Made by a program: the position numbers and the translations under genes | Shown here: piece after piece, positions 1 through 62,513 of the stretch | Position numbering within the stretch: position 1 is the first letter of the stretch | Layout: each line of letters begins with the position of its first letter | Assembly (NCBI GenBank): GCA_964428315.1 | Contig: CAYRXT010000013.1 | Coordinates: forward strand, 1-62,513 | Length of the DNA stretch: 62,513 nucleotides | Source of the DNA: an uncultured Planctomycetales bacterium | GTDB lineage: Bacteria > Omnitrophota > Gorgyraeia > Zapsychrales > CAYRXT01 | Direction: 5' to 3' | Notes under the pieces: model-generated | The model's input: the letters and a program-made list of their open reading frames with translations, nothing else | Databases searched by the model: none | Told to the model about the DNA's origin: nothing

Positions 1-220
1 CCGAATTCCGAATTTCAGACGGATCAGAAAAGTTTTTGTCATTGCGAGCGACCAAAGGGAGCGAAGCAATCTCATAAAGATTATTCTGACAAAGATTGCT
101 TCGGCGCTCCTTGCCGTCGCTTCTCGCAAAGACGGAGAGGGTGTACGGTCTAAGGATTCGATATTCAGGATTGGGAATTTATTCGGGATTTGGGATTTGG
201 CATTGGGAATTTTGAAATCC
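1..220 (+). repeat. Palindromic interspersed repeat (PR element), copy 1, truncated by window edge
   Basis: Matches 1681-1900 almost base for base. It contains the hairpin GTCATTGCGAGCGACCAAAGGGAGCGAAGCAATC...GATTGCTTCGGCGCTCCTTGCCGTCGCTTCTCGC. The ends are inverted: CCGAATTCCGAAT vs ATTCGGGATTTGGGATTCGG. Confidence 0.9.
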
Positions 221-3200
221 AAAGGAGGTGAAAAATGGTTACCAAAGCGGATTATTTCGACCTGGCGTTCGATCATGTCATCGAGATCGCCCGACTCGAC
301 TGCGTCTTCGCGGCAACGCGCGAGCGCCGGACGGGCAAGACCCGGCTCTTCCTTATTTACAACCATACCGGCAAGGTTTATTTTCGCGATTCTCTTCGTG
401 ACAGGTGGGTTGAGCTGGAGGAGAGGGAGTACAACATCTTCCGTTCCCTCGCCGACCACGCCCTCATGGACCGCAGGATTCCCCGCCTCAGGACCGACGA
501 TATCCCTGATCTCAACTGAGCCGACCGGATGGCAGGGGACTCTCTCGGGTTGCGCCGATCCCCTCAGGCTGGTCCCCCTGGATATGGCGGTTTTTATCAT
601 CTGCTCCTGGCTGATGCTGAAACTGGACATCTTCTTCCTTGAGCGCGCCGCACGCAGGCGGTCCAGGGGTTACGTCACGGGACTGGCCCTGAGTCTGCTG
701 TTGACGTCTCCGTTAGTCGTGAAGTCAGCGCGGTGGATCAAAGGCGGCGGTTCGCCGGTTATACTGCCGGAAGGAACCTGCGCGGCCGTCGCGGGGGCCA
801 TTGGCCTTTCGGTATCGGGTCTGGAGCGGCTGATTACCGCCGTGACCCTCGTGGCGGCCGTCCTGATGTTCGACCACCTGTTTTTCAGAAAGATCTGGAA
901 AAGGTTTAAAGAGAGCAACCCCACCGCGGCGACCATAAACACGTTCCGTTCCCTGGCGAGGTTTGGGTTTATCATGTCGTCCCTCGCGGTTTGTGTCGCC
1001 ATAACGGTCATGGGGCCGGCGGCGCGGGATTCATCCGATCGGGAAAAGGCCGCATTGTCACAGGACAGCCGTCCCGCGGCGTTTTGCTCAGCGGAGCAGC
1101 TTGAGGCCGCGCTTGTGCGTATCAGCCGCACGTGGCGGGAGGAAGGCCGGTACCTTTTTATCAGCTTCCCGGACGGGCTTAACCTTTTTATTCCGCTGGA
1201 CGAGGCGGTACGGGCCATGGGGCCGAGGCCGTCGGACTCCGATGACAACGTGAGCGGCGTGACGTTGTTCACGACCTCGGGCGAAGATATCAGCACCAGG
1301 GCTGTCCTTACCCACGTTACTGCGGTCGTCCGCGATGGGCGCGTTTGCGAAGTCCTGCTTCCGGCCGGTGACAGGCGTTCCCGCCGGACGATACTGGACA
1401 TGGTGGAGAAACATGAGACCGGCTACAGCCTGGAAGGCAGACTGGTTCTGCCCCAAAATGACGATGACGATCAGATTAAAACCGTCGTGGAAGAACACAT
1501 CAAACAAAACCTGGTCAACGAGCGAATGAAGGTGAAAAAGGTTGTCATCGCCGGAGGAAGTTCCGCCCTTCACGCCGGCTTCGGGTTTGGGTGGATCAAG
1601 AAACTGTGGGCGGGGATTGTGAGGCTGGTCGGGAAGGAATCAGGAATGACAACTGACAGATGCCGAATAAATGTCGAATCCCGAATTCCGAATTTCAGAC
1701 GGATCAGAAAAGTTTTTGTCATTGCGAGCGACCAAAGGGAGCGAAGCAATCTCATAAAGATTATTCTGACAAAGATTGCTTCGGCGCTCCTTGCCGTCGC
1801 TTCTCGCAAAGACGGAGAGGGTGTACGGTCTAAGGATTTGATATTCAGGATTGGGAATTTATTCGGGATTTGGGATTCGGTATTGGGGATTTTGCAGTCC
1901 GCCTTGAGGATCCTGAGGCGGATGGTCCCGGCTTTGAGCTCCCGCGCCGCGGCGGTGTCGGCGTTCCTGACGGTCTTTTTCTTCAGCAGTGACCTGCTGG
2001 CGGCCGGAAACCAGGCCGCGAGGTCTTCCGGCCTGGAAGGCCTGGTGATCCTGCTGGCGCTGGTATGTGCAATGATAGAAAAAGCTGACCCTAATGGACC
2101 GGAAATCCGCGAATTGACGAAAGACGAATTGATAGAAAAAGCCATAAGTATTATCAGAAAGCATAATGAAAATAAAGGGGTTATGCCAAGTTTTGCAAAA
2201 ATCACGGTCCAGCCGGGTATGGACTACAGAAGGTTAGAAAAATGTCTATGGGACGTCTATCAGGGCTTGAAGTTGGAGGACATTTCATACGAGACATTTT
2301 TGTTGAAGATCCAATATGACCAATTCATAGGCGAAGAGAGGTGGTCATCTCTGCGGGATTTGGTGAATAATGTTTCAGAAGAAGTTTTGTCGTATTATGA
2401 AAAGCACGGAAAACTAATGAGGCTTCGCGCTATTAAGGATATTTCACGTGGCCAATACAATTTTATATATCCCCTTTTGGCAGAACGATTAATAAAACTT
2501 TTTGCAGAAGAAAAGAAAATCAGCGGCCAGAATCAGGAAGACATTGTTGTTATGATTCACAAAAAATTTAAAACGACAACAACCCGGCCTAATGCCGAAG
2601 AAAACCGGATGACGCTTTCCGGAGAGGGGTGGAAAAAACTGTTTTATGAGGCTGGGGCTGGAGCCGGATTTGATGATAAGAAGTATTGGGATACCCTGGC
2701 AGGGGGGATTGACAATTTGCACGTGGCCGAGACCCAAAGAAAGGTCATTTTTGCCGCGGCGAAAATCTTGAAAAAAGACGTTGATCCCGATGGACTTATC
2801 CGCGATTTTATTTGCTCGAAGGCATTTGTTTTCGGCTTGATCGAGGAATTCGCCGGATGGTTTTGGAATAAGAAGGTTGCTGGTTCGGCGGAGTCTCCCG
2901 GGAAAGGAGATTCAGGGACGGGCGGTATAGATCGCCGTATTATTTATTGGTCGACATTGGTAAGCAATACTCCTATTAACATGGAAAAAGCGTGCTTAGA
3001 GGCGACTGTGGAGTCTCTTTTAAGGGTTAAGGAAAGGCCCGTTGTTATTCGTATCGACTGGCAGAAAGCCCTCCAGTTCGTTGAATCATCCAGTATTAGT
3101 CTTTTCCGGGTTGTTTCTACCATCGGGACGCTTTTAGGAGGATTCGAGGGGCCGGAGCGCAAGTTTTTTGATGAAGCGGATATTGTTCTCAAGAACAAGG

Positions 3201-6200
3201 TTATTTCTCAATTGAATCCACGGTTGTGTCAATCCTTGGCCGAAGAGTTTATTAGTATGCTGGGCTGTCGCGGGGAGGACCGGTCAGTGGACTTATTTAA
3301 AAATTTAATGGACGATGATTCACGCCTGCATGTCCTACAGGAAATTTTTAAAGATTTCGTGGCGTCCCCAAGTACCCCTTCGAGATCGGGATCTAGCCGG
3401 GAAGAGATTGAGAAGGAAGACAAACGGAAAGACATTTTGAGATATTTCCTGCAGAGATGGTCTGGGGTATCCGTATTCGTAAAGGAAAACGCGGGGCATT
3501 TCACATTGTCCTCGATCCTGGCCGAGTACTTTTTAACCCTGTTAGAGGAAGAAAACCTTGATATGACTGATGAGAGCTTTTTTCCTGCGCAAAGGATTGG
3601 GAAGTTAGGGGAATACTTGGGAGAATACGAAGAAATCATTGAGAACCAGGGGGAACGCGTCCGGAGGATCGGTGAAGAACAGCAGAAGGTTTTACGCGAC
3701 GGCTGGAAAAAGCTTGAGCTGGATGGTGTCATAGAGGACTCTCTTAATCAAATTTTGAACAATGAGACGGAACTGGGATTTGACCTTGTGTTTGCGCGGG
3801 AGGTCTACCGGCGTCTGTTCAACAAAGAACTCGTTATCAAGCATGTGAGTGAATTCTTGACGATCCTTCAGCCCTTTTTGGATGAAAGCCCCCAGAAAAG
3901 TTCTCTGGAAGATGCGGTGTATATCGCAGAAAGACATTGTACGAGTAGGGAGCATGCGTTTATTTTGGTGATTGTGCCTATGGTTTGGGCGGTCATTCGC
4001 TTGAAAATTTTAAAAAAGTTTAAAGAATTGGGATTCAGGATTTGGAATGTGTCCGGGGTTCGGGATTTGTTATTTGGGATTATAAGCGGGGCCTTCGGCA
4101 CGACGAAAAACTTCGGAGTCCTGATGCGGGACTTCGCGGCATTCTTCCGGCGGCTGAAGACCTCGCCGCCTGCGCAGCCGCTTCAGGCCTTCTTCAAGCG
4201 TGACAGGAATTCCCGGGGCGTGAGGACGGGGATATGGCGGAACTTTTTTAAAGCCAGAAGATGGCTGTCGCCGGAGATGAACACGTTTGTGTCAATGACG
4301 GCTTTAAGCATGGTTCTCGCGGCAGGCCTTTATTTCTTCGGCAATGTCCTCGCTGGAGACGGGGAAGCGTTTCAGCCTCCGGTCGATCATCTTTTCGCTC
4401 TGCTGTATTTTAAGGTCAAGGCTTATTTTGATCATGTCGGGGGCCTTCGTATGTTTGTTAACCAATATAGCATGCGCCCCGGGAATAGGCAAGACAAGCC
4501 CGCGGATGCTGGTTTTGAAAAAGGAAGAGCCGTCGCCCTTCGCGCCGGCTTCGGGTTTGGGTGGATCAAGAAACTGCGGGCGGGGGTGGCGATAGCGGCG
4601 TTCATGTTTACGGCCTCGCCGTGTCTGGCCGGCGTTATCATGCCGCAGAAACAGCAGGGGGTGTGGGAAGGCCGGGTGCAGGGGATGATTATGATAATCC
4701 TGGGATTGTTATGGATTTATAATATTTGGAAAAAGTGGATAAGAGAACGCAAGATTTTGGAGAAGATGCAAGAAGCGGACGATGATTCGGATTTTGACGT
4801 GATGTCCGCCTTCTCCGGCGCCGAGGCGCTCCTCGCCCTCCTCGCGGCGGTGAAGAGGCTGTGGACGGCGGGCCTGAAGCTGGTCGGAAAGAAATCAGGA
4901 ATGACAACTGACAGATGCCGAATAAATGTCGAATCCCGAATTCCGAATTTCAGACGGATCAGAAAAGTTTTTGTCATTGCGAGCGACCAAAGGGAGCGAA
5001 GCAATCTCATAAAGATTATTCTGACAAAGATTGCTTCGGCGCTCCTTGCCGTCGCTTCTCGCAAAGACGGAGAGGGTGTACGGTCTAAGGATTTGATATT
5101 CAGGATTGGGAATTTATTCGGGATTTGGGATTCGGTATTGGGGATTTTGCAGTCCGCCTTGAGGATCCTGAGGCGGATGGTCCCGGCGAGCGCCGTTCTT
5201 TTTGCCATGGTTTGGGCCGTGGTTCACTGTGCAATGAGGCTGTTTGATGCTGACATCCCATGGGCCGACGAGGCCGCGGCCATGGGGATGGCGGTTCTTC
5301 CGAACGCGATCCTGAAAGATCAAAATCTTAAAAATCGCGCCGCGCAGGTCGTCCGCAGGTTCACGAGCCTCTTCCAGGATAATTCTGATTCGGTGCGTGG
5401 GAAAATCTTCGGCGGGGATTTTGTCCCGAGGCGTTATTCTGTTTATCTGAAACAGCTTGAGAGCGAAAGCGCTTGGGTGGAAGGCGATAGGGTCCTTGTG
5501 GACACGTACTTGGCCGCATGGTCGTCCGGACAAAGTTCTGAGGTGCTGTCATGTATGTGCCGCCGGGCCTCCATAAGGTATCACCTTGATCCAATAGAGG
5601 ATACGCATCCGTCGCCCGGACAGGTGCGGCTTCTTATTTTCACTTTGAAAATCACGAAAGCAAAGTTTCGGGGAAAGACAGCGGCTGATATGCACCGTCT
5701 TTTTTCCAGAAAGGACAACGCGGCTTCCTACGCCCTGTTTGAGAACCGCGTCTCTATGGACGGATTCTCCTGGTTGATGAATGACGAACCCGTCCGCGGG
5801 CGGGTGCTGAAGGCCGTTTGTGCCGCGGGGAACAGGACAGGTAATTTCTCGCTTTTCCTTGAGATCACCGCTCTCGGCCGGGAGGCCGAACCGGACATCC
5901 GGGTTCTGCACAGATTCATGGATAACTGTGACGGTTCGGACGAAAACATCGCGGCCCCATTCTTGAGTCTGCACGGGGACGATTTCCGGTTATACCGTTA
6001 TGTCATGGATACATTGAAGGTGAAGGAGGAGCGGGACCGTGGATCCCGAATATGGTCGGCCGGGCCCTCGCAGATAATCCCTCTTGTGACGAGCGGCTGT
6101 GATTCGCGAGAGGTCCAGGACCGCGCCGAAGATGTCCGGCCGTTTCTGCGTGTCCTGGAGGACTACGCGTCGCAGGCCGGGAGGCATTACAAAAACGGCA

Positions 6201-9200
6201 GATTACTAAAGGCCGTTATGTTTTACCGCATGGCATGGGACATTGTAAGATATCTGGACGGTCCCGGAGAACGCGTCAGCCCCCGCGGGCTGTCGCCGGA
6301 CCGGGACACGGGGAAGGCCGTCGCAAAGGCGAAGGCCTTAACGGCGTTCGGCTATCTGCATTCACTCGATCGCGCGGCGCTTCATCAGGAGGCCTCCGTC
6401 CGTATTACCGGTATCCCCCGACAGAACCGCGGCGTTATCCAGATGGAACATGCGGTCGTACACCTGGCTGGTGTCCTGAGAAATCTGGGAGAATATGAAG
6501 AGGCCTTGAAGCTGATGACCGCCTCCCCGGACGGCACAGAACTCCGGAAAGATATTGTTTGGATTCAGGCCCGGGACAAGGCTTTCACGCTTCTCATCCG
6601 CGTCTGGACGGAAATGGCCGAACGCGAGACGCAAGACTGGGAGGGTTTTATGCGGCGTTTTAAGGCTTTGATGACAGAAAGGAGAATCAGCAGGACAAGT
6701 TATGAAAAGAGACATGAAGAGCCCTTTGCATTTTCCGGCCGGGAAAGCAGGGCGGCGTCTCCTGTATTTCGCGGCAAGATGGATATAGAGACATTCGAAG
6801 GTGACCGGCGGGAGGTCCAGATTCCTTTTCCGTTTTCCGATCCGCTGGAGGCGGAGAAAACAATTTACCTGTTTGTCTTTCGTCTTATGCAGGCGGAGGA
6901 CTTCAAGAAAAGGTTAATCGGCAGTATTGACTATGGGACGCTTGCCGCAGAAGAGATGGCCAGGATCCTCGGGCTGAAGCCGAAAGAGGTTGATATGGAG
7001 TTTAATGCGGTGACTTGTGAGCATCAGTTTTTAACAAATAGCCTTTTGGTAAAGGAATTTCTTAGGACTGTCTGGTGCAAGCCGGTTGTTCTCGTCCGGT
7101 CCGGCGGTAAAACCTATTTGATAAGCGGCCGGATCATACAGACAGACAAAGAAAGCGCCCGACAACTTTTCGCCAGGACGCTTTACGATCACCTTCGTCT
7201 TGTCCCGTCCTCTTGTCTGCCGGACATGACAGAAGATTTCGAGGTTACCCTGTTGCCGAAGGATTTTGAGCGTCAGATTGTTCCTCTTGGATTAAACGGA
7301 CAGGGCGGGCGGGCGTGTACCGTCATGAAGGCCGGACCGGAACATGTCCTGGCAGGATTGGGCAGGGGACCTGTCGGTGACATAGCCCCGGACTTCCTGG
7401 ATTACGTGACGGTCTCGCGTTTGAACACGCTCATTTTTACGGAAGCGCTTCCTGATCAGGTCAAAGAGTTGTATCGGCTTCTTGTTGCTTCCGACGTGAA
7501 GGTGTTATGGATGACGGAACCGGCTTTCGTTTTGACTAAAGACTTATGGGAGCATGATGTAGTAGGGTCCAAAAAGGAATATTTGGGGGTTTCGCGCATT
7601 ATTAAAGACTTGTTGGAGACAATCGCGCATGTTCATTTTTCCCGGTGGTATAAGCTGGGTGATGAGCTGACACTGTTAGTTTCCCGGGCCGGAGGTTTGC
7701 CCGGCAACGGCATTCTGTTATTCGGCACGCCCGGGGGATTTATCATGGAGGCGGGTCCGCGTTCACTGAAAGGCTCGGTATTAACGGAGGACGCGCAGGT
7801 GCCTGGTTATCCGGTGGACTGCCTTGTGAAACGGGTCGCTCCTTTATCCGTTACGGGCGGTGAGACCAAAAACCGGAAAGAGGACCTGGCCGGTCATGTG
7901 GCGCGGGTCATCCGCCGGGGAGGACATGTCTTCATCAGCGCTTGCGCGGTCGGAGCAGCCCAGGAATTTCTGTCACTCCTGATCCAAAAGCAAAAGCAGT
8001 CCGGTTATCCGGAGTTTTCCGTCTATGTCGCGGGATCGGTCTCAAGCATCACGGATTTAATAGACCGATATCCGAGGGTTTTCCCTGTCCGTCCCGGGGA
8101 GAGGCAGCGGCAGGATCCGGGACATGTCTTCATTCATGGCCGCGGCCCGGTGCGGAAACTGGAGGCCTTGCCAGATATGAATAATGTATTGGGTGTGCCG
8201 GGGGTTTTTGTGGTTCCCGAGGACTGGCAGAAAAATCCGAAGTGCCGTTGGATTTTCCGTCGGGTGGCGGCCGGAGCGAAGAACATGGTTATTGATGACG
8301 GCCCACCGGGGCGGGGCCTTCCGTCCTGGACCGGCGGGCCCGGGATGCCCGCTGCTGTCACCGCCGAGACTCTGAAGACCGACATTCTGCCTCCCGACAA
8401 CCCGCAGGATACCGCCGCATTTATCCGAAACGTTGACCCGGCCAGGGTCATCATTACCGGGGTGACACCGCGAGGGGCCGGGCTGTGGAAGAGGGTTCTG
8501 GAGGACGGGCTGAATGGCAGCTATCGCATTGAGACGGCCCGGCCTATGGTCCCGATGCATTTACCATTATCCGCTGACAGAAAGACGCTATTCGATTCTA
8601 TACTAATGACAAAGGAAAGGGGCAGTTTTTACGGTTTATTCATGGCCGCCGAAGCCGCGCTGGCGTTTTGGGTTGCCGGGGTCCTGCGCGCGGCGGCGCG
8701 GCTTCTGTCCCTGCCCGGTTTCGCCGCCTGGTTCGCGCGGACACACACGCGGTTTAAATCACGAATGACAAATAACAAATACCGAATTCCGAATTTCAGA
8801 CGGATCAGAAAAGTTTTTGTCATTGCGAGCGACCAAAGGGAGCGAAGCAATCTCATAAAGATTATTCTGACAAAGATTGCTTCGGCGCTCCTTGCCGTCG
8901 CTTCTCGCAAAGACGGAGAGGGTGTACGGTCTAAGGATTTGATATTCAGGATTGGGAATTTATTCGGGATTTGGGATTCGGTATTGGGGATTTTGAAATC
9001 CGCCGCCGGAGTGGCGAAAAACTTCGGCGTCCTCGCGCGGGACTTCCTGACATTCTTCCGCCGGCTGAAGACCTCGCCGCCTGCGCAGCCGCTTCAGGCC
9101 TTCTTCAAGCGTGACAGGAATTCCCGGGGAGTGAGGATAGGGATATGGCGGAACTTTTTTAAAGCCAGAAGATGGCTGTCACCGGATACGATGAGATCGG

Positions 9201-12200
9201 CGCCTTCCATGGCCGCTTCCAGGAAACGGTTATCCTGGGGATCTTCTTTGATGACGGTTAATGTCCTGCGCGGTCTGACCGCCACGGCCTGGATATGGAT
9301 TGTTTCGATGAGTCTGGCGGCGATGTCGCGGGTGATGACGGGATGGAACTTCGGTCTTGACAGGACGTCGATGAGTTCTTTGAGCGTGGCCGGCGATATG
9401 ATGAGCTTGAACCTGTTGTTTTTTAACGCTGAGATGATCTTTCGGTTTGTGGAATCTTTGAGCAGGCCGGAGATGAACACGTTTGTGTCAATGACGGCTT
9501 TAAGCATGGTTCTCGCGGCAGGCCTTTATTTCTTCGGCAATGTCCTCGCTGGAGACGGGGAAGCGTTTCAGCCTCCGGTCGATGTCACTCAAAATGCCGC
9601 TCCAGCGCCGGCGGAGGGTCTTCCGTTCAAGGTTGCGGAGAAGTCTGAGTTTCTGCGTAACCGGAAGGCGGTCAATCATCTTTTCGATCTGCTGTATTTT
9701 AAGGTCAAGGCTTATTTTGATCATTTCGGGTGCCTCCGTGTGTTTATTAAGCAATATAGCATACAGCCCGGGAATAGGCAAGACAAGGGACGCCGTCGCG
9801 TCTTCTGGGCGGCGAGGAAGCTGTGGGCGGCGGTGGCGATAGCGGCGTTCATGTTTACGGCCTCGCCGTGTCTGGCCGGCGTTATCATGCCGCAGAAACA
9901 GCAGGGGGTGTGGGAAGGCCGGGTGCAGGGGATGATTATGATAATCCTGGGATTGTTATGGATTTATAATATTTGGAAAAAGTGGATAAGAGAACGCAAG
10001 ATTTTGGAGAAGATGCAAGAAGCGGACGATGATTCGGATTTTGACGTGATGTCCGCCTTCTCCGGCGCCGAGGCGCTCCTCGCCCTCCTCGCGGCGGCGA
10101 GGAGGCTGTGGGCGGCGGGCCTGAAGCTGGTCGGGAAGAAATCACAAATGACAAATGCCAAATGCCGAATAAATGTCAAATTCCGAATTCCGAATTTTGA
10201 ACGGGATCGCAAAGACGGAGAGGGTGTACGGTCTAAGGATTTGATATTCAGGATTGGGAATTTATTCGGGATTTGGGATTCGGTATTGGGGATTTTGAAA
10301 TCCGCCGCCGGAGTGGCGAAAAACTTCGGCGTCCTCGCGCGGGACTTCCTGACATTCTTCCGCCGGCTGAAGACCTCGCCGCCTGAGTGGACCGGACAAT
10401 TCCCCATCCCTCCGCTGGGTTGCCTTGCCGTCGCCTGTCCTTCCGCGGCCGGACTCAACTCTATCACAGGCTATTGGCCCTGGGCGGCCGGCATCCTGCT
10501 GTGGCTGGCCATCCGCCGGGCTGTTTTGCGTAACCGCATTCCCTCCTTCCTTGTCACCAACCGTACCGAGAGGCTAGAGGCCGTGGCGGCTGTTCGGTCA
10601 GCCATCAGAGAAGAGATCCCCGTTGGCGGATGGCAGACGGCTCCCCTCAGCTATCTGCAGTATATCGAGTGGCTTTTGTCGAGGCTTCCCGAAGAGCGGA
10701 AAAATATTGAAGGCATCCGGATTATCCCATGGTATCTGAGCTTTGGGTTTCTTACCGGCCGTTTGGGAGGATTTTCGAAGAAGTCAAACGTGTTGACGGT
10801 CGTGTATCTTCCTTTCGGGAAAGTGTTCAAGAGGATTTGGGACCACGAGACAATCCATGTCCTGCTGGAGCATAATACGGAAGGCCGCGAGGAATTTACG
10901 GAGCACTGCTGGCATAATGTGGACCGCAGTAACCTGCGGACAGTTTTGAAGCTCGGCCTTGAGGCCTTAGCCTCATTTATTATTAACGTGGCAGCCCAAA
11001 CCTTATTGCTTTCAGCCGTTTTGGCGCTCGAAGCGACAAAGGCGCTGAGTCTTGCCTTTTTGGGGTATGCTGTCGTGTTCCTGTTCACGGATACATTATT
11101 GTTCCGTTTTCTGCTCCTGCTGTTCAATCAAAAAATCGAGGAGGTGAAGATGGGAGAGTCAGCGCATATGGTGAGCCTTTACGCGTTGACAAACCCCGAC
11201 GAGGATGGAGCGGAAACCGGAGCCAGTATCCTGGCTGGAGAGACAGGCGTGTTGACGGAGGGGCCTCTTTTCGATAAAGCGGAAACACTCAAACAAAAAG
11301 TCATTAAGGACGAAGATTTGTGCGCCCTGATGGAAGGGGCGAGACGTTTTGCGCATTCGGCCGTTTCCTATACCCTGACGGTCCGCTCCGCGCTCGTTGC
11401 CAGCTTTCTGGGCCATGCGTGGGTCATTACTTTCCTGGCGGCGGGGATGGATTCGGATTTTCACTGGATCACGCTGAAAGCGGCGCTGTACGCCGCGTTG
11501 GTCATGGGCTTTGCGATACATGCTTCCCGGTTCCGATCCCGTTTTGGGATCAACAGCCGCCTGGCGGGCGTAGTGAGGATTTGGCATGACGCCATGCGGC
11601 CGGTTGCTTTCATCGCGGTTTTACTTAATCTGTTTATTTCCAGCCCTGTGGAAATGAAGATCAGGGAATATCTTTCAGAAAAGTTGAGCAGTGATCCGAA
11701 TTATTATATCAATTTGAGGATCCCGGGGCACGAGACGGAAAGGCCGGCTCGATTGATCCTGACGGACTGGCGGATGACTCCCGAAGACGCGTCAAGGGTT
11801 GAGATTGAACCGGAAGAATTCCGTGAGGAGGCCTCAGAGAAGCCGGCGCGTCAGGCCGCGCCGCAGCGCGCGGGCTGTTACAGGTTTGAGTGGCCGCGCA
11901 GTTATAATGTTGGCGGCAGATATATTCCGGATCCTTTTGCCAAGGACAGTTCGGATTTTGCGGAAGCGGGCTTTGCCGTGACCCTCATGGAATTCGGACC
12001 GGAGGACGACAACCTATGGCCTCCTCCTTACGGGAAGGCGGTCCTGCTGGACGATTTGTCTGAGTTCGAGGGAATACGGATCTCAGTCGAGAAAGCGGAT
12101 CCCGGTACAATAGAGTTGATTTTTACTCTTGTGGTGTATTGTAACGAAAGGGGCACCAGATATAGGTTTGCTGAAATTGTGCTGCCCTTAACATTGTCCG

Positions 12201-15200
12201 GCGAGGACAACCAGGTCCTGTATGTCCCCGTGGAAAGCCTGCCTAATTGCAAATGGAATTACGGTATAAAACTTTATTATTTGCAGTTCTTTTTCAGTCC
12301 GGCCGGCCAGACGCCCATCAGGGCCAGGATTAAAGAGATCGAGTTTGTGCCCAAGGCGGGGACGGCTTGCTCGGAGAGCCGCCCGATATCGTCTCAACCG
12401 GGTGTGTCAGAAGCGGAGACCGGAAAAGAAAACGCGTCCGCCCTTTACGCCGGCTTCGGGTTTGGGTGGATCAAGAAACTGTGGGCGGCGGTGGCGATAG
12501 CGGCGTTCATGTTTACGGCCTCGCCGTGTCTGGCCGGCGTTATCATGCCGCAGAAACAGCAGGGGATGTGGGAAGGCCGGGTGCAGGGGATGATTATGAC
12601 AATCCTGGGATTGTTATGGATTTATAATATTTGGAAAAAGCGGATAAGAGAACGCAAGATTTTGGAGAAGATGCAAGAAGCGGTCGATGATTCGGATTCA
12701 GGCTTGATGTCCGCCTTCTCCGACGCCGAGGCGCTCCTCGCCCTCCTCGCGGCGGCGAGGAGGATGCGGGCAAAAGTCTTGTCATTGCGGGGAGCCGCCG
12801 GGACATTGTCGCGCGAGATCGCCGTCACTGCGAGCGACCAAAGGGAGCGAAGCAATCTTTGTCAGAATGTAATTAATGTAATGAATGAGATTGCTTCGCT
12901 CTTCCGGACTCGCAATGACAGAAAGATTAATAAGCTGCTGTCCAGATTCTTGTCATTGCGAGCGACCAGCGGGAGCGAAGCAATCCCTGCTATTGTGAAG
13001 GCTTCTTCCCCTACGATTCGGCATTTGTCTGGCGCTTGGGATTCGGTATCGGGGATTTTGAAATCCGTGATGGCAGTTCACTTTATCGGGAGGCTGCCGG
13101 GCGCTTTGTTAACCTCTATCCGTGGCTGGTGGAGACAAAGACCGCGTAAACCGATAGCCTCCTTCCACTTTATTAGGTCAGGAGGGTGCGAAAGCTCGCA
13201 GTATTCGGATGCGTATTATGCTTCTTCTTTTGGACTGCTGGAATTCCTGCAATCGGCAAGTGGGCTCTTGCATATGGCACGTGTTGTTATTCAACGACTT
13301 GGCGGGGAAGAGAATCGGGTGACAATGGATCATGTCCATTATACAAGTAATGATGTGCAAAAAATTGATGAGCTGGCGGCTCATTTTAAAGAGAAAAATG
13401 CGGCCTGTACTGTACGGTATTGGAAGCAAGGAGGAAAGGCCGTCAGGGTTATGAGTCTTGAGAAGCCTTTGCAGCACGGTTCAGAACTTGGGGTGAAGAC
13501 GGTGATGATAACAACCCTGGACGGCGGGGAGGCGTGTGGAACGGAAGGGGGTTCATGGCAGGCCGGATTTTATTACAGGGGAAAGGCCGGGGATCTGAAA
13601 TTGCCGGAACCGTGGGGGGGTGTCGCTTATAAGGGATCGTCGTATGAGGTGAAAAGGAGAAATCCTTATGCGATTGAGGTGGAGAGCGGGGCAGACTTGT
13701 TCGTTATCAGAAGCCTGCCGCTGTGCGGAAAAGAGAAAGAAATCAAATTGATCAAGGCTCACATGGGCATGGTCAGGAAGATTGCTGCTAGTTCTGGCGG
13801 GAAAAAAAGAGCGGGCTTCAACGAGCTTGTTGCCGCGGGAAATTTGGGGCTGACAGAGGCCGCAAAAGCATTCGCCGTGGAAATAGGAGTTCAGTTTTAC
13901 ACATTCGCAGTCAGACGAATAAAGGGTGCAATAACAGATTATCTGAGAGCCCTAAGCTGTGGGAAAAGGAAGAGTCATGAATGGGTAACAAAGGACCTTA
14001 ACCCCTTTATAGAGCAGTTTGCCCAGGAGAACAGCCGGTTGCCGACGGAACAGGAGATCCTGGAAGGCTTGGGATGCACCGAAGCAGAGTCGCGCTACAG
14101 GATTGAAACCAGTTCTTTTCAATGGCCTAGTTTGCAGGATTCCTTTAGGAATAGCAAAGGCGAGGAATGCAGATCAATAACAATGGCGGATCGCATTCCT
14201 GACGGGTCTGTCGAATCACCCCTGGCTCACATGATTCATAAGGAGGATATGCGAAGAATTTGGAAAGCTTTTAAAGAAGTGGGAGGCAGGCAATGGAAGA
14301 GAAACAAGGAAATATTTATAATGTATTTTTACGACGGCCTCCCGTGTTGGGAAATCGCAGATTATTTTGGGCTAACAGAATCTGCGATCTCTTTGATTAT
14401 TACAAAAATAATAAAAAGTCTGCGAAAAACACTGGGGCGTGAAGACAGGGACGACGATCGGCCCGGCAGTCTGGATGCGACAGCCATGAAGGATTTGGCG
14501 GCGCGGCTTCTAGAGAGCGCGCTGAGAGGCTTCGGACAACCGGACCGCACTGTTCAAGAGGAGCGGGAAGGAATAATCCTAGAGCTTTTTTCAAATGTGA
14601 AAGGTGAAAAATCGAAAAGAGCCTTGATGATCATGAAAATGTTATATTTAGACGAATTACCACCGAAGCAAATCGCAAATCATTTTGAACTGACAACAGC
14701 CTGTATCAATGAGATTCGGGAGCGAATGATAGATGGAATAGAGATGGAAATATGGCGCCGGGAAGACAATAACGAGGAGGCCCAGAGTTTGACAGGACTA
14801 TTCCCCGTTACCGGCGACGGGCTGGCGCTCGCCATGGCCGCGGCGGTCATTCTCCTGGCGCGGCTGGTGTACGGTGTGCGCGCGGCCGGGAGATCCGCCG
14901 CGCTGGCGTACGGCATGGATGTCTTTGTCAAGGCGGTCAACGCGTTCAGCCTGCGCGGGGCGGACAGAGAAAGACTGGCCCGCGCGCGCGTCCTGGTCTT
15001 GGCCGGCGGCAGCGGCGCGGGGCGCTCCCATATCATCAGTCTTCTGATCCGGAACGGGAACGCCGGCCGCGGCAGGGAGGCCCGGCACCTGAGGCTCGTC
15101 ACCAGTCGGCCGGCCAGGAGCAGTGGAGATGACAAGGAATGCGTGTCCATGTTCCGTTTCCTTAGGATGATGTTCGGCGGAAAGCTTGTGGACGTTCGGT

Positions 15201-18200
15201 TCCATTGGGAAGAGCTGGCCTTCTACGCGTTCAGGAAAGACGCCATCCTCCGGGACGGCGAGGATGAGACCGTCTGGCTCGCGGACGTACTGAGGTTCGA
15301 AAGCTTCCTCAAACTCCAAAAGATCTTCCCGGACATCGCGCTGGTCTACATCTCTCCGTTGCCCGTCGAAGAGCTGGAAGACGGCACGGCGGCGCTGGAG
15401 GCCGAGCTGACCCGGCGGCTCAGGGCCAGAAACGGCGGCATGACAGAGGAAAAGATCAGGCGCAGGGTCCGTCTGAGCACGGTTGAGTATCACAAGTTTA
15501 TGCGGCATATGGATGAAAACAGCGGTGGCGTTATCTTCATCAACACGATCCCCGGCCCGGGCGGATGGACGATGAAGAGAAAGATAGCTGATTTTCAATA
15601 TTCATTTCCCGCGGCTGTCCGGCCTCCTGCGCCACTGCCCAACGGGCCGGAGGCTTCAATGACCCGGGACGGGCCCAATGCCGGGACACATCCGGCGAAA
15701 AGATGGGTGCGGGAGCCCGGCACCACCGGATTTCATGAAGGCCACGATCCCTTGGCCCATCATTGGCAGACTGCAAACAATAACTATATAGGTTTGAACC
15801 ATGCTTTTGACGCCGTGAATGGCAATGACGATAGAACTCCCGCCGGGGGGGGGATTGATCCTCTTGAGGGCGTCCGGATGATCCGGGCGGCGTTGCAAAA
15901 TCAGTATGGGGATGCGTCTCGGCGGGACGCCGCCCGCCCGGACGGTCTTCACAGCCTCCTCTTCTGGGGCGGGATGCTGGCGACCGGGGTCTTCTTCTAC
16001 CGGCTGGTCCGCTCTTCGCTGTTAAAGGACTCCCTGCTTGCAGGGCGAGTTCTCACTCCGACGGTATCGCTGGCCGGGCTGGCCGACCGGTTGTTATTCA
16101 GGAAGATCTGGAAAAAGTTCGGTGAAGGCAGCGCCTTCGTGGCGACCTTGAACACGTTCCGCAGGATACCAAGGCTCGGGCTCTTCCTTTTGGTCATCTC
16201 GGTCACCGTCGCGCTGGTGGGGAGCGCGCTTTCGGAGAGAAAGAAGAGATCTGTCCCCCTGCAACCTTCCGAGAAGGTTGAGCCCGCGCGGAGCGCCGGC
16301 ACGGCGCTGAGGAGCGTTGATGCGCTGAGCGGGATTATATTTATTGGATTAGCGGCTGTGACCGTGCTCATGGCCTGGTTCATTTCGATGTGGGAAGACT
16401 GGAAGCCGGCCCGGAATCGAGCGGTGAAGTATGCGCGCGTTACGGCAGGGTACGTGGTCATTATCGGTCTGGGCGCGTGGCTGACGGATAACTTGTTGGT
16501 GATGTTACTATTCAGTTCCATCGGGTATGGATTTTTATATACATGCTTCAGTGAATCGGGAGACCGTGGAGCAAATGACAGAAAGGTTTACACAATTTCC
16601 GATTTGATATTTGGGATTGGGAATTTGTCCGGTGCCCGGGATTGGTTTTTTGGGATTTTGAAACCCGCCTTGAGGCCCCTGAGGCGGATGGTCCCGGCTT
16701 TGAGCTCCCGCGTCGCGGCGGTGTTGGCGTTCCTGACGTCCTTCTTCTTCAGCAGTGGCCTGCTGGCGGCCGGAAAGCAGGCCGCGCGGTCTTCCGGCCT
16801 GGAAGGCCTGGTGATCCTGCTGGCGCTGGGCGTGGTCGCGCTGGGGATGTGCCGGTATCATGCGGCAAAACATGAAGAGGCGCCGGGCCTCTCCGACGCC
16901 GGCGAAATCATGCGCCGCTGGCTTTACGGACGGGAAGACCTCCTCGCGCTTGCCGGCGGTGACCCTGAGACCGCCGAGGAGGTCCTCAAGACCATCGAAC
17001 TGCTTACTGCCGAAGCGTCCGCGGCCGGAAAGAATATCCACCGGCAGGACGAAGAAGGGTTCACGGGAGGCCGGGACCGGTTCAGCGATGATTTGCAAAA
17101 CCGGGGTGTTTCCCATGGAGAACTGCTCGCGCTCATGGAGTCTCTCAGGGAGAAGGCGGGCCGGGCCGCCGCAACCGGGGTGGAGTTGAAGGAGGAGGCG
17201 GACCTTGTGCGGTGCGGCCAGGAGGCGCGGACCGGCGTTTCCATGGCGAAATGGATCGGATGGGCGACTATTGCCGCCGGGCTCGTCGGACTGTTCGGCC
17301 GGCTGGCGCTGACCGGAGTGGTGGAAGCCGGCATCTCCTGGCTGGCCGGCGGCATAATTGTGGCCGGGGCGGCCACAATTCTCCTGGACCTGGTTGTCCT
17401 GGGGTGGGACGGTTTCGTTGAGAGCCTGAAGGAAGAGAGGGCCGCAGAAGATGTCGGGGCGCGCCGGACAGCCCGGCTCCTGAAACGGGCATGGCTGACC
17501 GCCGGTATTATATTCCTGGCCTTTCTGGCGGCGGCGGCCCTGACGGTGCCGGGGCTGTTCGGGGAAGCGATGGCGGGTGCGGCCGTCCAGAAGGCGGCCC
17601 TTTCGTCGGGCATCCTGGGGCTTATCAGCATCGCCGTGGGCCTGGGATACGGGAAGGCCGAAGAAGGCTCGTTCCAGATGAACCTGCGTTCGGGGCGGTT
17701 GTTCCGGTTCTTCATGTTCGCCTTGGCGGCGTTCATGGCCGGGTCCATGGCGGTGGACGCGGCACAGGCCTTTGCCGCGGGCCCGGCGCCGGACGCGGAC
17801 GGCGGCGCGGATGGTGACGGGGGGCTGTCCCCGTCAGGGGACCCCTCCGAAGGAGGAGCTGTGTCTCCGGCAGAAGGCGTAGTGCCGGCTGTGGACCGTC
17901 CTCAGCCGGACACGCCGCGGGAGGAGGGGCCGGAAGAAATGGCGCTGACGGATGCCCCTGCGAAAGAGCCGGTCTCCGTTGTTACGCAGGAGACGCGGGT
18001 GAATCCGGCGCGGGATCCGGAAAAGGCGTCCGCTCCGGACGGTACCAAAGGCACAGTCATATCCGCCGGAGATGACGGCGGGGATTCCTTCCTGTCGCGC
18101 GCGCGGGATTTTGCCGCGAAGGTCTGGGACGGCGTTTCTTTTGTGGGCACTGCCGCGGCGGCCGAATCCTCCCCGGCGGCCGGGCCGCCTTCGCCGCCTT

Positions 18201-21200
18201 CGTCGCCTTCGCCGCCTTCGCCGCCTTCGCCGCCGAAGAGGCCGCGGGATAAACCGACGGACGCTGCCGTTGCTGTGGAAGCGTCCGGCTTCTGGGCCGC
18301 TGTGGCCGCGGACAGTGTTTACACGCCGGAGGACGTCGCGGCGATGGCGCGCGCGACCGACAGCCTGTCTCGCGCCAAGGGCATCCCGGACAGCGATGAC
18401 TTTAAAAGACTTCTGGCGCCGGCCCTGCGGACGGCCGCGACCGCGCGGGATTCGCTGGAGGCGGTCAGGGCGCTGTTCATTCCGCGGGGAGCGGGGGCAT
18501 TCAGATTTCCGGACGAAGAGGTCCTTATTGCGCGGTCTTTTGCCGCGCCGCTGGCCGCGACAGACAGCCTGCGAAGGATCTTGAGCGGAGAACAAGGGCC
18601 GGAAGGGGTCATGAAATTTCTGGGCGAAGGCTGTATTTTAACCGTGTCTTACGCCGGGGCGGGCCTGTCGCGCGTAATGGCGGAGACCGTGTTTGAAACA
18701 AGGGTCATGGTTCTTCCGGGGCATAAATGTCTTTTCGTGAGCCTGCCCGGAGAAGAAGAGGGCTTTGTCTTTGACAGCGCGCTGCTGACAACCGGCCCGG
18801 TCTTCCGGCTGGCACAGTACACGGAGAAGAAAGGGGAGACCTATTATTTCAAAGAGGCGTTTTATGCCGATGTCATGCCCCGGGGATGGGCCGCCTACAA
18901 GGAGAATTTTACGAAATTCCGGCTGGGCCGCGTTGAGAAATTCGCGGCAGGCCTTTTATACAATATCGGCCGTTATTACGACGATCATTATGACTTTGCC
19001 GCGGGGGCGGATTATTTCAGGCGCGCGGCGGCGGTTGATCCGTCGGACACCGAGGCGTGGCATTTGCTGGGCGAAAGCTATCTGGAATTAGGAGAGCTTG
19101 GGCACGCGGTCGCATCCTTCAGGCGGGCCTTCGCGGCGGATCCGCTCCTGCTGGAGAGCTGGCATAACCGCGGAACCATGTTCTATCTTTCTGAGAATTA
19201 TGATAAAGCCGCGAAATATTTCCTGGTTGTTTCGTCGGTGGCCCCGAAGACCACCGGCCTCTGGTCCTCCCTGCTGGCCGGCGGCGTTTACACGCCGGAG
19301 GACGTCGCGGCGATGGCGCGCGTGACCGACAGCCTGTCTCGCGCCAAGGGCATCCCGGACGCGGATGACTTCAAAAGACTCCTGGCGCCGGCCCTGCGGA
19401 CGGCCGCGACCGCGCGGGATTCGCTGGAGGCGGTCCGGAGTGGCTTCGCGTCCCGGGGCCTCGAGCAGAGGCTCGGCGCCTACAACACCGGCGAACACAT
19501 GTCCCTCTTAAAGACCTTCGCCCTTCCGCTGGTCCGGGACGACAGCCTCCGGGCGTTGCTGGCGGACCCGGCCCGGACGGACGAGATAATACAGTACACA
19601 GGCGAGGGCTGTGCCCTGGACATGCCTTACGCGGGCATCACGCTGAAACGTTTTCTGGAAGGCACCGGATTCGAGGTCAGGAAGATGAAACTGCCGGGGC
19701 ATGTCTGTCTGTATGTCATCCTCGGCAAGGATTACGGCTTTATCTTTGACAGCTTTCACCGGACGTTCAGCCCGCCTTTCCGTCTGGAGCAGTACACGGA
19801 ACGCAGAGGAGAGGGGCCGGTTTATTATTTCAAAGAGGCGTTTTACGCCGATGTCATGCCCCCGCGCTGGAAGCCCTTTAAAGACGAGCTGATCAAATTC
19901 ACCCTCAGCGATCCCGGGACGTTTCCCGGGGACATGCTGGGGAACCTGGGCGTCGGCTATTATGCGGACAAAAATTATGAAGTGTCGCTGGAATATTTCG
20001 CGGCGGCTTCGGCCCTCGATACGGCCGAAATGGTTTACGCGCGCGGGACGGCCGACGCGTATTATGCGATGAAGGAAAACAAGCAAGCGGAGTATTACTA
20101 CCGCAGGACGCTGGAACTGGACCCCGATAACCTGGGGGCGTTGTACACCATCGGGGTGATGTTCGAGGAAGCGCGTGAATATGAACAGGCGGCGGCATTC
20201 CTTTCAAGGGCCCTGGACCAGGACTCCACGGACGCGGACGTGCTCGAATACCTGGGGCGCGCCTGCTATTACCTGGATCAGGATACACTGGCGGCCGGAT
20301 ACCTTGAGAGGGCCCTCGCCGAGGATCCCGCGGACGCGGACGTCCTCAAGTATCTGGGCATGACGTATTATTATATGGATAGAAACGCGGAGGCGGCGGG
20401 GCTTCTGGAGAGGGCCGCTGCCGCCGACCCCGCGAGTTCCCTGATCCGCAGGTTCCTCGGGCTGTCCTATTTCTATCTGGACCGGCCGGCGGAGGCGGTC
20501 ATCCGGCTGAAGCAAGCCCTGGACATGGTCCCCGGCGACGTTGAGGCCCTGACCTATCTGGGGCACGCGTATCTGGAGATGGATGAATACGAAAAGGCGG
20601 CGGATTATTTCGGGAAAGCCCTGGGGATAAACCCCGGCGACAAAGACTTGCAGGAATACTGGATCGAGGCCCGGGGGAAAATGAACGAGGATGGCTGGGC
20701 CGCGCCCGGTTCCGCGGATTCTTCCGGGACGAATAACCCGCGGGATTCGTCAGACACCCGGCCCTATTCGCTCCTCACCGTGCCGGAAGGCTGGGATGGC
20801 GGCGGGCGGACCTTCCGTTCGGCCGTGGTCCGGCGGGACGGGCGCTATGTCATCCAGGAAGAGGATCCGGCCGGGCTCTTCGCGGACATCCAGGCGGCGC
20901 TGGACCAGCTGCCCCATCTCTGGCCCCGGGACGTGCGCGGCCCGCCGGAGAGGTTCGAACTTGTGCTCACCGCCGACCGCCGGAAGCTGGGGACCGACCC
21001 CGAAACCGGCCTGACCTGCGCCGCATCCTCCGATACTGTCCGCGACACCGTTTATGTCCACCCGTACCTCAGGGACATCCTGCACGACACCGGAAGAGAG
21101 CTGAAAAACAACGAGAGTTTACGCGAACTGTACTTCCTGTTTTCCGGCCATATCGGTGTCAGTCATATTTACTACGACATATTTACCGAGAATCTCCTGA

Positions 21201-24200
21201 TCGAAATCATAACGCACGAGCTGTTCCACCTCGCCGAAGACATGGACGAGCCCGAGGCGCTGGAACTGACCTGGAGGTTCAGGGAAAACATTCCCCATTC
21301 GGTCCGGGTCGCCCTGAAGCCGTCCCTGACCGCTTTCGGTGAAAGCGACACGGTGTATCTTTCTCCGAGGATTCACATCAGCATGAAAGACAGGGTGAAG
21401 ACAAGGCCGCAGGACAGGGCATTCGCGCGTGACGTGTCCGACATCCTCTACGGAGCCTGGCTGGATTCCTTTACGGCCGGGAACGGGCCGACCATCGGCA
21501 ATAACGGGGTGATTTTGCGTTTTCTGGAACGGAAAGGGAATGAGGGCATTGAGAACATGACCTTTCTGCCCGAGATGACCCCGGAGGAAACGGACACGCT
21601 GTTAAAGATCACCGCCCCCGGCGGCGTTAGAAGCTGGGAGACGCTGGCTGTTATCATGCGGGATAAAAAGGTGCGCGAACCCGCCCTCGTTGCTGCGGGG
21701 TTATATCCGGCCCTCTTCGGCCCGTCGTTGTATTTATACAGCCGGGCTTTTATCGCCGGGACGGACATCGTCGCCGGCGAAGACGGGGCGCTGAAATGGA
21801 CGGCCATGGTCACGCAGGACATGGCCGAAAAAGCCAGGGAGACTCTCAATGACCATAACCGGAACGGGCGGTTCGACCAACTGATCCCGTTTGTGCGAGA
21901 GACGGATTTGAGGATGACCGCGGCCGGCGAAGAGACGCAGGCGGACAGCGCGTCCGCCCTGTGTCCGCTGGCCCCGGAGCTGGCCCGCAACCTCCTGGTC
22001 CAGGTTATCCGTTTCCACGCGGCGAATCTCAGACGTGACGAATATGTTTCCGAGGCCGCGCTCTCCACGCCGGGCCCCGTCTTCGTCGAGCGGGGCATGG
22101 CGCATCTCGCGAACGTCCGCTGGCTCCTCGCGGACCTCTACCGTCCCGTCCTCGTCGAAAACACGCCCGATTCGGCGGTGCTGAGCGTCCTGACGACGCG
22201 GTTCGCCGAAAGCGCGCGGCTGGTTGTTTACGGCGGCGAAGGGCAGGAGATTGTGTCCCTCGAGCTGAACCCCGGAGACAACAGGGTCGTCCTCACGTGG
22301 TCTTCGCCAAACATGAAAGACGCGGACCGGGCCGTGGTGTGGCGCGACGGCCTGCCTTTCAGGGAGATCCGTTTCAAGAGGCCCGAGCCGGCCGATACCC
22401 GCGATACCCGGAAAAATGGCCCCGCGCCCTCGCGTCCGGACGAAACAGGCGCCCTCATCCCGGCAGAAGAAAACAGAAAGGAAGAAGGACTCGCGGCCGT
22501 TCTCGACCACGCGCTGGCCGGCGAGGAATTCAGGATGACCGCCACGGCGTCGCTGGACGGGGCCGCGGGCGCTCTCAACGACCTGGCCCGTTCGAAATGG
22601 CCCCTGCGTTCGGCCCTGCGGTCAGGCCGTCTTTATGTCAGGGAGAGCTGTCTTGATTCCGCGGGCATGAACAGCGAATTCCGGTTTTATGAGCAAGAAC
22701 TCGGGAGGTTCAAGGACCTCGGTTTCGCGGTCCTCTTCGACAACGCGGCGAAGGAGCCGCTGGAGACTGTCGTCGGCCGGATAGACGATGTGTATTTCGA
22801 TGATACGGCGGCCGCCGGCTTTGAATTTGTCGACGCGTCCCTGCTGACCGACTGGGAAGGCTTCACGCCGGGTGAAGCCGGGCTGTTTGACTCCCCGCAG
22901 ATCCAGGCGGCCGCCGAAGAGGTGTTCGATGAATGGTTCCGTTCCCTGGCCGGGAAGAAAGAAGAGGACCGGACAAGTCGCGTCTTGATCAGGCAGTACG
23001 AAATGCAGACGGGGCGCAGGGCCTCCTTCCGCGGCCTGGCCGGCTGGATAAAGGAGGGGAAACTGGAGCCGCACAGGGGCATGGATGTCATCACCGGAGA
23101 CAGGCGTTCCCCGCGCGGGTTACTGCGCGGCGCGGTGATACAGGCACTGCTGGAGATGATCGCGGACAACACAGGTTATAAAGACGACGCCTTTAACCCG
23201 CTGTCGATGCTGAGGGCTCACACCGACGGAAATTATTACCGCGACTGCGTGGGGTCCTGTATCCTGTTCATGCTCGGGGCGCGGCAGTTCGGAGGGCTTC
23301 TCGACAACTGCGAGATTTTTGTCCTTTACAGGGAAGACGGCTTCCATCCGGTGGTCATCGTCAGGGAGGAAGGGCGCTTGGCGTCCGTCCTCGAACCCCA
23401 GACGGCCCAGCAGTGGGACCGGTTCAGCGACGACGGCTGGTATGCCGCGATGGGTTTTGACTCGGTCGGGGTGAGGATATTTGACCCTGAGAACAGAACT
23501 TTTGCGGACACTATGATGGGCCTGCGGGAATTTGAAGAGCGGTGTCTGAGCGGCCGCGGCAGGGCGGACAACTTTTACGGGCTCTCTTCTCCCGTGGACA
23601 TGAACGGCCTGATCGCCTGGAGATACGCGCTGGCCGGAGATAAATATTATAAGAGAGGGGACTTCCTCAAGGCCCGGGATTATTACGGCCTGGCCCTGAA
23701 GGTCTCGCCCGGCGACGAGTACAGTCAAAAAATGTCCGCGCGAGCGCGAGACAGAACGTCTTCGGCGCCGGCCGTGGAAAGCGGGATGCCTGAGTTTCAG
23801 ACTGATTTTGCATTTACCCCGGTAGGCGGGATCCCCGTAAGGAAGGAATGGAGCAGGTCCGAATTATACCGTCTGGATTTCCCCGATCATATGCTGATGA
23901 TCGATCTTGTCCAGGGCCGCTTTGAAGAGGCCATGCTGAGGATGGAATCCGACCTCTTCCTGGCCGGGCTGGCCGGAGAGGTAGACAAGGTGGTCGCGGC
24001 CAAGCTTCATTTCCTGGAAAAGGCTTTGGATGAATTTTTAGGCATGAGGGAGGATGTCACCGCACAAATCAAAGAGTACTTGAGGGCTTCCGGCGGGGAG
24101 AACGGCATAGAAAGCGGGCAGGCCAAAGACAGCCGGTATTTCGCCCGGCGCCTTTTGGCCAGACTGAAAGACATGGATCCGGACGTGCCGGATGAGGCAC

Positions 24201-27200
24201 GCCTTAGGGGTGACCGCGCGATGGCTTCTCAGCCGGCGTTTTACCTGGGGAATCTTTCTGATGGGGCCAGAGGGGAGATTGAGGATCATTTCATGGGAGG
24301 GCTGTATTCAGAGTTCCAGGAGCAGGGGACGATCATTCCGAAGGGATATAAGGAGGTTCATACTGTCGTGATGCGCGGGCCGTTTTTTCATGCACCGGAT
24401 GTCTTTATCTTCGGCATAGAGACGGGCGGATCTTTCGGGTGTAAGGAGAGCAGGAAGTTATATATCTGCTATTCCCCGAAGGCCCGGCAAATATTCATGG
24501 ACCAGGCTCAAATCCTGGTTGAGTCTGGAGGGGAACGGCTGTGTAAAGTTCTGTATAACGCCGTTCGCATTCACGAAGGCGTCGAGATAAGGCTGTTGGC
24601 CCGGGGGTACTCTTACGGATATGCGCATGGGATAGCCCTTACCGAAGAGCGCGGGTACACGGCTGACTATCCGGAAATCCAAATGGTCTTGGAGTGGATA
24701 AGAAGGCGATACTCGGACAATTGGGAGGGGTCCTTCGGGGACGCGCGTGAGCCCGCCGGAAATGCCGGATTTAAGTACGCCGACGCGTCCCTGTTGTCCG
24801 ACTGGGAAGGCTTCACGCCGGGAAGGGCGGCGCGATCTGCTCCGGCGCGCACGCGGGACGCATCCGCGGACACGGCGTCCGGGGAAGAAGGACCTCTTTT
24901 CCGCGGCCTGACCATGGGCGGTATTTACGATTATATCGCCCTGCTGAGGGAATACAAAGACACTGTTGTCCGCGCGTATTTTGGTTCTCCCGACCGGGCC
25001 GCGAGGGCGGCGGACATCCGGGAGGGTTACGCCGAAATGGTCCGGATCGTGCTCCGGGAAAAAGGCGTGCCCGGCGACCCGCTCGAATACGTCGTCGCGT
25101 CTTATGCAGGGGAATGGATGACGGGCGAGGCGGTCTTCGGGTTCACCCGGCAAGAGGCGGATTCAATCCTGACCGGGAAAGACTACGCGTACAGCCGCGC
25201 CCCGGTCGGCCGGCTTTATTCTCTTCTCGAGGATTGCGCGGACAGGCAGTCGTGGAACACGCGGTATTCGGTCACCCAGGTCCTTGTGCAATCAGGGCGC
25301 GTCGCGTTCGCGGAAGACGCGCAGGAGCGTTTCGGCCGCCTGTCCAGAAAACATGAAGGTAACAGGTTTGTGGGTATCAGGGAGGACGCGCCTTATATTG
25401 ATATGAATGTGTACACGCGGGAATACATTTTGCAAGTTAAGGGAAGCGGGATCGGGCTTTACCTTCCCGTGTCCACGGACCCGTCCCGGCCCCGGCTGAA
25501 GCCTTTCGACGACGTCGACACGCTGATGACTTATCTGGAAACCGCGATGCGGGCGCAGGAAGGCGGCGACAGGGAGACGGCCCTGCTTAATCTTAAGAAC
25601 GCCCTGTGGCGCGCGGAGAAGATCGACGAGGCCGACGGGAACGGATGGTGGAAACGGCTGATCATCGCGGACAAGGTCATTGAGTTCATCCGGGACTATA
25701 TCGAGCAGTATTTGAGCCCGGACAAAGAGAAAAGGCATGAGCCCGCCGGAGAAATATTCTACGGACAGAAGGGAGGCAGGAGCGGGCCGGTTATGGCCTC
25801 GGTGGCGGCGGGCTGGGCGCCGCTGATGGCGCGGGCGGCCGCCTGGCTCGCGGGGTTTGTGATGCCGGACCAAAACAGGTGCGGTTTGCCTCCGGCGGCT
25901 GAGAGGTCCGGGCTGTCGGTCCGGTATGTCTCCCGCGAGAACGCCGGGTCATTCATCGATGCGGGAGATCCGTCCGCCGGGCCGGGCGTCGGCATCGTCT
26001 ATAAAGACAGACAAGGCGCTGACAAACCCGGCGTCTTTTGCGTCTACGATACCGGCGGCCGGAAGGTTTATGAAACAATGGAGGTCTATCCGGAGGCCGG
26101 GCGCTGGGACTTCTTCTGGAGGGGGACGGATGCGTGCGGCAGCCGCGTGCCCGACGGAGTTTACCTGGTAAGCTTCCGTTCGGACGCGAAGACGGCCCGC
26201 GCGAAGGTCGTTTCCTTCCTGTCCATGGAAGAGGCGCTGGAAGACGCGTTTGAACGCCTTGCCTGGAATTTGAGAAAGGACCTGACCGCCGCGGTCGCCT
26301 TGGTCCAGAAGGATACCGCCGGGCTCGCGATAACCGGGGATCTCACGATAGAGGCGGCATTTCGCCTGAATAGTTGGACGCGCGCCGCGTCCGGTTACCT
26401 GGCCGGGAACGAGGAGATCGATTTCGGCCGCCTGAAAGAGCGGGCCCTGTTCGATATCGATCTGGGCCTGTACCTGGAGAGAAACGGGTGGGAGCCGCTG
26501 AATAGTTGGACGCGCGCCGCGTCCGGTTACCTGGCCGGGAACGAGGAGATCGATTTCGGCCGCCTGAAAGAGCGGGCCCTGTTCGATATCGATCTGGGCC
26601 TGTACCTGGAGAGAAACGGGTGGGAGCCGCGCGGCGCGGATTCCCTCATCGTGTTCAAGGACCGGCAGGGCTTCCCGCCGGTGTCCTGGGCAGAGCGGTC
26701 GCAGTACAGGAAGATAAAAGACATCCTGGAGCTTATGATTGGCGCGGGTTTCAGGTCCTGCGGCCCGGACGTCCGGCCGGACGCATTGCTCGCCTTCGGC
26801 GAGATGGAAACGGTCGTGGACAGCCTCAAGGGGTCCTGCCGCGGGTTGTCGCTGGTCTACGACGCGTACGCCCATGCCGCGGGGCTTGATGTCCAGATGC
26901 GGGAAAGCTGCGGTGGATCTGATTCGGCCTGGGACCACGTCTTTTTGACCGTCCGGGACAGCGCGTCCGGACTGACCTATCTCGTCGAGACTAACGACGG
27001 TGAGTGCGGCCTTGTCACCTTCGGTTTCATATGGGAAGAGGTCTTTCAATGGAAGTTTTCCGCGAACTGCTTCATCCGGAAAGGGCCGCTGACGGTCACC
27101 GTCATAAAAGAAGAAAACGGCGGGCGGCAGGTTCGTACCTTGCAGATATCCGACAAGTTCTATCACAGCGTGAGGAAGAGTTTTCCCGTCCGGGATTACA

Positions 27201-30200
27201 ATAAATTTTCTGTGATATCCCGAAGAGACAAGGACGGCCTGATCAAGGCAATCGAGCTGGATTACAAGTGGGACAATCTCCGCCCGGCGGACCCCATGCT
27301 GGAAAATCTCGAAGAGTCCTGGAGCCGCGGCTACGAATACTACGCTGAGGGACAATTTGCGCGGGCGGACTCCTGTTTTATGCGGGTTAATTGCATCCTG
27401 TCCAAGACTCCGGAATTGCAGGGTTATATGAATGAAGTCGGGGCCCTGCGGCAGAAAATCAGGGGCCTGATGGACCGGGACGCGAAAACCGTCGTCTATC
27501 AGCGGGGCCCGGTGAGCGGTTCGATCGTGATGGGCTGGGCGCCGCTGACGGCGCGGGCGGCCGCCTGGCTCGCGGGTGATGCGGCGACACAAATCACTCA
27601 GGAGGAAGACCGGATACTTGACATGATCCGCCAGAGACGCAACGAGACGGTGCTGATTATTTATGCCCTGGTTAAATATCAGGGGGACGCGGATAAAGAG
27701 GTGCGGGCAGATATGCTGAAGGCGGAGGGCCATATCCGGTACCTGCTGGATGTCTCCACGGATCAAGAGTACTATGAGCGTCGCGTGCCGGGTGAAAGAG
27801 CCAGGTTAAGGATTATGGCAGCGGCCGCGCGGGCGGTTCAGGATATCAGGAACGTGATTTTGGAGGAAATAAACAAGAGAAGCGGCATCGCAGAGGTCCA
27901 AGCCTGGCTGAAGCGACAAAGAGATATCATCGGCCGCGGGCCCGGGCAGGCGCCGGGCAGAGGCAGTATCGACCCGCGGGAAGAGGAGATCCTGATGGCC
28001 GGCGTTGGTTCCGGACGGCGGGAGTGGTTCAAGACGGCGCTCCGGGATTTTCTCGGCCTTTTTTCGGTGTCCGAGGCGATCGCGGCGGAGGGACAGGCGG
28101 AACGTACTTGGATCCCGACCGGGGTTATGGGCGATCTGAAAGTGAAAATTCAGGACGTGCAATGTATTACGACGGACAGGGCCGTCGCGGTGGGGGGACA
28201 TCGTTTCCTCTCCTGGATGGGCGGGTTTGTCGCGCTTTCGACCGACGGGGGCCGGACTTGGCGGCGGGTCGGCGAAGAAGTCGAAGAAATGATCAACGGC
28301 ATGAACGCCGTCTATTTTACTGATGACCGGAACGGATGGGCAGCTGGAGCGAACGGTGTAATTATTTCTACGGTGGACGGGGGAGAGACATGGGCCCTGG
28401 AAGATGTCCCGACACTTAATGATGACCGGTGGCTCGGGGACGTGTTTGTCCTTTCCGGAGGAAGCGGATGGGCCGTCGGTTATTCAGGGCTTCTCTTCAA
28501 GAGGCGCGAAGGCCGATGGAGGCCACTCGGCGTGGAGGGGCTCACGGAGAACGAACATCTTCTCTCTGTCTTTTTCATGGACGAACAGCGCGGGTGGACG
28601 GTCGGGTTCTCCTCCTCTTATCGGGCCGTCGCGCTCAGAACGGATGACGGCGGACAAACGTGGCGGCATATTCAGGATATCGAAAAACCCGGCATCAGTT
28701 TGTTTTACCGCGTTTTCTTTTCCGACAGCCTCAGGGGCTGGATCATCGGCACAGGGGGATCCCTCTTTAAAACCGTGGACGGCGGAGAGACATGGAACGC
28801 GCAGACCCTGCCCGTTTCATTAAAGGATCGTGATTTTGCCGATATTGGTTTTGTCGATGAAAACACGGGTTATATGGCCGGTAATGCCGTGGCCTTCACG
28901 CGGGACGGGGGAAAGACCTGGACGGGGGAACCGACCGGACACCCCGTTTCTTTGACCGGGCTTTCCGTGTATGACAAGGGGGCACGATGGGGTGCGCTGG
29001 CATCGGATGTCGAAGGATACGTGTGGCGGCTCGTCTGGGGGCCGCCGCAGGCGCCGGGCAGGCCTATTTTTACGGATATAACAACGCAGTCGCTGACTGT
29101 TTCCTGGAGGCGGGATCCTTCCGAACGGACCCTTTTCTATAATGTCTACCGTAAGAAGGATTCGGAGGCCGCCTTTCCCGCAAAGCCGGTCGCAAAGATC
29201 CTTTCCACGGATACTTCTTATGTGGATCAAAATATTCAATGCGGTCAAACGTATGATTATCTTGTTGAGGCCGAAAACAACAGCGGGAAATTCCGGGGAC
29301 CGTCGAACCAGGTGACTGTCGACTGCCTTTGTGATTTGAGCATCAGGATGGAAGATATCCCCGAATGGGTTGAACCTGGAGCGATGGTTTCTCTCGTTTT
29401 CTCGGTTGAAAATCATGGTCCGGCCGATTGTGACACAAGTTTTGCCGTTCAATTTTCTGAAAGCTGCTGGGGGATCAATGAGGTCTTTAAGAGTGAGCGG
29501 GTCTTGGATGTTATCCGTTATGATAGCATAAAAGCCCATCAAACTTTAACGGATACTTTATACTGGTCGGCTTACTGCCAGGGCGATGATTCCTTGGATA
29601 ACGGGTATATATACTATATCGATGCTGAAGCGGATGCGTTTGATGAGGTTAAAGAATTAAAGGAGTCTAATAATCGTGATCTTGATGGAACAAACGTCCG
29701 GTGTCCGTTTCTGCCCGATTTCGCCTTTATCCCGGATAGTTTTCATGTGAACGGCGAATACCTGCATGACAACACTCTAAAGGGCGGGAGCTGTGTGATT
29801 TTTTCCATTCCCATCATTAATCAAGGCAGGATAGGATTAGATTATATATTGGAGATGGATTACATTGAAGTCTTTTGTGAAATTGATTTGAATAATGACG
29901 GCGGCGAGGCATTTCAAAGGGATGTTATTCTCAGTTCTCAGCAGGGAGAAATTTTATTGCCGGACGCGGGGTCACAAATAGACATTGTTTTCAAAAAATG
30001 GATCAATATTCCTCCGGGAACGCATATGGTCGCGTTGGAGATTTATAATGAAAATATCGACGAGTCGGATGTGGAAAACAATTATTTTACGACCTGGATA
30101 AGGGTTGAAAACATGGATAAGGATTTTTCCCTGCCGTTTTTTGATGATTTTGACACGGAAGACGCCCGGCAGTGGTGGCACGCGGACTTGCCCTGGTCGG

Positions 30201-33200
30201 TCGACAACGGCCGTTATGTGCCCGGTCATCCACAATATAATTTTGAAAAAAATGTCGTGTATGCCGGCAGCGAACAATGGACCGATTATGATTACAGGGT
30301 GACGACGGGAGGTCACGACAGTCTGATGGCGGGCCTGATCTTCCGGGACGGCGACGTCCGTCATTACAGGTTGATTTACGTAAAGAGGCCGGCGTCTTCT
30401 TTCGGGCTTTTGAGGTTGTATCAGGGAGAGCATGGATGGCCGACCTGCATAATTTTGAAAGACGCGGTGGTCCCCCCTTGCGGGGACGCGCCGGTTGAAT
30501 TGCGCGTTGTCTGCCGGGATTCCCATATCGTGGCGGGGCTCGACGGAAAGGTCTTTATTGATGTCACCGACGACTGGTCCCCGCGGGGGAACATCGGGTT
30601 GATTAATGTGGGTGATCCTTCCGGGGTATGGTTTGATTCCGTTCGCGTTACCGGTTTTGATGACGGGGCCGCTTCCGCCTTTCCTGATCTGCCGGACAAT
30701 GTGTTTGTCGGGGAAGGGCTTCCCTTTACAATGGACCTGTTTTCTCCCGGGGAATGGCAAGCCAGGTTCCTGGCCGTGGCGGAGGTGGATGCGCCCCTGC
30801 CGGGAGACCTAACCCGGGAAGAAGACAGAATAGCGTGGATCCCGCCCTATACGACCGTCGACTCCGGAGAAACAGAAGGATATCCGTTAAAGGTGCGGTT
30901 CAAAGATCGGCAGACCGGACAGGTCTTAAAACAGGAGACGGTCACGGTTACCGTCGGGGATGTCCCGCGTCAGGCCGCGTCCTTTAAAAATTTCTTGATA
31001 TCCGCCTACAGTTTTCATTTGGAGAGTCCCTATTCCTGCGATCTGGGGCTTAACGTCTGGCACCCCTATGACGCGCGGGACGCCGAACAGATGTTAAAAG
31101 AGGCCAAGGCACTCGGGGTCAAAATCATTATGGGAGGATTTCACTATGACGGCCGATGGATTGCCTGGCATGATGTTTTAACGGTTTATGCTTTGCAGGG
31201 CGTGAAAGGATTAAGGCAGATCGCCCGGCAGACTTTGAGTCGTCTTAATGAACTGGACGCGCTTTCGGAGGTGTTTGCCTTTTATCTGGTGGACGAACCG
31301 GTTTACCGTACCGATAAAGAGAGGGAAGCGGCGCGGATTCTTAACTCCTTCTTGAAAGAATGCGACCCGCAGCGGCCGGGCATTGTTTCTATGGGCGGCT
31401 ACTTGTACAGGACGCACGGCGATCTTGCTTTTGACGACCTGAATCTGAATTATTACTGGAGCAATACGTATCCGGTTTTTGCCGTCACTCAGACAGAAGA
31501 TCATTTTCAGGAAAGGTTAGATATTTACATCATTTCTTTGGAATACGATCAGAAAAGGGCTTCTGAGGCCGGCGTGTTCTTTATGGCCGGCGTGCAGGCG
31601 CACGAATGGGCGCGTTTGCAGCAGGCGCTCAGACAGACGACACCCGGAGAGATGCGTGTTCTGGTCTGGCTGGCGCTTGCTTACGGCGCCAAGGGTATCT
31701 CTTATTTTGCCTATGATTTGAGTCCGCATTATAACGCCCTTTTAGGATTGGACGGAAACCCGACGGAATGTTATTACGAGGCGCAGGATTTGAATTGTAA
31801 TGTTCTTAAACCTCTGGGTTCTGTGTTGATGAAACTGCGATGGACCGGGGCCTGGCATGTCCGCGGGCACAAGAATCTTTCCGGAGAAATGCCGTACGTG
31901 AATACTATAACCGGTACGGACGCGAATATCCAGGTCTCTTCGTTCAAGCATGCCGATGACGGGTCTTATTATATTATGCTGGTTAACAGAAATCCTGATG
32001 AAGTAACGGATGTGACCGTAACCTTTAATTCTTCCGCAGATTTTGTCTGTTTGCAGGATGTCCTTACCGCGCAGCAGATATCGCTTTCGGGGCAAAGGGC
32101 CGAAATTCATCTTGAACCGGGTTCGGGAAGGCTGCTGAAGACGCCGCTTTTTGTCATACCGGTGGAGAAAGTGGAGAAAAAAGACGACGAAGGTGAACTG
32201 CGTTTTCAGCTGCTTCAGAATTTCCCCAACCCCTTTGACGGGTCGACGAAGATCCGCTACACGCTGGAGAAGGCCGGGCGGGTCACCGTCGAGGTTTACA
32301 ACCTGCTGGGGCGCAGCGTCCGCGCCCTGGCGCAGGGCCGTCAGGCCGCCGGGGAACACGCGGTGACGTGGGACGGCCGGGACGACGCCGGGAACGAGGT
32401 CGCGGCCGGCGTGTACCTGTATGTCCTGAAGGTCGACGGCAGGGTTGTCGGCAAAAAGAAGCTGCTCCTCCTCTCGTGCGGGGAGGGGGACAGCGCGGGA
32501 CCCGACATATCCTATGCCGGCGTGAACCTCGCCGGCGTCACGGGCTTCTTTGGCAGGGCCAAGGAGGCGATTGTTAATGTGGGGGCCAAGCTCTGGGATG
32601 CAATCGACTCCAAGGCCATGGCGGAATCTTCTCTGAGGACGGTGACCTCCAAAGGCCCTTCAGGAAAGGTCGTCCCTTGCCCAAGGTTAAAGGAGGCGGT
32701 TCATTATCCACATCAAGATACGATCATTCATGAAGCCGAATATTCTTTACAGAGAAATAACCCCCTGGATTCTTATGTGGTCAGCCGGACCGTCGTCAAT
32801 CAAAAAGAAAGAAGTTATGAGCCCGGCGTGATCGCGGTTAAATTAACCCCTTCCCCCGCCGCTACTCATTACACGACGGCCCAGCCGGTCCGAAATCGTT
32901 TCCCCTCGTCACAAAGAATAGAAACACTTAACAGGACATTCGCCTTGAGCGATCCGCGGCCCTTTTTCTCGAAGGTCATCAGGGAACACATCGCTGGCAG
33001 GAGAGCGGACCGTTCATTGAGGAAAGGCAACGCTGGTCCGGCCCCCTCCGCGCACGATTTGTCGTTATGGTACATGATTGAAGTTCGGCCCGGAGAGGAA
33101 CGGGAGGCTGTCCGCCAGTACGCCGGGGCTCGAGCGATCGAACGCGCCCAGCTGATTCACAGGCACACGCGTTTTTCTCATCTGCCTTACGACACTTATG

Positions 33201-36200
33201 TCAATCCGACGGGAGACGGCGTGACATGGAGCGGGGGAGTGTTCGCGAGAATCGAATTGGAGCTGGAAGATTCATGGTGGGCCAAACGGGGAAAGGTTTT
33301 TGAGGCCAGAGAGTATTTGAGGAATAGAGGCCTGCTCGATGGTTCCCAGACAAAGATTCCCCTTGGCTTTGTCGATACGGGAATTGATCCCGACCATCCC
33401 GATCTTGAAGGAAAAGTCAGGTTTAATCCGGATGAAATTCCCGATAACGGTCTGGATGACGACGGAAACGGTTATATTGATGATTTCTGGGGATTTGATT
33501 TTAAAGGGGGAACATTTAATTCTGGAACCGGGCTTTGGATCAATGACCGGGACGGACCATACGACCTTAGCGGACACGGGACCATGACGGCTGGGATTGC
33601 GGCGGCCATTAACAACAACGCGGAAGGCATTGCCGGGATTGCGGATGGTCTTGTCGAAATTGTCGTGGCCAGGGCCCTGGGGGGAGACGGGGCGACCGAC
33701 ATTATTTTATCCAACGCGCTCATGTATCTTGCCATTCGGGGAGCGCGCATTATTAACAACAGCTGGGGGCCCGCTCAACCTGTCGCGTCGAATCCTCTGA
33801 TCGAAGACGTTATCAAGACGCTCACTTATGATTATGGAATCATGGTGTTCTTTGCCGCCGGCAACAGCGGGGTCAATGTCGAGTACGTTTCTCCGATGAA
33901 TCTGGGCGAAACTTACAGCATTACGGCGACCAATCCTTTTGATCAGTGGGAGCCGTGGTCGCCTTTTGGACACGGGCCGAACTACGGACCGTTGAACGAC
34001 CTGGCCGCTCCGGGATACAAAATCCTTTCCACCGTTCCTCCTGACGCGCGCAATCTTAATCCGTGGCAGAAGGTGCCTTATGGCAGTATGCCCGGGCTGT
34101 ATTATTGGGATAACGGAACTTCCTATTCCTCTCCCATGCCGGCCGCCGCGGCCGCGCTTGTCATAACGGCTAATCCGGAATTAAACAAGCCCACGGTTCT
34201 TAACAACATGACGATTGGTCAGATCCTTATTGATACGGCCGATTCCCTTGACGGCGAAAACTACGCCGGCACCGGGATCATCAATATGCTTAAGGCTGTC
34301 AAAAAAGATCCCGGGTCAGTTCTTCCCGCGAGAATCACGTGCCCCGGGCCGGGAGAGGTCGTTTCAGGACCGCTCGAGCTGACCGGGACAGCGGCAGGAG
34401 ACCTTTTTGAAAGCTACAGCTTATATGTTAACACCGGAGACTCATGGGAGATGATCGGCCAGACGCAAAGGGATCCCGTGGTCAACGGAGCGCTGCTTGG
34501 CTGGGACTCGGGCATGCTTTCCGACGGACGCTATCCCCTGAAGCTTGTCGTGAAAGGCGGGGACGGAAATCACAGTGAGCATCAGACGGTCTTGCAGATT
34601 CAGAACAATTATATCAGTTATCCTCAAGCGGAAGATATCTTCAACAGAAAAGATAAAATTATTATCCGGGGAAAGGTTTCTCCGGTCGATTTTGTATCTT
34701 ACAGGATTGAATATAAAGAGACGAATCAGAACGGCTGGAAGACGGAAGGGATGGTCTTACTCGATGGAGGAACGGCTGCGCCGGGCGATGATCGTCTGGC
34801 CGAATGGGATATTTCCCGCATACCCTTTGGATTATATACCCTTCGCATGAGTGTCGTCACCCGCGATGATTTAGGAACGGAGGTCGAGACGGTTATCAAG
34901 GTCCCGAGGGTGTTGATTGAAACGGCAGATGAAATACCGTCTCAGGCGGGCTGGCCCAAAAGCACGCCGACTCAATTCATGACCGCCGCCGACATAAACA
35001 ACGACGGCTATAATGAGATTCTATTCTATTCGACAGATAAGGGGAGAGGAAACGGCATTCACATGTACCTCCACGACGGCAGACCGGTGCCGGGATGGTT
35101 TGATGCGCAGGGCCGGCCCGTCCACCGCGTTGGTGCTATTCCCAAGTTTGCCGTGGGCGATGTCAACGGAGATCAGAGAGTCGAAGTGGTCGGATTTTCG
35201 GTCCATGACAGCCTTTTTGTCTTTAACGCAGAAGGAGCCCTGCTGGACAAAAAGTTCGTGGGGCCGGGTCAACGATCGAATATGCCTCACGCGGCGGCCG
35301 TCTTGACGGATCAGACCGGAGACGGAATTTTGGATATTGTTATTGCCTCGGTTGATGCCAAGCTTTATACCTTCCAGTGTATCGGTAATACGATCCAGGA
35401 GCCCTGGACTCATCTGTCGCTGCCATATGCCGAGCTTCAAGCAGCGACTCCGGCCGTGGGGAATCTGGACAACGAAGGCCTGGAAGAAATTGTTCTCAGG
35501 CCGCATAACGGACGGATTTTTGTGGTGCGCCGGGACACAATTGTGACCTCGAACGCCCAGGCCGGCCATGGAGCCGCAGCTTCGCCTGTCTTGGCCGATC
35601 TGGATAATGACGGAAAGCCAGAAATAATTCTTCCTTTAGGGCTTGAAGGCAACGGCGGGGTTATCGTTTATCAGTCTATGGACGATAAATTGCACACTAT
35701 GCCGGGATGGCCTCAATACACAAATGATCCGGGGCACACGTACACGAACGAGATTTATGCGCATCCGGCCGTCGGTTTGATCAACAGCGATCAGCATCCG
35801 GATATTCTCTGCGTTTCTTTATTTAATGAACTCTACGGTTGGAGTCATGAGGGTTACCGGATCTGGGAGGATCCTCTTCAAATCAACGGATTGGGAGGGA
35901 CGCGGGATAATCCCGGCGCTTCTTATTATAACACGCCCCTGGTGGGCGATCTTGACGGGGACAGCGTCCCGGATATCGTCGTTGGAGTAAATAATGACCT
36001 TTATATCTTCAGCTGGGTTCCGCGGGAAGGGGCGAGAGTGTCTTACGTCTTCCACCTCGAGAATTCGGGATCTTTCTTCTATGGAGGGATTATCGATGAT
36101 ATCGACAAAGACGGGGATACCGATCTTCTCATCAGCGCTATGGACGGCGTGTACGCCTGGGATTTTCCCGGCGCGTATAATCCTGAGACAGTTCACTGGG

Positions 36201-39200
36201 GGGAGTGGCGCAACGGCCCGAGAAATACAGGCCTTTACAGAGCCCCCGACTTACCGACACATGTTGTTCCGGAACAATCGGCTCCGCAAACATTCGCTCT
36301 TTCGCAGAATTATCCCAATCCGTTTAGTCTTTCCACAACCATCCGGTATAACGTTGCCGAGCCGGGCCCAGTGCGGCTGGTGGTTTATAACATTAACGGG
36401 CGGAAGGTTCGGACATTGGTCGATGAGTTACAGGAAGCCGGCACGAAGAGCGTGGCGTGGGACGGCCGGGACGACGCCGGGAACGAGGTCGCGGCCGGCG
36501 TTTACCTGTATGTCCTGAAGGTCGACGGCAGGGTTGTCGGCAAAAAGAAGCTGCTCCTCCTCGCGTGCGGGGAGGGGGGGGATGATGAGGATCCTCTGAC
36601 GCAAGGCCGGGAGAAACCGGCGGCGCGGTTTGCGTCTCCCGGAGGGATCGCGTGCATAGGCGTCTCGGTGCGGATGATGCTGTTGCGGCTGGCAAACAGC
36701 GGCAGGCTTAACGTTTTTGACGCGAAGCCGGCTAATGGGGAAAATGGGGGCCGTCCCTATTTATCCCATTTATCAGGGCCGGTTGCTCTGAACAAAAAGA
36801 GAACGTCAGCTTTTAAGGAGTTGGATGAAATCTTCGGCAGGGATCCCGGCGCCTTTGAGGATAGCCTGGAAGGTTCCCGTTTTAATGATTTTCGATCCGT
36901 GGAGAGGGATGACGCATCTGCGCCGGAGGTCGCTTTTATGCCGCATGACGACATGAGAGCCTTTTTGACGGAGGATAATGAAGCCGGCCCTGCCCAGGCA
37001 CGCGACGATCTGTTTACCGGAAACCCGCGGCAGGCGGGTCATACGGAGACCTCGACGTCTTCCACCATGACATCGATGTCTGCGGACGGGACAGGAAGCC
37101 CGTCCATGCGAAGAGATTCGACATACAGCGCTATGGCTTCCTTGATATTGGCCAGGCCTTCGGCAACGGTCTCGCCCTGGCTTGCGCAGCCGGACAGCGA
37201 GGGAACAAAGAGGCTGTATCCGCCTTCAGGATCTTTCTCGATAACAACCTTGAATCGTTTGACCATTTTTTCACCTCCGTTAAAAAATATACTACGATTG
37301 TCCGGGGAAGTCAATTCATACACTTCTCAGACACGGATAGTCCATTCGGGAAACAGGGGCCGCCCCTGTATAGCTTGCGACGCGTCGGAGAAAGACCTGT
37401 CGCCGGAGGCGTTGGCGGGGTACGTGGATTATTTCGGCGGGATCGGGGAATTCACGCCCGTCGAGGATATCTATGGACGGCTGGAGGTCCGGGAGGCCCT
37501 GTCCGCCGCCGGCCTCTTCGCCGGCGACGCGCGGGCGCGCCTGCGGGGGAAGGGCGTGCGGTTCGTGCGTCCGCCTTCAAGCTGGAACCTGAAGTGGGAA
37601 TACGGCGCGGCGGTCTATGTCGAAAATGAAAACGACATTTACATCATCCTTCCGGAGGGTACGTCCTCGCTGGTCATCGCCCACGAGATCTGGGCCGCCC
37701 TTAATCTTGATTCCGGACACGAAGACAATCCCTTTGTCATCAAAGAGCCGGGATTCCGGAAGACGCTGGTCTCGATGCTCCCGTGGGTGAAACCCGATCC
37801 CCTTGACGGCGTTGAGATCGTCAACGACTACACGCGCAAACTCATAGAAGAGAAAAGGGACTACGGCCGGGCGCTCGGGGTCTCGCTCCCGGCCTACGAA
37901 CGGTCGCAGGACGAAAAGGTCCTGCGCCTCCTCATCCCCGCGCTGGTCTTGACCAACAATATCTCGGAGGCCGAAAGCCTCTACCTGCGCGCTGCGCCCG
38001 AGGACCGGGCCGAGGTCATCGATAACCTGGCCCGCGCCCTTGTCTGGTCAGTGACCGACTACAAGAGGGGATATGAGTTAATGGCCCTTTTCCTCGCGAC
38101 GGGGGATTCGCCCGCGTCTTACATGCGTTTCATGGGCCGATTTATGAAGACGTTTTTTATCCGGTATTTCAACGGGCCGGCTCACGACGTCCATTTGGAG
38201 AATCTCGCGGCGTTTAAGGCGGGCCGGCTCCCCGCGGCGCTGACACGGGACTACGGTCCGGTCGGATCCTTCCGGGAGGGCTTCGACCCCGGCGTCTTTC
38301 CGGAGATGACGTTCGCCGTGCCCGCGGACATCGGTTCCATGAACGCGCTGGGCAGGGCCCTGTTCGCGGCGGTCCGGGACGACGCCCGGCCTCGCAAGTT
38401 CGTACGGATCGACGGCCAGGAGGGGCTGGAACTCTCCATCCTGGAAGACGACCGGGTCCATGCCGAGATGTACGGCCGCATCCACGCCTTCCTGGAAGAC
38501 GCCCGGTATCACGGTACTATCGTACAGGGCAAACACCTGCCGACGGCCCTGAACGGCAGCCGCAGATTCCTCGGCAACGATTTCCGGGGCGAGGACCTGG
38601 CCGCCTATTTCAACAAGGCGGCCGCAGACACGGTGCCCCTCGATGCGTATGAGAGGTTCCTGCTGGATTATCTTCTGAATGAAAGAGGCGTCCTGGCCCT
38701 GAACGATGACGGCGCGTACGAAAGCCGCAAGAAGTATTTCCTCGCCACGGTCTGCATGGACGGGTTTTACAAGGATTACATGAAGGAGCATCTCTTCGGC
38801 CATGAACTGCGGCATTACATGCTTTACATGTCTCCCTCTTACGAAAAAGACCTGTGGGCTGTCTGGAAAGAGGACCTCAAGGAGGAAGAAAGGGAGGTGG
38901 TGGAAGACTTCTTCCACGGCCGGGGCTACGACAAGGGTAACGGGTGGCTGATGGTCAAGGAGCTCCCGGCGTGGATCTACCATCCGGATTTTATGAAGGC
39001 GACCAAGATCCGGCCTCAGGTGGTCGAAAAACTCAAGGAGAGGGAGGACGCCGCCTTCAGGGAGATCTTTCTTAGCCGGCATGGCTCCAGCGGCGAAGAG
39101 ATGTTTGGCGAGGCCACCCGGCCGCGCGCGCGCGAAGGTTCGGCTCTCCCCGTCATCGCCGGGCCGAAGCACTGCGTCGTCAATGCGGTCTTCATGGCGG

Positions 39201-42200
39201 TGAACCTGATCCGGTCGGCGCTGTCCCGGGGAAATAGTGAAAACGGGGACGGAACCTGTTTATCGAAATCCTCCAACTTCAGCGCCGCCGAGATGGACGA
39301 GGTAGCGCGGATGCTGGAGGAGGGTGACAAGGAGGCGGCGGCGCGCGCCTGGAAGTACGCTTCGATGATGCGGGCGCTGGAGCATCAGACAGGCGGCAAG
39401 GTGATCGAGCTGGAAGGGAACCTTATTTCCTGCAATCCGCAATTAAGCACGCCCGGCGGAGGGGCCTTTGACGTGAAGAAGATCCTCGCGGTCCTGGAGG
39501 TGAGCCCGGATTACACTATTACCAGCCGCACATATCAGGATGTTCATAACCTGATCGCCGCGCTTTATGTGATTAAAAGGCTCGAGTATTATGACAAAAC
39601 AAAAGACAAACTTGCGCATGCCCGGGATGTTATCGGCTCGTGGGATGAGCTCTGGGCGCCGCTGATTGCCGGGCGGATATATTCGCCGGCGCAAGTCGCT
39701 GACATCCTGCGCGCGACCGCGCGTTTATCCCGGCTTAGGGGCGTGCCCGGCAGCGAAGAGGCGAGAAGTGTGCTGTTCCGGGCCCTGCAAACGGCGCCGA
39801 CGGCAGAGGATTCAGTGGAGACGGTGCGACGGTTATTCACGGGATGGGATTTGAAGCGTAAACTTCAACTGGCCTTGTCGTCGATGCGGGAGGTTGCGCG
39901 CGAACTGGAATTGTTCAGTATGGATTTATGGGGACCTGAACGCAAGGTGAAAGCGGTTTTGTTTTCGGCCTGGGCTTTCAGTCATAGATCGTCGCGGTCT
40001 CTGCTTTTTTCGTGGGATCTCGAGGAGAAGCTCGGGCTTGAAAATGACAGCCAATACCTGCTCCTGTCACATATTTTCGCTGCGCCGCTGGCCTCGGAGA
40101 CTTCTTTGCGCCAGATATTTGAGGGAGCCCGGGGCAAAGACGCGGCCGAAGAAATCCTGGGACAGGGATGTGTTCTCGCTATGCCTTATGCGGGAATCGT
40201 TCTTTGCCGTTTCCTTGGGGCCTTTGATATTGTCATCAAACTGATGCGGCTTCAGACGCACTGCTGTTTGATGGTTATGAAGGATGGATATGCTTTTATT
40301 TTTGACAGCGGTTATTCGACGGCCAGCCGGTCTTTCCGGTTAGAGGACTATACGGAAAGGGACGGTGAAACTTACCATTTTAAAGAGGCGTTTTTCCGCG
40401 ACGTCTGTCCCGAGGGGTGGAAACACACACATTTTAAATGGTTTAAATTGTACGATATTTACGGGTTCCCCGGATTTATACAAAACAATATAGATCTCAA
40501 TATATATAAAACAAAAACAGAAACAGAAACAAAAACAAAAACAGGTGACAGTCACCAAACAGGTGACAGTCACCGTCCGGGGACAGGGATGACCGGGCCC
40601 GGCGAGGCCACCCGGCCGCGCGCGCGCGAAGGTTCGGCTCTCCCCGTCATCGCCGGGCCGAAGCACTGCGTCGTCAATGCGGTCTTCATGGCGGTGAACC
40701 TGATCCGGTCGGCGCTGTCCCGGGGAAATAGTGAAAACGGGGACGGAACCTGTTTATCAGTTTTGAACAGCCGCCTTCTCTTTGGTGATGCGTTGCGAAA
40801 TCCATTTCTGCGGGAGTTCTCCGGGGGAGAGGCCGGCCTTGCAGGCCAGCTTGTCAAGGATCCTGATCTGCCGGGGCTTAAGGTCGAGGACGATGTGTTT
40901 GGGGCGGGGGGGCCGCGCATTTCTTGCGGGCCTGATGTCCTCCGGGAAATCCGTTATGCTGTGGGTATCCCAGAAGGCCCGCTCTTCACGGACAGATTTG
41001 AATTCCGGGGTTTTTCCGGTCTTTTTCATCCCTCTTTATATTTTGTGGATTCTATAACGACCTTTTCTGATGACAGCCAAATGACCGGTCAGATCTTGTC
41101 GAGCCACTCGGGAAAGGAAGTCGCGGAGGAGTTCGTTGATTTCGCTGATGGTAAGCAGATGGACCCTCAGGAGAATAATCCCGCAATTAGACGGGGGAGG
41201 GTACCTGAGGATATTGCTAAAATCGGTATCTCTGGTAATGAGTATACAGGAATCACGTTGAATCCTTTCGAAAATTTCTTCATCCGTGGACTGCGGATTG
41301 ATATCCCGGATATCAACAGCATCATGCCCCATAGTTTCGCACGTACTTTTAATGGACCGGGGGCAATCGGCATCGATCAGAAATCTCATAGTTTAGGAAG
41401 GTTGTTTGATAAGTTCTTGTTCGTCAGTGAGCATTGCGGCGAACAGAAGGCAGGCATGAATATCTTCCATAGTAATGGGAGCGTATTCTCTAACAACCTC
41501 TTCGAAGGGCATCCCGCAGGCAAGAGCTTCGAGAACTACATGAACAGGTATGCGTGTGGCTTTAATACATGGCCGACCATGCTGAACCGCGGGGTCGGTA
41601 GTGATGTGTTTCTCAATAAGTCTTTTATTGACCATTTTTATCCTCTTTTAATGATTCCAAATATAACATGGAATAATAATATTGTCAATTTAGAAGGGAT
41701 TTTTGATAGAAATAAAGGTGACTGTCACCGTAACCGTAAACGGCCCTACTCTCTCCTCACCGTGCCGGAGGTGTATGGGGATAATGGAGAAGAGGGAGAC
41801 GGGGGAGAAGGGGGCCGCGGGCCGCGTCCTCCGCGGCAGGGTTCTTCTGAATCTTCATTAACGCGGCCCGCGGCCCTTGACAGCTTCACGGCCGTGTGGA
41901 ACGGGGACGCATACGGGTATGAAACAGGCAGCAGCGTCCGGCTGTACGGGGACATGGAAGACCATCTGAAACAGGCCGGGCTCCTGCTGAGCGAAAGCGG
42001 CCGCGACCCGCCGGAGCGGATCACCGTTATCATCACCGCCGACGCCGAACTCTTGGGCGTTGACCCGCGGACCGGCCGGACCTACGTCATGGCCAGCCGG
42101 ACCGATCCCGACGCACGTTTCCTCATCTTCATCCACCCCTACTATTTCACCCTGCGGGAAAACATAGACGGGGAACTCGCAAGCAACCGTAACGAGTCCC

Positions 42201-45200
42201 TGAGAGGTATCTACGACGCGTACACACGTGTCTTTGAGGTACGGTTTTTGCCCCGTGCCGACTTCGCCCGTCTCCTGATGATTGAGATGCCGGCGCACGA
42301 GTTCCTGCATTTCGCGGGGATGGACGAGGCGCAGGCGCTGGAGGCCACCTTCGTCTTGAGGGAGAGACTGGTGGAGGAGAGAAGGGCGGAGGACGTCCAA
42401 TGGTATATCCGGGCGGTTAAACAACTCCAGCGGCCTGATACGCGTGAGGAGGGCCGCGTTGCTTTAATGCGCATGAGGCATAAATCTGTTGTGCCCTCCC
42501 TCCGTCTCAAAGCGGATTCGGTCCTCTGCGCGATCCCGTTCTCTCCGGACTATCCTGTGGGCTTGCGCAGGGCCGTTGTTCAGGTTGTAGAAGACGGATT
42601 GACGCGCCGGCCTTATGCCGGACGTTACGGAGAAAGAGATATCCGGCTTCTTGAGAAATTGTCCTTCGCGGAGGCGGCCGGATGGAAAGTCCGCAAAGCG
42701 GCTCTGGAAACACTAATAGGCATAGCCCGCAAACAAAACCTGGTGGTCCCCGGGCACAGAAGGACAGCCCTGGAGGGCCTGGAGGAATTCATCATATCCA
42801 TCGATGACGATAAGTTGCGACATCTTGTTTTGAAAGCGATCACCATGAATGCTTTCCGTCCATCGCTTCCGGAAAACATAAACCGAGAGAATCTTGAGAG
42901 TCTGTTGCGTCTCTATGAAGCCCTTGGGGGGTCCCTCAAGATGATTGTCCTTGAACAGCTCAAGACGGTTTCGTCTCATGTGCGTTATAACGAAGTTAAA
43001 GAGGCCCTGTTCCGGTATTTTGCCGGTCAGTTGGACGCGCGTTCTGTTCCGGACGGCGGCATGGAGACCGTCTGCGCCCTGCTCGCGCGGACGATGAGCG
43101 TCTCGTCGACAATGCTCGCGCTCGGCGACAGCCTGATCAGCGCGGACAACCAGTATTATTACGCCGTGGACCTCGGGTTCGTTCCCGGTGAAGTCCGGAC
43201 CGTTTATGAGGACGGTTTTATCCTGGCCGCGGAGCCGGACGCGGGACTGCGGCTCGGGCTGGCCTTTGCCGTGGCCAAATACCTTAACGACCACGGCAAG
43301 GAAGTCTGTCCGTCCAACATCAGTGCCTTAGGAGGGTTTGTGGCCGGTCTGAGGAAGGAATTCTCGGAAAGAGAATACATTTCACCTGAGACAGATTATA
43401 TGCTGAATATTTACGACCGTTTGGATCGCGAAGTCTGTTTTAGGGATATAGCCGGGACTTGGGCCGGCCTTTCGGCCGGGTTCATCGGGGATTCCGTGAA
43501 GATAAAGCTTGCCAGCACGGGCGGCGGGCGGGATTTGCGCAGATCCCTGAATGAGGCCGGGCGGAAGGCCCGGGAGGGAAAAATCTTTGCGGGAGTGTTT
43601 GGCCACGGTTCCGGAGGGAAAGCAGGGGCCGTGAAGAGTCTGTTTGGCAGGCTGTTTCTGGACCCGACATGGCGGGAGGCCATTGAGATCAATCAAGATG
43701 TGATCCCGGCCGGCCGGATTATGAAAGGACTGATGAGCGGAACAGCCGCTGATTCGAATAAGAAGGTGCACCTGTCGGCATGTTTTGCCGAAGACAACGC
43801 CGTGGCCTGTGCCTGGTGGATTGCCCGGCGTTTCGATGTGAGTGCGTACAGGCCTGTTGACGCCCTGATAAGCGTAACCAGTTTGAGGCAGAAGGCGCTG
43901 CCCGGTATCTATGAGGAGGCCGCGCGCTCTTTTATCGAGGATAACCTCAAGGACGGCCGAGTAAAGAATCCTAAAGGACAGTGGACGGGGCGGGATTATT
44001 TCGAGCTTGAAAAACGGCTGATAAGGCAAAGACGCTATAAGCAGAAACCGTCAATCATCATCGGGCTGACGCCCCCCCAGCGGGAGGAGCTGATAAAGAT
44101 CGAGGAGACATTGATCGACCGAGGGACGCCCAGGCCCGCGCCCCGCGTGAAGCAGTTCGGCGCCTACCCGGAGACCATCCCCGACGGGTTCATGAAGATC
44201 TCTGGTAATGTGGACAAAGACGACAGGGACAAAGGGGCCAGTCCCCGAAAGGGGACTGGCCCCTTTGATGGCCCCTTCAAGGGGACTGCGCCCGTTGCGT
44301 CCCGGTTCACCGCCAGCATCGCCGGCTCCCATGCCCTTATCTTCAACTGGCTGGCGTCGGCGCTGGGCCGGGGAGGGGAAGCGGATGTCCCGGCGCGCGC
44401 GAAAGGCGCGAGCGCGGTCGAGGACCTTTACGTCGACGACAACGCGGCCGAAAACGGGGACGGGCTGAGCGCGCGGACGGCCTTCCTGACGGTCGGTGAG
44501 GCCACCGCCTTTATCGATTCTCTGCGGCAGGCCGGGGAAGCGCAGAGAGTGACGATCCATGTTGCGGCGGGTACCTACCGGGAGCAGGTCGTTCTCGGGG
44601 ACAACACGACCCTGCGGGGCGAAGGCCGGGACGCGACGGAAATTTATCTTCCGATCAAATGGGGCGCCATGGTGCGCGTCACGGGCGTTGACGTGCGGAT
44701 CGAGGATATCGAGATTGAGATTAAACCCGTTATGGGCGGCCCGGCGGGGCTCCATGTCGAAATGCCCATGGGTCTGAACTGCGAGGTCAAAAACAGCCGG
44801 ATCGTGGCGTATATGTCCTGTGGGACGGCGGTGGTTCTTTCGGGCAGTACCGGGCTGTTTGAAGGCAATGAGGTCATCGGCTTTGACTTCGGGCTTATCG
44901 TGAATGGCCATGGATGGCTGGTAAAGGACAACTATTTTGCAGGCTCGACGTTTGAGGAAATAAGGGTGTACGGCCAAACTCTGGTCCAAGACAACACGAT
45001 TGACGGGGAGATCGCCGTTTTCACGACGCCGCAGGGCACGCCGGCCCTGCTGAAGCGGATCGAAGCCGATCCCACCCTTTTCGGCATGGACAAGCTGACG
45101 GACAAGTTTTATTACAACGAGATTTTGCGGGGCAGGTGCGCACCCGATATGCCGGACGCCCTTTCTTCCGGGTATAACGCCGAGATCAAAGGTAACCTGC

Positions 45201-48200
45201 TCAATGGCTACCTTAACCTGGCCTCGGGAAACAATTATGTCCATCATAACGTCATTCGTAACGCAGGGAAAGCCGTGGACGTGGGCTGGTGGGCGTGGAC
45301 ATGCCACGGCAACAGGATCGAATCGAACCGGATCATCGACTGCGATGCCGGCATCCTCATCCACAAGGGCCGGGGCCACGTCGTCGAGAGGAACCTTATC
45401 GCGGTTTTCGATTACGGTGTCAATATTCGCAAAGAAAACATCGAAGGGCCGACCGTGCCCGGGGACGCGCAATTTGTGAACAACACCATCGTATCGACCG
45501 GAGAGGGCGGCCGTGGCGGGATCATCGTCTGGTCAAATGGCGGCGGCAACAGTGTCACGAACAATATCATCGTCATCCATGATCCGCAGACCGGGCGTTG
45601 TGTGTCTAACAATACAGGCAGGCCTTCGGATGTGAATGTGGCCTATAATGATCTGTACCGGATTGGCTTTTCAGACGAGCCGGATCCTTACCGTGATACT
45701 TACACAAACGAGGCCGGCAATATCTACGCCGACCCGCTGTTCACGGTGGGGAGCGGTTACCGTCTTGATGCGGCTTCGCCCTGTATAGATGCGGGCAACC
45801 CGGCGATGACCGATCCCGGGACTTTTTCCCGGGCGGATATGGGCTGCTACCCCTACAGGGTTCCGCGTGAGCCGTACAGCTTAGCCATCGCTTCCATAGG
45901 GGATCAAAGGGAACGCCGGCCGTTTTGGATCAGCTTGACCGCCATTGACAGCCTGGGCTTGCCTGTAACGGGCTTTACGGGCAGGGTGGATGTGACGGAT
46001 CTGACCGGCACCCTCAGGCCGCGGATGAGCGAACCGTTCATCGACGGCCGGCTACGCCAGCAGGTGGTTGTGGACAGTGCGGCCAGGCAGGACCGGATTA
46101 TCGTGGCTTTCTCCGGCGGTAACAAGACGTTTATGTCCGAACCATTTGACGTCTTGGATGTCTACGATTTATGCCATGTTTATCTGGACGGTTCTGCCGC
46201 GTCCGGCGGCGACGGGTCGCTGGCGCGGCCTTATGACAGATTCAACAATGCCATAGCAGGTGCGGCCAAACTGGCTCTTGACTATGAGTACAGGGAGGAG
46301 GTTACGATCCATGTGTTCCCGGGAAGGTACGAGATATCCGGTTCGCTCAATATCCCTCCGATGGTCAATCTTGTTTCCTTCAGCGGGGAAGGGGCGGGTA
46401 CCGGTGATGTGGAGATCGTTACGAGCGGCTTCCCGTCAACGGGACGGCACCGTGCAGTGGAAAAATACGGTACGGGCGTTGTTCGCGGTCTTGTTTTTCT
46501 TAACGGAGACAGCGAGAAGAACGTCATAGCGCTTGAGCTCGACGCGTACGGACGGGAGACCGGGGACAGGACGACCGTGGTGGAAGACTGCCTTTTCGAG
46601 GGGTTCACGGAAAGCATCCTAGCCTATCTTAAGACCGAAGGGGACATCCTGATACAGAGAAATACGATAAGATCAAGGTGGTTTGATATCACGTATATCG
46701 GATACTCGTCTGACGAGGGAGCTCTTGTCGTGAGAAGAAATATTCTCCAGGGTGCCCACGCCGGATTTTTATATGAAGGCCGTGACGAAGAGATCCCGCA
46801 GACGGAGGTCTTGATCCACAACAATACGTTTTACGGCGAGGACGGATGGCGGGGTATTAATATCTCCGATCCCATGCCGTATGCCACCAGGATCGAGAAT
46901 AATATCCTCTGCGGATGGGAGACTCCGGTGCGGGATCCTCACTTGGTCTCCGAGGGCGGCGTTAACTACAACCTGTTTTTCGACAACACGTACGATTATG
47001 CGGGCGGTGGGACCGGCAACATCACGGGTGATCCGTTATTTGTATATGAGAAAGGGAGCGATTTCCGTCTCATGCCGCTTTCGCCCTGTATCGACGCCGG
47101 CAATCCCGATCCGCAGTACAGAGACCCCGACGGGACGCGCAACGACATCGGCCGGCATGACTGCGCGTCGCGTTACGGCTATTTCGTCGTCGATTCTATA
47201 GCGGCACAGGCGGCGGGCCGGGACTTCCGGGTCAACATCACGGCCTACAAGAGAGGGGACGCAGGGGTCTGGAAAGATTTCAACGGGCAGGCGCGGATCC
47301 TGGACCGCACCGGTGACCTTACCTGTCTTCAGCCTGTATATTTCGAGGACGGAAGATGGACGGGGACGGTCCGCGTCGAGGAACACCTGGTCGACAACAT
47401 GCTTCGGGTGGAATCTCAGGAGGGCGTGCTGGGGTATTCTAACCTTTTTAGCGTCTACGATCCGCAATGGATGACGGTTTACGTCGACACAAACGGAACA
47501 GGAGGCGCGAGCGGCCGCGCCGACGATCCGTTTTCTTCGGTCATCGAGGCCGTGTCAGCGGCCAGCACGCGGGCCGAAGAATATCATATTCCCGTCACCG
47601 TCCGCGTGAGGGGCGGCAGGTACGATATCGTTCCTCCGGCGGGAGAGTTTTACGGGTGCGTTCTCGCGGACGGCGTCAGCCTGGAAGGCGATCCTGAGGA
47701 CAGGCCCGTGTTTGTTGCCCGGCACTCGCCTTCTCAACATCTGTTGATCAGTGCGTATCTGCTGAAGAAGGGGGCGGGCAACATCAAGGACATCATTCTC
47801 TTTAACGGGGCTGACCAGGCCAATTCTTCCGGCATCAGGACGGACAGCCGCGCCCGAACGGTGATACGTAACGTTCGGGTGGAAGACTTTGCGTCGCCTA
47901 TCAGCGCGTGGCGTTTCGCGAAGGTGACGGTGGACCACTGCCTGATCGCACGCTCTCCGGTAACGGCGGGCCTGACGGCTGGCAGCGGGGACACCCTCGT
48001 CGTTCGCAACACCACCTTCGCGGACACCCGGGGCGCGGTATGCTGGCGCAGCGCCGGGGTTTACAGCGAGTTCCTTAATAATATTGTCGTGAACCGCCAG
48101 GAAGACATCTTTGTCGATCCTTCCGGTGACGCGCGGATTAGCTTCAACTGTACATATCACCTGGATTCGGGGACTGGTTACACCGGAGGGACAGGGAACA

Positions 48201-51200
48201 TCGTCCTTGATCCAGCCCTGGATGCGGAGTGGCGCCTGACCGCGGATTCGCCGTGGCAGTGCAGGCAGGGATGGCATGCCATGGGCGATACCGCCGCATA
48301 CTGGGGCTGTTATCCCTTTGTCATGACTGAGACCGAACCCGCCGTGTCTGTGCGGATTCCCGAGGAAGTTATCCTTGAGCAGAACCACCCGAACCCCTTC
48401 AGGCCGGACACGCGCATCCGTTTCGGCCTGCCCGTAGCCGGGCGGGTGACCCTGGAGATCTTCAACCTGCTGGGGCAGGAAGTCAGGACGCTCGTGGCCG
48501 GCGGGGACTATCCGGCGGGTTACCATGCCGTGACGTGGGACGGCCGCGATAACAACGGCGCGGCGGTCAGCGCGGGGATTTATTTCGCGCGCCTGCGGTT
48601 CAGGGACAAGGTGTTGACCTCCAAGATGATGATGACGCGCCTCGAGCGGGACAACGACAAAGACGACAAAGACAAAGGGGCCAGTCCCCGAAAGGGGACT
48701 GGCCCCTTTGATGGCCCCTTCAAGGGGACTGCGCCCGTTGCGTCCCGGTTCACCGCCAGCATCGCCGGCTCCCATGCCCTTATCTTCAACTGGCTGGCGT
48801 CGGCGCTGGGCCGGGGAGGGGAAGCGGATGTCCCGGCGCGCGCGAAAGGCGCGAGCGCTAGGGAAGACCTTTACACCGATGCCGACGCGGCAGGTTTCCT
48901 GGAGCTGCTTTCCGCCGGAAATTTCTACACGACGGAAGAGGCCGCCGAAATCATACGTGCCACCGACAGCCTTTCAAGCGCGCACGGCGCGCCCGATCCC
49001 GATTCTCTGAACGGGCGGATCAGGGAAGAATTGAAGACGGCGCGCACGGCCGAGGACTCTCTAAAAGCCGTATGGCAGGCTATTGAGTCGCAAGGGCTGT
49101 CCGAAAAACTCCGTTTCCAGAACGACGAAGAATATCTGCTGCTGTCGCGGGTGTTCGCCGCGCCGCTGGTCCGGGAGGAACCCTTGAAGGGTATGTTTTC
49201 CGGGCGTCCGGATGACGGGATGTTTGGGCGGCTGCTGACAGCCCGAATGCGTTCCGGAATGGCAATCAACATAGGATTAGAGGAGGCGATCCAGGGCGCC
49301 AAGCTGTCGTTTAGTGAAGGCTGTGTCTTAAATATGTTTTACGTGGCGGTCACGCTGCCGCGCCTTACCAAGGGGACAGGCCTTTATGTCCGCGTCATGG
49401 AACTGCCCGGGCATGTCTGCTTTATGCTTATGAAGGGAAAACGCGCGTTCATCTTTGACACTTCTGGGGGAATCAGCGAAGGACCGTTCCGTCTCGGACG
49501 CTATACGCAAAAGGAAGGTTCCACGTATTATTTCAACGCGGCGTTTTTTGAGGAGATTTTTCCCGAAGAATGGAAACCTCACCGAAAAGATTACACGCGA
49601 TTCCGGCTGTATGACGTCGGGAGCTTTCCCCTCTTTGGCATGAATAATATCGGCGCGATATACGACTTGATCGGTGAAAAACACCTCGCCAGGGAATATT
49701 GGGAAGGGATTATTTCAAAAGACCTCGGCCAGGTCCTTGCCCTGGAAAATCTGGGTTCCGTTTGTTTTGAGTCGGCGGCGTACGCCAAGGCCGCTGAACA
49801 CTGGTCACAGGCCCTGTCTTTGGATCCCCGGAGCGGACGGATCCGTAATAACCTGAAGAGCGCACTGCTGGGGCAGGCCTCCCGGTCCCTCCAGGAAGGA
49901 AACCATTCGCAGGCGATTGAAGCCTTTTGGCGGGTACTGGAAATCGAGCCAGGGGATTTTCAGGCCGGTATCGGATTGTCCCTGGCTTATCTTGGGCAGT
50001 ACCGGGGCGTTATCCTGTTTGTGTGTTACGGCGTTTACCTTGCGGCCGCGCTGTACTTCATTGTCTTCTGGCTCGCCCTTGCGTTCAGGCGGGCGCTCCG
50101 CGCCCTGCGCGGACTCCGGGGGAAAGGGCAAGTTGCCGATAAAGAGGCAAAAACCGGCCATCCCAACGAAGCCCAAGACATATATAACGAATGGCAGGCT
50201 CAATACGGTAATAAAGCGGATGTCATCATTTCATCTTTTGGAGAATTGGTTCTTGCCAAAGAAGGCGCCAAGCGATTTATTGAGAGAGTTATTGAGATTT
50301 TTGCGAAAGATATCAATCCCCAAGCAGAGGTGAAAGATACAATTGAGAAAGTGAAAGATACTCGTTTTAGAGAATTTATTTGGTGGCTTCTTTCGATCGT
50401 TTCCTACGGGGAACCATGGAATATGTTTATTTCTTGTTTTGCAAACGAAGATCTTTTGCGCGTCGTTATTAAACATCGTGTTCCTGCAAAGAAATTTATA
50501 GATGCCTCAGATATCTATGACAAGGCAGGGCAATCAGGCGGGAAGGCTTACCATAAAGAGTATAGAGCATTGAGAGAGAAAAGGGGAGAAGAGCCTATAC
50601 CGAAGGTCTTTGTTGGTTTTCATTCGGATTTTGAAGCTATCAATTGGAATGCAAATCTTATCAGAGGAATCGAGGAACCTTCAGGGATCAAAGGGATTAA
50701 AGGATATAAGTTGACAATTATTAAAGCAATGGTTAAAGGTGATCTTCAATATTTGTTTATCAAAACAAAGGACCAAAAATTGATTAAGGATCTTTGGGAC
50801 ATTTTTAATTTGGATGAGTGGACGAAGACAGAATTATTAAAAAACAATTTTGATAAGTTTTTGCCCGTCTATTTGCTGCAGGTTAAAGAGGTAAAGAATG
50901 TTGATAGGAAAGGGATTTTTATTTATGAATACCAGCCTTTAGTAAGGGTTCCAAGGGATGCCAGTCAAGACTTGAAGGATTTTATGGGTGCTGTGGAGAA
51001 GTACGTTTCATTTGTTGCTAGTCATTATCCTGAAAAGTTAATCAGGGATAATGGTAAGATTTCTGAAATTCTTTTCCCCACCACGGGACATTTCATGATA
51101 AATGAAGGAATACTTTTTCAGCCATCCCTGTTCTTGAACAGGTATGGGTATTGGTTGAAGGATAGAGGTTATAGATTGGCAGTGCTTGATGAGCCGATTA

Positions 51201-54200
51201 AGTATACGCATCTGGATCAGCGAATTGGTGCCGTCCATTTTGTGTGGCAGAAAGAAAGATCTGTTAGACACTCAAGATGTTTTATCATCCGTAAATTAAT
51301 TAAAAATGGTAAAGATACCACCCATAGGTTGAATGTCTTTGGCGTCATGGCGGCGGTTGGGCAGGTAGCAATAGCGATAGTTTTCTTGGCGATTGCCGCG
51401 TGGGAGTTGCCGCGCATAGGGAAATTAATACTGAGAAACAGCGGGAGGTCCAAAAAGATAGATGGGGAAAAAGTTGCGATATTGGCAATAGAAGACTACT
51501 CCCCTGGAAAGAAGGGGTCAAAAGAGAAAGAGCCAGATATCAAAATAGCCGCCGATATCCTTAAAAAGGCGGGAACCTACTCACAAAAGGAAAAAACAGC
51601 GCGATACGCTCCGAAGAACGTGGATTTTGCGGATATCGTTAAAATCATCAAAGAGAAATCCGTCACGATCCGCGGCATTCTTGAGGGCCGGGAAGGTATG
51701 TTACCGAAGGAAGAGAGGATCGTGCGGGTGCTCGTGAAGGCTCTGCGGGACGCGGGATGGGGTGGCAAGATCCGGGTTTCCGGTTCGAAAAGGCCCAGAT
51801 ACAAGGGGAGGACACAGCAGGAGGATAAAAGAATCGTGATCGTCCAGGAGGATTTTGATCTGGTGAGGAAATCGAACCTGTCGATAGGCACGACGCTTGG
51901 GGTGTTTGACGGCGGGGAATGTATAGGCGCCGTGTCTCTGTTGAATGGTCCGATAACGACTATGATGACAGCGGGGGAGGAAGGAATACGGCATTTCGCC
52001 TATGACGGTGAAGCGTTCATCAAGCGGCGGGAAATTCTTGATTTAAGTCTGCCGACCGACAAGAAATCGACAGTCGCCTTGGGGGGACGATACACTGAGT
52101 GGCATCCGTTATTTCAAAACTACTATAAGGATAACGGGAAAGGGATCCCGGGCAGTGACGGCAAACATTTAAAGACGCGATACGGAGGGATTGTGAGGAG
52201 AGACGGGCGTGTGTACAGCGCACTGGCCGCGAATATGTACAACGCTTTTTGCAACAATGGGTTTGTGAGCGACATTGTGAGCCTGGAAGAGGCGAAGATC
52301 TATGAGAGGTTCACCCGCGCGGCCAAAGGCCGGATGTTATTCATGACGGAATACGGTCGTGAAGCCCAGGAAGAAACTTTGGCAGGACAAACAGTGCAGG
52401 TGTATTTTGGCAACGGCGATGCGGTCAACAGGTTAGAAAAATATTCGGAAGAGAAAAAAGATGGGCATGATAAAGCCCCGTTTGAGGCGCGGGCAGGTCC
52501 GCGGGCCGGATATCAGGGATGGCGTCTGGTCTTAAGAGTCCCGGGCGTTCTGCTGTCCCGGCTCAGGTGGAAGAAGAGTTTAAAGACATTCGTTAAAAGG
52601 CATATGCCGGCGGAGGAATGGAGAGACGATGTGATAAGCGGGGTATTGGCTGTGGCGGAGGCCGCGAAGTGTGTGAGAATATTATACGTCGAGGGAGGAG
52701 AGGGCACGGGGAAGATGGATTCCGGAGGGGCGGAGATGCGGAGGATAGACGCGGAGACGGATGAAATGCTCGCCAAAAATCTGAAGCCGCATGTCAAGAT
52801 ATATTACTCGGAGGATGCCGGTATATTCCAGTCGTTTGAGAACGGAGAAGGTTTTCAAGGGCAAGGCAAGCATATCTGGTACTCCGGTGACGGACTGGAC
52901 GGATCCTCGCTGGTTAAAAGCAACTGCGGAGGGGGGACGATTGGGGCTTTCAGGAAATTCTATGCGGAATCTCCCATCGTCGGCAGGGATGGGAGGCATA
53001 TTGTCGGTTCGATGTTCGTGACCTACGGCGTCAAGGTCGCGTTGATCGTCAGGATCGGCAATAAGGTCTATGAATTTGAGTTAAGGGAAGAGGAATTTTA
53101 CAAGACAGGCCGGATCAGATTGCACCGGAAAAGGAAGGCGCGCGCGAAGGACAAACGCATCGCCGTGGGAGGATCACGCAAACAATGGCCCGAAGGACTG
53201 GAGAAATTTTTTGACAGGTGGTTTGAGGGAGGCGCGGTTCTCGGATACGCGGGCGCGCTAGTCACGGATATCTACGGGATGATAAAGTTTATCCAGGACG
53301 GAGGGAATGGGCTGTTTTCCTATCCCGCCAACAAATTGAGGGTGCGCTCCGAACTGCAGGCGATAGCGGGTATCATAGAGGCGGCGGGAGGGAGAAGTAT
53401 CACCTATGTCCATAAAGACGGGGAATCGGCACAAGACATTCAAAGTCTGCTTGATCTGCCACTGACTCATGAGCCGGACAGCCTTCAACAGCAGAAGGCG
53501 CCTTCTGCGTTTGGGGACGAAAACAGCATAAATGAATTGGAAAGGGCCCTGTCCGGTTCCGGGCGTTATGGCGGGGGATCTGCCGTTCTTTTTGGGACAA
53601 CAATACCGCCGACTGTCATATTAGCCGTGGCATTAATTGCTGTATGGCTGTTGGCAAACAGCATTCTCCGGTCGATGCGAAAAGACTTGGCAGGCGGGGC
53701 CTCTGAGAAAAAGTCCGGTTCCAAAGGGGTTATCGCGGTCATCATTATCGTTTTGATATTGGGATTCTTTCTGTGTGTGAAGACAGACGCCAAGGGCGCT
53801 TCTTTGCGTACCCGGCCGGAGCGTCAAACGGAGAGTCTTGCGGAGCCGGACCGGACAAATCCCGCGGCCGGCAGCACGCGTTTGTATTTAAATATCGGGT
53901 ATGTGGCCGGGATTATTATGATTGCGCTTATAATTTATTTGTATTTGGTTTTGGATGAGGAGGCTCGGGGAGGAGCGAAAATACTGATGGCGGGAATTCT
54001 CATGACCTATTATTTGCTGGGGATGCCCGGGACATCGCCCCAGTCGCGTCTTCCGCGCGGGCTGGATTACGGCGAACTGAACGGAATTTCGGCGGGAGAT
54101 CCTCTCGCGCGGGTCACAAGCCAACGGCGTTATTTGGGTATTCCCGATTCCATGGAGATCCAGAACGTGAGGCCCCTGCCCGGGCGCGGGCGCGCGTACT

Positions 54201-57200
54201 TCGAGGTCCGCATCAACGGACCCCCGGGAAGCCCTCCCCCGCCCAAAATCGCCATGATCATGGGCTGTCCCGCCAGGGATGCCTCCGCGCCTCTGACAAG
54301 GTTTAACGGCTGGTTCCCTGTTTTCCTGGTCCTCCTGATGGCCATCACGCTCATCTGGCCCAAGATGGTGAAGCGGTATTCCGGCAAAAGGACCAATGAT
54401 ATCCCCGTGTATATCTTCCGTTATTCCGAAGGGAACAATGCCTGGAAATTCCTTTGGCTTTACTTGGGCCTGACGATCTTCACGCTCGGGCTGTTCACCT
54501 GGTTCACGCCCGCCCAGAATGACGCGGGGATTCTTCTGCGGATGGTGCTGTTTTTCTTAAATTCCTGCCTGATGATCGAAGGGATCTTCCTCTTGCTTGC
54601 CAATGCCTCTCTGTCCCGAGTCAATCCGCTTAAAGTCATTCTGAATTTCTCTCCCGCTTTCGCGGCGCTGGTAGCCGTGCTCTTCCAGCTCGATGAAGCC
54701 GTCCTGACCGGGTCGTTTGCCGTGCTGTTCTTTGTTCAGTTTGTCTATTTTGCGTCACTGTTTGGACCAATTTTTGTCATGGGTGTTTCAGGAATCCGTT
54801 ATGCGCGTTCCGTGGCCGCGGCGCTTGTATTGAGCGCTCTATTGTTTTTCGGCGTGAGCGCCTTTTTCCTGGAGCGGCCGCAACCCGCGGGCGGCGCAGA
54901 CAGTCCTTTAGTCCGGGAGCAGGTGGAAAATTCGCCTGGGGCGGAGGCGTTCAAAAAGCGTATGGCGGACATTATCCTCTCCAGGCTGGGCGCGCCCGGC
55001 GCACCGTTCAGGGACTGGAAACGCTGGCCTTTCGTGGAGGAATTCTGGGAAGAGGCGGGCATGACGCCCGAAGAGGCCGCGCGGGCCGCCGGGTTGTTCC
55101 ATGAAGAACTCAAAGGCATCCTTTTCTGGTGCGAGGCGCGTTTCGCGCAAGAATATATGAAGACGCAGAGAAGTCTGCCGGGCGGAGGATTTACGTTTAA
55201 GCCTGAATGGGAGTACGACGTGGTTGTACTGACGGTGCTCAGGCTGAAAGGAGAGTCCTGGGAGGCGGTGTGGGCGGTCATCGACAGACTGACCGGCCTT
55301 TGGGTGGAGGAGACAATCGAGGACCATAAGGAAGAGGGACTGTTCAGGAAAACCGGCTGCGGGTCTTCTACCACTCACATTGGCTTCGGGTCAAAGAATT
55401 CTGAGTATACGGTTCTGAATTCAAAAGCCGCATTGGCTGCCGCGATTCTGATTGTTTTCGTGTTTTCAAGTTGTCTTGCGTACATCATCTACCGTTTGAA
55501 TCGCCATGCCCGCGAACGACGCGGCATTCCTGACGCCCGAGAAGGGAGGCCGGTGCCGGGTGTCCTCCCGTATCAGGACGAGGTGCCCCTTGCCATTGAA
55601 CGGGCCGGCCATGATGAGGTTATGAAACGGGTCAAAGAAATAGTCGGTTCAACGGCATCGCCGGAACTGCCCTTAATCCGCTTTGAACCGGTCACCGTGA
55701 AGGATCTCCTCGGCATGATTCGACAAGAATTCTTCAGCCGGGCACCGTCAGAAAAAACCCTGAGCACCTGGATCGAGAAAGACTCGGCCGTGGTGAAACC
55801 GCACATGGGCCCGATGGTTCTCCGGGCCGATTTTCAGACTCTTTTAAATAAGAGATATATTATCGGGATCATCCGGCCCGGATCCGGGTGCCGTTATGTC
55901 GCGTGCTCGGAGTTCGGAAAAGAAAAGAGGCTCGCGCGTCTTCTGATGCCCGGAGAGAGGGCGCCGGTTTACATTGAGCAATCAAGCTTGCAAGCCCTTG
56001 AAGGAAAGACTCTCCGGCTCCTGGGCCGCGCCGGGATGCATACCTTGGACAAGGATGCCGTCGTCCGGGAGGAAGATGTCCACCTCCTGATCAAGGAGGG
56101 CCGGGTCGTCCGGGGGATCATGGAGGGCGAAGATGTCCTCATCACAAAATTCGCCCTTTCCCGAAACCGGAAATACCGGGACGCCCAGTGGCGGTGGCGG
56201 CTCAAGGAGATCACGGACGGACTGCCCGGGGACCCGGCTGTCGCTTTTGCGGCCTTCGAGAAGGCCCTGGAAGGACTCGGCGAATCCCAGTGGGAGAAAA
56301 ACGGGGACGTTTATGCTATCGACGCCCTCCTGGACCTGGCCGCGCTGGTGAAGGAGACGGCCCTTGAGGTCGTAACACACGGGTGTCCCTTTGCCACGGC
56401 CGGGCTTATCGCGGCGGCCCTGCTCCTGCCCGTCCAGTCGAAGACCTTGCGTCGCCGGCGGCTTTTAAACGGCCTGGCCTGCTCCGAAGATTTCGATCCC
56501 GCTGCCGTCGTCCAGAGGGTTCGCCAGGTCCGGAAGACCATGGAGGATTTTGACCTGCGCAACCTTAACAAGGACCGCGGATACGTCCAGAAACACCTGA
56601 AGATGGTCATCGACATGTTCCTCCACAGGCCCGAGGTCGCGCTCCTTTTCATGGCGGCGGAGCTCCACGACCTGCGCGACTGTGCCGGACCGGATAAGGC
56701 CCTGGAGGAAAATGAAAGCCATGTTCTGATGCTGCGGGCCGTGGCCGAGGCACTGTTCATGAAGAAGATCATGCGCCGGATCGAGGGTCTGACGGTGTTG
56801 CCGGAAACAATCAAGGAAATAGACGGTGAAGTCCGAGGCTTATACGGCATGGGCCTGGAAGCCATCAGGAGACAGCGGCATAGGATCGAGCTGTATATCC
56901 GGAACGCCCTGAAAAAAGAGGGGATGACTTCGTTTCGTGTTTCCGGACGGGAAAAGACTTTGCACTCGATCAAGAGGAAGATGGATTGCAGAAAGCCGAT
57001 TAATGAGATGTACGATCTCATAGCGTTTCGTGTGGTTGTAGAGGATTGGGAGACAGCCGAACGGATCACAAGTGTTTTACAGAAAGACAAGGCCTTGGGG
57101 GATGGCGTCGTAAATCTGGAGGTTAGGTCTAAGACCAGCGTGCCGACGCGATCAGGTTTTCAGGCCATTTACCTTGTTTTTGGCATCCCGCTTCCGGAGA

Positions 57201-60200
57201 GCGTCAGCAGGGTGACGGGGAGAGCGGGTTTTCTGCCCTTTGAGGTGCAGATCCAGACGCGAGACGCTTTTGAATTGGGTGAATTCGGCAAGGCCAACCA
57301 CGCGGGTTACGAATTTGATCTGCGGGGCTGGGGTTACCTTCCGCCCAGGACGATCGCGCGGATGAAAGACGACGACCTAGTACGCAACCTCGAGAGCTAT
57401 TTCGAAGCGAACGGCCTGAGAGGCAAGAACTTCGTGCGTTTCCGCGTGCGTTTCCGCGAGAAGGAGTCCGGAAAACGAACGTACACGGTCATTGCCGAGG
57501 TGCCGGAGATACAAAATGGAGACTTGCGAGGGTACAGCACGTTCCTGGACGCGCAGGCCGAGCCGGAGATCGACAAGTTCGGTTGTTACAAAACGGGCCG
57601 CCTGTATATGTTTGACGGATCAGAGAAAGATATCGATGCCGCCTACGCGAAGCTCCTGAGCGGGGACCTTGTCGAGGTGGATTTTGCCGATAAACCGCCT
57701 GAGAAGCTGGTGAAAAAGAAGATAATGTTCTGGCAAAAGGAGAAGGATAAGGATTGCGGTAAGCATGAGTCCAACCCTCCTATGTGGGTGCCCGTGGCCC
57801 CTGTCCAGTCGCCCCGCACAAAGATGCTGGTTTATTTGCTCGGAAAGTGGGATCCCGAAAGCTTGGAACACCTCCTGGGCCGCGAGGACAAGGGTTATTA
57901 TATCCAGATTAGCATAAATGCTCTGCGAGACAAAAGGCGCCTGAAGATCGTGACGGACAAAACGAAAGCCTGTGAAGAGGAGAAAGAACTCCTGGACGCT
58001 AGGACGATCCCCTGGCCTGATCCGAAAGAGCTGGACACGGTCCTCCTGCCCCTGATCCTCTGGGTCGCCCAAAGAGGCAAAGCGGCCCTTGAGGAATTGA
58101 AAATCTTGGCCGGTGATGACGAGTTTGGGGCACAGGAGAGCGCGCTTACTGACAAATACAAAGAGAAGGGTGAGCACTTGCAGACCGTTATTACGGCCCG
58201 GATGCTCACAAAAGTTCTGAAGGAGGAGTACGGGCTGACGGAAATTCAGGATAGAAATCAAAAATGGAAAGAGATCCGGGAGCTTTTGCAAGAGTGGGGC
58301 CTGTTCTTAAAAAAGGAGGAAGATGCCTGGAAAGTTGACGCGGATAAAACAAAAAGGGAGTGGAAAAGAAGAAAAGAGATTCTCGATAAAAAGCCGGTCC
58401 TGGGGGTGGTTGATCTCCTCGGGGCAACCGATCCCGAGACCCGGGAAAACGTTGACATTTTGCAGACCCTGGCGGAAAGGCTCGGGTTCAAGTCCATGGA
58501 AAACGACAGGGGTCTGGCAGAGATCCTAGTCGCTGCCGTGACGGTGGACGATGTTCAGGACCGGCTGATGGAGTTGATCAAAGAGGAAAAAGGATACAGA
58601 CGCCGGTTGAAGGAGAAGATGCAGGTTTCGCTTTGGGCCTTCCCCGGACCGCTTGCCGCGGCCTTGATGCTGCCGGGCGTTCTGACGGTTTGGTTAAAGT
58701 TAAATCTGAAGGGGCCGGTCCCTTATGGGGACGGCTGGGCAAAAGAGAATCATCCGCGCCGGGGCAGTCGTAAGACGACCACCCTCTTTCCGTGGCTGGT
58801 GGAGGGTCGCCGGCCCGGCGCGGATTTATCTTTAACCCCAGCCCCAGGTGACTGTCACCGCTGTGGTGACTGTCACCTGGGGCTTTTGCACAGCCTCGGC
58901 TGGGGCGATGTTTTCAATTATCTGAGGGGGTTGCTTCGCCGAAGGGGGCTTCGCCGCCCCCGGCATACTTCGTCACGGGGGTTCGCGATGACAGCGGGCT
59001 TGGGCGGCAAGGCCGCGGCGGCGGTCATTGTCGCGCTGGTCCTTTCCCGCCTGGGTGTTCCTCTGGCTTGGACCCTGCCTCTTGTGCTGGCTGCCCTGTC
59101 TTTCCAGGCGGGAGGCGGCGGTCAGCGGGACGCGGACACTCCGGAAAAGGTGATCCGGAAACTGGCAGGTCAGTTTGCATATACCCAGGATCAAGTGCAC
59201 GAGCTTGTCCGAAGATTCCGGGAGCGGGGCCTGGCCGCCGCGCGGGAGGGAGAAAAGACAGGCGAGCTGTTCAAAACGGTGGTTATCCCGGTTGAGCGGG
59301 TGCCCGGGACCCTGTACCACGAGGAGGCGTATATCTTCGCCCGGGCCATGGGGCTCGACGCGCGTATCGTGGAGTTGTCTCCGGCTTCCGGCCGGGATTT
59401 CGAAGGGTACGGGGTCATGATCCGCGAAAAAGAAAAAGTCTGGCTGATCGACCTGAGCAATGTCCGGGCGCCCCTGGGAGGGCCGTTCGACGCGGTCGTT
59501 GATAAGGAGAAAGGCGAGGATATCCTCCTTAAAAAAGAAGAAAAGGTTCACGTCCTGGCGCGGGTCCTGGACACGGACGCTGTTCTCGCCCTGAGATGCC
59601 GCCTGACCGGCGACCTCTTGCGTGATGAAAGATATTTCAAGAGCGCCGCCGCGCTTTATGAACAGGGCCTGGAGTACCTGCCGGGAAACACTACGCTCCT
59701 TTTGCGGCTGGGCATGGTCTATACGCTTTGGGCCCGGCGGGAGGCCGCGCGCGCCCAAAAAACAACCACGTGGCGCTATGAGGCCGGGAAGCGTTACGAC
59801 AAAGCCCTTCACTATTACCTGGAGGCGCTGGCCTTACAGAAAGACGACAGGTCTTTGTTAAACACGATTGGCGGCGTGCACAAGTCCCTCGGGGACATCG
59901 CGAAAAACCGCGAGGGAGCTGTCTTCCGCTACAACATGGCGCTCTTACTTTACAAGAGGGCCCTGGATCTGACCGGTGAGGATGACAACGCCGAAAAGAG
60001 CATCTTCAGTTTCAACGCCGGGGTTGTCTCCGAGCTGACCGGACAGTTTGAAACCGCGGCCGGGTTTTACAGGGAGGCTGCGGAGTTAGACCCGGCCAAT
60101 CCGGCCCCCCGCATCAAGCTGGGGCATGTGTATTTTGAAATGAAAGACTGGGACCAGGCCGCCGCGAGTTATGAAAAGGTGCTGGAAGAGTTCGGATGGA

Positions 60201-62464: not shown

Positions 62465-62513
62465 TAGTGACAAAAGTAACATGAAAGAAAAATGACAAAA
62501 AAATAGATTTTGT

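Follow-up and report, generated by a model that had tools for sequence, protein, structure and literature searches.

A probable giant mosaic gene in an Omnitrophota genome: three complete type-A sorting domains inside one stop-free frame

Results

We consider the 62,513-nucleotide stretch of DNA analysed here (the window), from an uncultivated bacterium, to be probably, though with real room for doubt, part of one genuine giant gene that grew by annexing its neighbours into a single stop-free phase. Its plus-strand frame is free of stops to a degree far beyond chance expectation, also across DNA without a domain-like coding look, and it encloses three sorting domains (CTDs) which, by profile and alignment, are complete and belong to a type found elsewhere at the extreme C-terminus.

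Extent and reality of the open frame

197..62464, plus strand: giant stop-free ORF of 20,755 codons, at least 62 kb, delimited by codon usage and stop counts
235..519, plus strand, in a frame other than the giant one: 94-codon ORF with a strong RBS (AAGGAGGTG-N4-ATG)

The giant frame contains no stop, against 842 and 883 in the remaining two plus-strand frames, and five stops in the same frame are clustered in the last 50 nt of the window. The stop-free stretch extends back to nt 2, at the 5' edge of the window, so the gene probably runs on beyond that edge. Along the giant frame GC3 exceeds GC1 and GC1 exceeds GC2 in every 1.5-kb block, and the frame has the top codon-usage score in 404 of the 414 windows scored. 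Dinucleotide shuffles of eight non-coding-like spacers predict about 55 giant-frame stops where none was observed, and chance is thus excluded as the cause of the stop-free frame.

An earlier note had described 28108-48860 as a string of secreted-protein genes. The phenomenon extends past that range and past secreted proteins: the same frame also encodes sigma-70, FBPase-like and RelA/SpoT-like domains as well as about 54 hydrophobic segments. Roughly 30 of these segments precede aa 5853 and roughly 24 follow aa 16604; the interval aa 5854-16604 is effectively free of them (one weak segment, barely over threshold, at aa 13325). The cytoplasm-type domains (sigma-70, FBPase-like and RelA/SpoT-like) all fall within the two segment-rich regions. 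That a sigma factor within a membrane giant has no obvious mode of action counts against a giant gene.

Over positions 168-1601 (1,434 nt; 1.4 of the 62.5 kb) the window agrees at 100% identity with a Logan contig from SRR7048225 and is thus real environmental DNA at least there. The matched part holds 478 stop-free, partly junk-like codons of the giant frame, which is also stop-free across the 94-codon ORF, the gene call on the independent contig. Chimeric joins at repeats, or a protein-guided assembly, might still have fused a genome of separate genes with stops into one frame, a prospect that we hold to be very improbable. The first letters of the window belong to a repeat present in four copies, the abundance of repeats that are 95-100% identical could mislead an assembler, the ORF varies in GC content between 44% and 63% along its length, and the window's protein and its fragments were absent from protein database searches, a GTDB scan and a JGI scan. 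Mis-joins, however, could not remove the ~860 expected stops, deplete giant-frame stops at synonymous sites of antisense genes or produce multiple-of-3 indels between repeat copies; moreover, the identity with the Logan contig covers junk-like codons too, and the transitions from CTD to spacer lie within unique sequence or are present in both repeat copies.

Complete sorting domains lie inside the frame

26039..26212, plus strand: decayed fourth CTD ending ...AKVVSFLS, a partial match to positions 25-82 of the local profile
32219..32470, plus strand: CTD1, NFPNPF...KKKLLLL, complete type-A domain by profile matches
36308..36559, plus strand: CTD2, NYPNPF...KKKLLLL, complete type-A domain by profile matches
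48383..48640, plus strand: CTD3, NHPNPF...SKMMMTR, complete type-A domain by profile matches

The three complete T9SS type-A domains, correctly located in the earlier note, score 50.3, 40.7 and 38.8 bits (CTD1, CTD2 and CTD3) with PF13860 FlgD_ig (cutoff 27) and 38.5, 32.7 and 22.4 bits with TIGR04183 (cutoff 23), on which CTD3 is consequently marginal. A local profile, for which the three copies of the window were combined with 11 stand-alone C-termini, gave 107-111 bits for each, these scores being partly circular. All three align end to end, column for column, with the 11 stand-alone C-termini, and the giant frame reads on at the very point where the relatives stop; in CTD1 that position is a TCG sense codon. 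The premise that such domains are elsewhere an extreme C-terminus was borne out: they are not routinely internal in 389 retrieved relatives, where 234 full-length matches are terminal and 5 internal (5 of 239), and in the library 99 of 114 proteins with the CTD as best match carry it at the C-terminus, 14 of the 15 internal cases being tandem Ig-repeat proteins.

Modules upstream of the sorting domains

28235..32218, plus strand: module 1
28235-29026, plus strand: BNR/Ycf48-like propeller, solid match
29051-29320, plus strand: fn3, solid match
29333-29674, plus strand: CARDB, solid match
30497-30649, plus strand: LamG-like, weak (PF06439, E = 0.02)
31442-31726, plus strand: GH42-like, weak (E = 0.002)
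33362..36307, plus strand: module 2, S8 and FG-GAP
33362-34249, plus strand: Peptidase_S8 (subtilase), 111 bits, D, H and S motifs readable in translation
about 34991-35992, plus strand: FG-GAP repeats, 78 bits
44449..48382, plus strand: module 3, three right-handed beta-helix units (NosD, Beta_helix and DUF1565 matches)
45182-45571, plus strand: NosD match
47492-48199, plus strand: Beta_helix and DUF1565 matches

The modules look like former independent secreted-protein genes. Of the architectures noted before each CTD, module 2 and the propeller, fn3 and CARDB of module 1 have solid matches and module 3 has its beta-helix matches; the LamG-like and GH42-like parts of module 1 are weak. Relatives of module 1 are stand-alone propeller-fn3-CARDB-CTD proteins at 36% identity or less, and word-index searches with modules 1 and 2 returned no relative above about 36% identity. 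Stand-alone relatives with a stop after the CTD were found for module 2: P0005 and P0007 (1,214-1,215 aa, about the size of module 2) combine S8, FG-GAP and CTD, with a signal peptide in front and ...RKMxLL[KR]-stop directly behind the CTD. Three beta-helix starts are discernible in the translation of module 3. None of modules 1, 2 and 3 is preceded by an in-frame RBS plus start codon or by an intact signal peptide; what is left there are degenerate signal-like stretches. Relatives and CTD ends agree with a string of formerly independent genes, but calling them complete was an overstatement, given the loss of their start codons and working signal peptides.

Among domain-like paralogs dN/dS is 0.3-0.5, a sign of purifying selection on these modules. 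The N-terminal repeat units are almost neutral (0.80-0.85), which is awkward for a giant gene.

Spacers, repeats and antisense cassettes share the open phase

1..220, plus strand: REP/MITE-like 220-nt element, folding into a long hairpin
1681-1900, 4936-5155 and 8782-9001, plus strand: further REP/MITE-like copies, 97-98% identical
9094..9781, minus strand: intact cassette, PIN_3 toxin (9507..9094) and small upstream ORF (9724..9500)
32471..32830, plus strand: spacer 1, junk-like translation
36806..37314, minus strand: intact cassette, HicB (37266..37039) and HicA (37042..36806), 4-nt overlap
40757..41688, minus strand: intact cassette, DUF433 (41635..41393), DUF5615 PIN-like (41389..41036) and CopG-antitoxin-like (41029..40757)
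44213..44448, plus strand: repeat D9 copy 1, with a 17-bp hairpin (44230-44267) and a degenerate signal-peptide-like stretch
48656..48891, plus strand: repeat D9 copy 2, 95% identical to copy 1, hairpin at 48673-48710

As had been noted earlier, no CTD is followed by a stop; a junk-like spacer follows CTD1, the HicB/HicA cassette CTD2, with the giant frame open throughout, and a 17-bp hairpin CTD3. The spacers have the appearance of ordinary intergenic DNA. Spacer 1 has an 11-bp stem-loop at 32544-32568 and four stops in each of the other plus-strand frames, against none in the giant frame. Repeat D9 copy 1 is directly upstream of module 3; copy 2, whose hairpin lies 33 nt 3' of CTD3 with a predicted -39 kcal/mol, is followed downstream by an X-TPR module. 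The four REP/MITE-like copies are identical in orientation and phase. The single phase noticed for all modules was confirmed and extends to the window's internal direct duplications (34 of 34 in phase, none inverted). The idea of a recent fusion series suits only some junctions. A stretch of 127 nt is 98% identical between CTD1 (32363-32489) and CTD2 (36452-36578), covering in CTD2 the last 127 nt and the first 5 codons beyond. It does not suit the decayed fourth CTD.

The giant frame encloses three toxin-antitoxin cassettes, all intact, antisense and equipped with a promoter-like site. The HicB/HicA cassette has a GGAGGTG RBS and a promoter-like site at 37314-37286 (TTGACT-17-TATATT); the DUF433/DUF5615/CopG cassette has one at 41688-41660 (TTGACA-17-TG-TATATT) and an RBS ahead of its first gene, and the PIN_3 cassette one at 9781-9753. 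A second copy of the latter, at 4018-4498, carries deletions of 285 nt and 93 nt, each a multiple of 3. Across the seven antisense genes, synonymous-codon shuffles predict 6.3 giant-frame stops and none was seen (P(0) = 0.0006); the antisense phase poorest in stops holds five of these genes. Expression of an ORF should suffer from strong hairpins and convergent promoters within it, a point against the giant-gene reading.

The hairpins raise the question of whether the modules are still separate genes, with internal starts, hairpin or non-canonical ends and an open frame that is incidental. We give this hardly any credence. A very stable hairpin does stand just past CTD3 and another before module 3, and a few in-frame RBS-plus-ATG sites exist, but these number 5 in 62 kb, none at the starts of modules 1-3, and an incidental open frame is statistically excluded by the stop counts and spacer shuffles. 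Furthermore, trans-translation normally marks mRNAs without a stop for degradation.

It could also be supposed that what keeps the frame open is a need for translation as such and not for the resulting product, much of the polypeptide being functionless filler; for example, ribosome traffic might shield a very long transcript from Rho-dependent termination. Consistent with this, the translation is junk-like over REP/MITE elements and antisense cassettes, and the N-terminal repeat units evolve almost neutrally although their phase and freedom from stops are strictly kept. Ordinary operons, however, do without such protection, purifying selection acts on the domain-like modules and the hydrophobic segments are clustered, not random; we know of no precedent and judge the idea improbable. 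Large junk-like translated parts are, for their part, odd for a functional protein, as the giant-gene reading would have it.

Could the product be cut into its former parts?

18254-19216, 19223-20191 and 48884-49831: 'X' domain copies, paralogs of copy C
39614..40546, plus strand: 'X' domain paralog C, with invariant Cys, His and Asp

A polyprotein, translated once and then cut just after each CTD by its own S8, HExxH, Cys-His or CHAT-like modules or by host peptidases, deserves consideration although we find it unlikely. Each piece would thereby regain a C-terminal CTD and be sorted as ordinary T9SS cargo. The CTDs retain their whole terminal strand undecayed (KKKLLLL, SKMMMTR), the S8 catalytic motifs are readable, and the four X-domain paralogs retain invariant Cys, His and Asp at 35-38% identity. 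The near-identical CTD1/CTD2 junction (...KKKLLLL[S/A]CGEGG) is lipobox-like and could be a signal-peptidase-II-type cut site. The gingipain polyproteins offer a T9SS precedent (PMC5445135). Against this, a stretch of four leucines does not reach the length needed in a normal lipoprotein signal peptide, the CTD3 junction lacks the lipobox-like motif, recognisable signal peptides are gone from the modules and the fourth CTD has decayed; the X-domain structure model (pLDDT 50, low confidence) was uninformative. A search with the X-domain copy at 48.9k found no homolog.

Discussion

In the giant mosaic gene that we favour, neighbouring genes, spacers and inserted mobile DNA would have been annexed into one phase without stops, and selection would maintain its openness. 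Ribosomes would translate straight through to give a membrane-anchored giant protein, whose hydrophobic-free stretch of ~10,700 residues (nt 17.7k-50.0k) would lie outside the cytoplasm and string together propeller/glycosidase-like, subtilase/FG-GAP, HExxH, Cys-His and beta-helix modules. The internal CTDs would be fossil C-termini, now at most Ig-like spacers unless proteolysis re-exposes their ends. A stop-free frame through genes, spacers, repeats and toxin-antitoxin operons illustrates a way in which giant genes of bacteria may come about.

Giant genes have precedents in Omnitrophota, among them the 'Archaeovorins' (West-Roberts et al. 2023, bioRxiv 10.1101/2023.11.21.568195) and the 'multi-enzyme metabolic cluster' giant proteins (Nielsen & Lui 2026, bioRxiv 10.64898/2026.06.07.730766); these reports describe giant multi-TM 'multi-enzyme' proteins tiling many unrelated Pfam families. 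The window's gene appears to resemble them in its single ORF of >10,000 codons, one polypeptide tiled by many unrelated Pfam families, cytoplasm-type enzyme domains mixed with surface-type domains, dozens of hydrophobic segments, and long Pfam-free stretches with few sequence relatives. It differs in that our domain searches of the window found no SecA-DEAD, HEAT or dockerin domain, and in its complete internal T9SS-type CTDs, intact antisense toxin-antitoxin operons and in-ORF REP/MITE hairpins, none of which is reported in the parts of those papers that were examined.

With T9SS type-A CTD cargo of the FCB group (TIGR04183 / PF18962 / PF13860) the window shares the domain order of each module with its CTD, the length (module 2) and the complete CTD sequence motifs; in the window, however, the CTDs are internal and the modules have neither a start codon nor a working signal peptide left. 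Gingipains carry a single CTD at the very end, measure about 1,700 aa and hold no foreign genes or intergenic relics, unlike the window. What the gingipain-type polyproteins of Porphyromonas gingivalis (RgpA, Kgp, HagA) do share is several functional units per precursor, an on-board protease and a T9SS context (PMC5445135).

P0379, a 416-aa metagenomic protein, consists of a CTD, a signal-peptide-like stretch, a small module and a second CTD. Its complete first CTD (...AKLLLLK) reads into the apparent signal peptide of the next gene, as judged from its sequence the same event at two-gene scale, although it has a single junction only, may be a sequencing error and is the only such read-through among the 239 full-length CTD matches. 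Rickettsia palindromic elements are hairpin-forming repeats inside ORFs in the stop-free phase, as in the window, where the elements instead accompany whole antisense operons and former gene ends and may owe the spread of their copies to segmental duplication and not to insertion.

A single open frame across the window

The + strand of the window carries one giant ORF that runs from 197 to 62464 (20,755 codons) and takes up nearly its whole length. The frame is stop-free back to nt 2, the final 50 nt contain five stops, and the remaining two + frames hold 842 and 883. The coding pattern GC3 > GC1 > GC2 was found in 100% of 1.5-kb blocks, and when codon usage was scored after training on the parts with Pfam support, the giant frame came top in 404 of 414 sliding windows; the exceptions lay at the start of the window, in the REP/MITE copies and in two regions with toxin-antitoxin genes. 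A shadow ORF of minus-strand genes was ruled out, as it is the + frame that carries the Pfam domains and the signal in codon usage; six long antisense ORFs had no Pfam match. We also rejected an alternative genetic code, because the frame contains zero stop codons, so that none is reassigned, and because the antisense genes and the giant ORF terminate with ordinary TGA or TAA.

The exact internal repeats, the weak Pfam scores and the lack of a self-match in the protein database raised the suspicion of a synthetic origin. Searching for the exact protein of a side ORF of 94 codons (235-519) led us to the Logan contig SRR7048225_372977 (1,434 nt, run SRR7048225), on which this ORF is called as a gene. 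The contig is 100% identical to window 168-1601 and covers 478 codons of the giant frame, all free of stops; a literature search for the run gave no paper. This part is therefore natural DNA that was independently assembled, and a synthetic or machine-generated sequence is ruled out for it; the support of this second assembly is confined to 168-1601 within the 62,513-nt window. The side ORF lies in a different + frame, has a strong ribosome-binding site and is protein-like, with no Pfam match. The giant frame remains open across it (shuffle P = 0.002), which means that either the giant gene begins downstream, near nt 584, or the two are sense-strand overlapping genes. Since the contig starts within a four-copy repeat, it is probably truncated at its 5' side and the gene may be longer.

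We found no close relatives of the window in GTDB representative genomes or JGI metagenomes, and Rfam and tRNA scans gave no matches. The best protein matches, obtained with modules 1 and 2 (the coding stretches upstream of the first two sorting domains), are spread over many phyla, and the window has no marker gene.

Internal sorting domains and their stand-alone relatives

The earlier note had read 28108-48860 as a string of complete secreted-protein genes without stop codons, each closed by a sorting-type domain. PF13860, TIGR04183 and a local profile agreed on three T9SS type-A sorting domains at the proposed places, and a decayed fourth was detected upstream with the local profile.

Sorting domains in the giant frame
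26039-26212, + strand: decayed fourth CTD (local CTD profile)
32219-32470, + strand: CTD1 (local profile, 107-111 bits, range for all three copies)
36308-36559, + strand: CTD2 (local profile, same range)
48383-48640, + strand: CTD3 (local profile, same range)

Since the window's three copies went into the local profile together with the C-termini of 11 stand-alone relatives, its scores are partly circular. With PF13860, CTD1, CTD2 and CTD3 scored 50.3, 40.7 and 38.8 bits (cutoff 27), and with TIGR04183 38.5, 32.7 and 22.4 bits (cutoff 23), the last value being marginal. The three domains have the features of type-A sorting domains and can be aligned over their full length with the C-termini of 11 cargo proteins, but none occupies the extreme C-terminus as in type-A cargo: 9,997, 8,634 and 4,607 codons of the giant frame remain past CTD1, CTD2 and CTD3, respectively. 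As to the T9SS machinery that goes with such cargo (PorU, PorV, Sov and others), the window consists of the giant ORF alone and the genome scans gave no related genome. The proposed architectures were largely borne out: the BNR/Ycf48 propeller, fn3 and CARDB domains of module 1 and the S8 subtilase and FG-GAP matches of module 2 were solid, module 3 has three beta-helix units, and the LamG-like and GH42-like matches of module 1 were weak.

The expectation that such a domain is normally terminal was borne out in 389 retrieved relatives, in which 234 of 239 full-length CTD matches are terminal and five internal. Among the best 114 library matches to CTD3, the CTD is terminal in 99 and internal in 15; 14 of the latter are tandem Ig-repeat proteins with ~30% identity, in which the CTD fold is put to a different use. 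The one true analogue among internal-CTD relatives is P0379, a metagenomic protein of 416 aa. Its complete CTD, ending in ...AKLLLLK, is followed without a break by a stretch like a signal peptide, then by a small module and another CTD; this looks like a read-through into the apparent signal peptide of the next gene.

Stand-alone genes with stops, which the earlier note had proposed to search for, were found for two modules. Those related to module 1 encode propeller-fn3-CARDB-CTD proteins, and those related to module 2 are roughly module-length, such as P0005 and P0007 (1,214-1,215 aa) with S8, FG-GAP and CTD. Relatives of the latter type have a signal peptide at the N-terminus and ...RKMxLL[KR] followed by a stop immediately past the CTD. 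Word-index searches with modules 1 and 2 returned no relatives above ~36% identity. The window CTDs match the stand-alone relatives column for column, last strand included (KKKLLLL, SKMMMTR), and have a sense codon at the relatives' stop position. These comparisons indicate that the CTDs of the giant ORF are most readily read as former C-termini. That they still end separate genes, through some unconventional termination, we regard as scarcely credible.

Upstream of modules 1-3, an in-frame start and an uninterrupted hydrophobic stretch are both absent and only degenerate signal-like stretches are present, as judged from in-frame starts and hydrophobicity. Without starts and working signal peptides the units are not complete genes, and the pattern extends beyond 28108-48860 to the whole 62 kb, including cytoplasm-type modules; for both reasons the interpretation in the earlier note holds only in part.

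The intact CTD ends also bear on a polyprotein, that is, a product cut after the CTDs. In its favor are these undecayed ends, the candidate protease modules on board, and a lipobox-like junction, KKKLLLL[S/A]CGEGG, conserved with 98% identity after CTD1 and CTD2 (32459-32489 and 36548-36578), but the motif is missing at the CTD3 junction, and we consider such processing rather unlikely. The layout of the two junctions, with positive residues, leucines and then [S/A]-Cys, is like that of a lipoprotein signal peptide with its lipobox, though a very short one; it could be a putative processing site or a coincidence. As the junction peptides are exact (for example ...VVGKKKLLLLSCGEGDSAGPDISYAGVNLAGVTGFFGR), proteomics could separate a single giant protein from a polyprotein.

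Hairpins, repeats and antisense operons within the frame

The earlier note had listed a terminator-like hairpin among the elements that follow the CTDs. A perfect 17-bp hairpin (-39 kcal/mol) lies 33 nt past CTD3. It is part of a 236-nt cassette that has a second copy upstream of module 3 and runs on into a degenerate signal-peptide-like stretch. In addition, a REP/MITE-like, hairpin-forming element of 220 nt is present in four copies (97-98% identical) in the first 17 kb. The REP-like hairpin lies at window 33-130, with copies at 1713, 4968, 8814, 12819 and 12947. The 29-nt core of the hairpin, TGCGAGCGACCARNGGGAGCGAAGCAATC, has exact matches in at least 119 loci (including L002-L081), with hosts among Planctomycetia, Chloroflexota, Omnitrophota, Micavibrio, Patescibacteria and Melainabacteria MAGs, a striking cross-phylum spread for a non-coding element that makes the 29-mer uninformative as a taxonomic marker.

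The antisense toxin-antitoxin cassette noted past CTD2 proved to be an intact HicB/HicA pair, and two further cassettes were found.

Antisense toxin-antitoxin cassettes
9094-9724 (with promoter-like site to 9781), - strand: PIN_3 (83.1 bits) and a small partner gene with no Pfam match
36806-37314, - strand: HicB (43.9 bits) and HicA (60.9 bits), after CTD2
40757-41635 (with promoter-like site to 41688), - strand: DUF433 (70.8 bits), DUF5615 (74.7 bits) and CopG-like genes

The HicA, HicB, PIN_3, DUF5615 and DUF433 scores are all above cutoff, and each ORF is intact and ends at a normal stop. HicB and HicA overlap by 4 nt and are preceded by a GGAGGTG ribosome-binding site and TTGACT-17-TATATT; the third cassette has a near-consensus TTGACA-17-TG-TATATT promoter-like site and a ribosome-binding site upstream. 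Overall, the promoter-like sites of the three cassettes match 9, 10 and 11 of 12 positions and two of the three have a ribosome-binding site, so these are adjacent small toxin and antitoxin genes with putative expression signals of their own, as in type II systems. Exact-protein look-ups of HicA, PIN, DUF5615 and DUF433 returned no record. The giant frame is stop-free across all three cassettes, a rare instance of long intact genes lying antisense within another ORF that is held open.

Other repeats were observed in the same frame. A perfect in-frame tandem duplication of 132 nt (44 codons) at 26366-26629 is presumably very recent, as its copies are identical. A 158-nt repeat, 100% identical between 39107-39264 and 40601-40758, may be the flank of a mobile unit, and its second copy ends precisely at the end of the CopG-like gene. 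Palindromes of GGTGACAGTCACC, some in tandem, lie at 40539-40574, 41717-41729 and 58847-58879; their fold is stable (-20.7 kcal/mol, z = -5.7), and their in-frame translation gives TGDSH or GDCH repeats.

Selection on the open frame

The spacers between modules read as recognisable intergenic DNA through which the frame would be translated without a stop. Dinucleotide shuffles of eight non-coding-like spacers predicted ~55 stops in the giant frame and none was observed, whereas the other frames of those spacers contain normal stop numbers. Synonymous-codon shuffles of seven antisense genes predicted 6.3 giant-frame stops (P(0) = 0.0006), and five of the seven genes lie in the stop-poorest antisense phase. 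The shared phase of all modules, pointed out in the earlier note, extends to the internal direct duplications, 34/34 of which end in phase with none inverted, and the two copies of the PIN-cassette region differ by deletions whose lengths, 285 and 93 nt, are divisible by three. The dN/dS values were 0.3-0.5 in domain-like paralogs compared with 0.80-0.85 in the N-terminal repeat units, which are nearly neutral in sequence with the frame strictly kept.

These are statistical signs that the open frame is under selection. The shuffle, phase, indel and dN/dS patterns are beyond what an assembler could produce, and we hold an assembly artefact to be very improbable. That translation is maintained for its own sake is slightly less improbable, but still improbable.

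Other domains of the giant frame

Many TPRs, the most repeated family, are found beyond the CTD modules. An orphan 'X' domain with invariant G-C, H-x-C and F-D motifs is present in four copies, usually with TPRs after it.

Copies of the 'X' domain (35-38% identity)
18254-19216, + strand: 'X' domain paralog
19223-20191, + strand: 'X' domain paralog
39614-40546, + strand: 'X' domain paralog
48884-49831, + strand: 'X' domain paralog

A word-index search of 5.8 billion proteins returned no 'X' domain homologs, and the pLDDT of 50 of its AlphaFold model was too poor for a fold search. We found 54 hydrophobic segments (Kyte-Doolittle >= 1.7, a crude method) in two clusters, ~30 before residue 5853 and ~24 after residue 16604. 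Residues 5854-16604 (nt 17.7k-50.0k), which hold all CTD modules, have effectively none, with one weak segment just over threshold at aa 13325. Sigma-70 r2/r4 (13750-14430), FBPase-like (about 52700-53540) and RelA/SpoT-like (about 56900-57300) matches, with low Pfam scores (26-43 bits), all lie within hydrophobic-segment-rich regions. The GC content is 44% at 50-52 kb and 45.5% at 2-4 kb versus 63% at 16-18 kb, which suggests that pieces of the giant ORF differ in origin.

Origin of the giant ORF and comparison with known giant proteins

We think it probable that this is a genuine giant gene that grew as neighbouring genes and mobile DNA were annexed in frame. The analysis shows a stop-free frame under selection, the terminal position of the CTD in relatives and intact antisense operons within the ORF, whereas translation through the whole frame, topology and function we infer: continuous translation would yield a membrane-anchored protein in which the ~10,700-residue stretch without hydrophobic segments would lie outside the cytoplasm as a chain of hydrolase and adhesin-type modules, with the internal CTDs as fossils. 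The window preserves the seams: complete CTDs mark where genes once ended, and the frame also contains a terminator-like hairpin, a leader cassette that was reused, repeats of intergenic type and three autonomous antisense toxin-antitoxin operons. Since a single phase continues through all of them and there are signs of selection on it, an origin by annexation is directly testable.

A broader reading, drawn from the same sequence features, is that genome stretches were converted to one ORF by loss of stops and alignment of phases, that a polyprotein is cut after each CTD (e.g., between KKKLLLL and [S/A]C), that its enzymes are exported like T9SS cargo and that the other strand of this DNA expresses functional toxin-antitoxin genes. 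We deem this combination unlikely, more so than the cleavage taken by itself; if true, phase alignment and stop loss would extend from genes and spacers to REP/MITE hairpins and to antisense operons that still work.

In-frame annexation, the reading we favor, can be set against recent reports from uncultivated bacteria, which describe giant genes of 10,000 to 147,000 codons. They include Omnitrophota 'multi-enzyme' giants with many TM helices and with cytoplasm- and surface-type domains on one polypeptide (10.1101/2023.11.21.568195; 10.64898/2026.06.07.730766), a class described as proteins of >=10,000 aa that combine numerous different Pfam families, none of them dominant, with TM/signal-peptide content (10.64898/2026.06.07.730766). 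By this description the giant ORF belongs to the class, with 20,755 aa, hydrophobic segments and around twelve unrelated families (S8, BNR, fn3, CARDB, FG-GAP, beta-helix, FlgD_ig, TPR, Sigma70, FBPase and RelA_SpoT). Archaeovorin is described there with numerous TM regions, a divergent SecA DEAD-like domain, HEAT repeats and an Omnitrophota origin (10.1101/2023.11.21.568195). The giant ORF shares the numerous TM regions, as far as the crude hydrophobicity count indicates, but we did not assign it to Archaeovorin, as neither a SecA DEAD-like domain nor HEAT repeats appeared among Pfam matches on the whole giant ORF (E <= 0.01).

The portions of the two preprints available do not address the origin of giant genes or their synthesis as one protein (10.1101/2023.11.21.568195; 10.64898/2026.06.07.730766). 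In the literature searched we found no papers on internal CTDs or toxin-antitoxin cassettes inside giant ORFs, nor, as far as the accessible texts go, seams of this kind (complete internal CTDs, a reused hairpin-leader cassette, REP/MITE elements and antisense toxin-antitoxin operons). Giant mosaic genes are already known; what this window adds, within that literature, is the preserved seams.

Follow-up and report, generated by a model that had tools for sequence, protein, structure and literature searches.

A predicted hicB-hicA toxin-antitoxin cassette antisense to a giant open reading frame of Omnitrophota type

The hicB-hicA cassette

On the minus strand of the window, the whole stretch of 62,513 nucleotides analysed here, lie two small genes, hicB and hicA, which are adjacent, co-oriented, translationally coupled and preceded by a predicted promoter of their own (Table 1). 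This is the layout of a type II toxin-antitoxin operon, and it is shared by all the relatives that were checked. An earlier reading of this DNA (the sequence-only reading) had described the TTGACT-17-TATATT promoter, a HicB of 75 aa and a HicA overlapping it by ATGA, and all three were found exactly where it had placed them; the hicBA region holds 3 promoter-like sites, against 0.1 expected from shuffles.

Table 1. Coordinates of the giant ORF, the hicBA cassette and its surroundings, and the other antisense islands
Feature	Position	Strand	Evidence and remarks
Giant ORF	2..62464	+	Stop counts per frame, codon-usage score, in-frame Pfam matches
Internal C-terminal-type sorting domain, FlgD_ig / T9SS-like	36338..36562	+	PF13860, E 3e-10; directly before the spacer
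Spacer 3' of hicA on the minus strand, crossed by the giant frame	36563..36805	+	0 stops, 3.1 expected; P(open) 0.04 (0.041), shuffles
hicA, toxin gene, 78 aa	36806..37042	-	PF07927; codon-aligned antisense (register r0) to the giant frame
hicB, antitoxin gene, 75 aa, short form	37039..37266	-	PF15919; ATGA overlap with hicA
Spacer with the hicBA promoter and ribosome-binding site on the opposite strand	37267..37372	+	0 stops, 1.8 expected; P(open) 0.15 (0.148), shuffles
Shine-Dalgarno GGAGGTG	37272..37278	-	GGAGG 37278-37274, 7 nt before the hicB ATG at 37266
Sigma-70-type promoter of hicBA	37286..37314	-	TTGACT 37314-37309, 17-nt spacer, TATATT 37291-37286; consensus matches 10/12
Island with PIN_3	9094..9781	-	Promoter TTGCCT-17-TATATT 9781-9753; antitoxin-like ORF; toxin
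Small antitoxin-like ORF, PIN_3 island	ATG 9724 to 9500	-	GGAGG and ATG
PIN_3 toxin	9507-9094	-	PF13470, E 3.4e-23
Island with DUF433/DUF5615/CopG-like	40757..41688	-	Promoter TTGACA-17-TATATT 41688-41660, 11/12 consensus
DUF433 gene	41635-41393	-	PF04255, E 8.5e-20
DUF5615/PIN-like gene	41389-41036	-	PF18480, E 6.5e-21
CopG-like gene	41029-40757	-	PF12441, E 4.7e-5, below cut-off

The homology of both proteins, which the sequence-only reading had left to profile searches, is borne out, since both score above the Pfam curated cut-off of 27 bits. HicA covers its profile completely (positions 1-58 of 58; 60.9 bits, E 1.3e-16), matches PDB 1WHZ (E 8e-6) and has 23 homologs, with full-length relatives of up to 76% identity. 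In a 13-sequence HicA alignment two residues of the GSH motif, G28 and H30, are invariant; following published HicA work, we take this His to be the catalytic residue. An exact look-up of called genes returned none encoding an identical HicA, probably because gene callers assign the region to the giant ORF; if they do so, toxin-antitoxin genes and perhaps other small genes are being missed in such genomes.

HicB matches positions 1-63 of 123 of its profile (44.7 bits, E 1.7e-11), and its PDB matches, namely the N-domain of 4P78 (HicB3), 6G1C and the 67-aa TTHA1756 (2YZT), all fall over the N-terminal part. With its last residue at 75 and a Pfam match reaching no further than profile position 63, HicB has no C-terminal DNA-binding domain (RHH or HTH), and the usual autoregulation cannot be assumed. 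Its relatives are equally short, at about 72-77 aa. Because short forms such as 2YZT exist, this is a subtype, and membership in HicB is unaffected.

When compared with the HicAB systems of E. coli, Yersinia pestis (HicA3B3), Burkholderia pseudomallei and Thermus thermophilus (1WHZ/2YZT), the window shares the full HicA domain with its Gly-Ser-His motif, the HicB N-terminal domain, the coupling by a 4-nt overlap and a sigma-70-type promoter. Its HicB, lacking the C-terminal domain, resembles T. thermophilus TTHA1756 and not HicB3. In the window hicB precedes hicA, the reverse of the order in E. coli K-12. A further difference from these systems is that another ORF encloses the entire operon on the opposite strand.

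The giant frame across the cassette

Counting stops per frame over the whole window, we found none in the giant frame from base 2 to 62461, where a TGA follows at 62462-62464, and 315-919 in each of the remaining five frames. The ORF thus covers 62,460 nt or more and at least 20,820 codons; it is already open at the window's first full codon, and its start may lie upstream. An alternative genetic code was ruled out, no stop codon of any kind being present in frame. The giant frame also scores highest for codon usage in 403 of 415 sliding windows, and its in-frame Pfam matches comprise Sigma70_r2/r4, TPR, BNR, fn3, CARDB, FlgD_ig, Peptidase_S8, FG-GAP, NosD, FBPase and RelA_SpoT. A single stop-free ORF longer than 20 kb, tiled in-frame with unrelated domains that include an S8 peptidase, is of the type described in Omnitrophota. 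The window has a GC content of 56% and carries near-identical repeats in its first 17 kb; no marker gene, rRNA or tRNA was seen in it, and Rfam and tRNA scans returned no RNA genes.

The cassette had been placed in an intergenic-like gap 3' of an internal sorting domain, and this position holds: the gap measures 810 nt (36563-37372). The FlgD_ig match preceding it covers aa 113-172 of the translation of 36002-39001 (nt 36338-36517), with domain text continuing to about 36562, and the preceding sorting domain repeats bases 36452-36578 at 32363-32489 with 98% identity. As had been noticed, the sense frame stays open across the cassette (0 stops in the gap, against 13 and 15 in the other plus frames), and the S/T/P-rich text reported for it is the actual plus-frame translation. 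The sense translation of 36563-39172 found no relatives in a search of 5.8 billion proteins, nor did the flanking module 37373-39172 in a scan of species-representative genomes. A terminator scan detected none, and the hairpins at 36748-36780 and 37352-37372, considered as terminators or insertion boundaries, were rejected, their folding being no more stable than that of shuffled sequences (z -1.05 and 0.03).

The probability that the hicBA gap is open by chance is about 4e-4, the product of 0.27 for hicB and 0.27 for hicA, both from synonymous resampling, and of 0.041 and 0.148 for the two spacers, from shuffles. For the two genes without the spacers, synonymous resampling gives only about 0.07; selected openness at hicBA is argued from the spacers together with the other islands and the related loci.

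The sequence-only reading had treated the cassette as a single oddity, and in this it fell short: hicBA is one of three antisense toxin-antitoxin islands in the giant ORF, each with a TATATT promoter (Table 1), and its clade is nested likewise in 14 bins. The probability that all 7 nested genes of the window are open in the giant frame is about 3e-5 by synonymous resampling. Other nested genes of the window and the related loci belong to the PIN_3, DUF433, DUF5615, CopG, BrnT, DUF2283 and AF2212-like families, which are toxin-antitoxin types. A partial copy of the antitoxin of the PIN_3 island lies at 4270-4498.

Recurrence in related genomes and selection on the two strands

In 14 loci from independently assembled bins, hicBA is enclosed, on the opposite strand, by a stop-free frame; these frames range from 1,084 to at least 6,743 codons, and hicA is codon-aligned with the host frame in every case. 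By title, 9 of these loci are Omnitrophota and 5 uncultured Planctomycetia/Planctomycetales; their GC content is 36-52%, lower than that of the window. These nested loci make up 14 of the approximately 19 close hicBA relatives, and 12 of the 18 closest hicA loci carry Omnitrophota titles, an indirect indication that the host of the window may belong to this phylum. A metagenome scan with HicA yielded 23 loci at identities of up to 64%, none of them nested beyond the short contigs already found.

Across 12 related cassettes, the conserved stretch runs from the -35 TTGAC, its exact starting point, to the hicA stop codon; AGGAGG is kept in the relatives, and the flanks of the nested loci are mostly unrelated between genomes. 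In three unfused loci (L035, L040 and L044) hicBA sits in the gap between two co-directional large ORFs, and these gaps contain 6-34 stops per frame. In another locus, L001, an in-frame repeat lies between small genes, and an integron-like array was considered because of it; this was rejected, as cassette conservation stops at the promoter and the stop codon and shared flanking sites are absent.

Codon-usage scoring favours the gene's own frame over hicB (0.12, against -0.08 for the sense frame) and is undecided on the strand over hicA (-0.02 for its own frame, 0.08 for the sense frame); the strand was decided by divergence at each codon position in its place. Measured in its own frame, hicA diverges between pairs by 0.33/0.19/0.61 at codon positions 1/2/3 and hicB by 0.35/0.20/0.61, and all copies of both genes, in the window and its relatives, are intact at 72-78 aa. 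These results show that the hicBA strand is the coding strand and is under purifying selection at the protein level, and that the giant frame across hicBA is an unconserved linker whose sole constraint is the absence of stops.

This constraint reaches codon choice. The nested hicA copies of 9 loci contain no TTA, CTA or TCA, codons that in the host ORFs account for 26-46% of Leu (TTA/CTA) and 14-17% of Ser (TCA); the joint probability of about 1e-18 is overstated, as is any such product over loci, since the loci are not phylogenetically independent. It also extends to register: among 52 nested genes, 34 are codon-aligned with the host frame, 18 are shifted by one base and none is in the third register, where stops would be unavoidable, 2 in HicA and 1 in HicB. 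Stops have been purged in exactly one frame, from nested operons and from the surrounding non-coding DNA, in many genomes and down to codon choice. This is evolutionary evidence that the continuity of the frame is selected.

Origin and role of the nested cassettes

Taking these observations together, we consider it probable that selection keeps the giant ORF continuous and that hicBA, an autonomous module, is tolerated in one of its inter-module spacers. On the signals described, hicBA would be a complete and independently transcribed type II module, opposite a giant ORF of Omnitrophota type, with HicA the predicted RNA-cleaving toxin and the short HicB its predicted neutralising antitoxin; the operon is probably transcribed and the spacer probably translated. 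If ribosomes traverse the giant ORF without termination, as its stop-free frame suggests, a nested gene could lie only antisense and only in a permissive register. An independent gene would survive there in antisense orientation, thereby keeping its own stop codons, and the permitted registers would be those in which opposite-strand stops can be avoided by synonymous choice (hicA codon-aligned, hicB shifted by one base).

Because of the three unfused loci, we infer that the cassettes originated in ordinary intergenic gaps between co-directional large genes, whose later in-frame fusion would have swallowed them; the same loci suggest that such ORFs grow by fusion across intergenic gaps. Most likely, hicBA is a selfish addiction cassette at one of the few permissive sites of a compact genome, and as a side effect of addiction, deletions within the long gene would presumably be penalised. 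More tentatively, and as a possibility to which we give clearly less credence, giant ORFs of Omnitrophota may be built by in-frame spacer fusion and read end to end, with the trapped antisense operons having co-evolved with them by way of forbidden codons and permitted registers. The operons would then be working parts of the giant gene, serving either as addiction 'rivets' against its deletion or as switches, based on an RNase or an antisense RNA, by which the giant mRNA is cut or throttled where modules meet.

Regulatory coupling in its general form, in which the nested RNase toxin modules would belong functionally to the giant gene, with promoters firing head-on into its transcription, seems unlikely to us. 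One variant would have transcription of the giant gene silence the labile antitoxin, the freed RNase then feeding back on a long, cut-sensitive mRNA; in another, an antisense RNA of about 0.5 kb would guide cleavage of the giant mRNA, as a double strand, at the borders between modules. By family annotation HicA, PIN_3 and BrnT are RNases and DUF5615 a predicted PIN-like nuclease, the outward-facing promoters are conserved, the cassettes occur at module boundaries 3' of a sorting domain, and most close relatives of hicBA are within giant ORFs, all of which would suit a regulatory role. However, the cassette is also found outside ORFs, at the unfused loci, its flanks and positions are mostly unconserved between genomes, which is more in keeping with mobility than with a fixed role in regulation, and constraint alone fully accounts for the pattern.

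That hicBA is a decaying relic, inactive and left over from an old intergenic cassette that the giant ORF now simply crosses, is improbable. Decay does occur in the giant ORF, as the partial antitoxin copy of the PIN_3 island indicates, and HicB is of the short form; yet neither hicBA ORF is shortened in the window or in 13-14 relatives, both genes diverge mainly at third positions, and the promoter, the ribosome-binding site and the His of the GSH motif have all been kept.

Least credible is an artefact or chance, which the sequence-only reading had left open as sequence error: the modules do resemble separate proteins (a sigma factor, FBPase, secreted proteins ending in sorting domains) and the repeats of the first 17 kb could trouble an assembler, but a set of separate genes with an ordinary gap opened by chance, misassembly or sequencing error is countered by the three islands, by 20,820 codons free of stops, by the same nesting in 14 independently assembled bins of differing GC content, by the 6-34 stops per frame around truly intergenic copies, and by the avoidance of forbidden codons and the register rule, which error cannot yield.

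Toxin-antitoxin cassettes stabilise large dispensable DNA in Vibrio superintegron arrays. With these arrays and with integrative elements the window shares several type II families clustered in a long, repeat-rich and probably deletion-prone stretch, and by analogy its cassettes may have a similar DNA-stabilising effect. It differs in that the cassettes lie inside a reading frame and not between genes, and neither an integron integrase nor attC-type sites were seen in it.

Giant ORFs of Omnitrophota have been described before (Kizina 2022; Seymour 2023; West-Roberts 2023), including a 'multi-enzyme cluster' class (Nielsen and Lui 2026), and whether ORFs of 20-250 kb are read as a single unit is an open question in the papers describing them; the published proteomics on such ORFs concerns another species. 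The window shares with them an ORF of more than 60 kb, many unrelated Pfam domains, an S8 subtilase module and many hydrophobic stretches, and the hicBA relatives come mostly from Omnitrophota bins bearing such ORFs; the GC content of the window stands above that of the related loci. Opposite-strand genes, internal toxin-antitoxin cassettes and stop avoidance in spacers go unmentioned in those four papers, and we found no published description of hicBA nested in giant ORFs.

The codon-register rule offers a simple, testable condition for a gene living antisense inside another. Like the antisense nested genes of bacteria and phages, the nested genes described here have open frames on both strands, with a predominance of codon-aligned genes, the register with the fewest opposite-strand stops. 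In contrast to them, only the nested gene is conserved as a protein here, the host frame being merely open, each nested unit is an entire mobile operon with its promoter, and the arrangement recurs across many genomes.

A hicBA cassette antisense to a giant frame

Codons starting at positions 2 mod 3 on the plus strand of the window (56% GC) include no stop from base 2 to 62461, while the remaining five frames hold 315 to 919 stops each. Three consecutive stops (TGA TAG TGA, 62462-62470) close this giant ORF, and two further in-frame stops follow within 45 nt. The codon-usage score was highest for the giant frame in 403 of 415 sliding windows, and its Pfam domains comprise Sigma70_r2 and r4, many TPRs, BNR/YCF48, fn3, CARDB, four to five FlgD_ig/sorting domains, Peptidase_S8, FG-GAP, NosD, FBPase and RelA_SpoT. 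The host of the cassette is an Omnitrophota-type giant ORF, with indirect support for the taxon of the window, and it resembles the Omnitrophota 'multi-enzyme cluster' class (Nielsen and Lui 2026) in mixing cytoplasmic and secreted modules. Among the modules of the giant frame are a sigma-70-type factor complete with regions 2 and 4 (about 13750-14430), an FBPase-like module (about 52700-53540) and a RelA/SpoT domain (about 57000-57310); their sharing it with secreted modules is odd for one polypeptide. It has been proposed that the products of such giant ORFs are cleaved into pieces, with which the subtilase module is consistent.

On the minus strand between 37420 and 36700, we found in every detail the layout that the sequence-only reading had described: a TTGACT-17-TATATT promoter (37314-37286), then hicB and hicA, with the hicB stop and the hicA start overlapping as ATGA. 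The promoter scan scored the pair of hexamers at 10/12 consensus matches and gave three promoter-like sites in the 1.2-kb region versus 0.1 expected from shuffles; hairpins flanking the cassette were not significant. The proposed homologies held in the HMM search, both products scoring above the cut-off of 27: the hicA product matches the full HicA_toxin profile (PF07927, E 1.3e-16, 60.9 bits) and the hicB product matches HicB_lk_antitox (PF15919, E 1.7e-11, 44.7 bits), restricted to profile positions 1-63 of 123. A comparison with solved structures paired HicA with 1WHZ of T. thermophilus, and HicB with the 67-residue TTHA1756 (2YZT) and the N-terminal domains of further HicB chains, including HicB3 (4P78). 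The cassette is a HicAB family member of the short-HicB subtype, and its layout and conservation show a complete predicted operon with conserved expression signals.

Coordinates of the cassette, the other nested islands and repeats
Feature	Position	Strand	Basis or remark
Sorting domain ahead of hicBA	36338-36517	plus	domain match
hicBA -35 TTGACT	37314-37309	minus	direct reading; 17-nt spacer to -10
hicBA -10 TATATT	37291-37286	minus	direct reading
Ribosome-binding GGAGG	37278-37274	minus	direct reading
hicB ORF	ATG at 37266, 75 codons, terminal GTA TGA	minus	direct reading
hicA ORF	ATG at 37042, 78 codons, end 36806	minus	direct reading
Island 1 promoter TTGCCT-17-TATATT	9781-9753	minus	promoter scan
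Island 1 GGAGG and ATG of small antitoxin-like ORF	ATG at 9724	minus	
Island 1 PIN_3 toxin	9507-9094	minus	E 3.4e-23
Island 3 promoter TTGACA-17-TATATT	41688-41660	minus	11/12 matches
Island 3 DUF433	41635-41393	minus	E 8.5e-20
Island 3 DUF5615/PIN-like	41389-41036	minus	E 6.5e-21
Island 3 CopG-like gene	41029-40757	minus	E 4.7e-5, below cut-off
Four-copy 220-nt repeat family	1-220, 1681-1900, 4936-5155, 8782-9001		
Further repeat copies	4570-4869, 9817-10116, 12475-12774		

As had also been claimed, a sorting domain directly precedes the cassette and the sense frame stays open across it. The other two plus frames hold 13 and 15 stops over the 810-nt gap, and the sense translation of 36563-37372 matched no Pfam family. 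When the synonymous codons of HicB and HicA were resampled using the codon usage of the giant ORF, the plus frame was open with a probability of 0.27 for each gene; with 0.041 and 0.148 for the two flanking spacers, the product of the four probabilities for the gap is about 4e-4.

Nested cassettes in other genomes

In the protein collection, HicA has 23 homologs, all of 73-79 aa and with up to 76% identity. An exact look-up of the window's own HicA returned no called gene, probably because a gene caller would count this stretch as part of the giant ORF. Both of the two closest homologs are unusual: one (L005, 76% identity) lies on a locus whose antisense strand is stop-free across its entire 996 nt, and the other (L001, 66% identity, 41% GC) faces an antisense stop-free frame of 1,084 codons that runs off the contig and spans BrnT, CopG, DUF433, HicB, HicA and DUF433 genes.

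A HicA-alignment scan of one genome per species yielded 79 loci, the closest 18 of which are labelled as Candidatus Omnitrophota or Omnitrophica (12), uncultured Planctomycetia/Planctomycetales bins (5) and Aminicenantes (1). At 14 loci (L029-L033, L036-L039, L041-L043, L046 and L085; GC 36-52%), hicA lies antisense within a frame that runs without a stop for 1,084 to at least 6,743 codons, often the whole 20-kb locus. Without exception, this frame is exactly codon-aligned with hicA, and a hicB homolog sits directly upstream of hicA in every case. The antisense open span at non-Omnitrophota loci is just 42-280 codons. Resemblance between the giant-frame translations of different loci is almost confined to the hicBA stretch, and a DNA alignment of 12 cassettes is conserved from the -35 TTGAC through TAtatT and AGGAGG to the hicA stop codon, with unrelated flanks outside these limits. 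These results show that the nesting of hicBA recurs across many genomes in mostly unrelated contexts. The giant frames of the relatives carry further antisense genes (BrnT, CopG antitoxin, DUF433, DUF2283 and AF2212-like), which are toxin-antitoxin families too.

Three loci (L035, L040 and L044) provide a natural control, in which two large minus-strand ORFs of the same direction flank the promoter-hicB-hicA unit, and the 0.6-1.2 kb gap that holds it has 6 to 34 stops per antisense frame. These unfused loci suggest a history in which the nested state would arise when ORFs neighbouring an ordinary intergenic cassette fuse in frame.

More divergent second hicB(-hicA) copies occur in L029 (5646-6055), L043 (2303-2718) and L030 (14685-14894), the last two likewise inside the stop-free antisense frame. 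In L001/L029 (1-3252), a motif of the antisense frame (…YLNNTIF..SQDFRPETVNYPL…) occurs three times in-frame between small antisense genes and may be a repeated spacer element.

Codon choice, register and the open frame

Mean pairwise divergence at codon positions 1/2/3 of the genes' own frames is 0.33/0.19/0.61 for hicA (13 copies) and 0.35/0.20/0.61 for hicB (14 copies), and all copies compared are intact ORFs of 72-78 codons, a pattern that points to purifying selection on HicA and HicB. Over hicA the most variable position is the first codon position of the giant frame, which is thus unconserved as protein there and is only kept open.

In the codon-aligned antisense register, only three sense codons (TTA, CTA and TCA) produce an opposite-strand stop. 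The nested hicA copies of nine low-GC loci lack all three (P 0.003-0.04 per locus). In the giant ORFs that host these copies, the three account for 26-46% of Leu and 14-17% of Ser codons, and non-nested homologs of similar GC contain 4-5 of them. The summed log10 P over the nine loci is -17.9 if they are independent, an overstated value since the loci are related. Dynamic programming shows that the observed frame, alone of the three, has no unavoidable opposite-strand stop in either HicA or HicB; the third register would force two stops in HicA or one in HicB. The 52 nested genes, of which 7 belong to the window and 45 to the 14 loci, comprise 34 in the codon-aligned register, 18 offset by one base and 0 in the register that forces stops, and the 15 Pfam-confirmed nested genes outside the hicBA clade split 13, 2 and 0. 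For the seven nested genes of the window, there is a joint chance of about 3e-5 that none of them closes the plus frame. Stops in the host frame are thus selected against, as seen in codon choice, register and spacers.

We infer that ribosomes must cross the giant ORF without terminating, so that only antisense, register-compatible genes would persist inside it. The cassette may be a selfish or stabilising addiction module within a permissive linker, whose peptide would be thrown away, perhaps through the subtilase-type processing proposed in the literature for giant-ORF proteins. A regulatory role through head-on transcription, antisense RNA or the action of RNase toxins on a very long mRNA is possible. 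In the giant-ORF papers examined, there is no mention of genes on the opposite strand, of toxin-antitoxin cassettes within the ORFs or of stop avoidance, and full-text searches for genes or toxin-antitoxin cassettes antisense within giant ORFs yielded no report.

Further islands and repeats in the window

A composition filter on all alternative-frame ORFs, combined with local ORF lists, revealed two additional minus-strand islands besides hicBA (islands 1 and 3 in the table). Window 4270-4498 is a copy of the island 1 antitoxin region (9466-9583 at 100%, 9669-9787 at 91%) with about 85 nt missing and no PIN gene; it resembles what is left of a cassette after decay within the same giant ORF.

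Repeat families of 180-300 nt with 94-100% identity are spread across 1-17000, and the copies of the four-copy family remain in the giant frame because they are spaced by multiples of 3. The translation of these repeats reads as palindrome-like text (…VIASDQRERSNL…IASALLAVASRKDG…) of the kind that intergenic repeat elements typically give, yet no stop interrupts it. At the start of the window, a 95-codon ORF of protein-like composition (232-516, plus strand, other frame) overlaps the giant frame within its first 500 nt; codon scores favour its frame in 2-601, and it has no Pfam match. The true giant ORF start may lie after this ORF, or the giant ORF may extend upstream beyond the window.

In the giant frame, 132 nt (44 codons) are duplicated perfectly in tandem at 26366-26629. 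Two internal sorting domains share 98% DNA identity at their ends (32363-32489 and 36452-36578), suggesting that these modules have recently recombined or undergone gene conversion; the second end lies at the very border of the hicBA spacer. A direct repeat of 158 nt with two identical copies occupies 39107-39264 and 40601-40758, the second copy adjoining the end of the island 3 CopG-like gene.

Follow-up and report, generated by a model that had tools for sequence, protein, structure and literature searches.

A predicted toxin-antitoxin operon nested antisense in a giant bacterial open reading frame, and related lineages probably purged of stops in the host frame

Rickettsia palindromic elements are selfish DNA inserted in frame in protein-coding genes; they are about 100-150 bp long and non-coding. 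In integrons of the Vibrio superintegron type, toxin-antitoxin (TA) cassettes with their own promoters occur along a long array, between hairpin-forming repeats, and a stabilising role has been proposed for such cassettes in chromosomal superintegrons. A third point of reference is the combination of DUF433 (COG2442) with a DUF5615/COG4634 PIN-like protein, which we take, from comparative genomics, to be a predicted type II TA pair; our literature search found no paper naming both DUF433 and DUF5615. The giant genes of Omnitrophota have been described in two bioRxiv papers (10.1101/2023.11.21.568195 and 10.64898/2026.06.07.730766), including a domain-tiled class that the second of them terms "multi-enzyme"; neither of them mentions genes that are nested within the giant ORFs, antisense to them or on the opposite strand, and TA genes appear there solely as flanking genes. 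Embedded antisense overlapping genes of bacteria (10.1101/2020.11.18.388249; PMC7457138) are mostly short, novel and disputed ORFs in well-characterised genes. We found no published description of TA operons nested antisense in giant ORFs.

The locus described here lies in a window of 62,513 nt, by which we mean the whole stretch of DNA that was analysed. Nearly all of its plus strand is one ORF, which resembles the Omnitrophota "multi-enzyme" class in having more than 20,000 codons and many unrelated Pfam domains. Inside this ORF, on the minus strand, a three-gene operon (40757-41729) with its own predicted promoter and terminator was found (Table 1). It shares with the DUF433-DUF5615 pairs the two domains, the antitoxin-first order, the 3-nt gap, proteins of about 80 and 117 aa and a strong promoter; it differs in that the window copy and its clade are antisense in giant ORFs and contain no codons complementary to stops, and in that a third, BrnA-like gene is attached in the window. 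As with the Rickettsia elements, foreign DNA is tolerated in an ORF, the frame stays open and a peptide segment is added, whereas the insert here is about 1.2 kb long and has three genes on the other strand, complete with promoter and terminator. As in superintegrons, several small TA operons are spread out with hairpin-forming repeats between them, and a stabilising role is plausible; the "array" in the window is, however, a single read-through ORF. We rejected the reading of the cassettes as integron cassettes, because the flanking elements are 13-nt perfect palindromes, unlike attC sites, and the Pfam scans of the giant frame gave no integrase domain. The likeness to embedded antisense genes is that one gene lies wholly within an opposite-strand gene, mostly in the codon-aligned frame, but here it is the embedded genes that are well characterised and clearly selected, and the host frame that is nearly neutral.

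Table 1. Positions and properties of the features of the window.
Feature	Position	Strand	Remarks
Giant host ORF	2..62461	+	at least 20,820 codons; open from the first in-frame base of the window
Tandem stops	62462-62470	+	three stops; 3' end of the giant ORF
DUF433 gene, putative antitoxin	41393-41635	-	80 aa; PF04255, E 8.5e-20, 70.8 bits (cut-off 23.6)
DUF5615 gene, putative PIN-like toxin	41036-41389	-	117 aa; PF18480, E 6.5e-21, match to 1-109 of 110
Divergent, putative BrnA-type CopG_antitoxin-family gene	40757-41029	-	90 aa; PF12441, 24.5 bits (cut-off 28)
Sigma-70-type promoter, TTGACA-17-TGnTATATT	41660..41688	-	11/12 consensus matches, TG extension; -35 TTGACA 41688-41683, -10 TATATT 41665-41660, spacer 17 nt
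Shine-Dalgarno AAGAGGA	41641..41647	-	read from sequence; 5 nt before the DUF433 ATG
Single GGTGACWGTCACC palindrome upstream of promoter	41717..41729	-	copy GGTGACTGTCACC; followed by TTTATTTCT on the minus strand
Palindrome pair (40544-40556 and 40562-40574) with U-rich tract	40500..40574	-	predicted intrinsic terminator
Direct repeat, copy 1	39107..39264		158 nt, 100% identical to copy 2; repeat family D10
Direct repeat, copy 2	40601..40758		3' untranslated stretch of the operon; overlaps the TGATAA stops of the third gene
Second antisense TA operon	9097..9724	-	VapB15-like 9503-9724 (codon-aligned); PIN_3 9097-9507 (off-frame)
Promoter of the VapB/PIN_3 operon	9781-9753	-	
Third antisense TA operon	36809..37266	-	HicB 37042-37266 (off-frame); HicA 36809-37042 (aligned)
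Promoter of the HicAB operon	37314-37286	-	

Over bases 2-62461 (62,460 nt) the giant frame contains no stop, and each of the other five frames contains 315-919. Its length is at least twice the 10,000 codons taken as the minimum for a single-ORF Omnitrophota giant gene, and the many distinct Pfam domains that tile the polypeptide, as in the described genes, were identified in profile scans as Sigma70 r2/r4, TPR, Peptidase_S8, three FlgD_ig, BNR, fn3, FG-GAP, NosD, FBPase and RelA_SpoT. Long direct repeats are abundant in the ORF. Neither Rfam models nor a tRNA search gave any match in the window. Across the cassette (40500-41730) the giant-frame translation includes ...GISGNEYTGITLNPFENFFIR..., and the search for homologues of this segment found none, which fits the reading of the segment as a passenger.

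A preliminary description of this DNA had named the three minus-strand genes as DUF433, DUF5615 and CopG/BrnA-like, with products of 80, 117 and 90 aa. The first two calls are borne out by the profile searches (Table 1); the gaps between the genes, given there as 4 and 7 nt, are each one shorter, 3 nt between DUF433 and DUF5615 and 6 nt between DUF5615 and the CopG-like gene. The DUF5615 protein also matched PIN_10 weakly (23.4 bits against a cut-off of 26.2). We found 100 homologues of it, the closest of which, at 57-63% identity, are likewise 117 aa long, and the toxin alignment has 21 invariant columns, with acidic residues among them (the invariant residues include D6, D8, D26, D29, D36, D54 and D56). 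The AlphaFold2 model showed a confident alpha/beta fold (pLDDT 91); Foldseek gave no match to it in the PDB at E <= 1e-3 (best E 0.017) and left the PIN-like fold unconfirmed, and the PDB sequence searches were almost empty, with no solved relative. The third protein, which is divergent and falls below the family cut-off on its own, was linked to the family through its relatives: in a full HMMER scan it aligned end to end with 286 homologous cluster representatives, the word-index search having returned nothing, and when the window protein was aligned with its 30 best homologues, all 31 sequences matched PF12441 at E <= 1e-3, the best at 1.9e-18. A BrnT-type toxin gene normally adjoins a BrnA-type antitoxin gene. 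Here no BrnT partner lies beside the CopG-like gene, whose sole neighbour is DUF5615, with the direct repeat and the terminator downstream, and none of the related loci has a homologue of this gene. NCBIfam gave no match for any of the three proteins, and exact-sequence look-ups of the window toxin and antitoxin found no record of either as a called gene. The adjacent, co-oriented pairing of DUF433 and DUF5615 recurs in loci L001, L005 and L008 and in 10 of the 10 embedded loci tested, in all of which DUF433 was intact. Judged from these comparisons, the locus is a putative self-contained type II TA operon, with DUF433 as its antitoxin, DUF5615 as its PIN-like toxin and a BrnA-type CopG protein as an orphan third member.

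All three TA genes run in codon register with the giant frame, and none of them contains TTA, CTA or TCA, the codons whose complements are stops; the DUF5615 gene has none of them among its 12 Leu and 8 Ser codons. The TA homologues, which come mostly from Omnitrophota metagenome-assembled genomes (MAGs), follow the same rule where they are embedded. The window has no marker gene, and its probable Omnitrophota origin is read from the contexts of these homologues and from the literature. The three codons are absent from 25 toxin homologues that are placed antisense within huge ORFs or between them, with 54.5 expected (P = 1.2e-25), whereas 14 free-standing homologues, which sit in ordinary TA islands, contain 109 of them, on average 7.8 and between 4 and 12 each at similar GC. 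A single ORF on the opposite strand covers 84% or more of the 3-kb flank at 19 of the 24 zero-codon loci versus 1 of the 15 others (Fisher 1e-5). The property to be explained enters in part into the definition of the zero-codon class, a circularity that the flank-based classification lessens and does not remove. The embedded copies fall into two large clades. Besides the window, the antisense frame is open right through the cassette in 16 further loci (one genome being sampled twice), with ORFs that range, window included, from 806 to 20,820 codons. Loci L021 and L031 have only a 669-nt cassette in common, at 87% identity, and their ORFs of more than 6,775 codons are otherwise unrelated; the stop-free cassette thus occurs in unrelated giant ORFs, and the stop-free property travels with it. 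Loci L021 and L061, meant for a population-level dN/dS comparison, were 100% identical. No empty-site allele was found, so that insertion is something we infer and did not observe. The recurrence in many related, mostly Omnitrophota, genomes indicates probable selection for uninterrupted giant genes.

The strand on which proteins are selected was visible from substitution patterns. We obtained a pN/pS of 0.44 in the TA frame versus 0.92 in the giant frame, and the variability of the codon positions was 0.40/0.27/0.60. When L008 was compared with L011, pN/pS in the flank was 0.26 in the frame of the big ORF, and in the cassette it was 0.23 on the TA strand versus 0.79 in the open opposite frame. 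Within the cassette it is thus the TA strand that is under selection for its protein sequences, and the selected strand changes at the cassette edge; the only constraint on the giant frame there is that it remains free of stops.

We therefore consider it probable that a predicted TA operon is nested antisense in a giant ORF and belongs to lineages purged of giant-frame stops. The operon would be transcribed from its own strong minus-strand promoter and halted by a terminator that works on the minus strand only. The cassette would be a member of TA lineages that live inside giant ORFs, antisense and codon-aligned; in this arrangement the giant frame has Leu or Ser codons where the TA genes have their own stops, and TTA, CTA and TCA, the sole codons able to break it, would have been purged, as would any stops in the DNA of the promoter, the leader and the terminator. 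The giant gene presumably must be translated end to end, so that only insertions keeping the ORF open would survive. The approximately 410 residues of the giant protein that span the cassette would then be a passenger linker at a module junction, and the cassette would be primarily a selfish or addictive passenger.

By analogy with the superintegrons, the TA cassettes might instead be stabilisers of the host, killing cells that lose segments by recombination between internal repeats. They would then be retained for their benefit and not just tolerated, which is compatible with the structural account given above and differs from it in who benefits. In favour of this, the 62.5 kb contain three TA operons that are intact and the remnant of one, and the ORF is rich in long direct repeats, among them the 158-nt pair beside the cassette. 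This pair had been pointed out before and is indeed perfect; its copy 2 reaches into the stop codon of the third gene, and the spacing of the copies, 1494 nt (498 codons), preserves the frame. TA islands recur in other giant ORFs, further HicAB, PIN_3 and VapB genes being present in other embedded loci, and the association holds at the level of clades and appears long-lived. However, selfish cassettes should leave the same pattern if selection on the giant gene acts as a filter, and a cassette that moves between unrelated ORFs is a better fit to a selfish element. We regard the stabilising role as rather unlikely.

The regulatory DNA of the cassette bears on the possibility of coupling between the two strands. 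The minus-strand promoter and the AAGAGGA motif had both been noticed earlier and are present as described, the promoter with a TG extension in addition; equivalent near-consensus promoters lie upstream of DUF433 in most of the homologous embedded loci, and the Shine-Dalgarno sites are also conserved in related loci. At the other end of the operon, the palindrome pair folds as one hairpin of about 13 bp (-29.5 kcal/mol, z -3.9) with the U-tract on the minus strand only, and is a predicted intrinsic terminator for the TA strand alone; the giant frame reads this region as KTKTETETKTKTGDSHQTGDSH. Convergent transcription, by polymerase collision or double-stranded RNA, could in principle let the toxin report on or control expression of the giant gene. 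The near-consensus promoter does face the direction of the giant gene's transcription, and the predicted terminator, confined to the TA strand, would keep the antisense RNA down to about 1.2 kb, which suggests managed antisense transcription. Damage limitation would explain the terminator equally well, however, and no conserved regulatory element linking the strands was found, the 6-bp inverted repeat ATTCCA-N9-TGGAAT around the -10, which we tried as an operator, being not conserved in relatives. Such coupling seems to us improbable.

The palindrome upstream of the promoter had been placed about 25 nt from the -35 and suggested as an operator. The palindrome is there, at 28 nt, but the operator role is unlikely, because at this distance it does not overlap the promoter, because four further copies occur at 40544, 40562, 58847 and 58865 (0.01 expected) and because the same 13 nt are found, unchanged, beside another DUF433/DUF5615 cassette, that of locus L066. 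No TA gene lies near the pair at 58.8 kb, and the minus-strand ORFs around that pair had no Pfam match. The upstream GGTGACWGTCACC is followed on the minus strand by TTTATTTCT, which gives it the look of a weak hairpin or insulator, and we read the palindrome as a flanking hairpin or terminator-like element.

Another explanation is that the giant ORF consists of several adjacent genes in the same frame, or is an artefact of assembly or gene calling, and that the cassette is intergenic. In 9 zero-codon loci there are indeed stops close to the cassette, at which gene calling divides the big ORF; in these loci the cassette lies between two big ORFs, so that continuity is not universal. Domains that normally end a protein (the three FlgD_ig) and typical cytoplasmic enzymes are found inside the ORF, and the perfect 158-nt repeat could mislead an assembler. 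We nevertheless consider this explanation very unlikely, given the stop-free 62,460 nt against the many stops of every other frame, the read-through of 806 to 6,783 codons in about 16 independent assemblies when the window is excluded, and the purifying selection on a related ORF's flank in the big-ORF frame (L008/L011). Moreover, the purging of stops from antisense genes makes sense only if the frame is read.

Still less probable is the view of the TA genes as dead relics, which would leave the plus-strand giant frame as the sole functional reading. It would suit the open giant frame and a CopG-like gene that is divergent and without its usual partner, but the TA genes are intact ORFs with conserved promoters and Shine-Dalgarno sites, pN/pS is the lower on the TA strand in both comparisons, and the toxin has its 21 invariant columns, acidic residues included, whereas the giant-frame translation has no homologue.

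That the openness of the sense frame is not due to chance, and extends even to the AT-rich promoter stretch, was already claimed in the preliminary description, with a shuffle of the genes' own synonymous codons as the proposed test. This shuffle is uninformative: with genes that are aligned codon by codon to the giant frame and free of the critical codons, it can never create a stop. Synonymous codons were resampled from host usage in its place, the three critical codons accounting for 9.9% of Leu and 9.4% of Ser in the host. The frame stayed open in 2.2% of the trials with overall host usage (3.7 stops expected) and in 0.13% with the usage of regions below 50% GC (6.3 stops expected), which upholds the claim, although for the cassette alone openness is only moderately improbable (P = 0.022 to 0.0013, about 0.02 with overall usage). 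For all seven embedded genes in the window the resampling gave P = 5e-5 to 4e-8. The promoter and leader (41636-41729, 27% GC) contain no giant-frame stop versus 4 and 6 in the other plus frames, and 5% of shuffles of this stretch stay open, in agreement with the earlier observation. An open frame by chance, or by a bias of the organism against TTA, CTA and TCA, is scarcely credible: the 2.2% of resamplings that remain open for this cassette alone and the general paucity of stops in codon-aligned antisense frames (315 on the minus strand, versus 599 and 919 in its other two frames) would allow for it, but the host puts the critical codons at about 10% of Leu and Ser, seven embedded genes and AT-rich regulatory DNA are all open, and the 25 embedded homologues have none of these codons (P 1e-25) against 4-12 in each free one.

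We can also suggest, tentatively and as one possibility, that the TA lineages have co-evolved with the Omnitrophota giant genes as mobile cassettes that keep the ORF open, and are perhaps functional parts of them. This suggestion is joined to two further ideas. The cassettes could be anti-deletion anchors, or sentinels through which a cell survives only while its giant gene is intact or expressed. More radically, the giant ORFs may be ordinary stretches of genome, with two-strand operons, promoters, terminators and repeats like repeated extragenic palindromes (REP), where a single frame has lost its stops; the selected trait would then be the unbroken translation of the entire stretch.

The question addressed here is whether bacteria really read ORFs that run to tens of thousands of codons from one end to the other. 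Codon purging in opposite-strand genes, seen in about two dozen independent assemblies, would be population-genetic evidence for selected continuity of the frame, and this evidence is independent of gene prediction. Annotation pipelines that forbid overlaps will miss such TA operons altogether. The locus provides a natural example of two-strand coding, in which one reading is under protein-level selection and the other is constrained only not to stop, and it points to mobile TA cassettes whose codon usage would have been shaped by the host gene.

The plus strand of the window is covered by one giant ORF, a frame that runs stop-free between bases 2 and 62461, while each of the other five frames holds 315-919 stops. 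In this ORF we found all described elements of a three-gene minus-strand operon, including the HMM matches, the near-consensus promoter and the Shine-Dalgarno (SD) site (AAGAGGA, five bases upstream of the ATG), as well as the 158-nt direct repeat. The gaps between the genes are short, as described, but each is 1 nt smaller than stated (3 and 6 nt instead of 4 and 7 nt). The third gene had been called CopG-like; the family relationship is supported, although the CopG_antitoxin score of its product (24.5 bits) is below the 28-bit cut-off. A full HMMER scan gave end-to-end alignments with 286 representatives of comparable length, and PF12441 was matched at E <= 1e-3 (best E 1.9e-18) by 31 of 31 aligned members, i.e. 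the window protein and its 30 best homologues. By these profile matches, it is probably a genuine but divergent member of the CopG_antitoxin (PF12441) family. The other two genes belong to the predicted DUF433/DUF5615 type II toxin-antitoxin (TA) family; no structural confirmation of the PIN-like fold of the toxin was obtained. The predicted elements show an autonomous minus-strand TA unit, in no part of which does the giant frame meet a stop.

Antisense TA operons in the giant ORF and associated features
Feature	Position	Strand	Remarks
Operon unit	~40500-41729	-	in order: hairpin, promoter, SD, DUF433, DUF5615, BrnA-like gene, 3' stretch formed by the direct repeat, terminator
Palindrome	41717-41729		
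Promoter	41688-41660	-	TTGACA-17-TATATT; 11/12 matches, plus TG extension
DUF433 gene	41393-41635	-	E 8.5e-20
DUF5615 gene	41036-41389	-	E 6.5e-21; PIN_10 match weak
BrnA-like third gene	40757-41029	-	90 aa
158-nt direct repeat	39107-39264, 40601-40758		perfect copies
HicB/HicA promoter	37314-37286	-	TTGACT-17-TATATT; just upstream of operon
HicB gene	37042-37266	-	E 1.7e-11; not codon-aligned with giant frame
HicA gene	36809-37042	-	E 1.3e-16
VapB15-like/PIN_3 promoter-like site	9781-9753	-	just upstream of operon
VapB15-like antitoxin gene	9503-9724	-	HMM search
PIN_3 toxin gene	9097-9507	-	E 3.4e-23; not codon-aligned with giant frame
Degenerate VapB/PIN_3 copy	4186-4435	-	fragments 57% and 63% identical

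All three operon genes lie in one minus frame that is codon-aligned with the giant frame, so that the latter is open if and only if the genes are free of TTA, CTA and TCA (forbidden codons, the complements of which are stops in the opposite frame). None is present among their 25 Leu and 13 Ser codons. Given this absence and the codon alignment, the permutation test suggested in the preliminary description, in which the genes' own codons are shuffled, is uninformative. It was replaced by resampling of synonymous codons from host usage, overall and in regions below 50% GC. The host ORF uses the three codons at a normal level: they account for 9.9% of Leu and 9.4% of Ser codons overall, and for 18.9% and 11.4%, respectively, in regions below 50% GC. 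The frame stayed open in 2.2% of trials with overall usage (3.7 stops expected) and in 0.13% with the usage of regions below 50% GC (6.3 stops expected). The AT-rich promoter and leader (94 nt, 27% GC) had been described correctly as free of sense-frame stops, with 0 in the giant frame versus 4 and 6 in the other two plus frames; 5% of shuffles of this stretch remain open. For the window cassette on its own, openness is improbable, though not overwhelmingly so.

A search among minus-strand ORFs with an SD site, followed by HMM searches, revealed that this giant ORF contains two more TA operons in antisense orientation (VapB15-like/PIN_3 and HicB/HicA). The giant frame is open across PIN_3 and HicB despite both being off codon alignment, and the joint probability for all seven embedded genes of the window was 5e-5 to 4e-8 by resampling. 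The degenerate VapB/PIN_3 copy, located in the repeat-rich first 13 kb, looks like an embedded cassette in decay.

The nearest DUF5615 homologues share 57-63% identity, and several are labelled Candidatus Omnitrophica. We fetched 71 loci around such homologues and sorted the toxin genes into two classes. The first comprises 25 genes without a single forbidden codon among 382 Leu and 180 Ser codons, where 54.5 would be expected at the usage of the window host (P = 1.2e-25). The codon-aligned antisense frame runs uninterrupted straight through the cassette at 16 of these loci (one genome contributing two of them) and in the window, over 806 to 20,820 codons, and at several loci it spans the entire 20 kb; at the other nine, stops lie beside the cassette, yet big opposite-strand ORFs adjoin it. 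The second class, 14 free-standing homologues, contains 109 forbidden codons (7.8 per gene), and the antisense frame is open for a mere 21-96 codons. Loci were also sorted independently by their flanks, with the TA region left out: a 3-kb flank covered to at least 84% by a single opposite-strand ORF was found at 19 of 24 zero-codon loci versus 1 of 15 others (Fisher P = 1e-5). An intact upstream DUF433 gene is present in all 10 embedded loci tested (E 1e-18 to 1e-23), and in most of them a near-consensus promoter (TTGACA-16/17-TATAAT) and an AGGAGG site are present as well. HicAB, PIN_3 and VapB genes occur on the TA strand in other embedded loci. In L001 (5645-7922) four TA cassettes stand in series (DUF433/DUF5615, HicBA, and HicA with an unannotated gene); the opposite-strand genes on either side measure at least 1868 and at least 860 codons. 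Comparison at the sequence level shows the antisense embedded arrangement to be recurrent and to travel with the cassette.

In embedded toxin genes, the first, second and third codon positions of the TA frame gave p-distances of 0.40, 0.27 and 0.60, the same as in free copies, and pN/pS was 0.44 in the TA frame versus 0.92 in the giant frame. Between two loci (L008 and L011), pN/pS across the TA genes was 0.23 on the TA strand versus 0.79 in the open opposite frame, whereas in a 720-nt flank lying in a big opposite-strand ORF it was 0.26 in the open frame of that ORF, the lowest of the six frames. These contrasts indicate that protein-level selection changes strand at the cassette edge. The substitution patterns show the TA genes to be under purifying selection; within the cassette, the giant frame is constrained solely to stay open. 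Consistent with this, a homologue search with the giant-frame translation of 41036-41635 detected no homologue.

Nucleotide similarity among embedded loci is limited to the cassettes. Between two of them, L021 and L031, a stretch of 669 nt is 87% identical; it begins about 10 nt upstream of the -35 and ends at the toxin stop codon. Each of the two cassettes is embedded in an ORF of more than 6,775 codons, and the two giant frames have only 260 residues across the cassette in common. This confined likeness argues that a cassette, its stop-free antisense frame included, moved from one giant ORF to an unrelated one; no empty site, i.e. an allele without the cassette, was found. Neighbour joining groups the embedded copies into two large clades, with free copies from L005 and L055 nested in one, which suggests a long association of TA lineages with giant ORFs and occasional escape. 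These free copies have 5 and 2 forbidden codons, respectively, counted across the TA pair, which would have reappeared after escape. Away from the DUF5615 cassette, the otherwise unrelated giant ORFs of L054 and L065 share a segment of 200-230 aa at 44-52% identity (giant-frame aa 2330-2559 in L054, 5256-5450 and 5702-5930 in L065), which may be another common embedded cassette or a common domain.

The palindrome upstream of the promoter, GGTGACWGTCACC, is present as described; its proposed role as an operator is unsupported. The window has five copies of it, namely pairs at 40544/40562 and 58847/58865 and an isolated copy at 41717, and the exact 13-mer also brackets, as a pair and a single copy, a second DUF433/DUF5615-like cassette in L066 (3256-4564); these further copies argue against an operator. 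More plausible as an operator would be a 6-bp inverted repeat that surrounds the -10, but it is not conserved in relatives. The second L066 cassette, only distantly related, shares a giant ORF with the cassette at 10 kb and has ~110-nt direct repeats just within the palindromes. The pair at 58842-58882 (GGTGACTGTCACC) lies inside the giant ORF and its stem lengthens to 18 bp (ccccaGGTGAC...GTCACCtgggg); no recognisable antisense gene was found near it, the three adjacent minus-strand ORFs being without a Pfam match. Different hairpins occupy equivalent positions in other genomes: GGGGACWGTCCCC in L014, CCCCGCCAGAGGCGGGG in L021 and L031, and in L001 a ~70-nt repeat with a 29-nt perfect palindrome that precedes each TA cassette. 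On the minus strand, the window pair at 40544/40562 folds into a single hairpin (-29.5 kcal/mol, z -3.9) with a long U-rich tract behind it, whereas on the plus strand the hairpin is preceded by a run rich in A and lacks a U-tract downstream; thus it is a predicted intrinsic terminator that acts on the TA transcript alone.

Mosaic in its make-up, the giant ORF encodes both r2 and r4 of a complete sigma-70-like factor, the N-terminal as well as the C-terminal FBPase domain, RelA_SpoT, Peptidase_S8 and, at three internal positions, FlgD_ig/sorting-type domains, a kind normally found at protein ends. Its GC content ranges from 0.37 to 0.70 in 500-nt blocks, and three tandem stops (62462-62470) close it. 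It looks like once-separate genes fused into one frame. A perfect in-frame tandem duplication of 132 nt (44 codons) lies at 26366-26629, and several families of 100-300-nt direct repeats (D1-D5, D9, D14-D16; 80-100% identity) within 1-12800 are all read through in frame. The cassette probably sits at a junction of two modules: one has paralogues at 18-20 kb and at 49.5 kb (repeat families D6 and D13), and the other is an 'RPYSLLTVPE' module that is also found earlier in the ORF.

If the giant gene must be translated through, only frame-preserving insertions would persist. Antisense codon-aligned placement would be the cheapest way to keep the frame open, because the TA genes' own stops are read as Leu or Ser and merely three codons need to be avoided. 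The giant protein would carry about 410 passenger residues from the cassette, at a junction between modules. The closest analogues are selfish repeats that lie in frame within Rickettsia genes, TA cassettes carried by chromosomal integrons and bacterial embedded antisense overlapping genes. No account of TA operons inside giant ORFs emerged from literature searches. The window ORF resembles the mosaic 'multi-enzyme' giant proteins of Omnitrophota (10.64898/2026.06.07.730766), and antisense or nested genes go unmentioned in both giant-gene papers (10.1101/2023.11.21.568195; 10.64898/2026.06.07.730766). The cassettes may be purely selfish, may stabilise the repeat-rich giant gene, or may couple toxin activity to its transcription; the direct repeats of the first 13 kb would give ample substrate for recombination inside this gene.

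Follow-up and report, generated by a model that had tools for sequence, protein, structure and literature searches.

We found two identical copies of a 188-nt repeat inside one continuous, giant open reading frame (ORF) of the window (the whole stretch of DNA that was analyzed, 62,513 nt). We lean towards reading the repeat as a linker that is translated between the modules of a giant gene for a modular, membrane-anchored surface protein, and that carries a relic terminator and the footprint of recombination.

Giant bacterial genes, with tens of thousands of codons, have been recognized only recently. A sorting domain that is always C-terminal in its homologues, with a now translated, terminator-like hairpin behind it at the right distance, is the expected trace of whole-gene capture via loss of a stop codon. 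The locus is a concrete hint on how giant genes may originate, although the finding as such, an intragenic repeat that bears a palindrome and occurs twice, is otherwise ordinary. The identical linkers also point to currently active intragenic recombination in a giant gene, and they mark a surface-exposed cassette that could be lost or exchanged without a break of the frame.

Results

The giant ORF

Both copies of the repeat lie in the following feature.

2 to 62464, plus strand: one uninterrupted ORF, at least 20,820 codons long, which runs off the left end of the window and has its stop codon at 62462 to 62464

No in-frame stop codon occurs from nt 2 to nt 62461 of the window, and the other five frames contain 5 to 71 stops per 1000 codons. 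The coding periodicity (GC1/GC2/GC3) is constant along the ORF without a break, and the depth in run X1 is uniform (27-28x) across regions that differ in G+C content. The initial annotation had taken the repeat for an intergenic region, a terminator plus a 5' leader, duplicated on both sides of a gene. This proposal had to be abandoned in view of the missing stop codons and the continuous periodicity. The 188-nt repeat contains no in-frame ATG, GTG, or TTG. Because one stop-free ORF runs across the window, the repeats are translated linkers and not present-day intergenic DNA.

Domain searches of the ORF identified Sigma70_r2/r4, TPR, BNR, fn3, CARDB, S8 peptidase, FG-GAP, NosD, FBPase, RelA_SpoT, and beta-helix domains. 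In a Kyte-Doolittle scan (a hydropathy estimate, made with no topology predictor), 90 windows scored 1.5 or more, and these were clustered in nt 1-17,750 and 50,000-62,000. The region between them (nt 17,750-50,000, about 10,700 codons), which includes both repeats, has no transmembrane segments and is packed with domains of extracytoplasmic type. The ORF shares two features with the Omnitrophota (Archaeovorin-type) giant genes: many unrelated domains on a length of more than 10,000 codons and, by the hydropathy estimate, numerous transmembrane segments. SecA DEAD-like and C39 peptidase domains were absent from the part of the ORF inside the window; the 5' end of the ORF lies beyond it. The window contains no marker gene. 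The 5' third of the ORF contains many multi-copy, nested palindromic linkers. A search for relatives of the giant gene, the linker, or the neighboring module found none, so that the history of the locus is not reconstructable by comparison.

The repeat and its hairpin

The repeat pair comprises the following features.

44213 to 44448, plus strand: extended homology of copy 1, with diverged flanks around the 188-nt core
44228 to 44415, plus strand: repeat copy 1, exact 188-nt core (62 codons), encoding ...DKGASPRKGTGPFDGPFKGTAPVASRFTASIAGSHALIFNWLASALGRGGEADVPARAKGASA
48656 to 48891, plus strand: extended homology of copy 2, with diverged flanks around the 188-nt core
48671 to 48858, plus strand: repeat copy 2, 188 nt, identical to copy 1
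44230 to 44267, no strand assigned: hairpin 1, a perfect 17-bp stem closed by a GAAA loop (plus strand), opening copy 1
48673 to 48710, no strand assigned: hairpin 2, identical to hairpin 1, with the minus-strand tail TCTTTGTCGT, which passes the terminator scan

The positions of the two copies and their spacing of 4443 nt (3 x 1481), as initially annotated, were borne out: the 188 nt are exactly identical, and the copies are in frame with each other and enclose a self-contained module. The peptide KGASPRKGTGPF had also been translated correctly. The extended homology covers 236 nt at 95% identity, with 13 of 15 positions matching upstream and about 23 of 33 (about 70%) downstream, and it ends there. 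Over the 62 core codons, the copies show no difference; the following 12 codons contain four synonymous and four non-synonymous changes. The hydrophobic patch of the repeat is too weak (KD19 maximum, 1.13) for the repeat to qualify convincingly as a signal peptide or as a transmembrane helix.

The stem arms of the hairpin, CAAAGGGGCCAGTCCCC and GGGGACTGGCCCCTTTG, form 17 perfect base pairs, 12 of which are G-C, and are closed by a GAAA (GNRA) loop; the hairpin with this loop is real, although its stem is slightly longer than the 16 bp described initially. The folding energy, which the initial annotation had proposed to calculate, is -23.7 kcal/mol for the DNA hairpin (z = -9.5), a very stable structure. 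The hairpin 36-mer occurs exactly twice in the window (none expected), and when the ORF was codon-shuffled 20 times, the longest perfect stems reached only 8-10 bp. The remainder of the repeat has no unusual structure (folding z = +0.88).

In the terminator scan, the tail after the stem was evaluated by a 5-of-8 rule. The sense-strand tail ATGGCCCC, or TTTGATGG if counted from the end of the 13-bp G+C stem core, falls below this rule, and the scan detected no U-tract 3' of the stem on the sense strand at either copy. Only the minus strand of copy 2, with the tail TCTTTGTCGT, passed; the minus strand of copy 1 did not. The earlier description of the structure as terminator-like therefore holds for its stable, G+C-rich stem-loop and for the fossil geometry described below, but not for the sense U-tract or a stop codon ahead of the hairpin, both of which are missing. 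No Rfam family matched, and the sequence was absent from RNA runs. Sites with a hairpin followed by a T-rich run, scanned strand by strand, were not enriched on either strand.

The bracketed cassette and its sorting domain

Between and behind the repeats, the following features were assigned.

44416 to 48670, plus strand: bracketed cassette of three right-handed beta-helix units and a terminal T9SS-type sorting domain, from domain searches
about 44429 to 45715, plus strand: beta-helix unit 1 (NosD), then an Ig-like segment
about 45716 to 47014, plus strand: beta-helix unit 2, then an Ig-like segment
about 47015 to 48300, plus strand: beta-helix unit 3 (Beta_helix), then an Ig-like segment
about 48314 to 48640, plus strand: T9SS-type sorting domain before copy 2 (FlgD_ig, 5e-10; CHU_C, 0.003)
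48857 to 49831, plus strand: module after copy 2 with invariant Cys, His, and Asp and TPR repeats, one of four paralogues (the others at about 18248, 19232, and 39545)

The matches to NosD, Beta_helix, and FlgD_ig/CHU_C agree with the triple beta-helix and sorting domain that had been read from the sequence at the outset. Unit 2 is homologous to unit 3 (29% identity). No homologues of the module after copy 2 were found outside the window.

The ORF has three internal T9SS-type sorting domains, and the other two match Por_Secre_tail and CHU_C. The domain before copy 2 matches the T9SS type A family, and 26 homologues of it were found. In all 26, the domain is at the extreme C-terminus; here about 4,600 codons follow. 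The last residue of the homologous protein is opposite residue R of nt 48638-48640 in 15 of the 26, and it lies within about 9 residues of this R in every one. Copy 2 and its hairpin start about 32 nt past this codon. Judged from the aligned homologues, the position of copy 2 is that of the 3' UTR of a stand-alone T9SS-substrate gene, with the geometry of a fossil stop codon and terminator. This geometry is seen for copy 2 only, because copy 1 follows a module of unassigned type. Comparable hairpins are absent behind the other two internal sorting domains.

Other identical patches in the ORF

An analogous pair of linkers brackets another module of the same ORF.

39107 to 39264, plus strand: linker copy 1, 158 nt, 100% identical to copy 2, at a spacing of 1494 (3 x 498)
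40601 to 40758, plus strand: linker copy 2, with an A-rich tract and two GGTGACAGTCACC palindromes upstream (40544-40574)

The identity of this pair has sharp edges, and its peptide is weakly similar to that of the 188-nt repeat (E = 0.06). Within diverged sorting-domain paralogues of the ORF, a patch of 127 nt with 98% identity also resembles the outcome of gene conversion. From the complete lack of differences in the core of the 188-nt repeat, the synonymous changes in its flank, and these other sharp patches, we infer recent intragenic gene conversion or insertion of the cassette by recombination.

Depth and copies in the metagenome

In the source metagenome, the repeat is joined at 80% identity or more by its four expected flanks and by no others, and no more than four flanks touch it in the assembly graphs of two samples; the repeat is therefore not a dispersed element. 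The hairpin 30-mer had no match in two public collections (genome_contigs and metagenome_contigs). The depth of the cassette matches that of its flanks in two independent samples (25.4 vs. 23.6 and 28; about 5.9 vs. 5-6.2). The repeat, which is a separate 188-nt unitig in run X1, has a depth below the single-copy level (17.2 vs. 24-28 in X1; 4.1 vs. 5-6 in X2). For other repeats that occur twice, the depth is about twofold, as expected, and the hairpin itself is missing from the X2 contigs; the low depth of the repeat is best explained by poor sequencing of palindromes, a known problem (PMC4057610).

Excision, duplication, or exchange of the cassette between the repeats had been suggested earlier. 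The 188 identical bases are ample as a substrate for recombination, and the products would stay in frame, but neither deletion nor duplication variants were visible in the two samples holding the gene, by a contig-depth test that is weak because it uses contigs alone and because a deletion variant creates no new 31-mers.

Discussion

Alternative explanations

Several other readings were weighed. The hairpin may be a functional nucleic-acid element under selection, which we regard as unlikely. It might terminate antisense transcripts and so keep converging transcription out of a unit that is transcribed over more than 62 kb; it might segment the giant mRNA as a sense pause, an attenuation or RNase processing site, or a 3' exonuclease barrier; or it might pause ribosomes between domains. 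In favor of such an element are the perfect 17-bp stem, far beyond chance, its sense-strand tetraloop of the GNRA type (GAAA), and the identity of the copies at synonymous sites. The minus strand of copy 2 with its T-rich tail passes the terminator scan; the A-rich tract and palindromes of the 158-nt pair would likewise read as a minus-strand hairpin followed by a long T-rich run, and the published work leaves the cutting of giant transcripts open. Nevertheless, the element is present in two copies only, against many more boundaries between modules in the ORF; a U-tract is missing from the sense strand, copy 1 does not pass the scan on the minus strand, hairpin-plus-T sites are enriched on neither strand, the rest of the repeat is unstructured, and no Rfam family matches. 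Insertion of a small palindromic mobile element (MITE, RPE, or SPRITE type) twice in frame appears quite improbable. Palindromic insertions in frame are known from Rickettsia palindromic elements and terminator-like SPRITE elements (PMC10969869), the extended repeat is stop-free in three of six frames, and the 5' third of the ORF is rich in multi-copy nested palindromic linkers; under this reading, the inserted element would have survived because it is stop-free. Against it stand the two copies only, the absence of the 30-mer from both scanned collections, and a unitig depth under, rather than over, the single-copy level. The source metagenome contains no copies beyond those that the four expected flanks account for, which makes a mobile element unlikely. 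There are also no terminal inverted repeats (the palindrome is at the 5' end alone), and the flank homology fades gradually, without target-site duplication edges.

The possibility that the arrangement is an assembly artefact seems very remote. The chromosome would then read flank A, repeat, flank C, with the cassette and one repeat as a 4443-bp circle or in another strain, or the repeat would have been mis-resolved. The chromosome as assembled and the alternative with a circle use the same words, the graph is ambiguous because the repeat (188 nt) exceeds the k-mer, and the unitig depth is anomalous. This anomaly is better accounted for by the palindrome, as above. Furthermore, the cassette is as deep as its flanks in two independent samples, its codon composition matches that of flank A, and all four junctions are stop-free in the same frame, which would be meaningless for an independent circle.

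A more far-reaching idea, which we consider a long shot, is that the giant ORF is a "stop-less polycistron", a chain of captured genes and spacers in which old signals still work weakly. These signals would be the terminator hairpin, promoter-like tracts rich in A/T, palindromes that resemble operators, and in-frame ATGs preceded by Shine-Dalgarno-like sequences. If so, termination, pausing, or cutting of a transcript of more than 62 kb would take place at the hairpin linkers, where module-sized products would also arise. This would answer the question of one molecule or many for giant bacterial genes, and identical linkers would double as portable recombination sites for swapping surface modules.

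A possible origin of the linkers

In our preferred reading, that of a translated linker with a relic terminator, the beta-helix/sorting-domain cassette would once have been an independent gene, which lost its stop codon and retained its terminator hairpin as an in-frame linker. The linkers may have become identical by recent intragenic recombination, either gene conversion between older homologous linkers or a single-crossover insertion of a cassette with the same linker. The hairpin would no longer terminate the sense transcript, because the U-tract is missing and translating ribosomes would unwind the stem, and it would persist as a passenger. As a by-product, the 1481-codon cassette could be deleted, duplicated, or exchanged in frame by homologous recombination. 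Several observations speak against this reading: no relatives were found, the fossil-terminator geometry is limited to copy 2, and no comparable hairpins follow the other two internal sorting domains. In addition, the 188-nt identity, including synonymous sites, would also fit a function at the nucleotide level, and for a relic with no function, the perfect 17-bp stem and its GNRA loop have stayed unusually intact.

Comparison with known systems

At the sequence level, the ORF resembles the giant multi-domain genes published for Omnitrophota (Archaeovorin-type; West-Roberts et al. 2023, bioRxiv 10.1101/2023.11.21.568195; 2026 preprint 10.64898/2026.06.07.730766). Shared features are a single ORF with a length of tens of thousands of codons, common internal repeats, many predicted transmembrane segments, and tiled unrelated domains (S8 peptidase, TPR, FBPase, RelA/SpoT-like enzymes, and adhesion-type folds); in both, the product or the transcript may be cut. 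Unlike those genes, the part in the window lacks SecA DEAD-like, HEAT, dockerin, and C39 domains, and it has three internal T9SS-type sorting domains. Hairpins, intergenic-like linkers, and dispersed identical linker pairs are not mentioned in either preprint, and the terms hairpin, intergenic, fusion, and stop codon do not occur in them.

Rickettsia palindromic elements and in-frame MITEs (Ogata et al. 2000, as reviewed in PMC10969869) are likewise 100-200 nt of palindromic DNA read in frame as an extra peptide segment. Theirs are tens of dispersed copies in unrelated genes, whereas here two copies occur in one gene, with no terminal inverted repeats and no further copy in the metagenome.

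Integron attC sites are also palindromic and lie at cassette boundaries, but their palindromes are imperfect, contain extrahelical bases and GTTRRRY cores, and are located between separate ORFs with an integrase adjacent. An attC cassette was ruled out by the perfect stem, the lack of GTTRRRY at the borders, and the lack of an integrase domain in a window of one ORF.

In the alpha C/Rib family of group B streptococci, nucleotide-identical, in-frame repeats of surface genes are deleted or expanded by recombination. The identical repeats, the spacing by a multiple of three, the surface-exposed protein, and the frame-preserving change of modules are similar. Theirs are tandem copies of a module, whereas no length variant was observed here and two short linkers surround a unique 4.3-kb cassette.

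Unlike an intrinsic (Rho-independent) terminator, the hairpin here is part of an ORF and is read by the ribosome; the 13-bp G+C core is followed on the sense strand by TTTGATGG only, and the T-rich tail is antisense and at copy 2 only. It shares with such terminators the G+C-rich stem, the GNRA tetraloop, and the flanking A-tract and start of a T-tract, and the hairpin of copy 2 lies about 30 nt past the end point of the homologous proteins.

Results

Structure of the repeat

The two segments reported as identical-looking in the initial annotation agreed over all 188 nt (the repeat R below), and their offset of 4443 nt equals 3 × 1481. Homology continued past this core, with 13 of 15 nt upstream and about 70% across ~33 nt downstream, giving a 236-nt unit with 95% identity. 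The features are as follows.

44228-44415, first copy of R
44230-44267, hairpin at the 5' end of the first copy
44416-48670, cassette between the copies
48671-48858, second copy of R
48673-48710, hairpin at the 5' end of the second copy
39107-39264 and 40601-40758, second linker pair (158 nt, 100% identical; spacing 1494 = 3 × 498)

The GAAA loop of the hairpin was as annotated, as was its translation, DKGASPRKGTGPF; the stem, given as 16 bp, is a perfect 17 bp (CAAAGGGGCCAGTCCCC / GGGGACTGGCCCCTTTG). The folding energy of the hairpin as DNA was -23.7 kcal/mol (z = -9.5), and that of the 236-nt unit as RNA was -123.9 kcal/mol (z = -4.1). The hairpin 36-mer occurred twice in the window versus none expected, and the longest perfect stem in 20 codon-shuffled versions of the ORF was 10 bp or less, versus 17 bp in R. 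A structured RNA across the whole of R was rejected, as the remaining 148 nt without the hairpin folded no better than shuffles (z = +0.88). R had no match in Rfam and did not belong to the integron attC sites in a membership test; by inspection, no slippery heptamer for -1 frameshifting was found at the right spacing 5' of the hairpin. Structure prediction of the R linker in its context was useless (pLDDT 31.7). The second-best hairpin of the window (17356-17380; 11-bp stem, AATTGTGGCCG GGG CGGCCACAATT; z = -4.7) falls in a segment coding for predicted transmembrane helices.

The cassette was confirmed to consist of three right-handed beta-helix units with Ig-like spacers between them and, at the 3' end, a T9SS-type sorting domain (FlgD_ig / CHU_C). 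Units 1 and 3 matched NosD and Beta_helix, and units 2 and 3 were 29% identical.

The reading frame around the repeat

The window is a single reading frame without a stop codon from nt 2 to 62461, and the ORF (2-62464, + strand) runs off its left end, so that the length of at least 20,820 codons is a lower bound. Stops numbered 5-71 per 1000 codons in the other five frames; the GC1 > GC2 < GC3 pattern was kept along the entire window. The sequence was present in two microbial-mat metagenome runs (X1 and X2), with an even depth of 27-28x in X1 and a segment G+C of 0.44 to 0.63. It is a genuine sequence from a single genome.

Unrelated domains lie along the ORF: Sigma70 r2/r4, TPR, BNR, fn3, CARDB, Peptidase_S8, FG-GAP, NosD, FBPase, RelA_SpoT, and three sorting-type domains. 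The embedded domains were highly divergent (FBPase was ~30% identical to its best matches). Cytoplasmic-type domains (Sigma70 r2/r4, ~13750-14430; FBPase, ~52700-53540; RelA_SpoT, ~56945-57313) share the ORF with secreted-type domains (S8, FG-GAP, BNR, fn3, and beta-helix). Transmembrane segments predicted from hydropathy were dense in nt 1-17,750 and 50,000-62,000, and essentially none were predicted between these regions.

Four paralogous modules of ~320 residues were found at the following positions.

18248-19204
19232-20185
39545-40510
48857-49831

They contain invariant Cys156, His186, and Asp201 (GEGC...LPGHxC...FxFD), followed by TPR repeats. The motif spacing recalls that of transglutaminase-like cysteine proteases; a Foldseek search with the predicted fold (pLDDT 55.7) and a PDB profile search matched TPR only and gave no confirmation of a protease. 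At 20001-21334, the X1 depth was ~50, twice that of the neighbours, and several contigs diverged into unrelated sequence, at 20158, 20787, 20808, and 21243; therefore, similar TPR-rich sequence exists elsewhere in the metagenome or genome. This segment also has internal similarity to 41849-42370.

A/T-rich nested palindromic linkers of ~300 nt, all of them translated in frame (...RIPNFRRIRKVFVIASDQRERSNLIKIILTKIASALLAVASRKDGEG...), occur in six to eight copies in 1-17000. Examples are listed below.

1598-1905
4853-5155
8699-9005
10106-10385
13015-13067
16601-16829

Their outer arms (CCGAATAAATGTCGAATCCCGAATTCCGAATTTC / GATTGGGAATTTATTCGGGATTTGGGATTCGG) surround an inner palindrome, and the RNA folding energy was -118 kcal/mol over 308 nt. 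These linkers resemble MITE/REP-type elements through which the giant ORF reads; they had no match in the plasmid collection.

Search for relatives

No locus related to the giant protein was found in the collections searched, and the search of the plasmid collection for relatives was empty. Among 5.8 billion proteins, the cassette, the FBPase segment, and the paralogue profile gave nothing beyond sorting and Ig-like domain matches, save the ~30% matches of FBPase itself, and no homologue of the paralogous modules was found. The linker peptide had no relative among 1.84 billion representatives. Neither the linker nor the body of the cassette nor the module next to it had relatives in any collection searched.

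Read depth of the cassette and the repeat

The gene occurred in only two runs, with the flanks and cassette alike in both. Cassette depth equalled flank depth (25.4 versus 23.6 and 28 in X1; ~5.9 versus 5-6.2 in X2). Excision or duplication of the cassette through R, as proposed in the initial annotation, is possible in principle, and every product would be in frame; no such variant was visible. Depth indicated no sizeable subpopulation of deletion or duplication variants in the Logan contigs, in which rare ones are not resolvable, and the test is weak since the repeat is longer than the word, so that neither event yields a new 31-mer. Identity over 188 bases is far above the minimum for RecA-dependent recombination.

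The unitig of R had a depth of 17.2 in X1 and 4.1 in X2, versus ~50 and ~11 expected for two copies; this is 0.65-0.75x the single-copy depth in both runs instead of 2x, and the hairpin was missing from the X2 contigs. Other two-copy repeats were normal in X1: a 132-nt segment (44 codons) duplicated exactly in tandem at 26366-26629 had a unitig depth of 54.4, as expected, and the 158-nt linker had 44.4, versus 27. The low depth of R is probably due to poor sequencing of fragments with a perfect palindrome, a known problem (PMC4057610); therefore, no copy number can be read from the depth of R. A chromosome with a single R joining the outer flanks, plus a separate 4443-bp circle carrying the cassette, is an unlikely arrangement, as the cassette matched its flanks in depth in two samples and, across all four junctions, is free of stops in one and the same frame.

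Discussion

R is not a present-day intergenic region, as had been suggested: it contains neither a stop codon nor an ATG, GTG, or TTG in frame. A signal peptide or 5' leader of the cassette gene was not supported either; besides lacking a start codon in frame, R has a long n-region, weak hydrophobicity, and no Pfam match. A pair of transmembrane 'in/out' linkers flanking an extracellular cassette was also rejected, because the maximum KD19 of the R patch was only 1.13 and both copies lie, amid extracytoplasmic-type domains, in a transmembrane-free stretch of ~10,700 codons. As for a dispersed mobile element, only the four expected flanks joined R in the assembly graphs of both samples, even at 80% identity; R has no terminal inverted repeats, and the hairpin 30-mer was absent from the genome-contig and metagenome-contig collections. 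The terminator-like structure held for the stem and loop but not for the sense-strand consensus, the stem being followed by ATGGCCCC. Only the minus strand of copy 2 passed the terminator scan (tail TCTTTGTCGT), and a whole-window scan found no general excess of hairpin-plus-T sites, including antisense terminators, on either strand. R fails the defining features of a mobile element and of a working terminator. A sigma-70-like match on the minus strand (48950-48977; TTGAAA-16-TATGAT, 10/12) points toward the minus-strand hairpin of copy 2 (48673-48710), and an antisense RNA of ~270 nt over this copy is hypothetical; such promoter-like matches commonly arise by chance (14 found versus 8.5 expected).

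The terminator idea fared better as history. The sorting-type domain before copy 2 aligned to the extreme C-terminus of all 26 recovered homologues. The Arg codon at 48638-48640 lies exactly opposite the last residue of 15 of these, and the others end within ~9 residues of it. Hairpin 2 starts at 48673, 32 nt past this codon, which is the usual spacing between a stop codon and a terminator. Therefore, the idea holds as history for copy 2 only, by geometry behind an internalised C-terminal domain; copy 1 follows a module of unassigned type. The A-tract and T-start flanks and the GNRA loop of the R stem are typical of terminators. At most modest hairpins lie 3' of the other two internal sorting domains. 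At copy 2, the giant ORF appears to have taken in a stand-alone gene for a T9SS substrate when that gene lost its stop codon; the former terminator stem of the gene would now be translated as KGASPRKGTGPF. This geometric evidence for a fossil terminator is worth keeping. We consider it improbable that linkers like R remain active as sub-genic sites of termination or processing.

The 62 codons of the R core showed no difference between the copies, whereas the next 12 codons showed four synonymous and four non-synonymous differences. At the flank rate, ~20 synonymous differences were expected in the core; therefore, it has undergone recent homogenisation or copying. The ORF shows such events elsewhere too. 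The first two sorting-type domains, both internal to the ORF, share a 127-nt patch with 98% identity in their 3' halves (32363-32489 / 36452-36578), and these paralogues are roughly 60% similar outside it; the patch has the pattern of a classic gene-conversion tract. The second linker pair brackets a 1.3-kb module with razor-sharp borders. It resembles R in build, with faint peptide similarity (E = 0.06). Its elements are a charged tract of low complexity, palindromes, a part rich in Pro and Gly, and a helix of moderate hydrophobicity. The region upstream of the 40601 copy (40490-40600) contains ATATATATAAAACAAAAACAGAAACA..., a pair of GGTGACAGTCACC palindromes, and, preceded by GGGGACAGGG, an ATG in frame; as a whole it resembles a now-translated promoter with operator and ribosome-binding site. 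Because of the recent homogenisation of the core, the putative conversion tract, and the second linker pair in the same ORF, we favour a recombination origin for the identity of the R copies, which may have arisen by gene conversion within the ORF, with two older, homologous linkers as partners, or by single-crossover insertion of a cassette bearing the same linker.

Giant genes of Omnitrophota have been described as containing numerous transmembrane regions along with S8/C39 peptidases, TPR repeats, and embedded enzymes (10.1101/2023.11.21.568195; 10.64898/2026.06.07.730766). These two papers make no mention of hairpins, intergenic-like linkers, or gene fusion, and leave open the cutting of the transcript or product. 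The ORF studied here matches their architecture in its transmembrane regions, S8, TPR, and embedded enzymes, and the context of R is a new member of the known class of giant multi-domain bacterial genes. R itself is a low-copy intragenic repeat such as modular genes are expected to contain, and its closest analogues are in-frame palindromic elements, among them the Rickettsia palindromic elements (PMC10969869), and the nucleotide-identical in-frame repeats of surface-protein genes.
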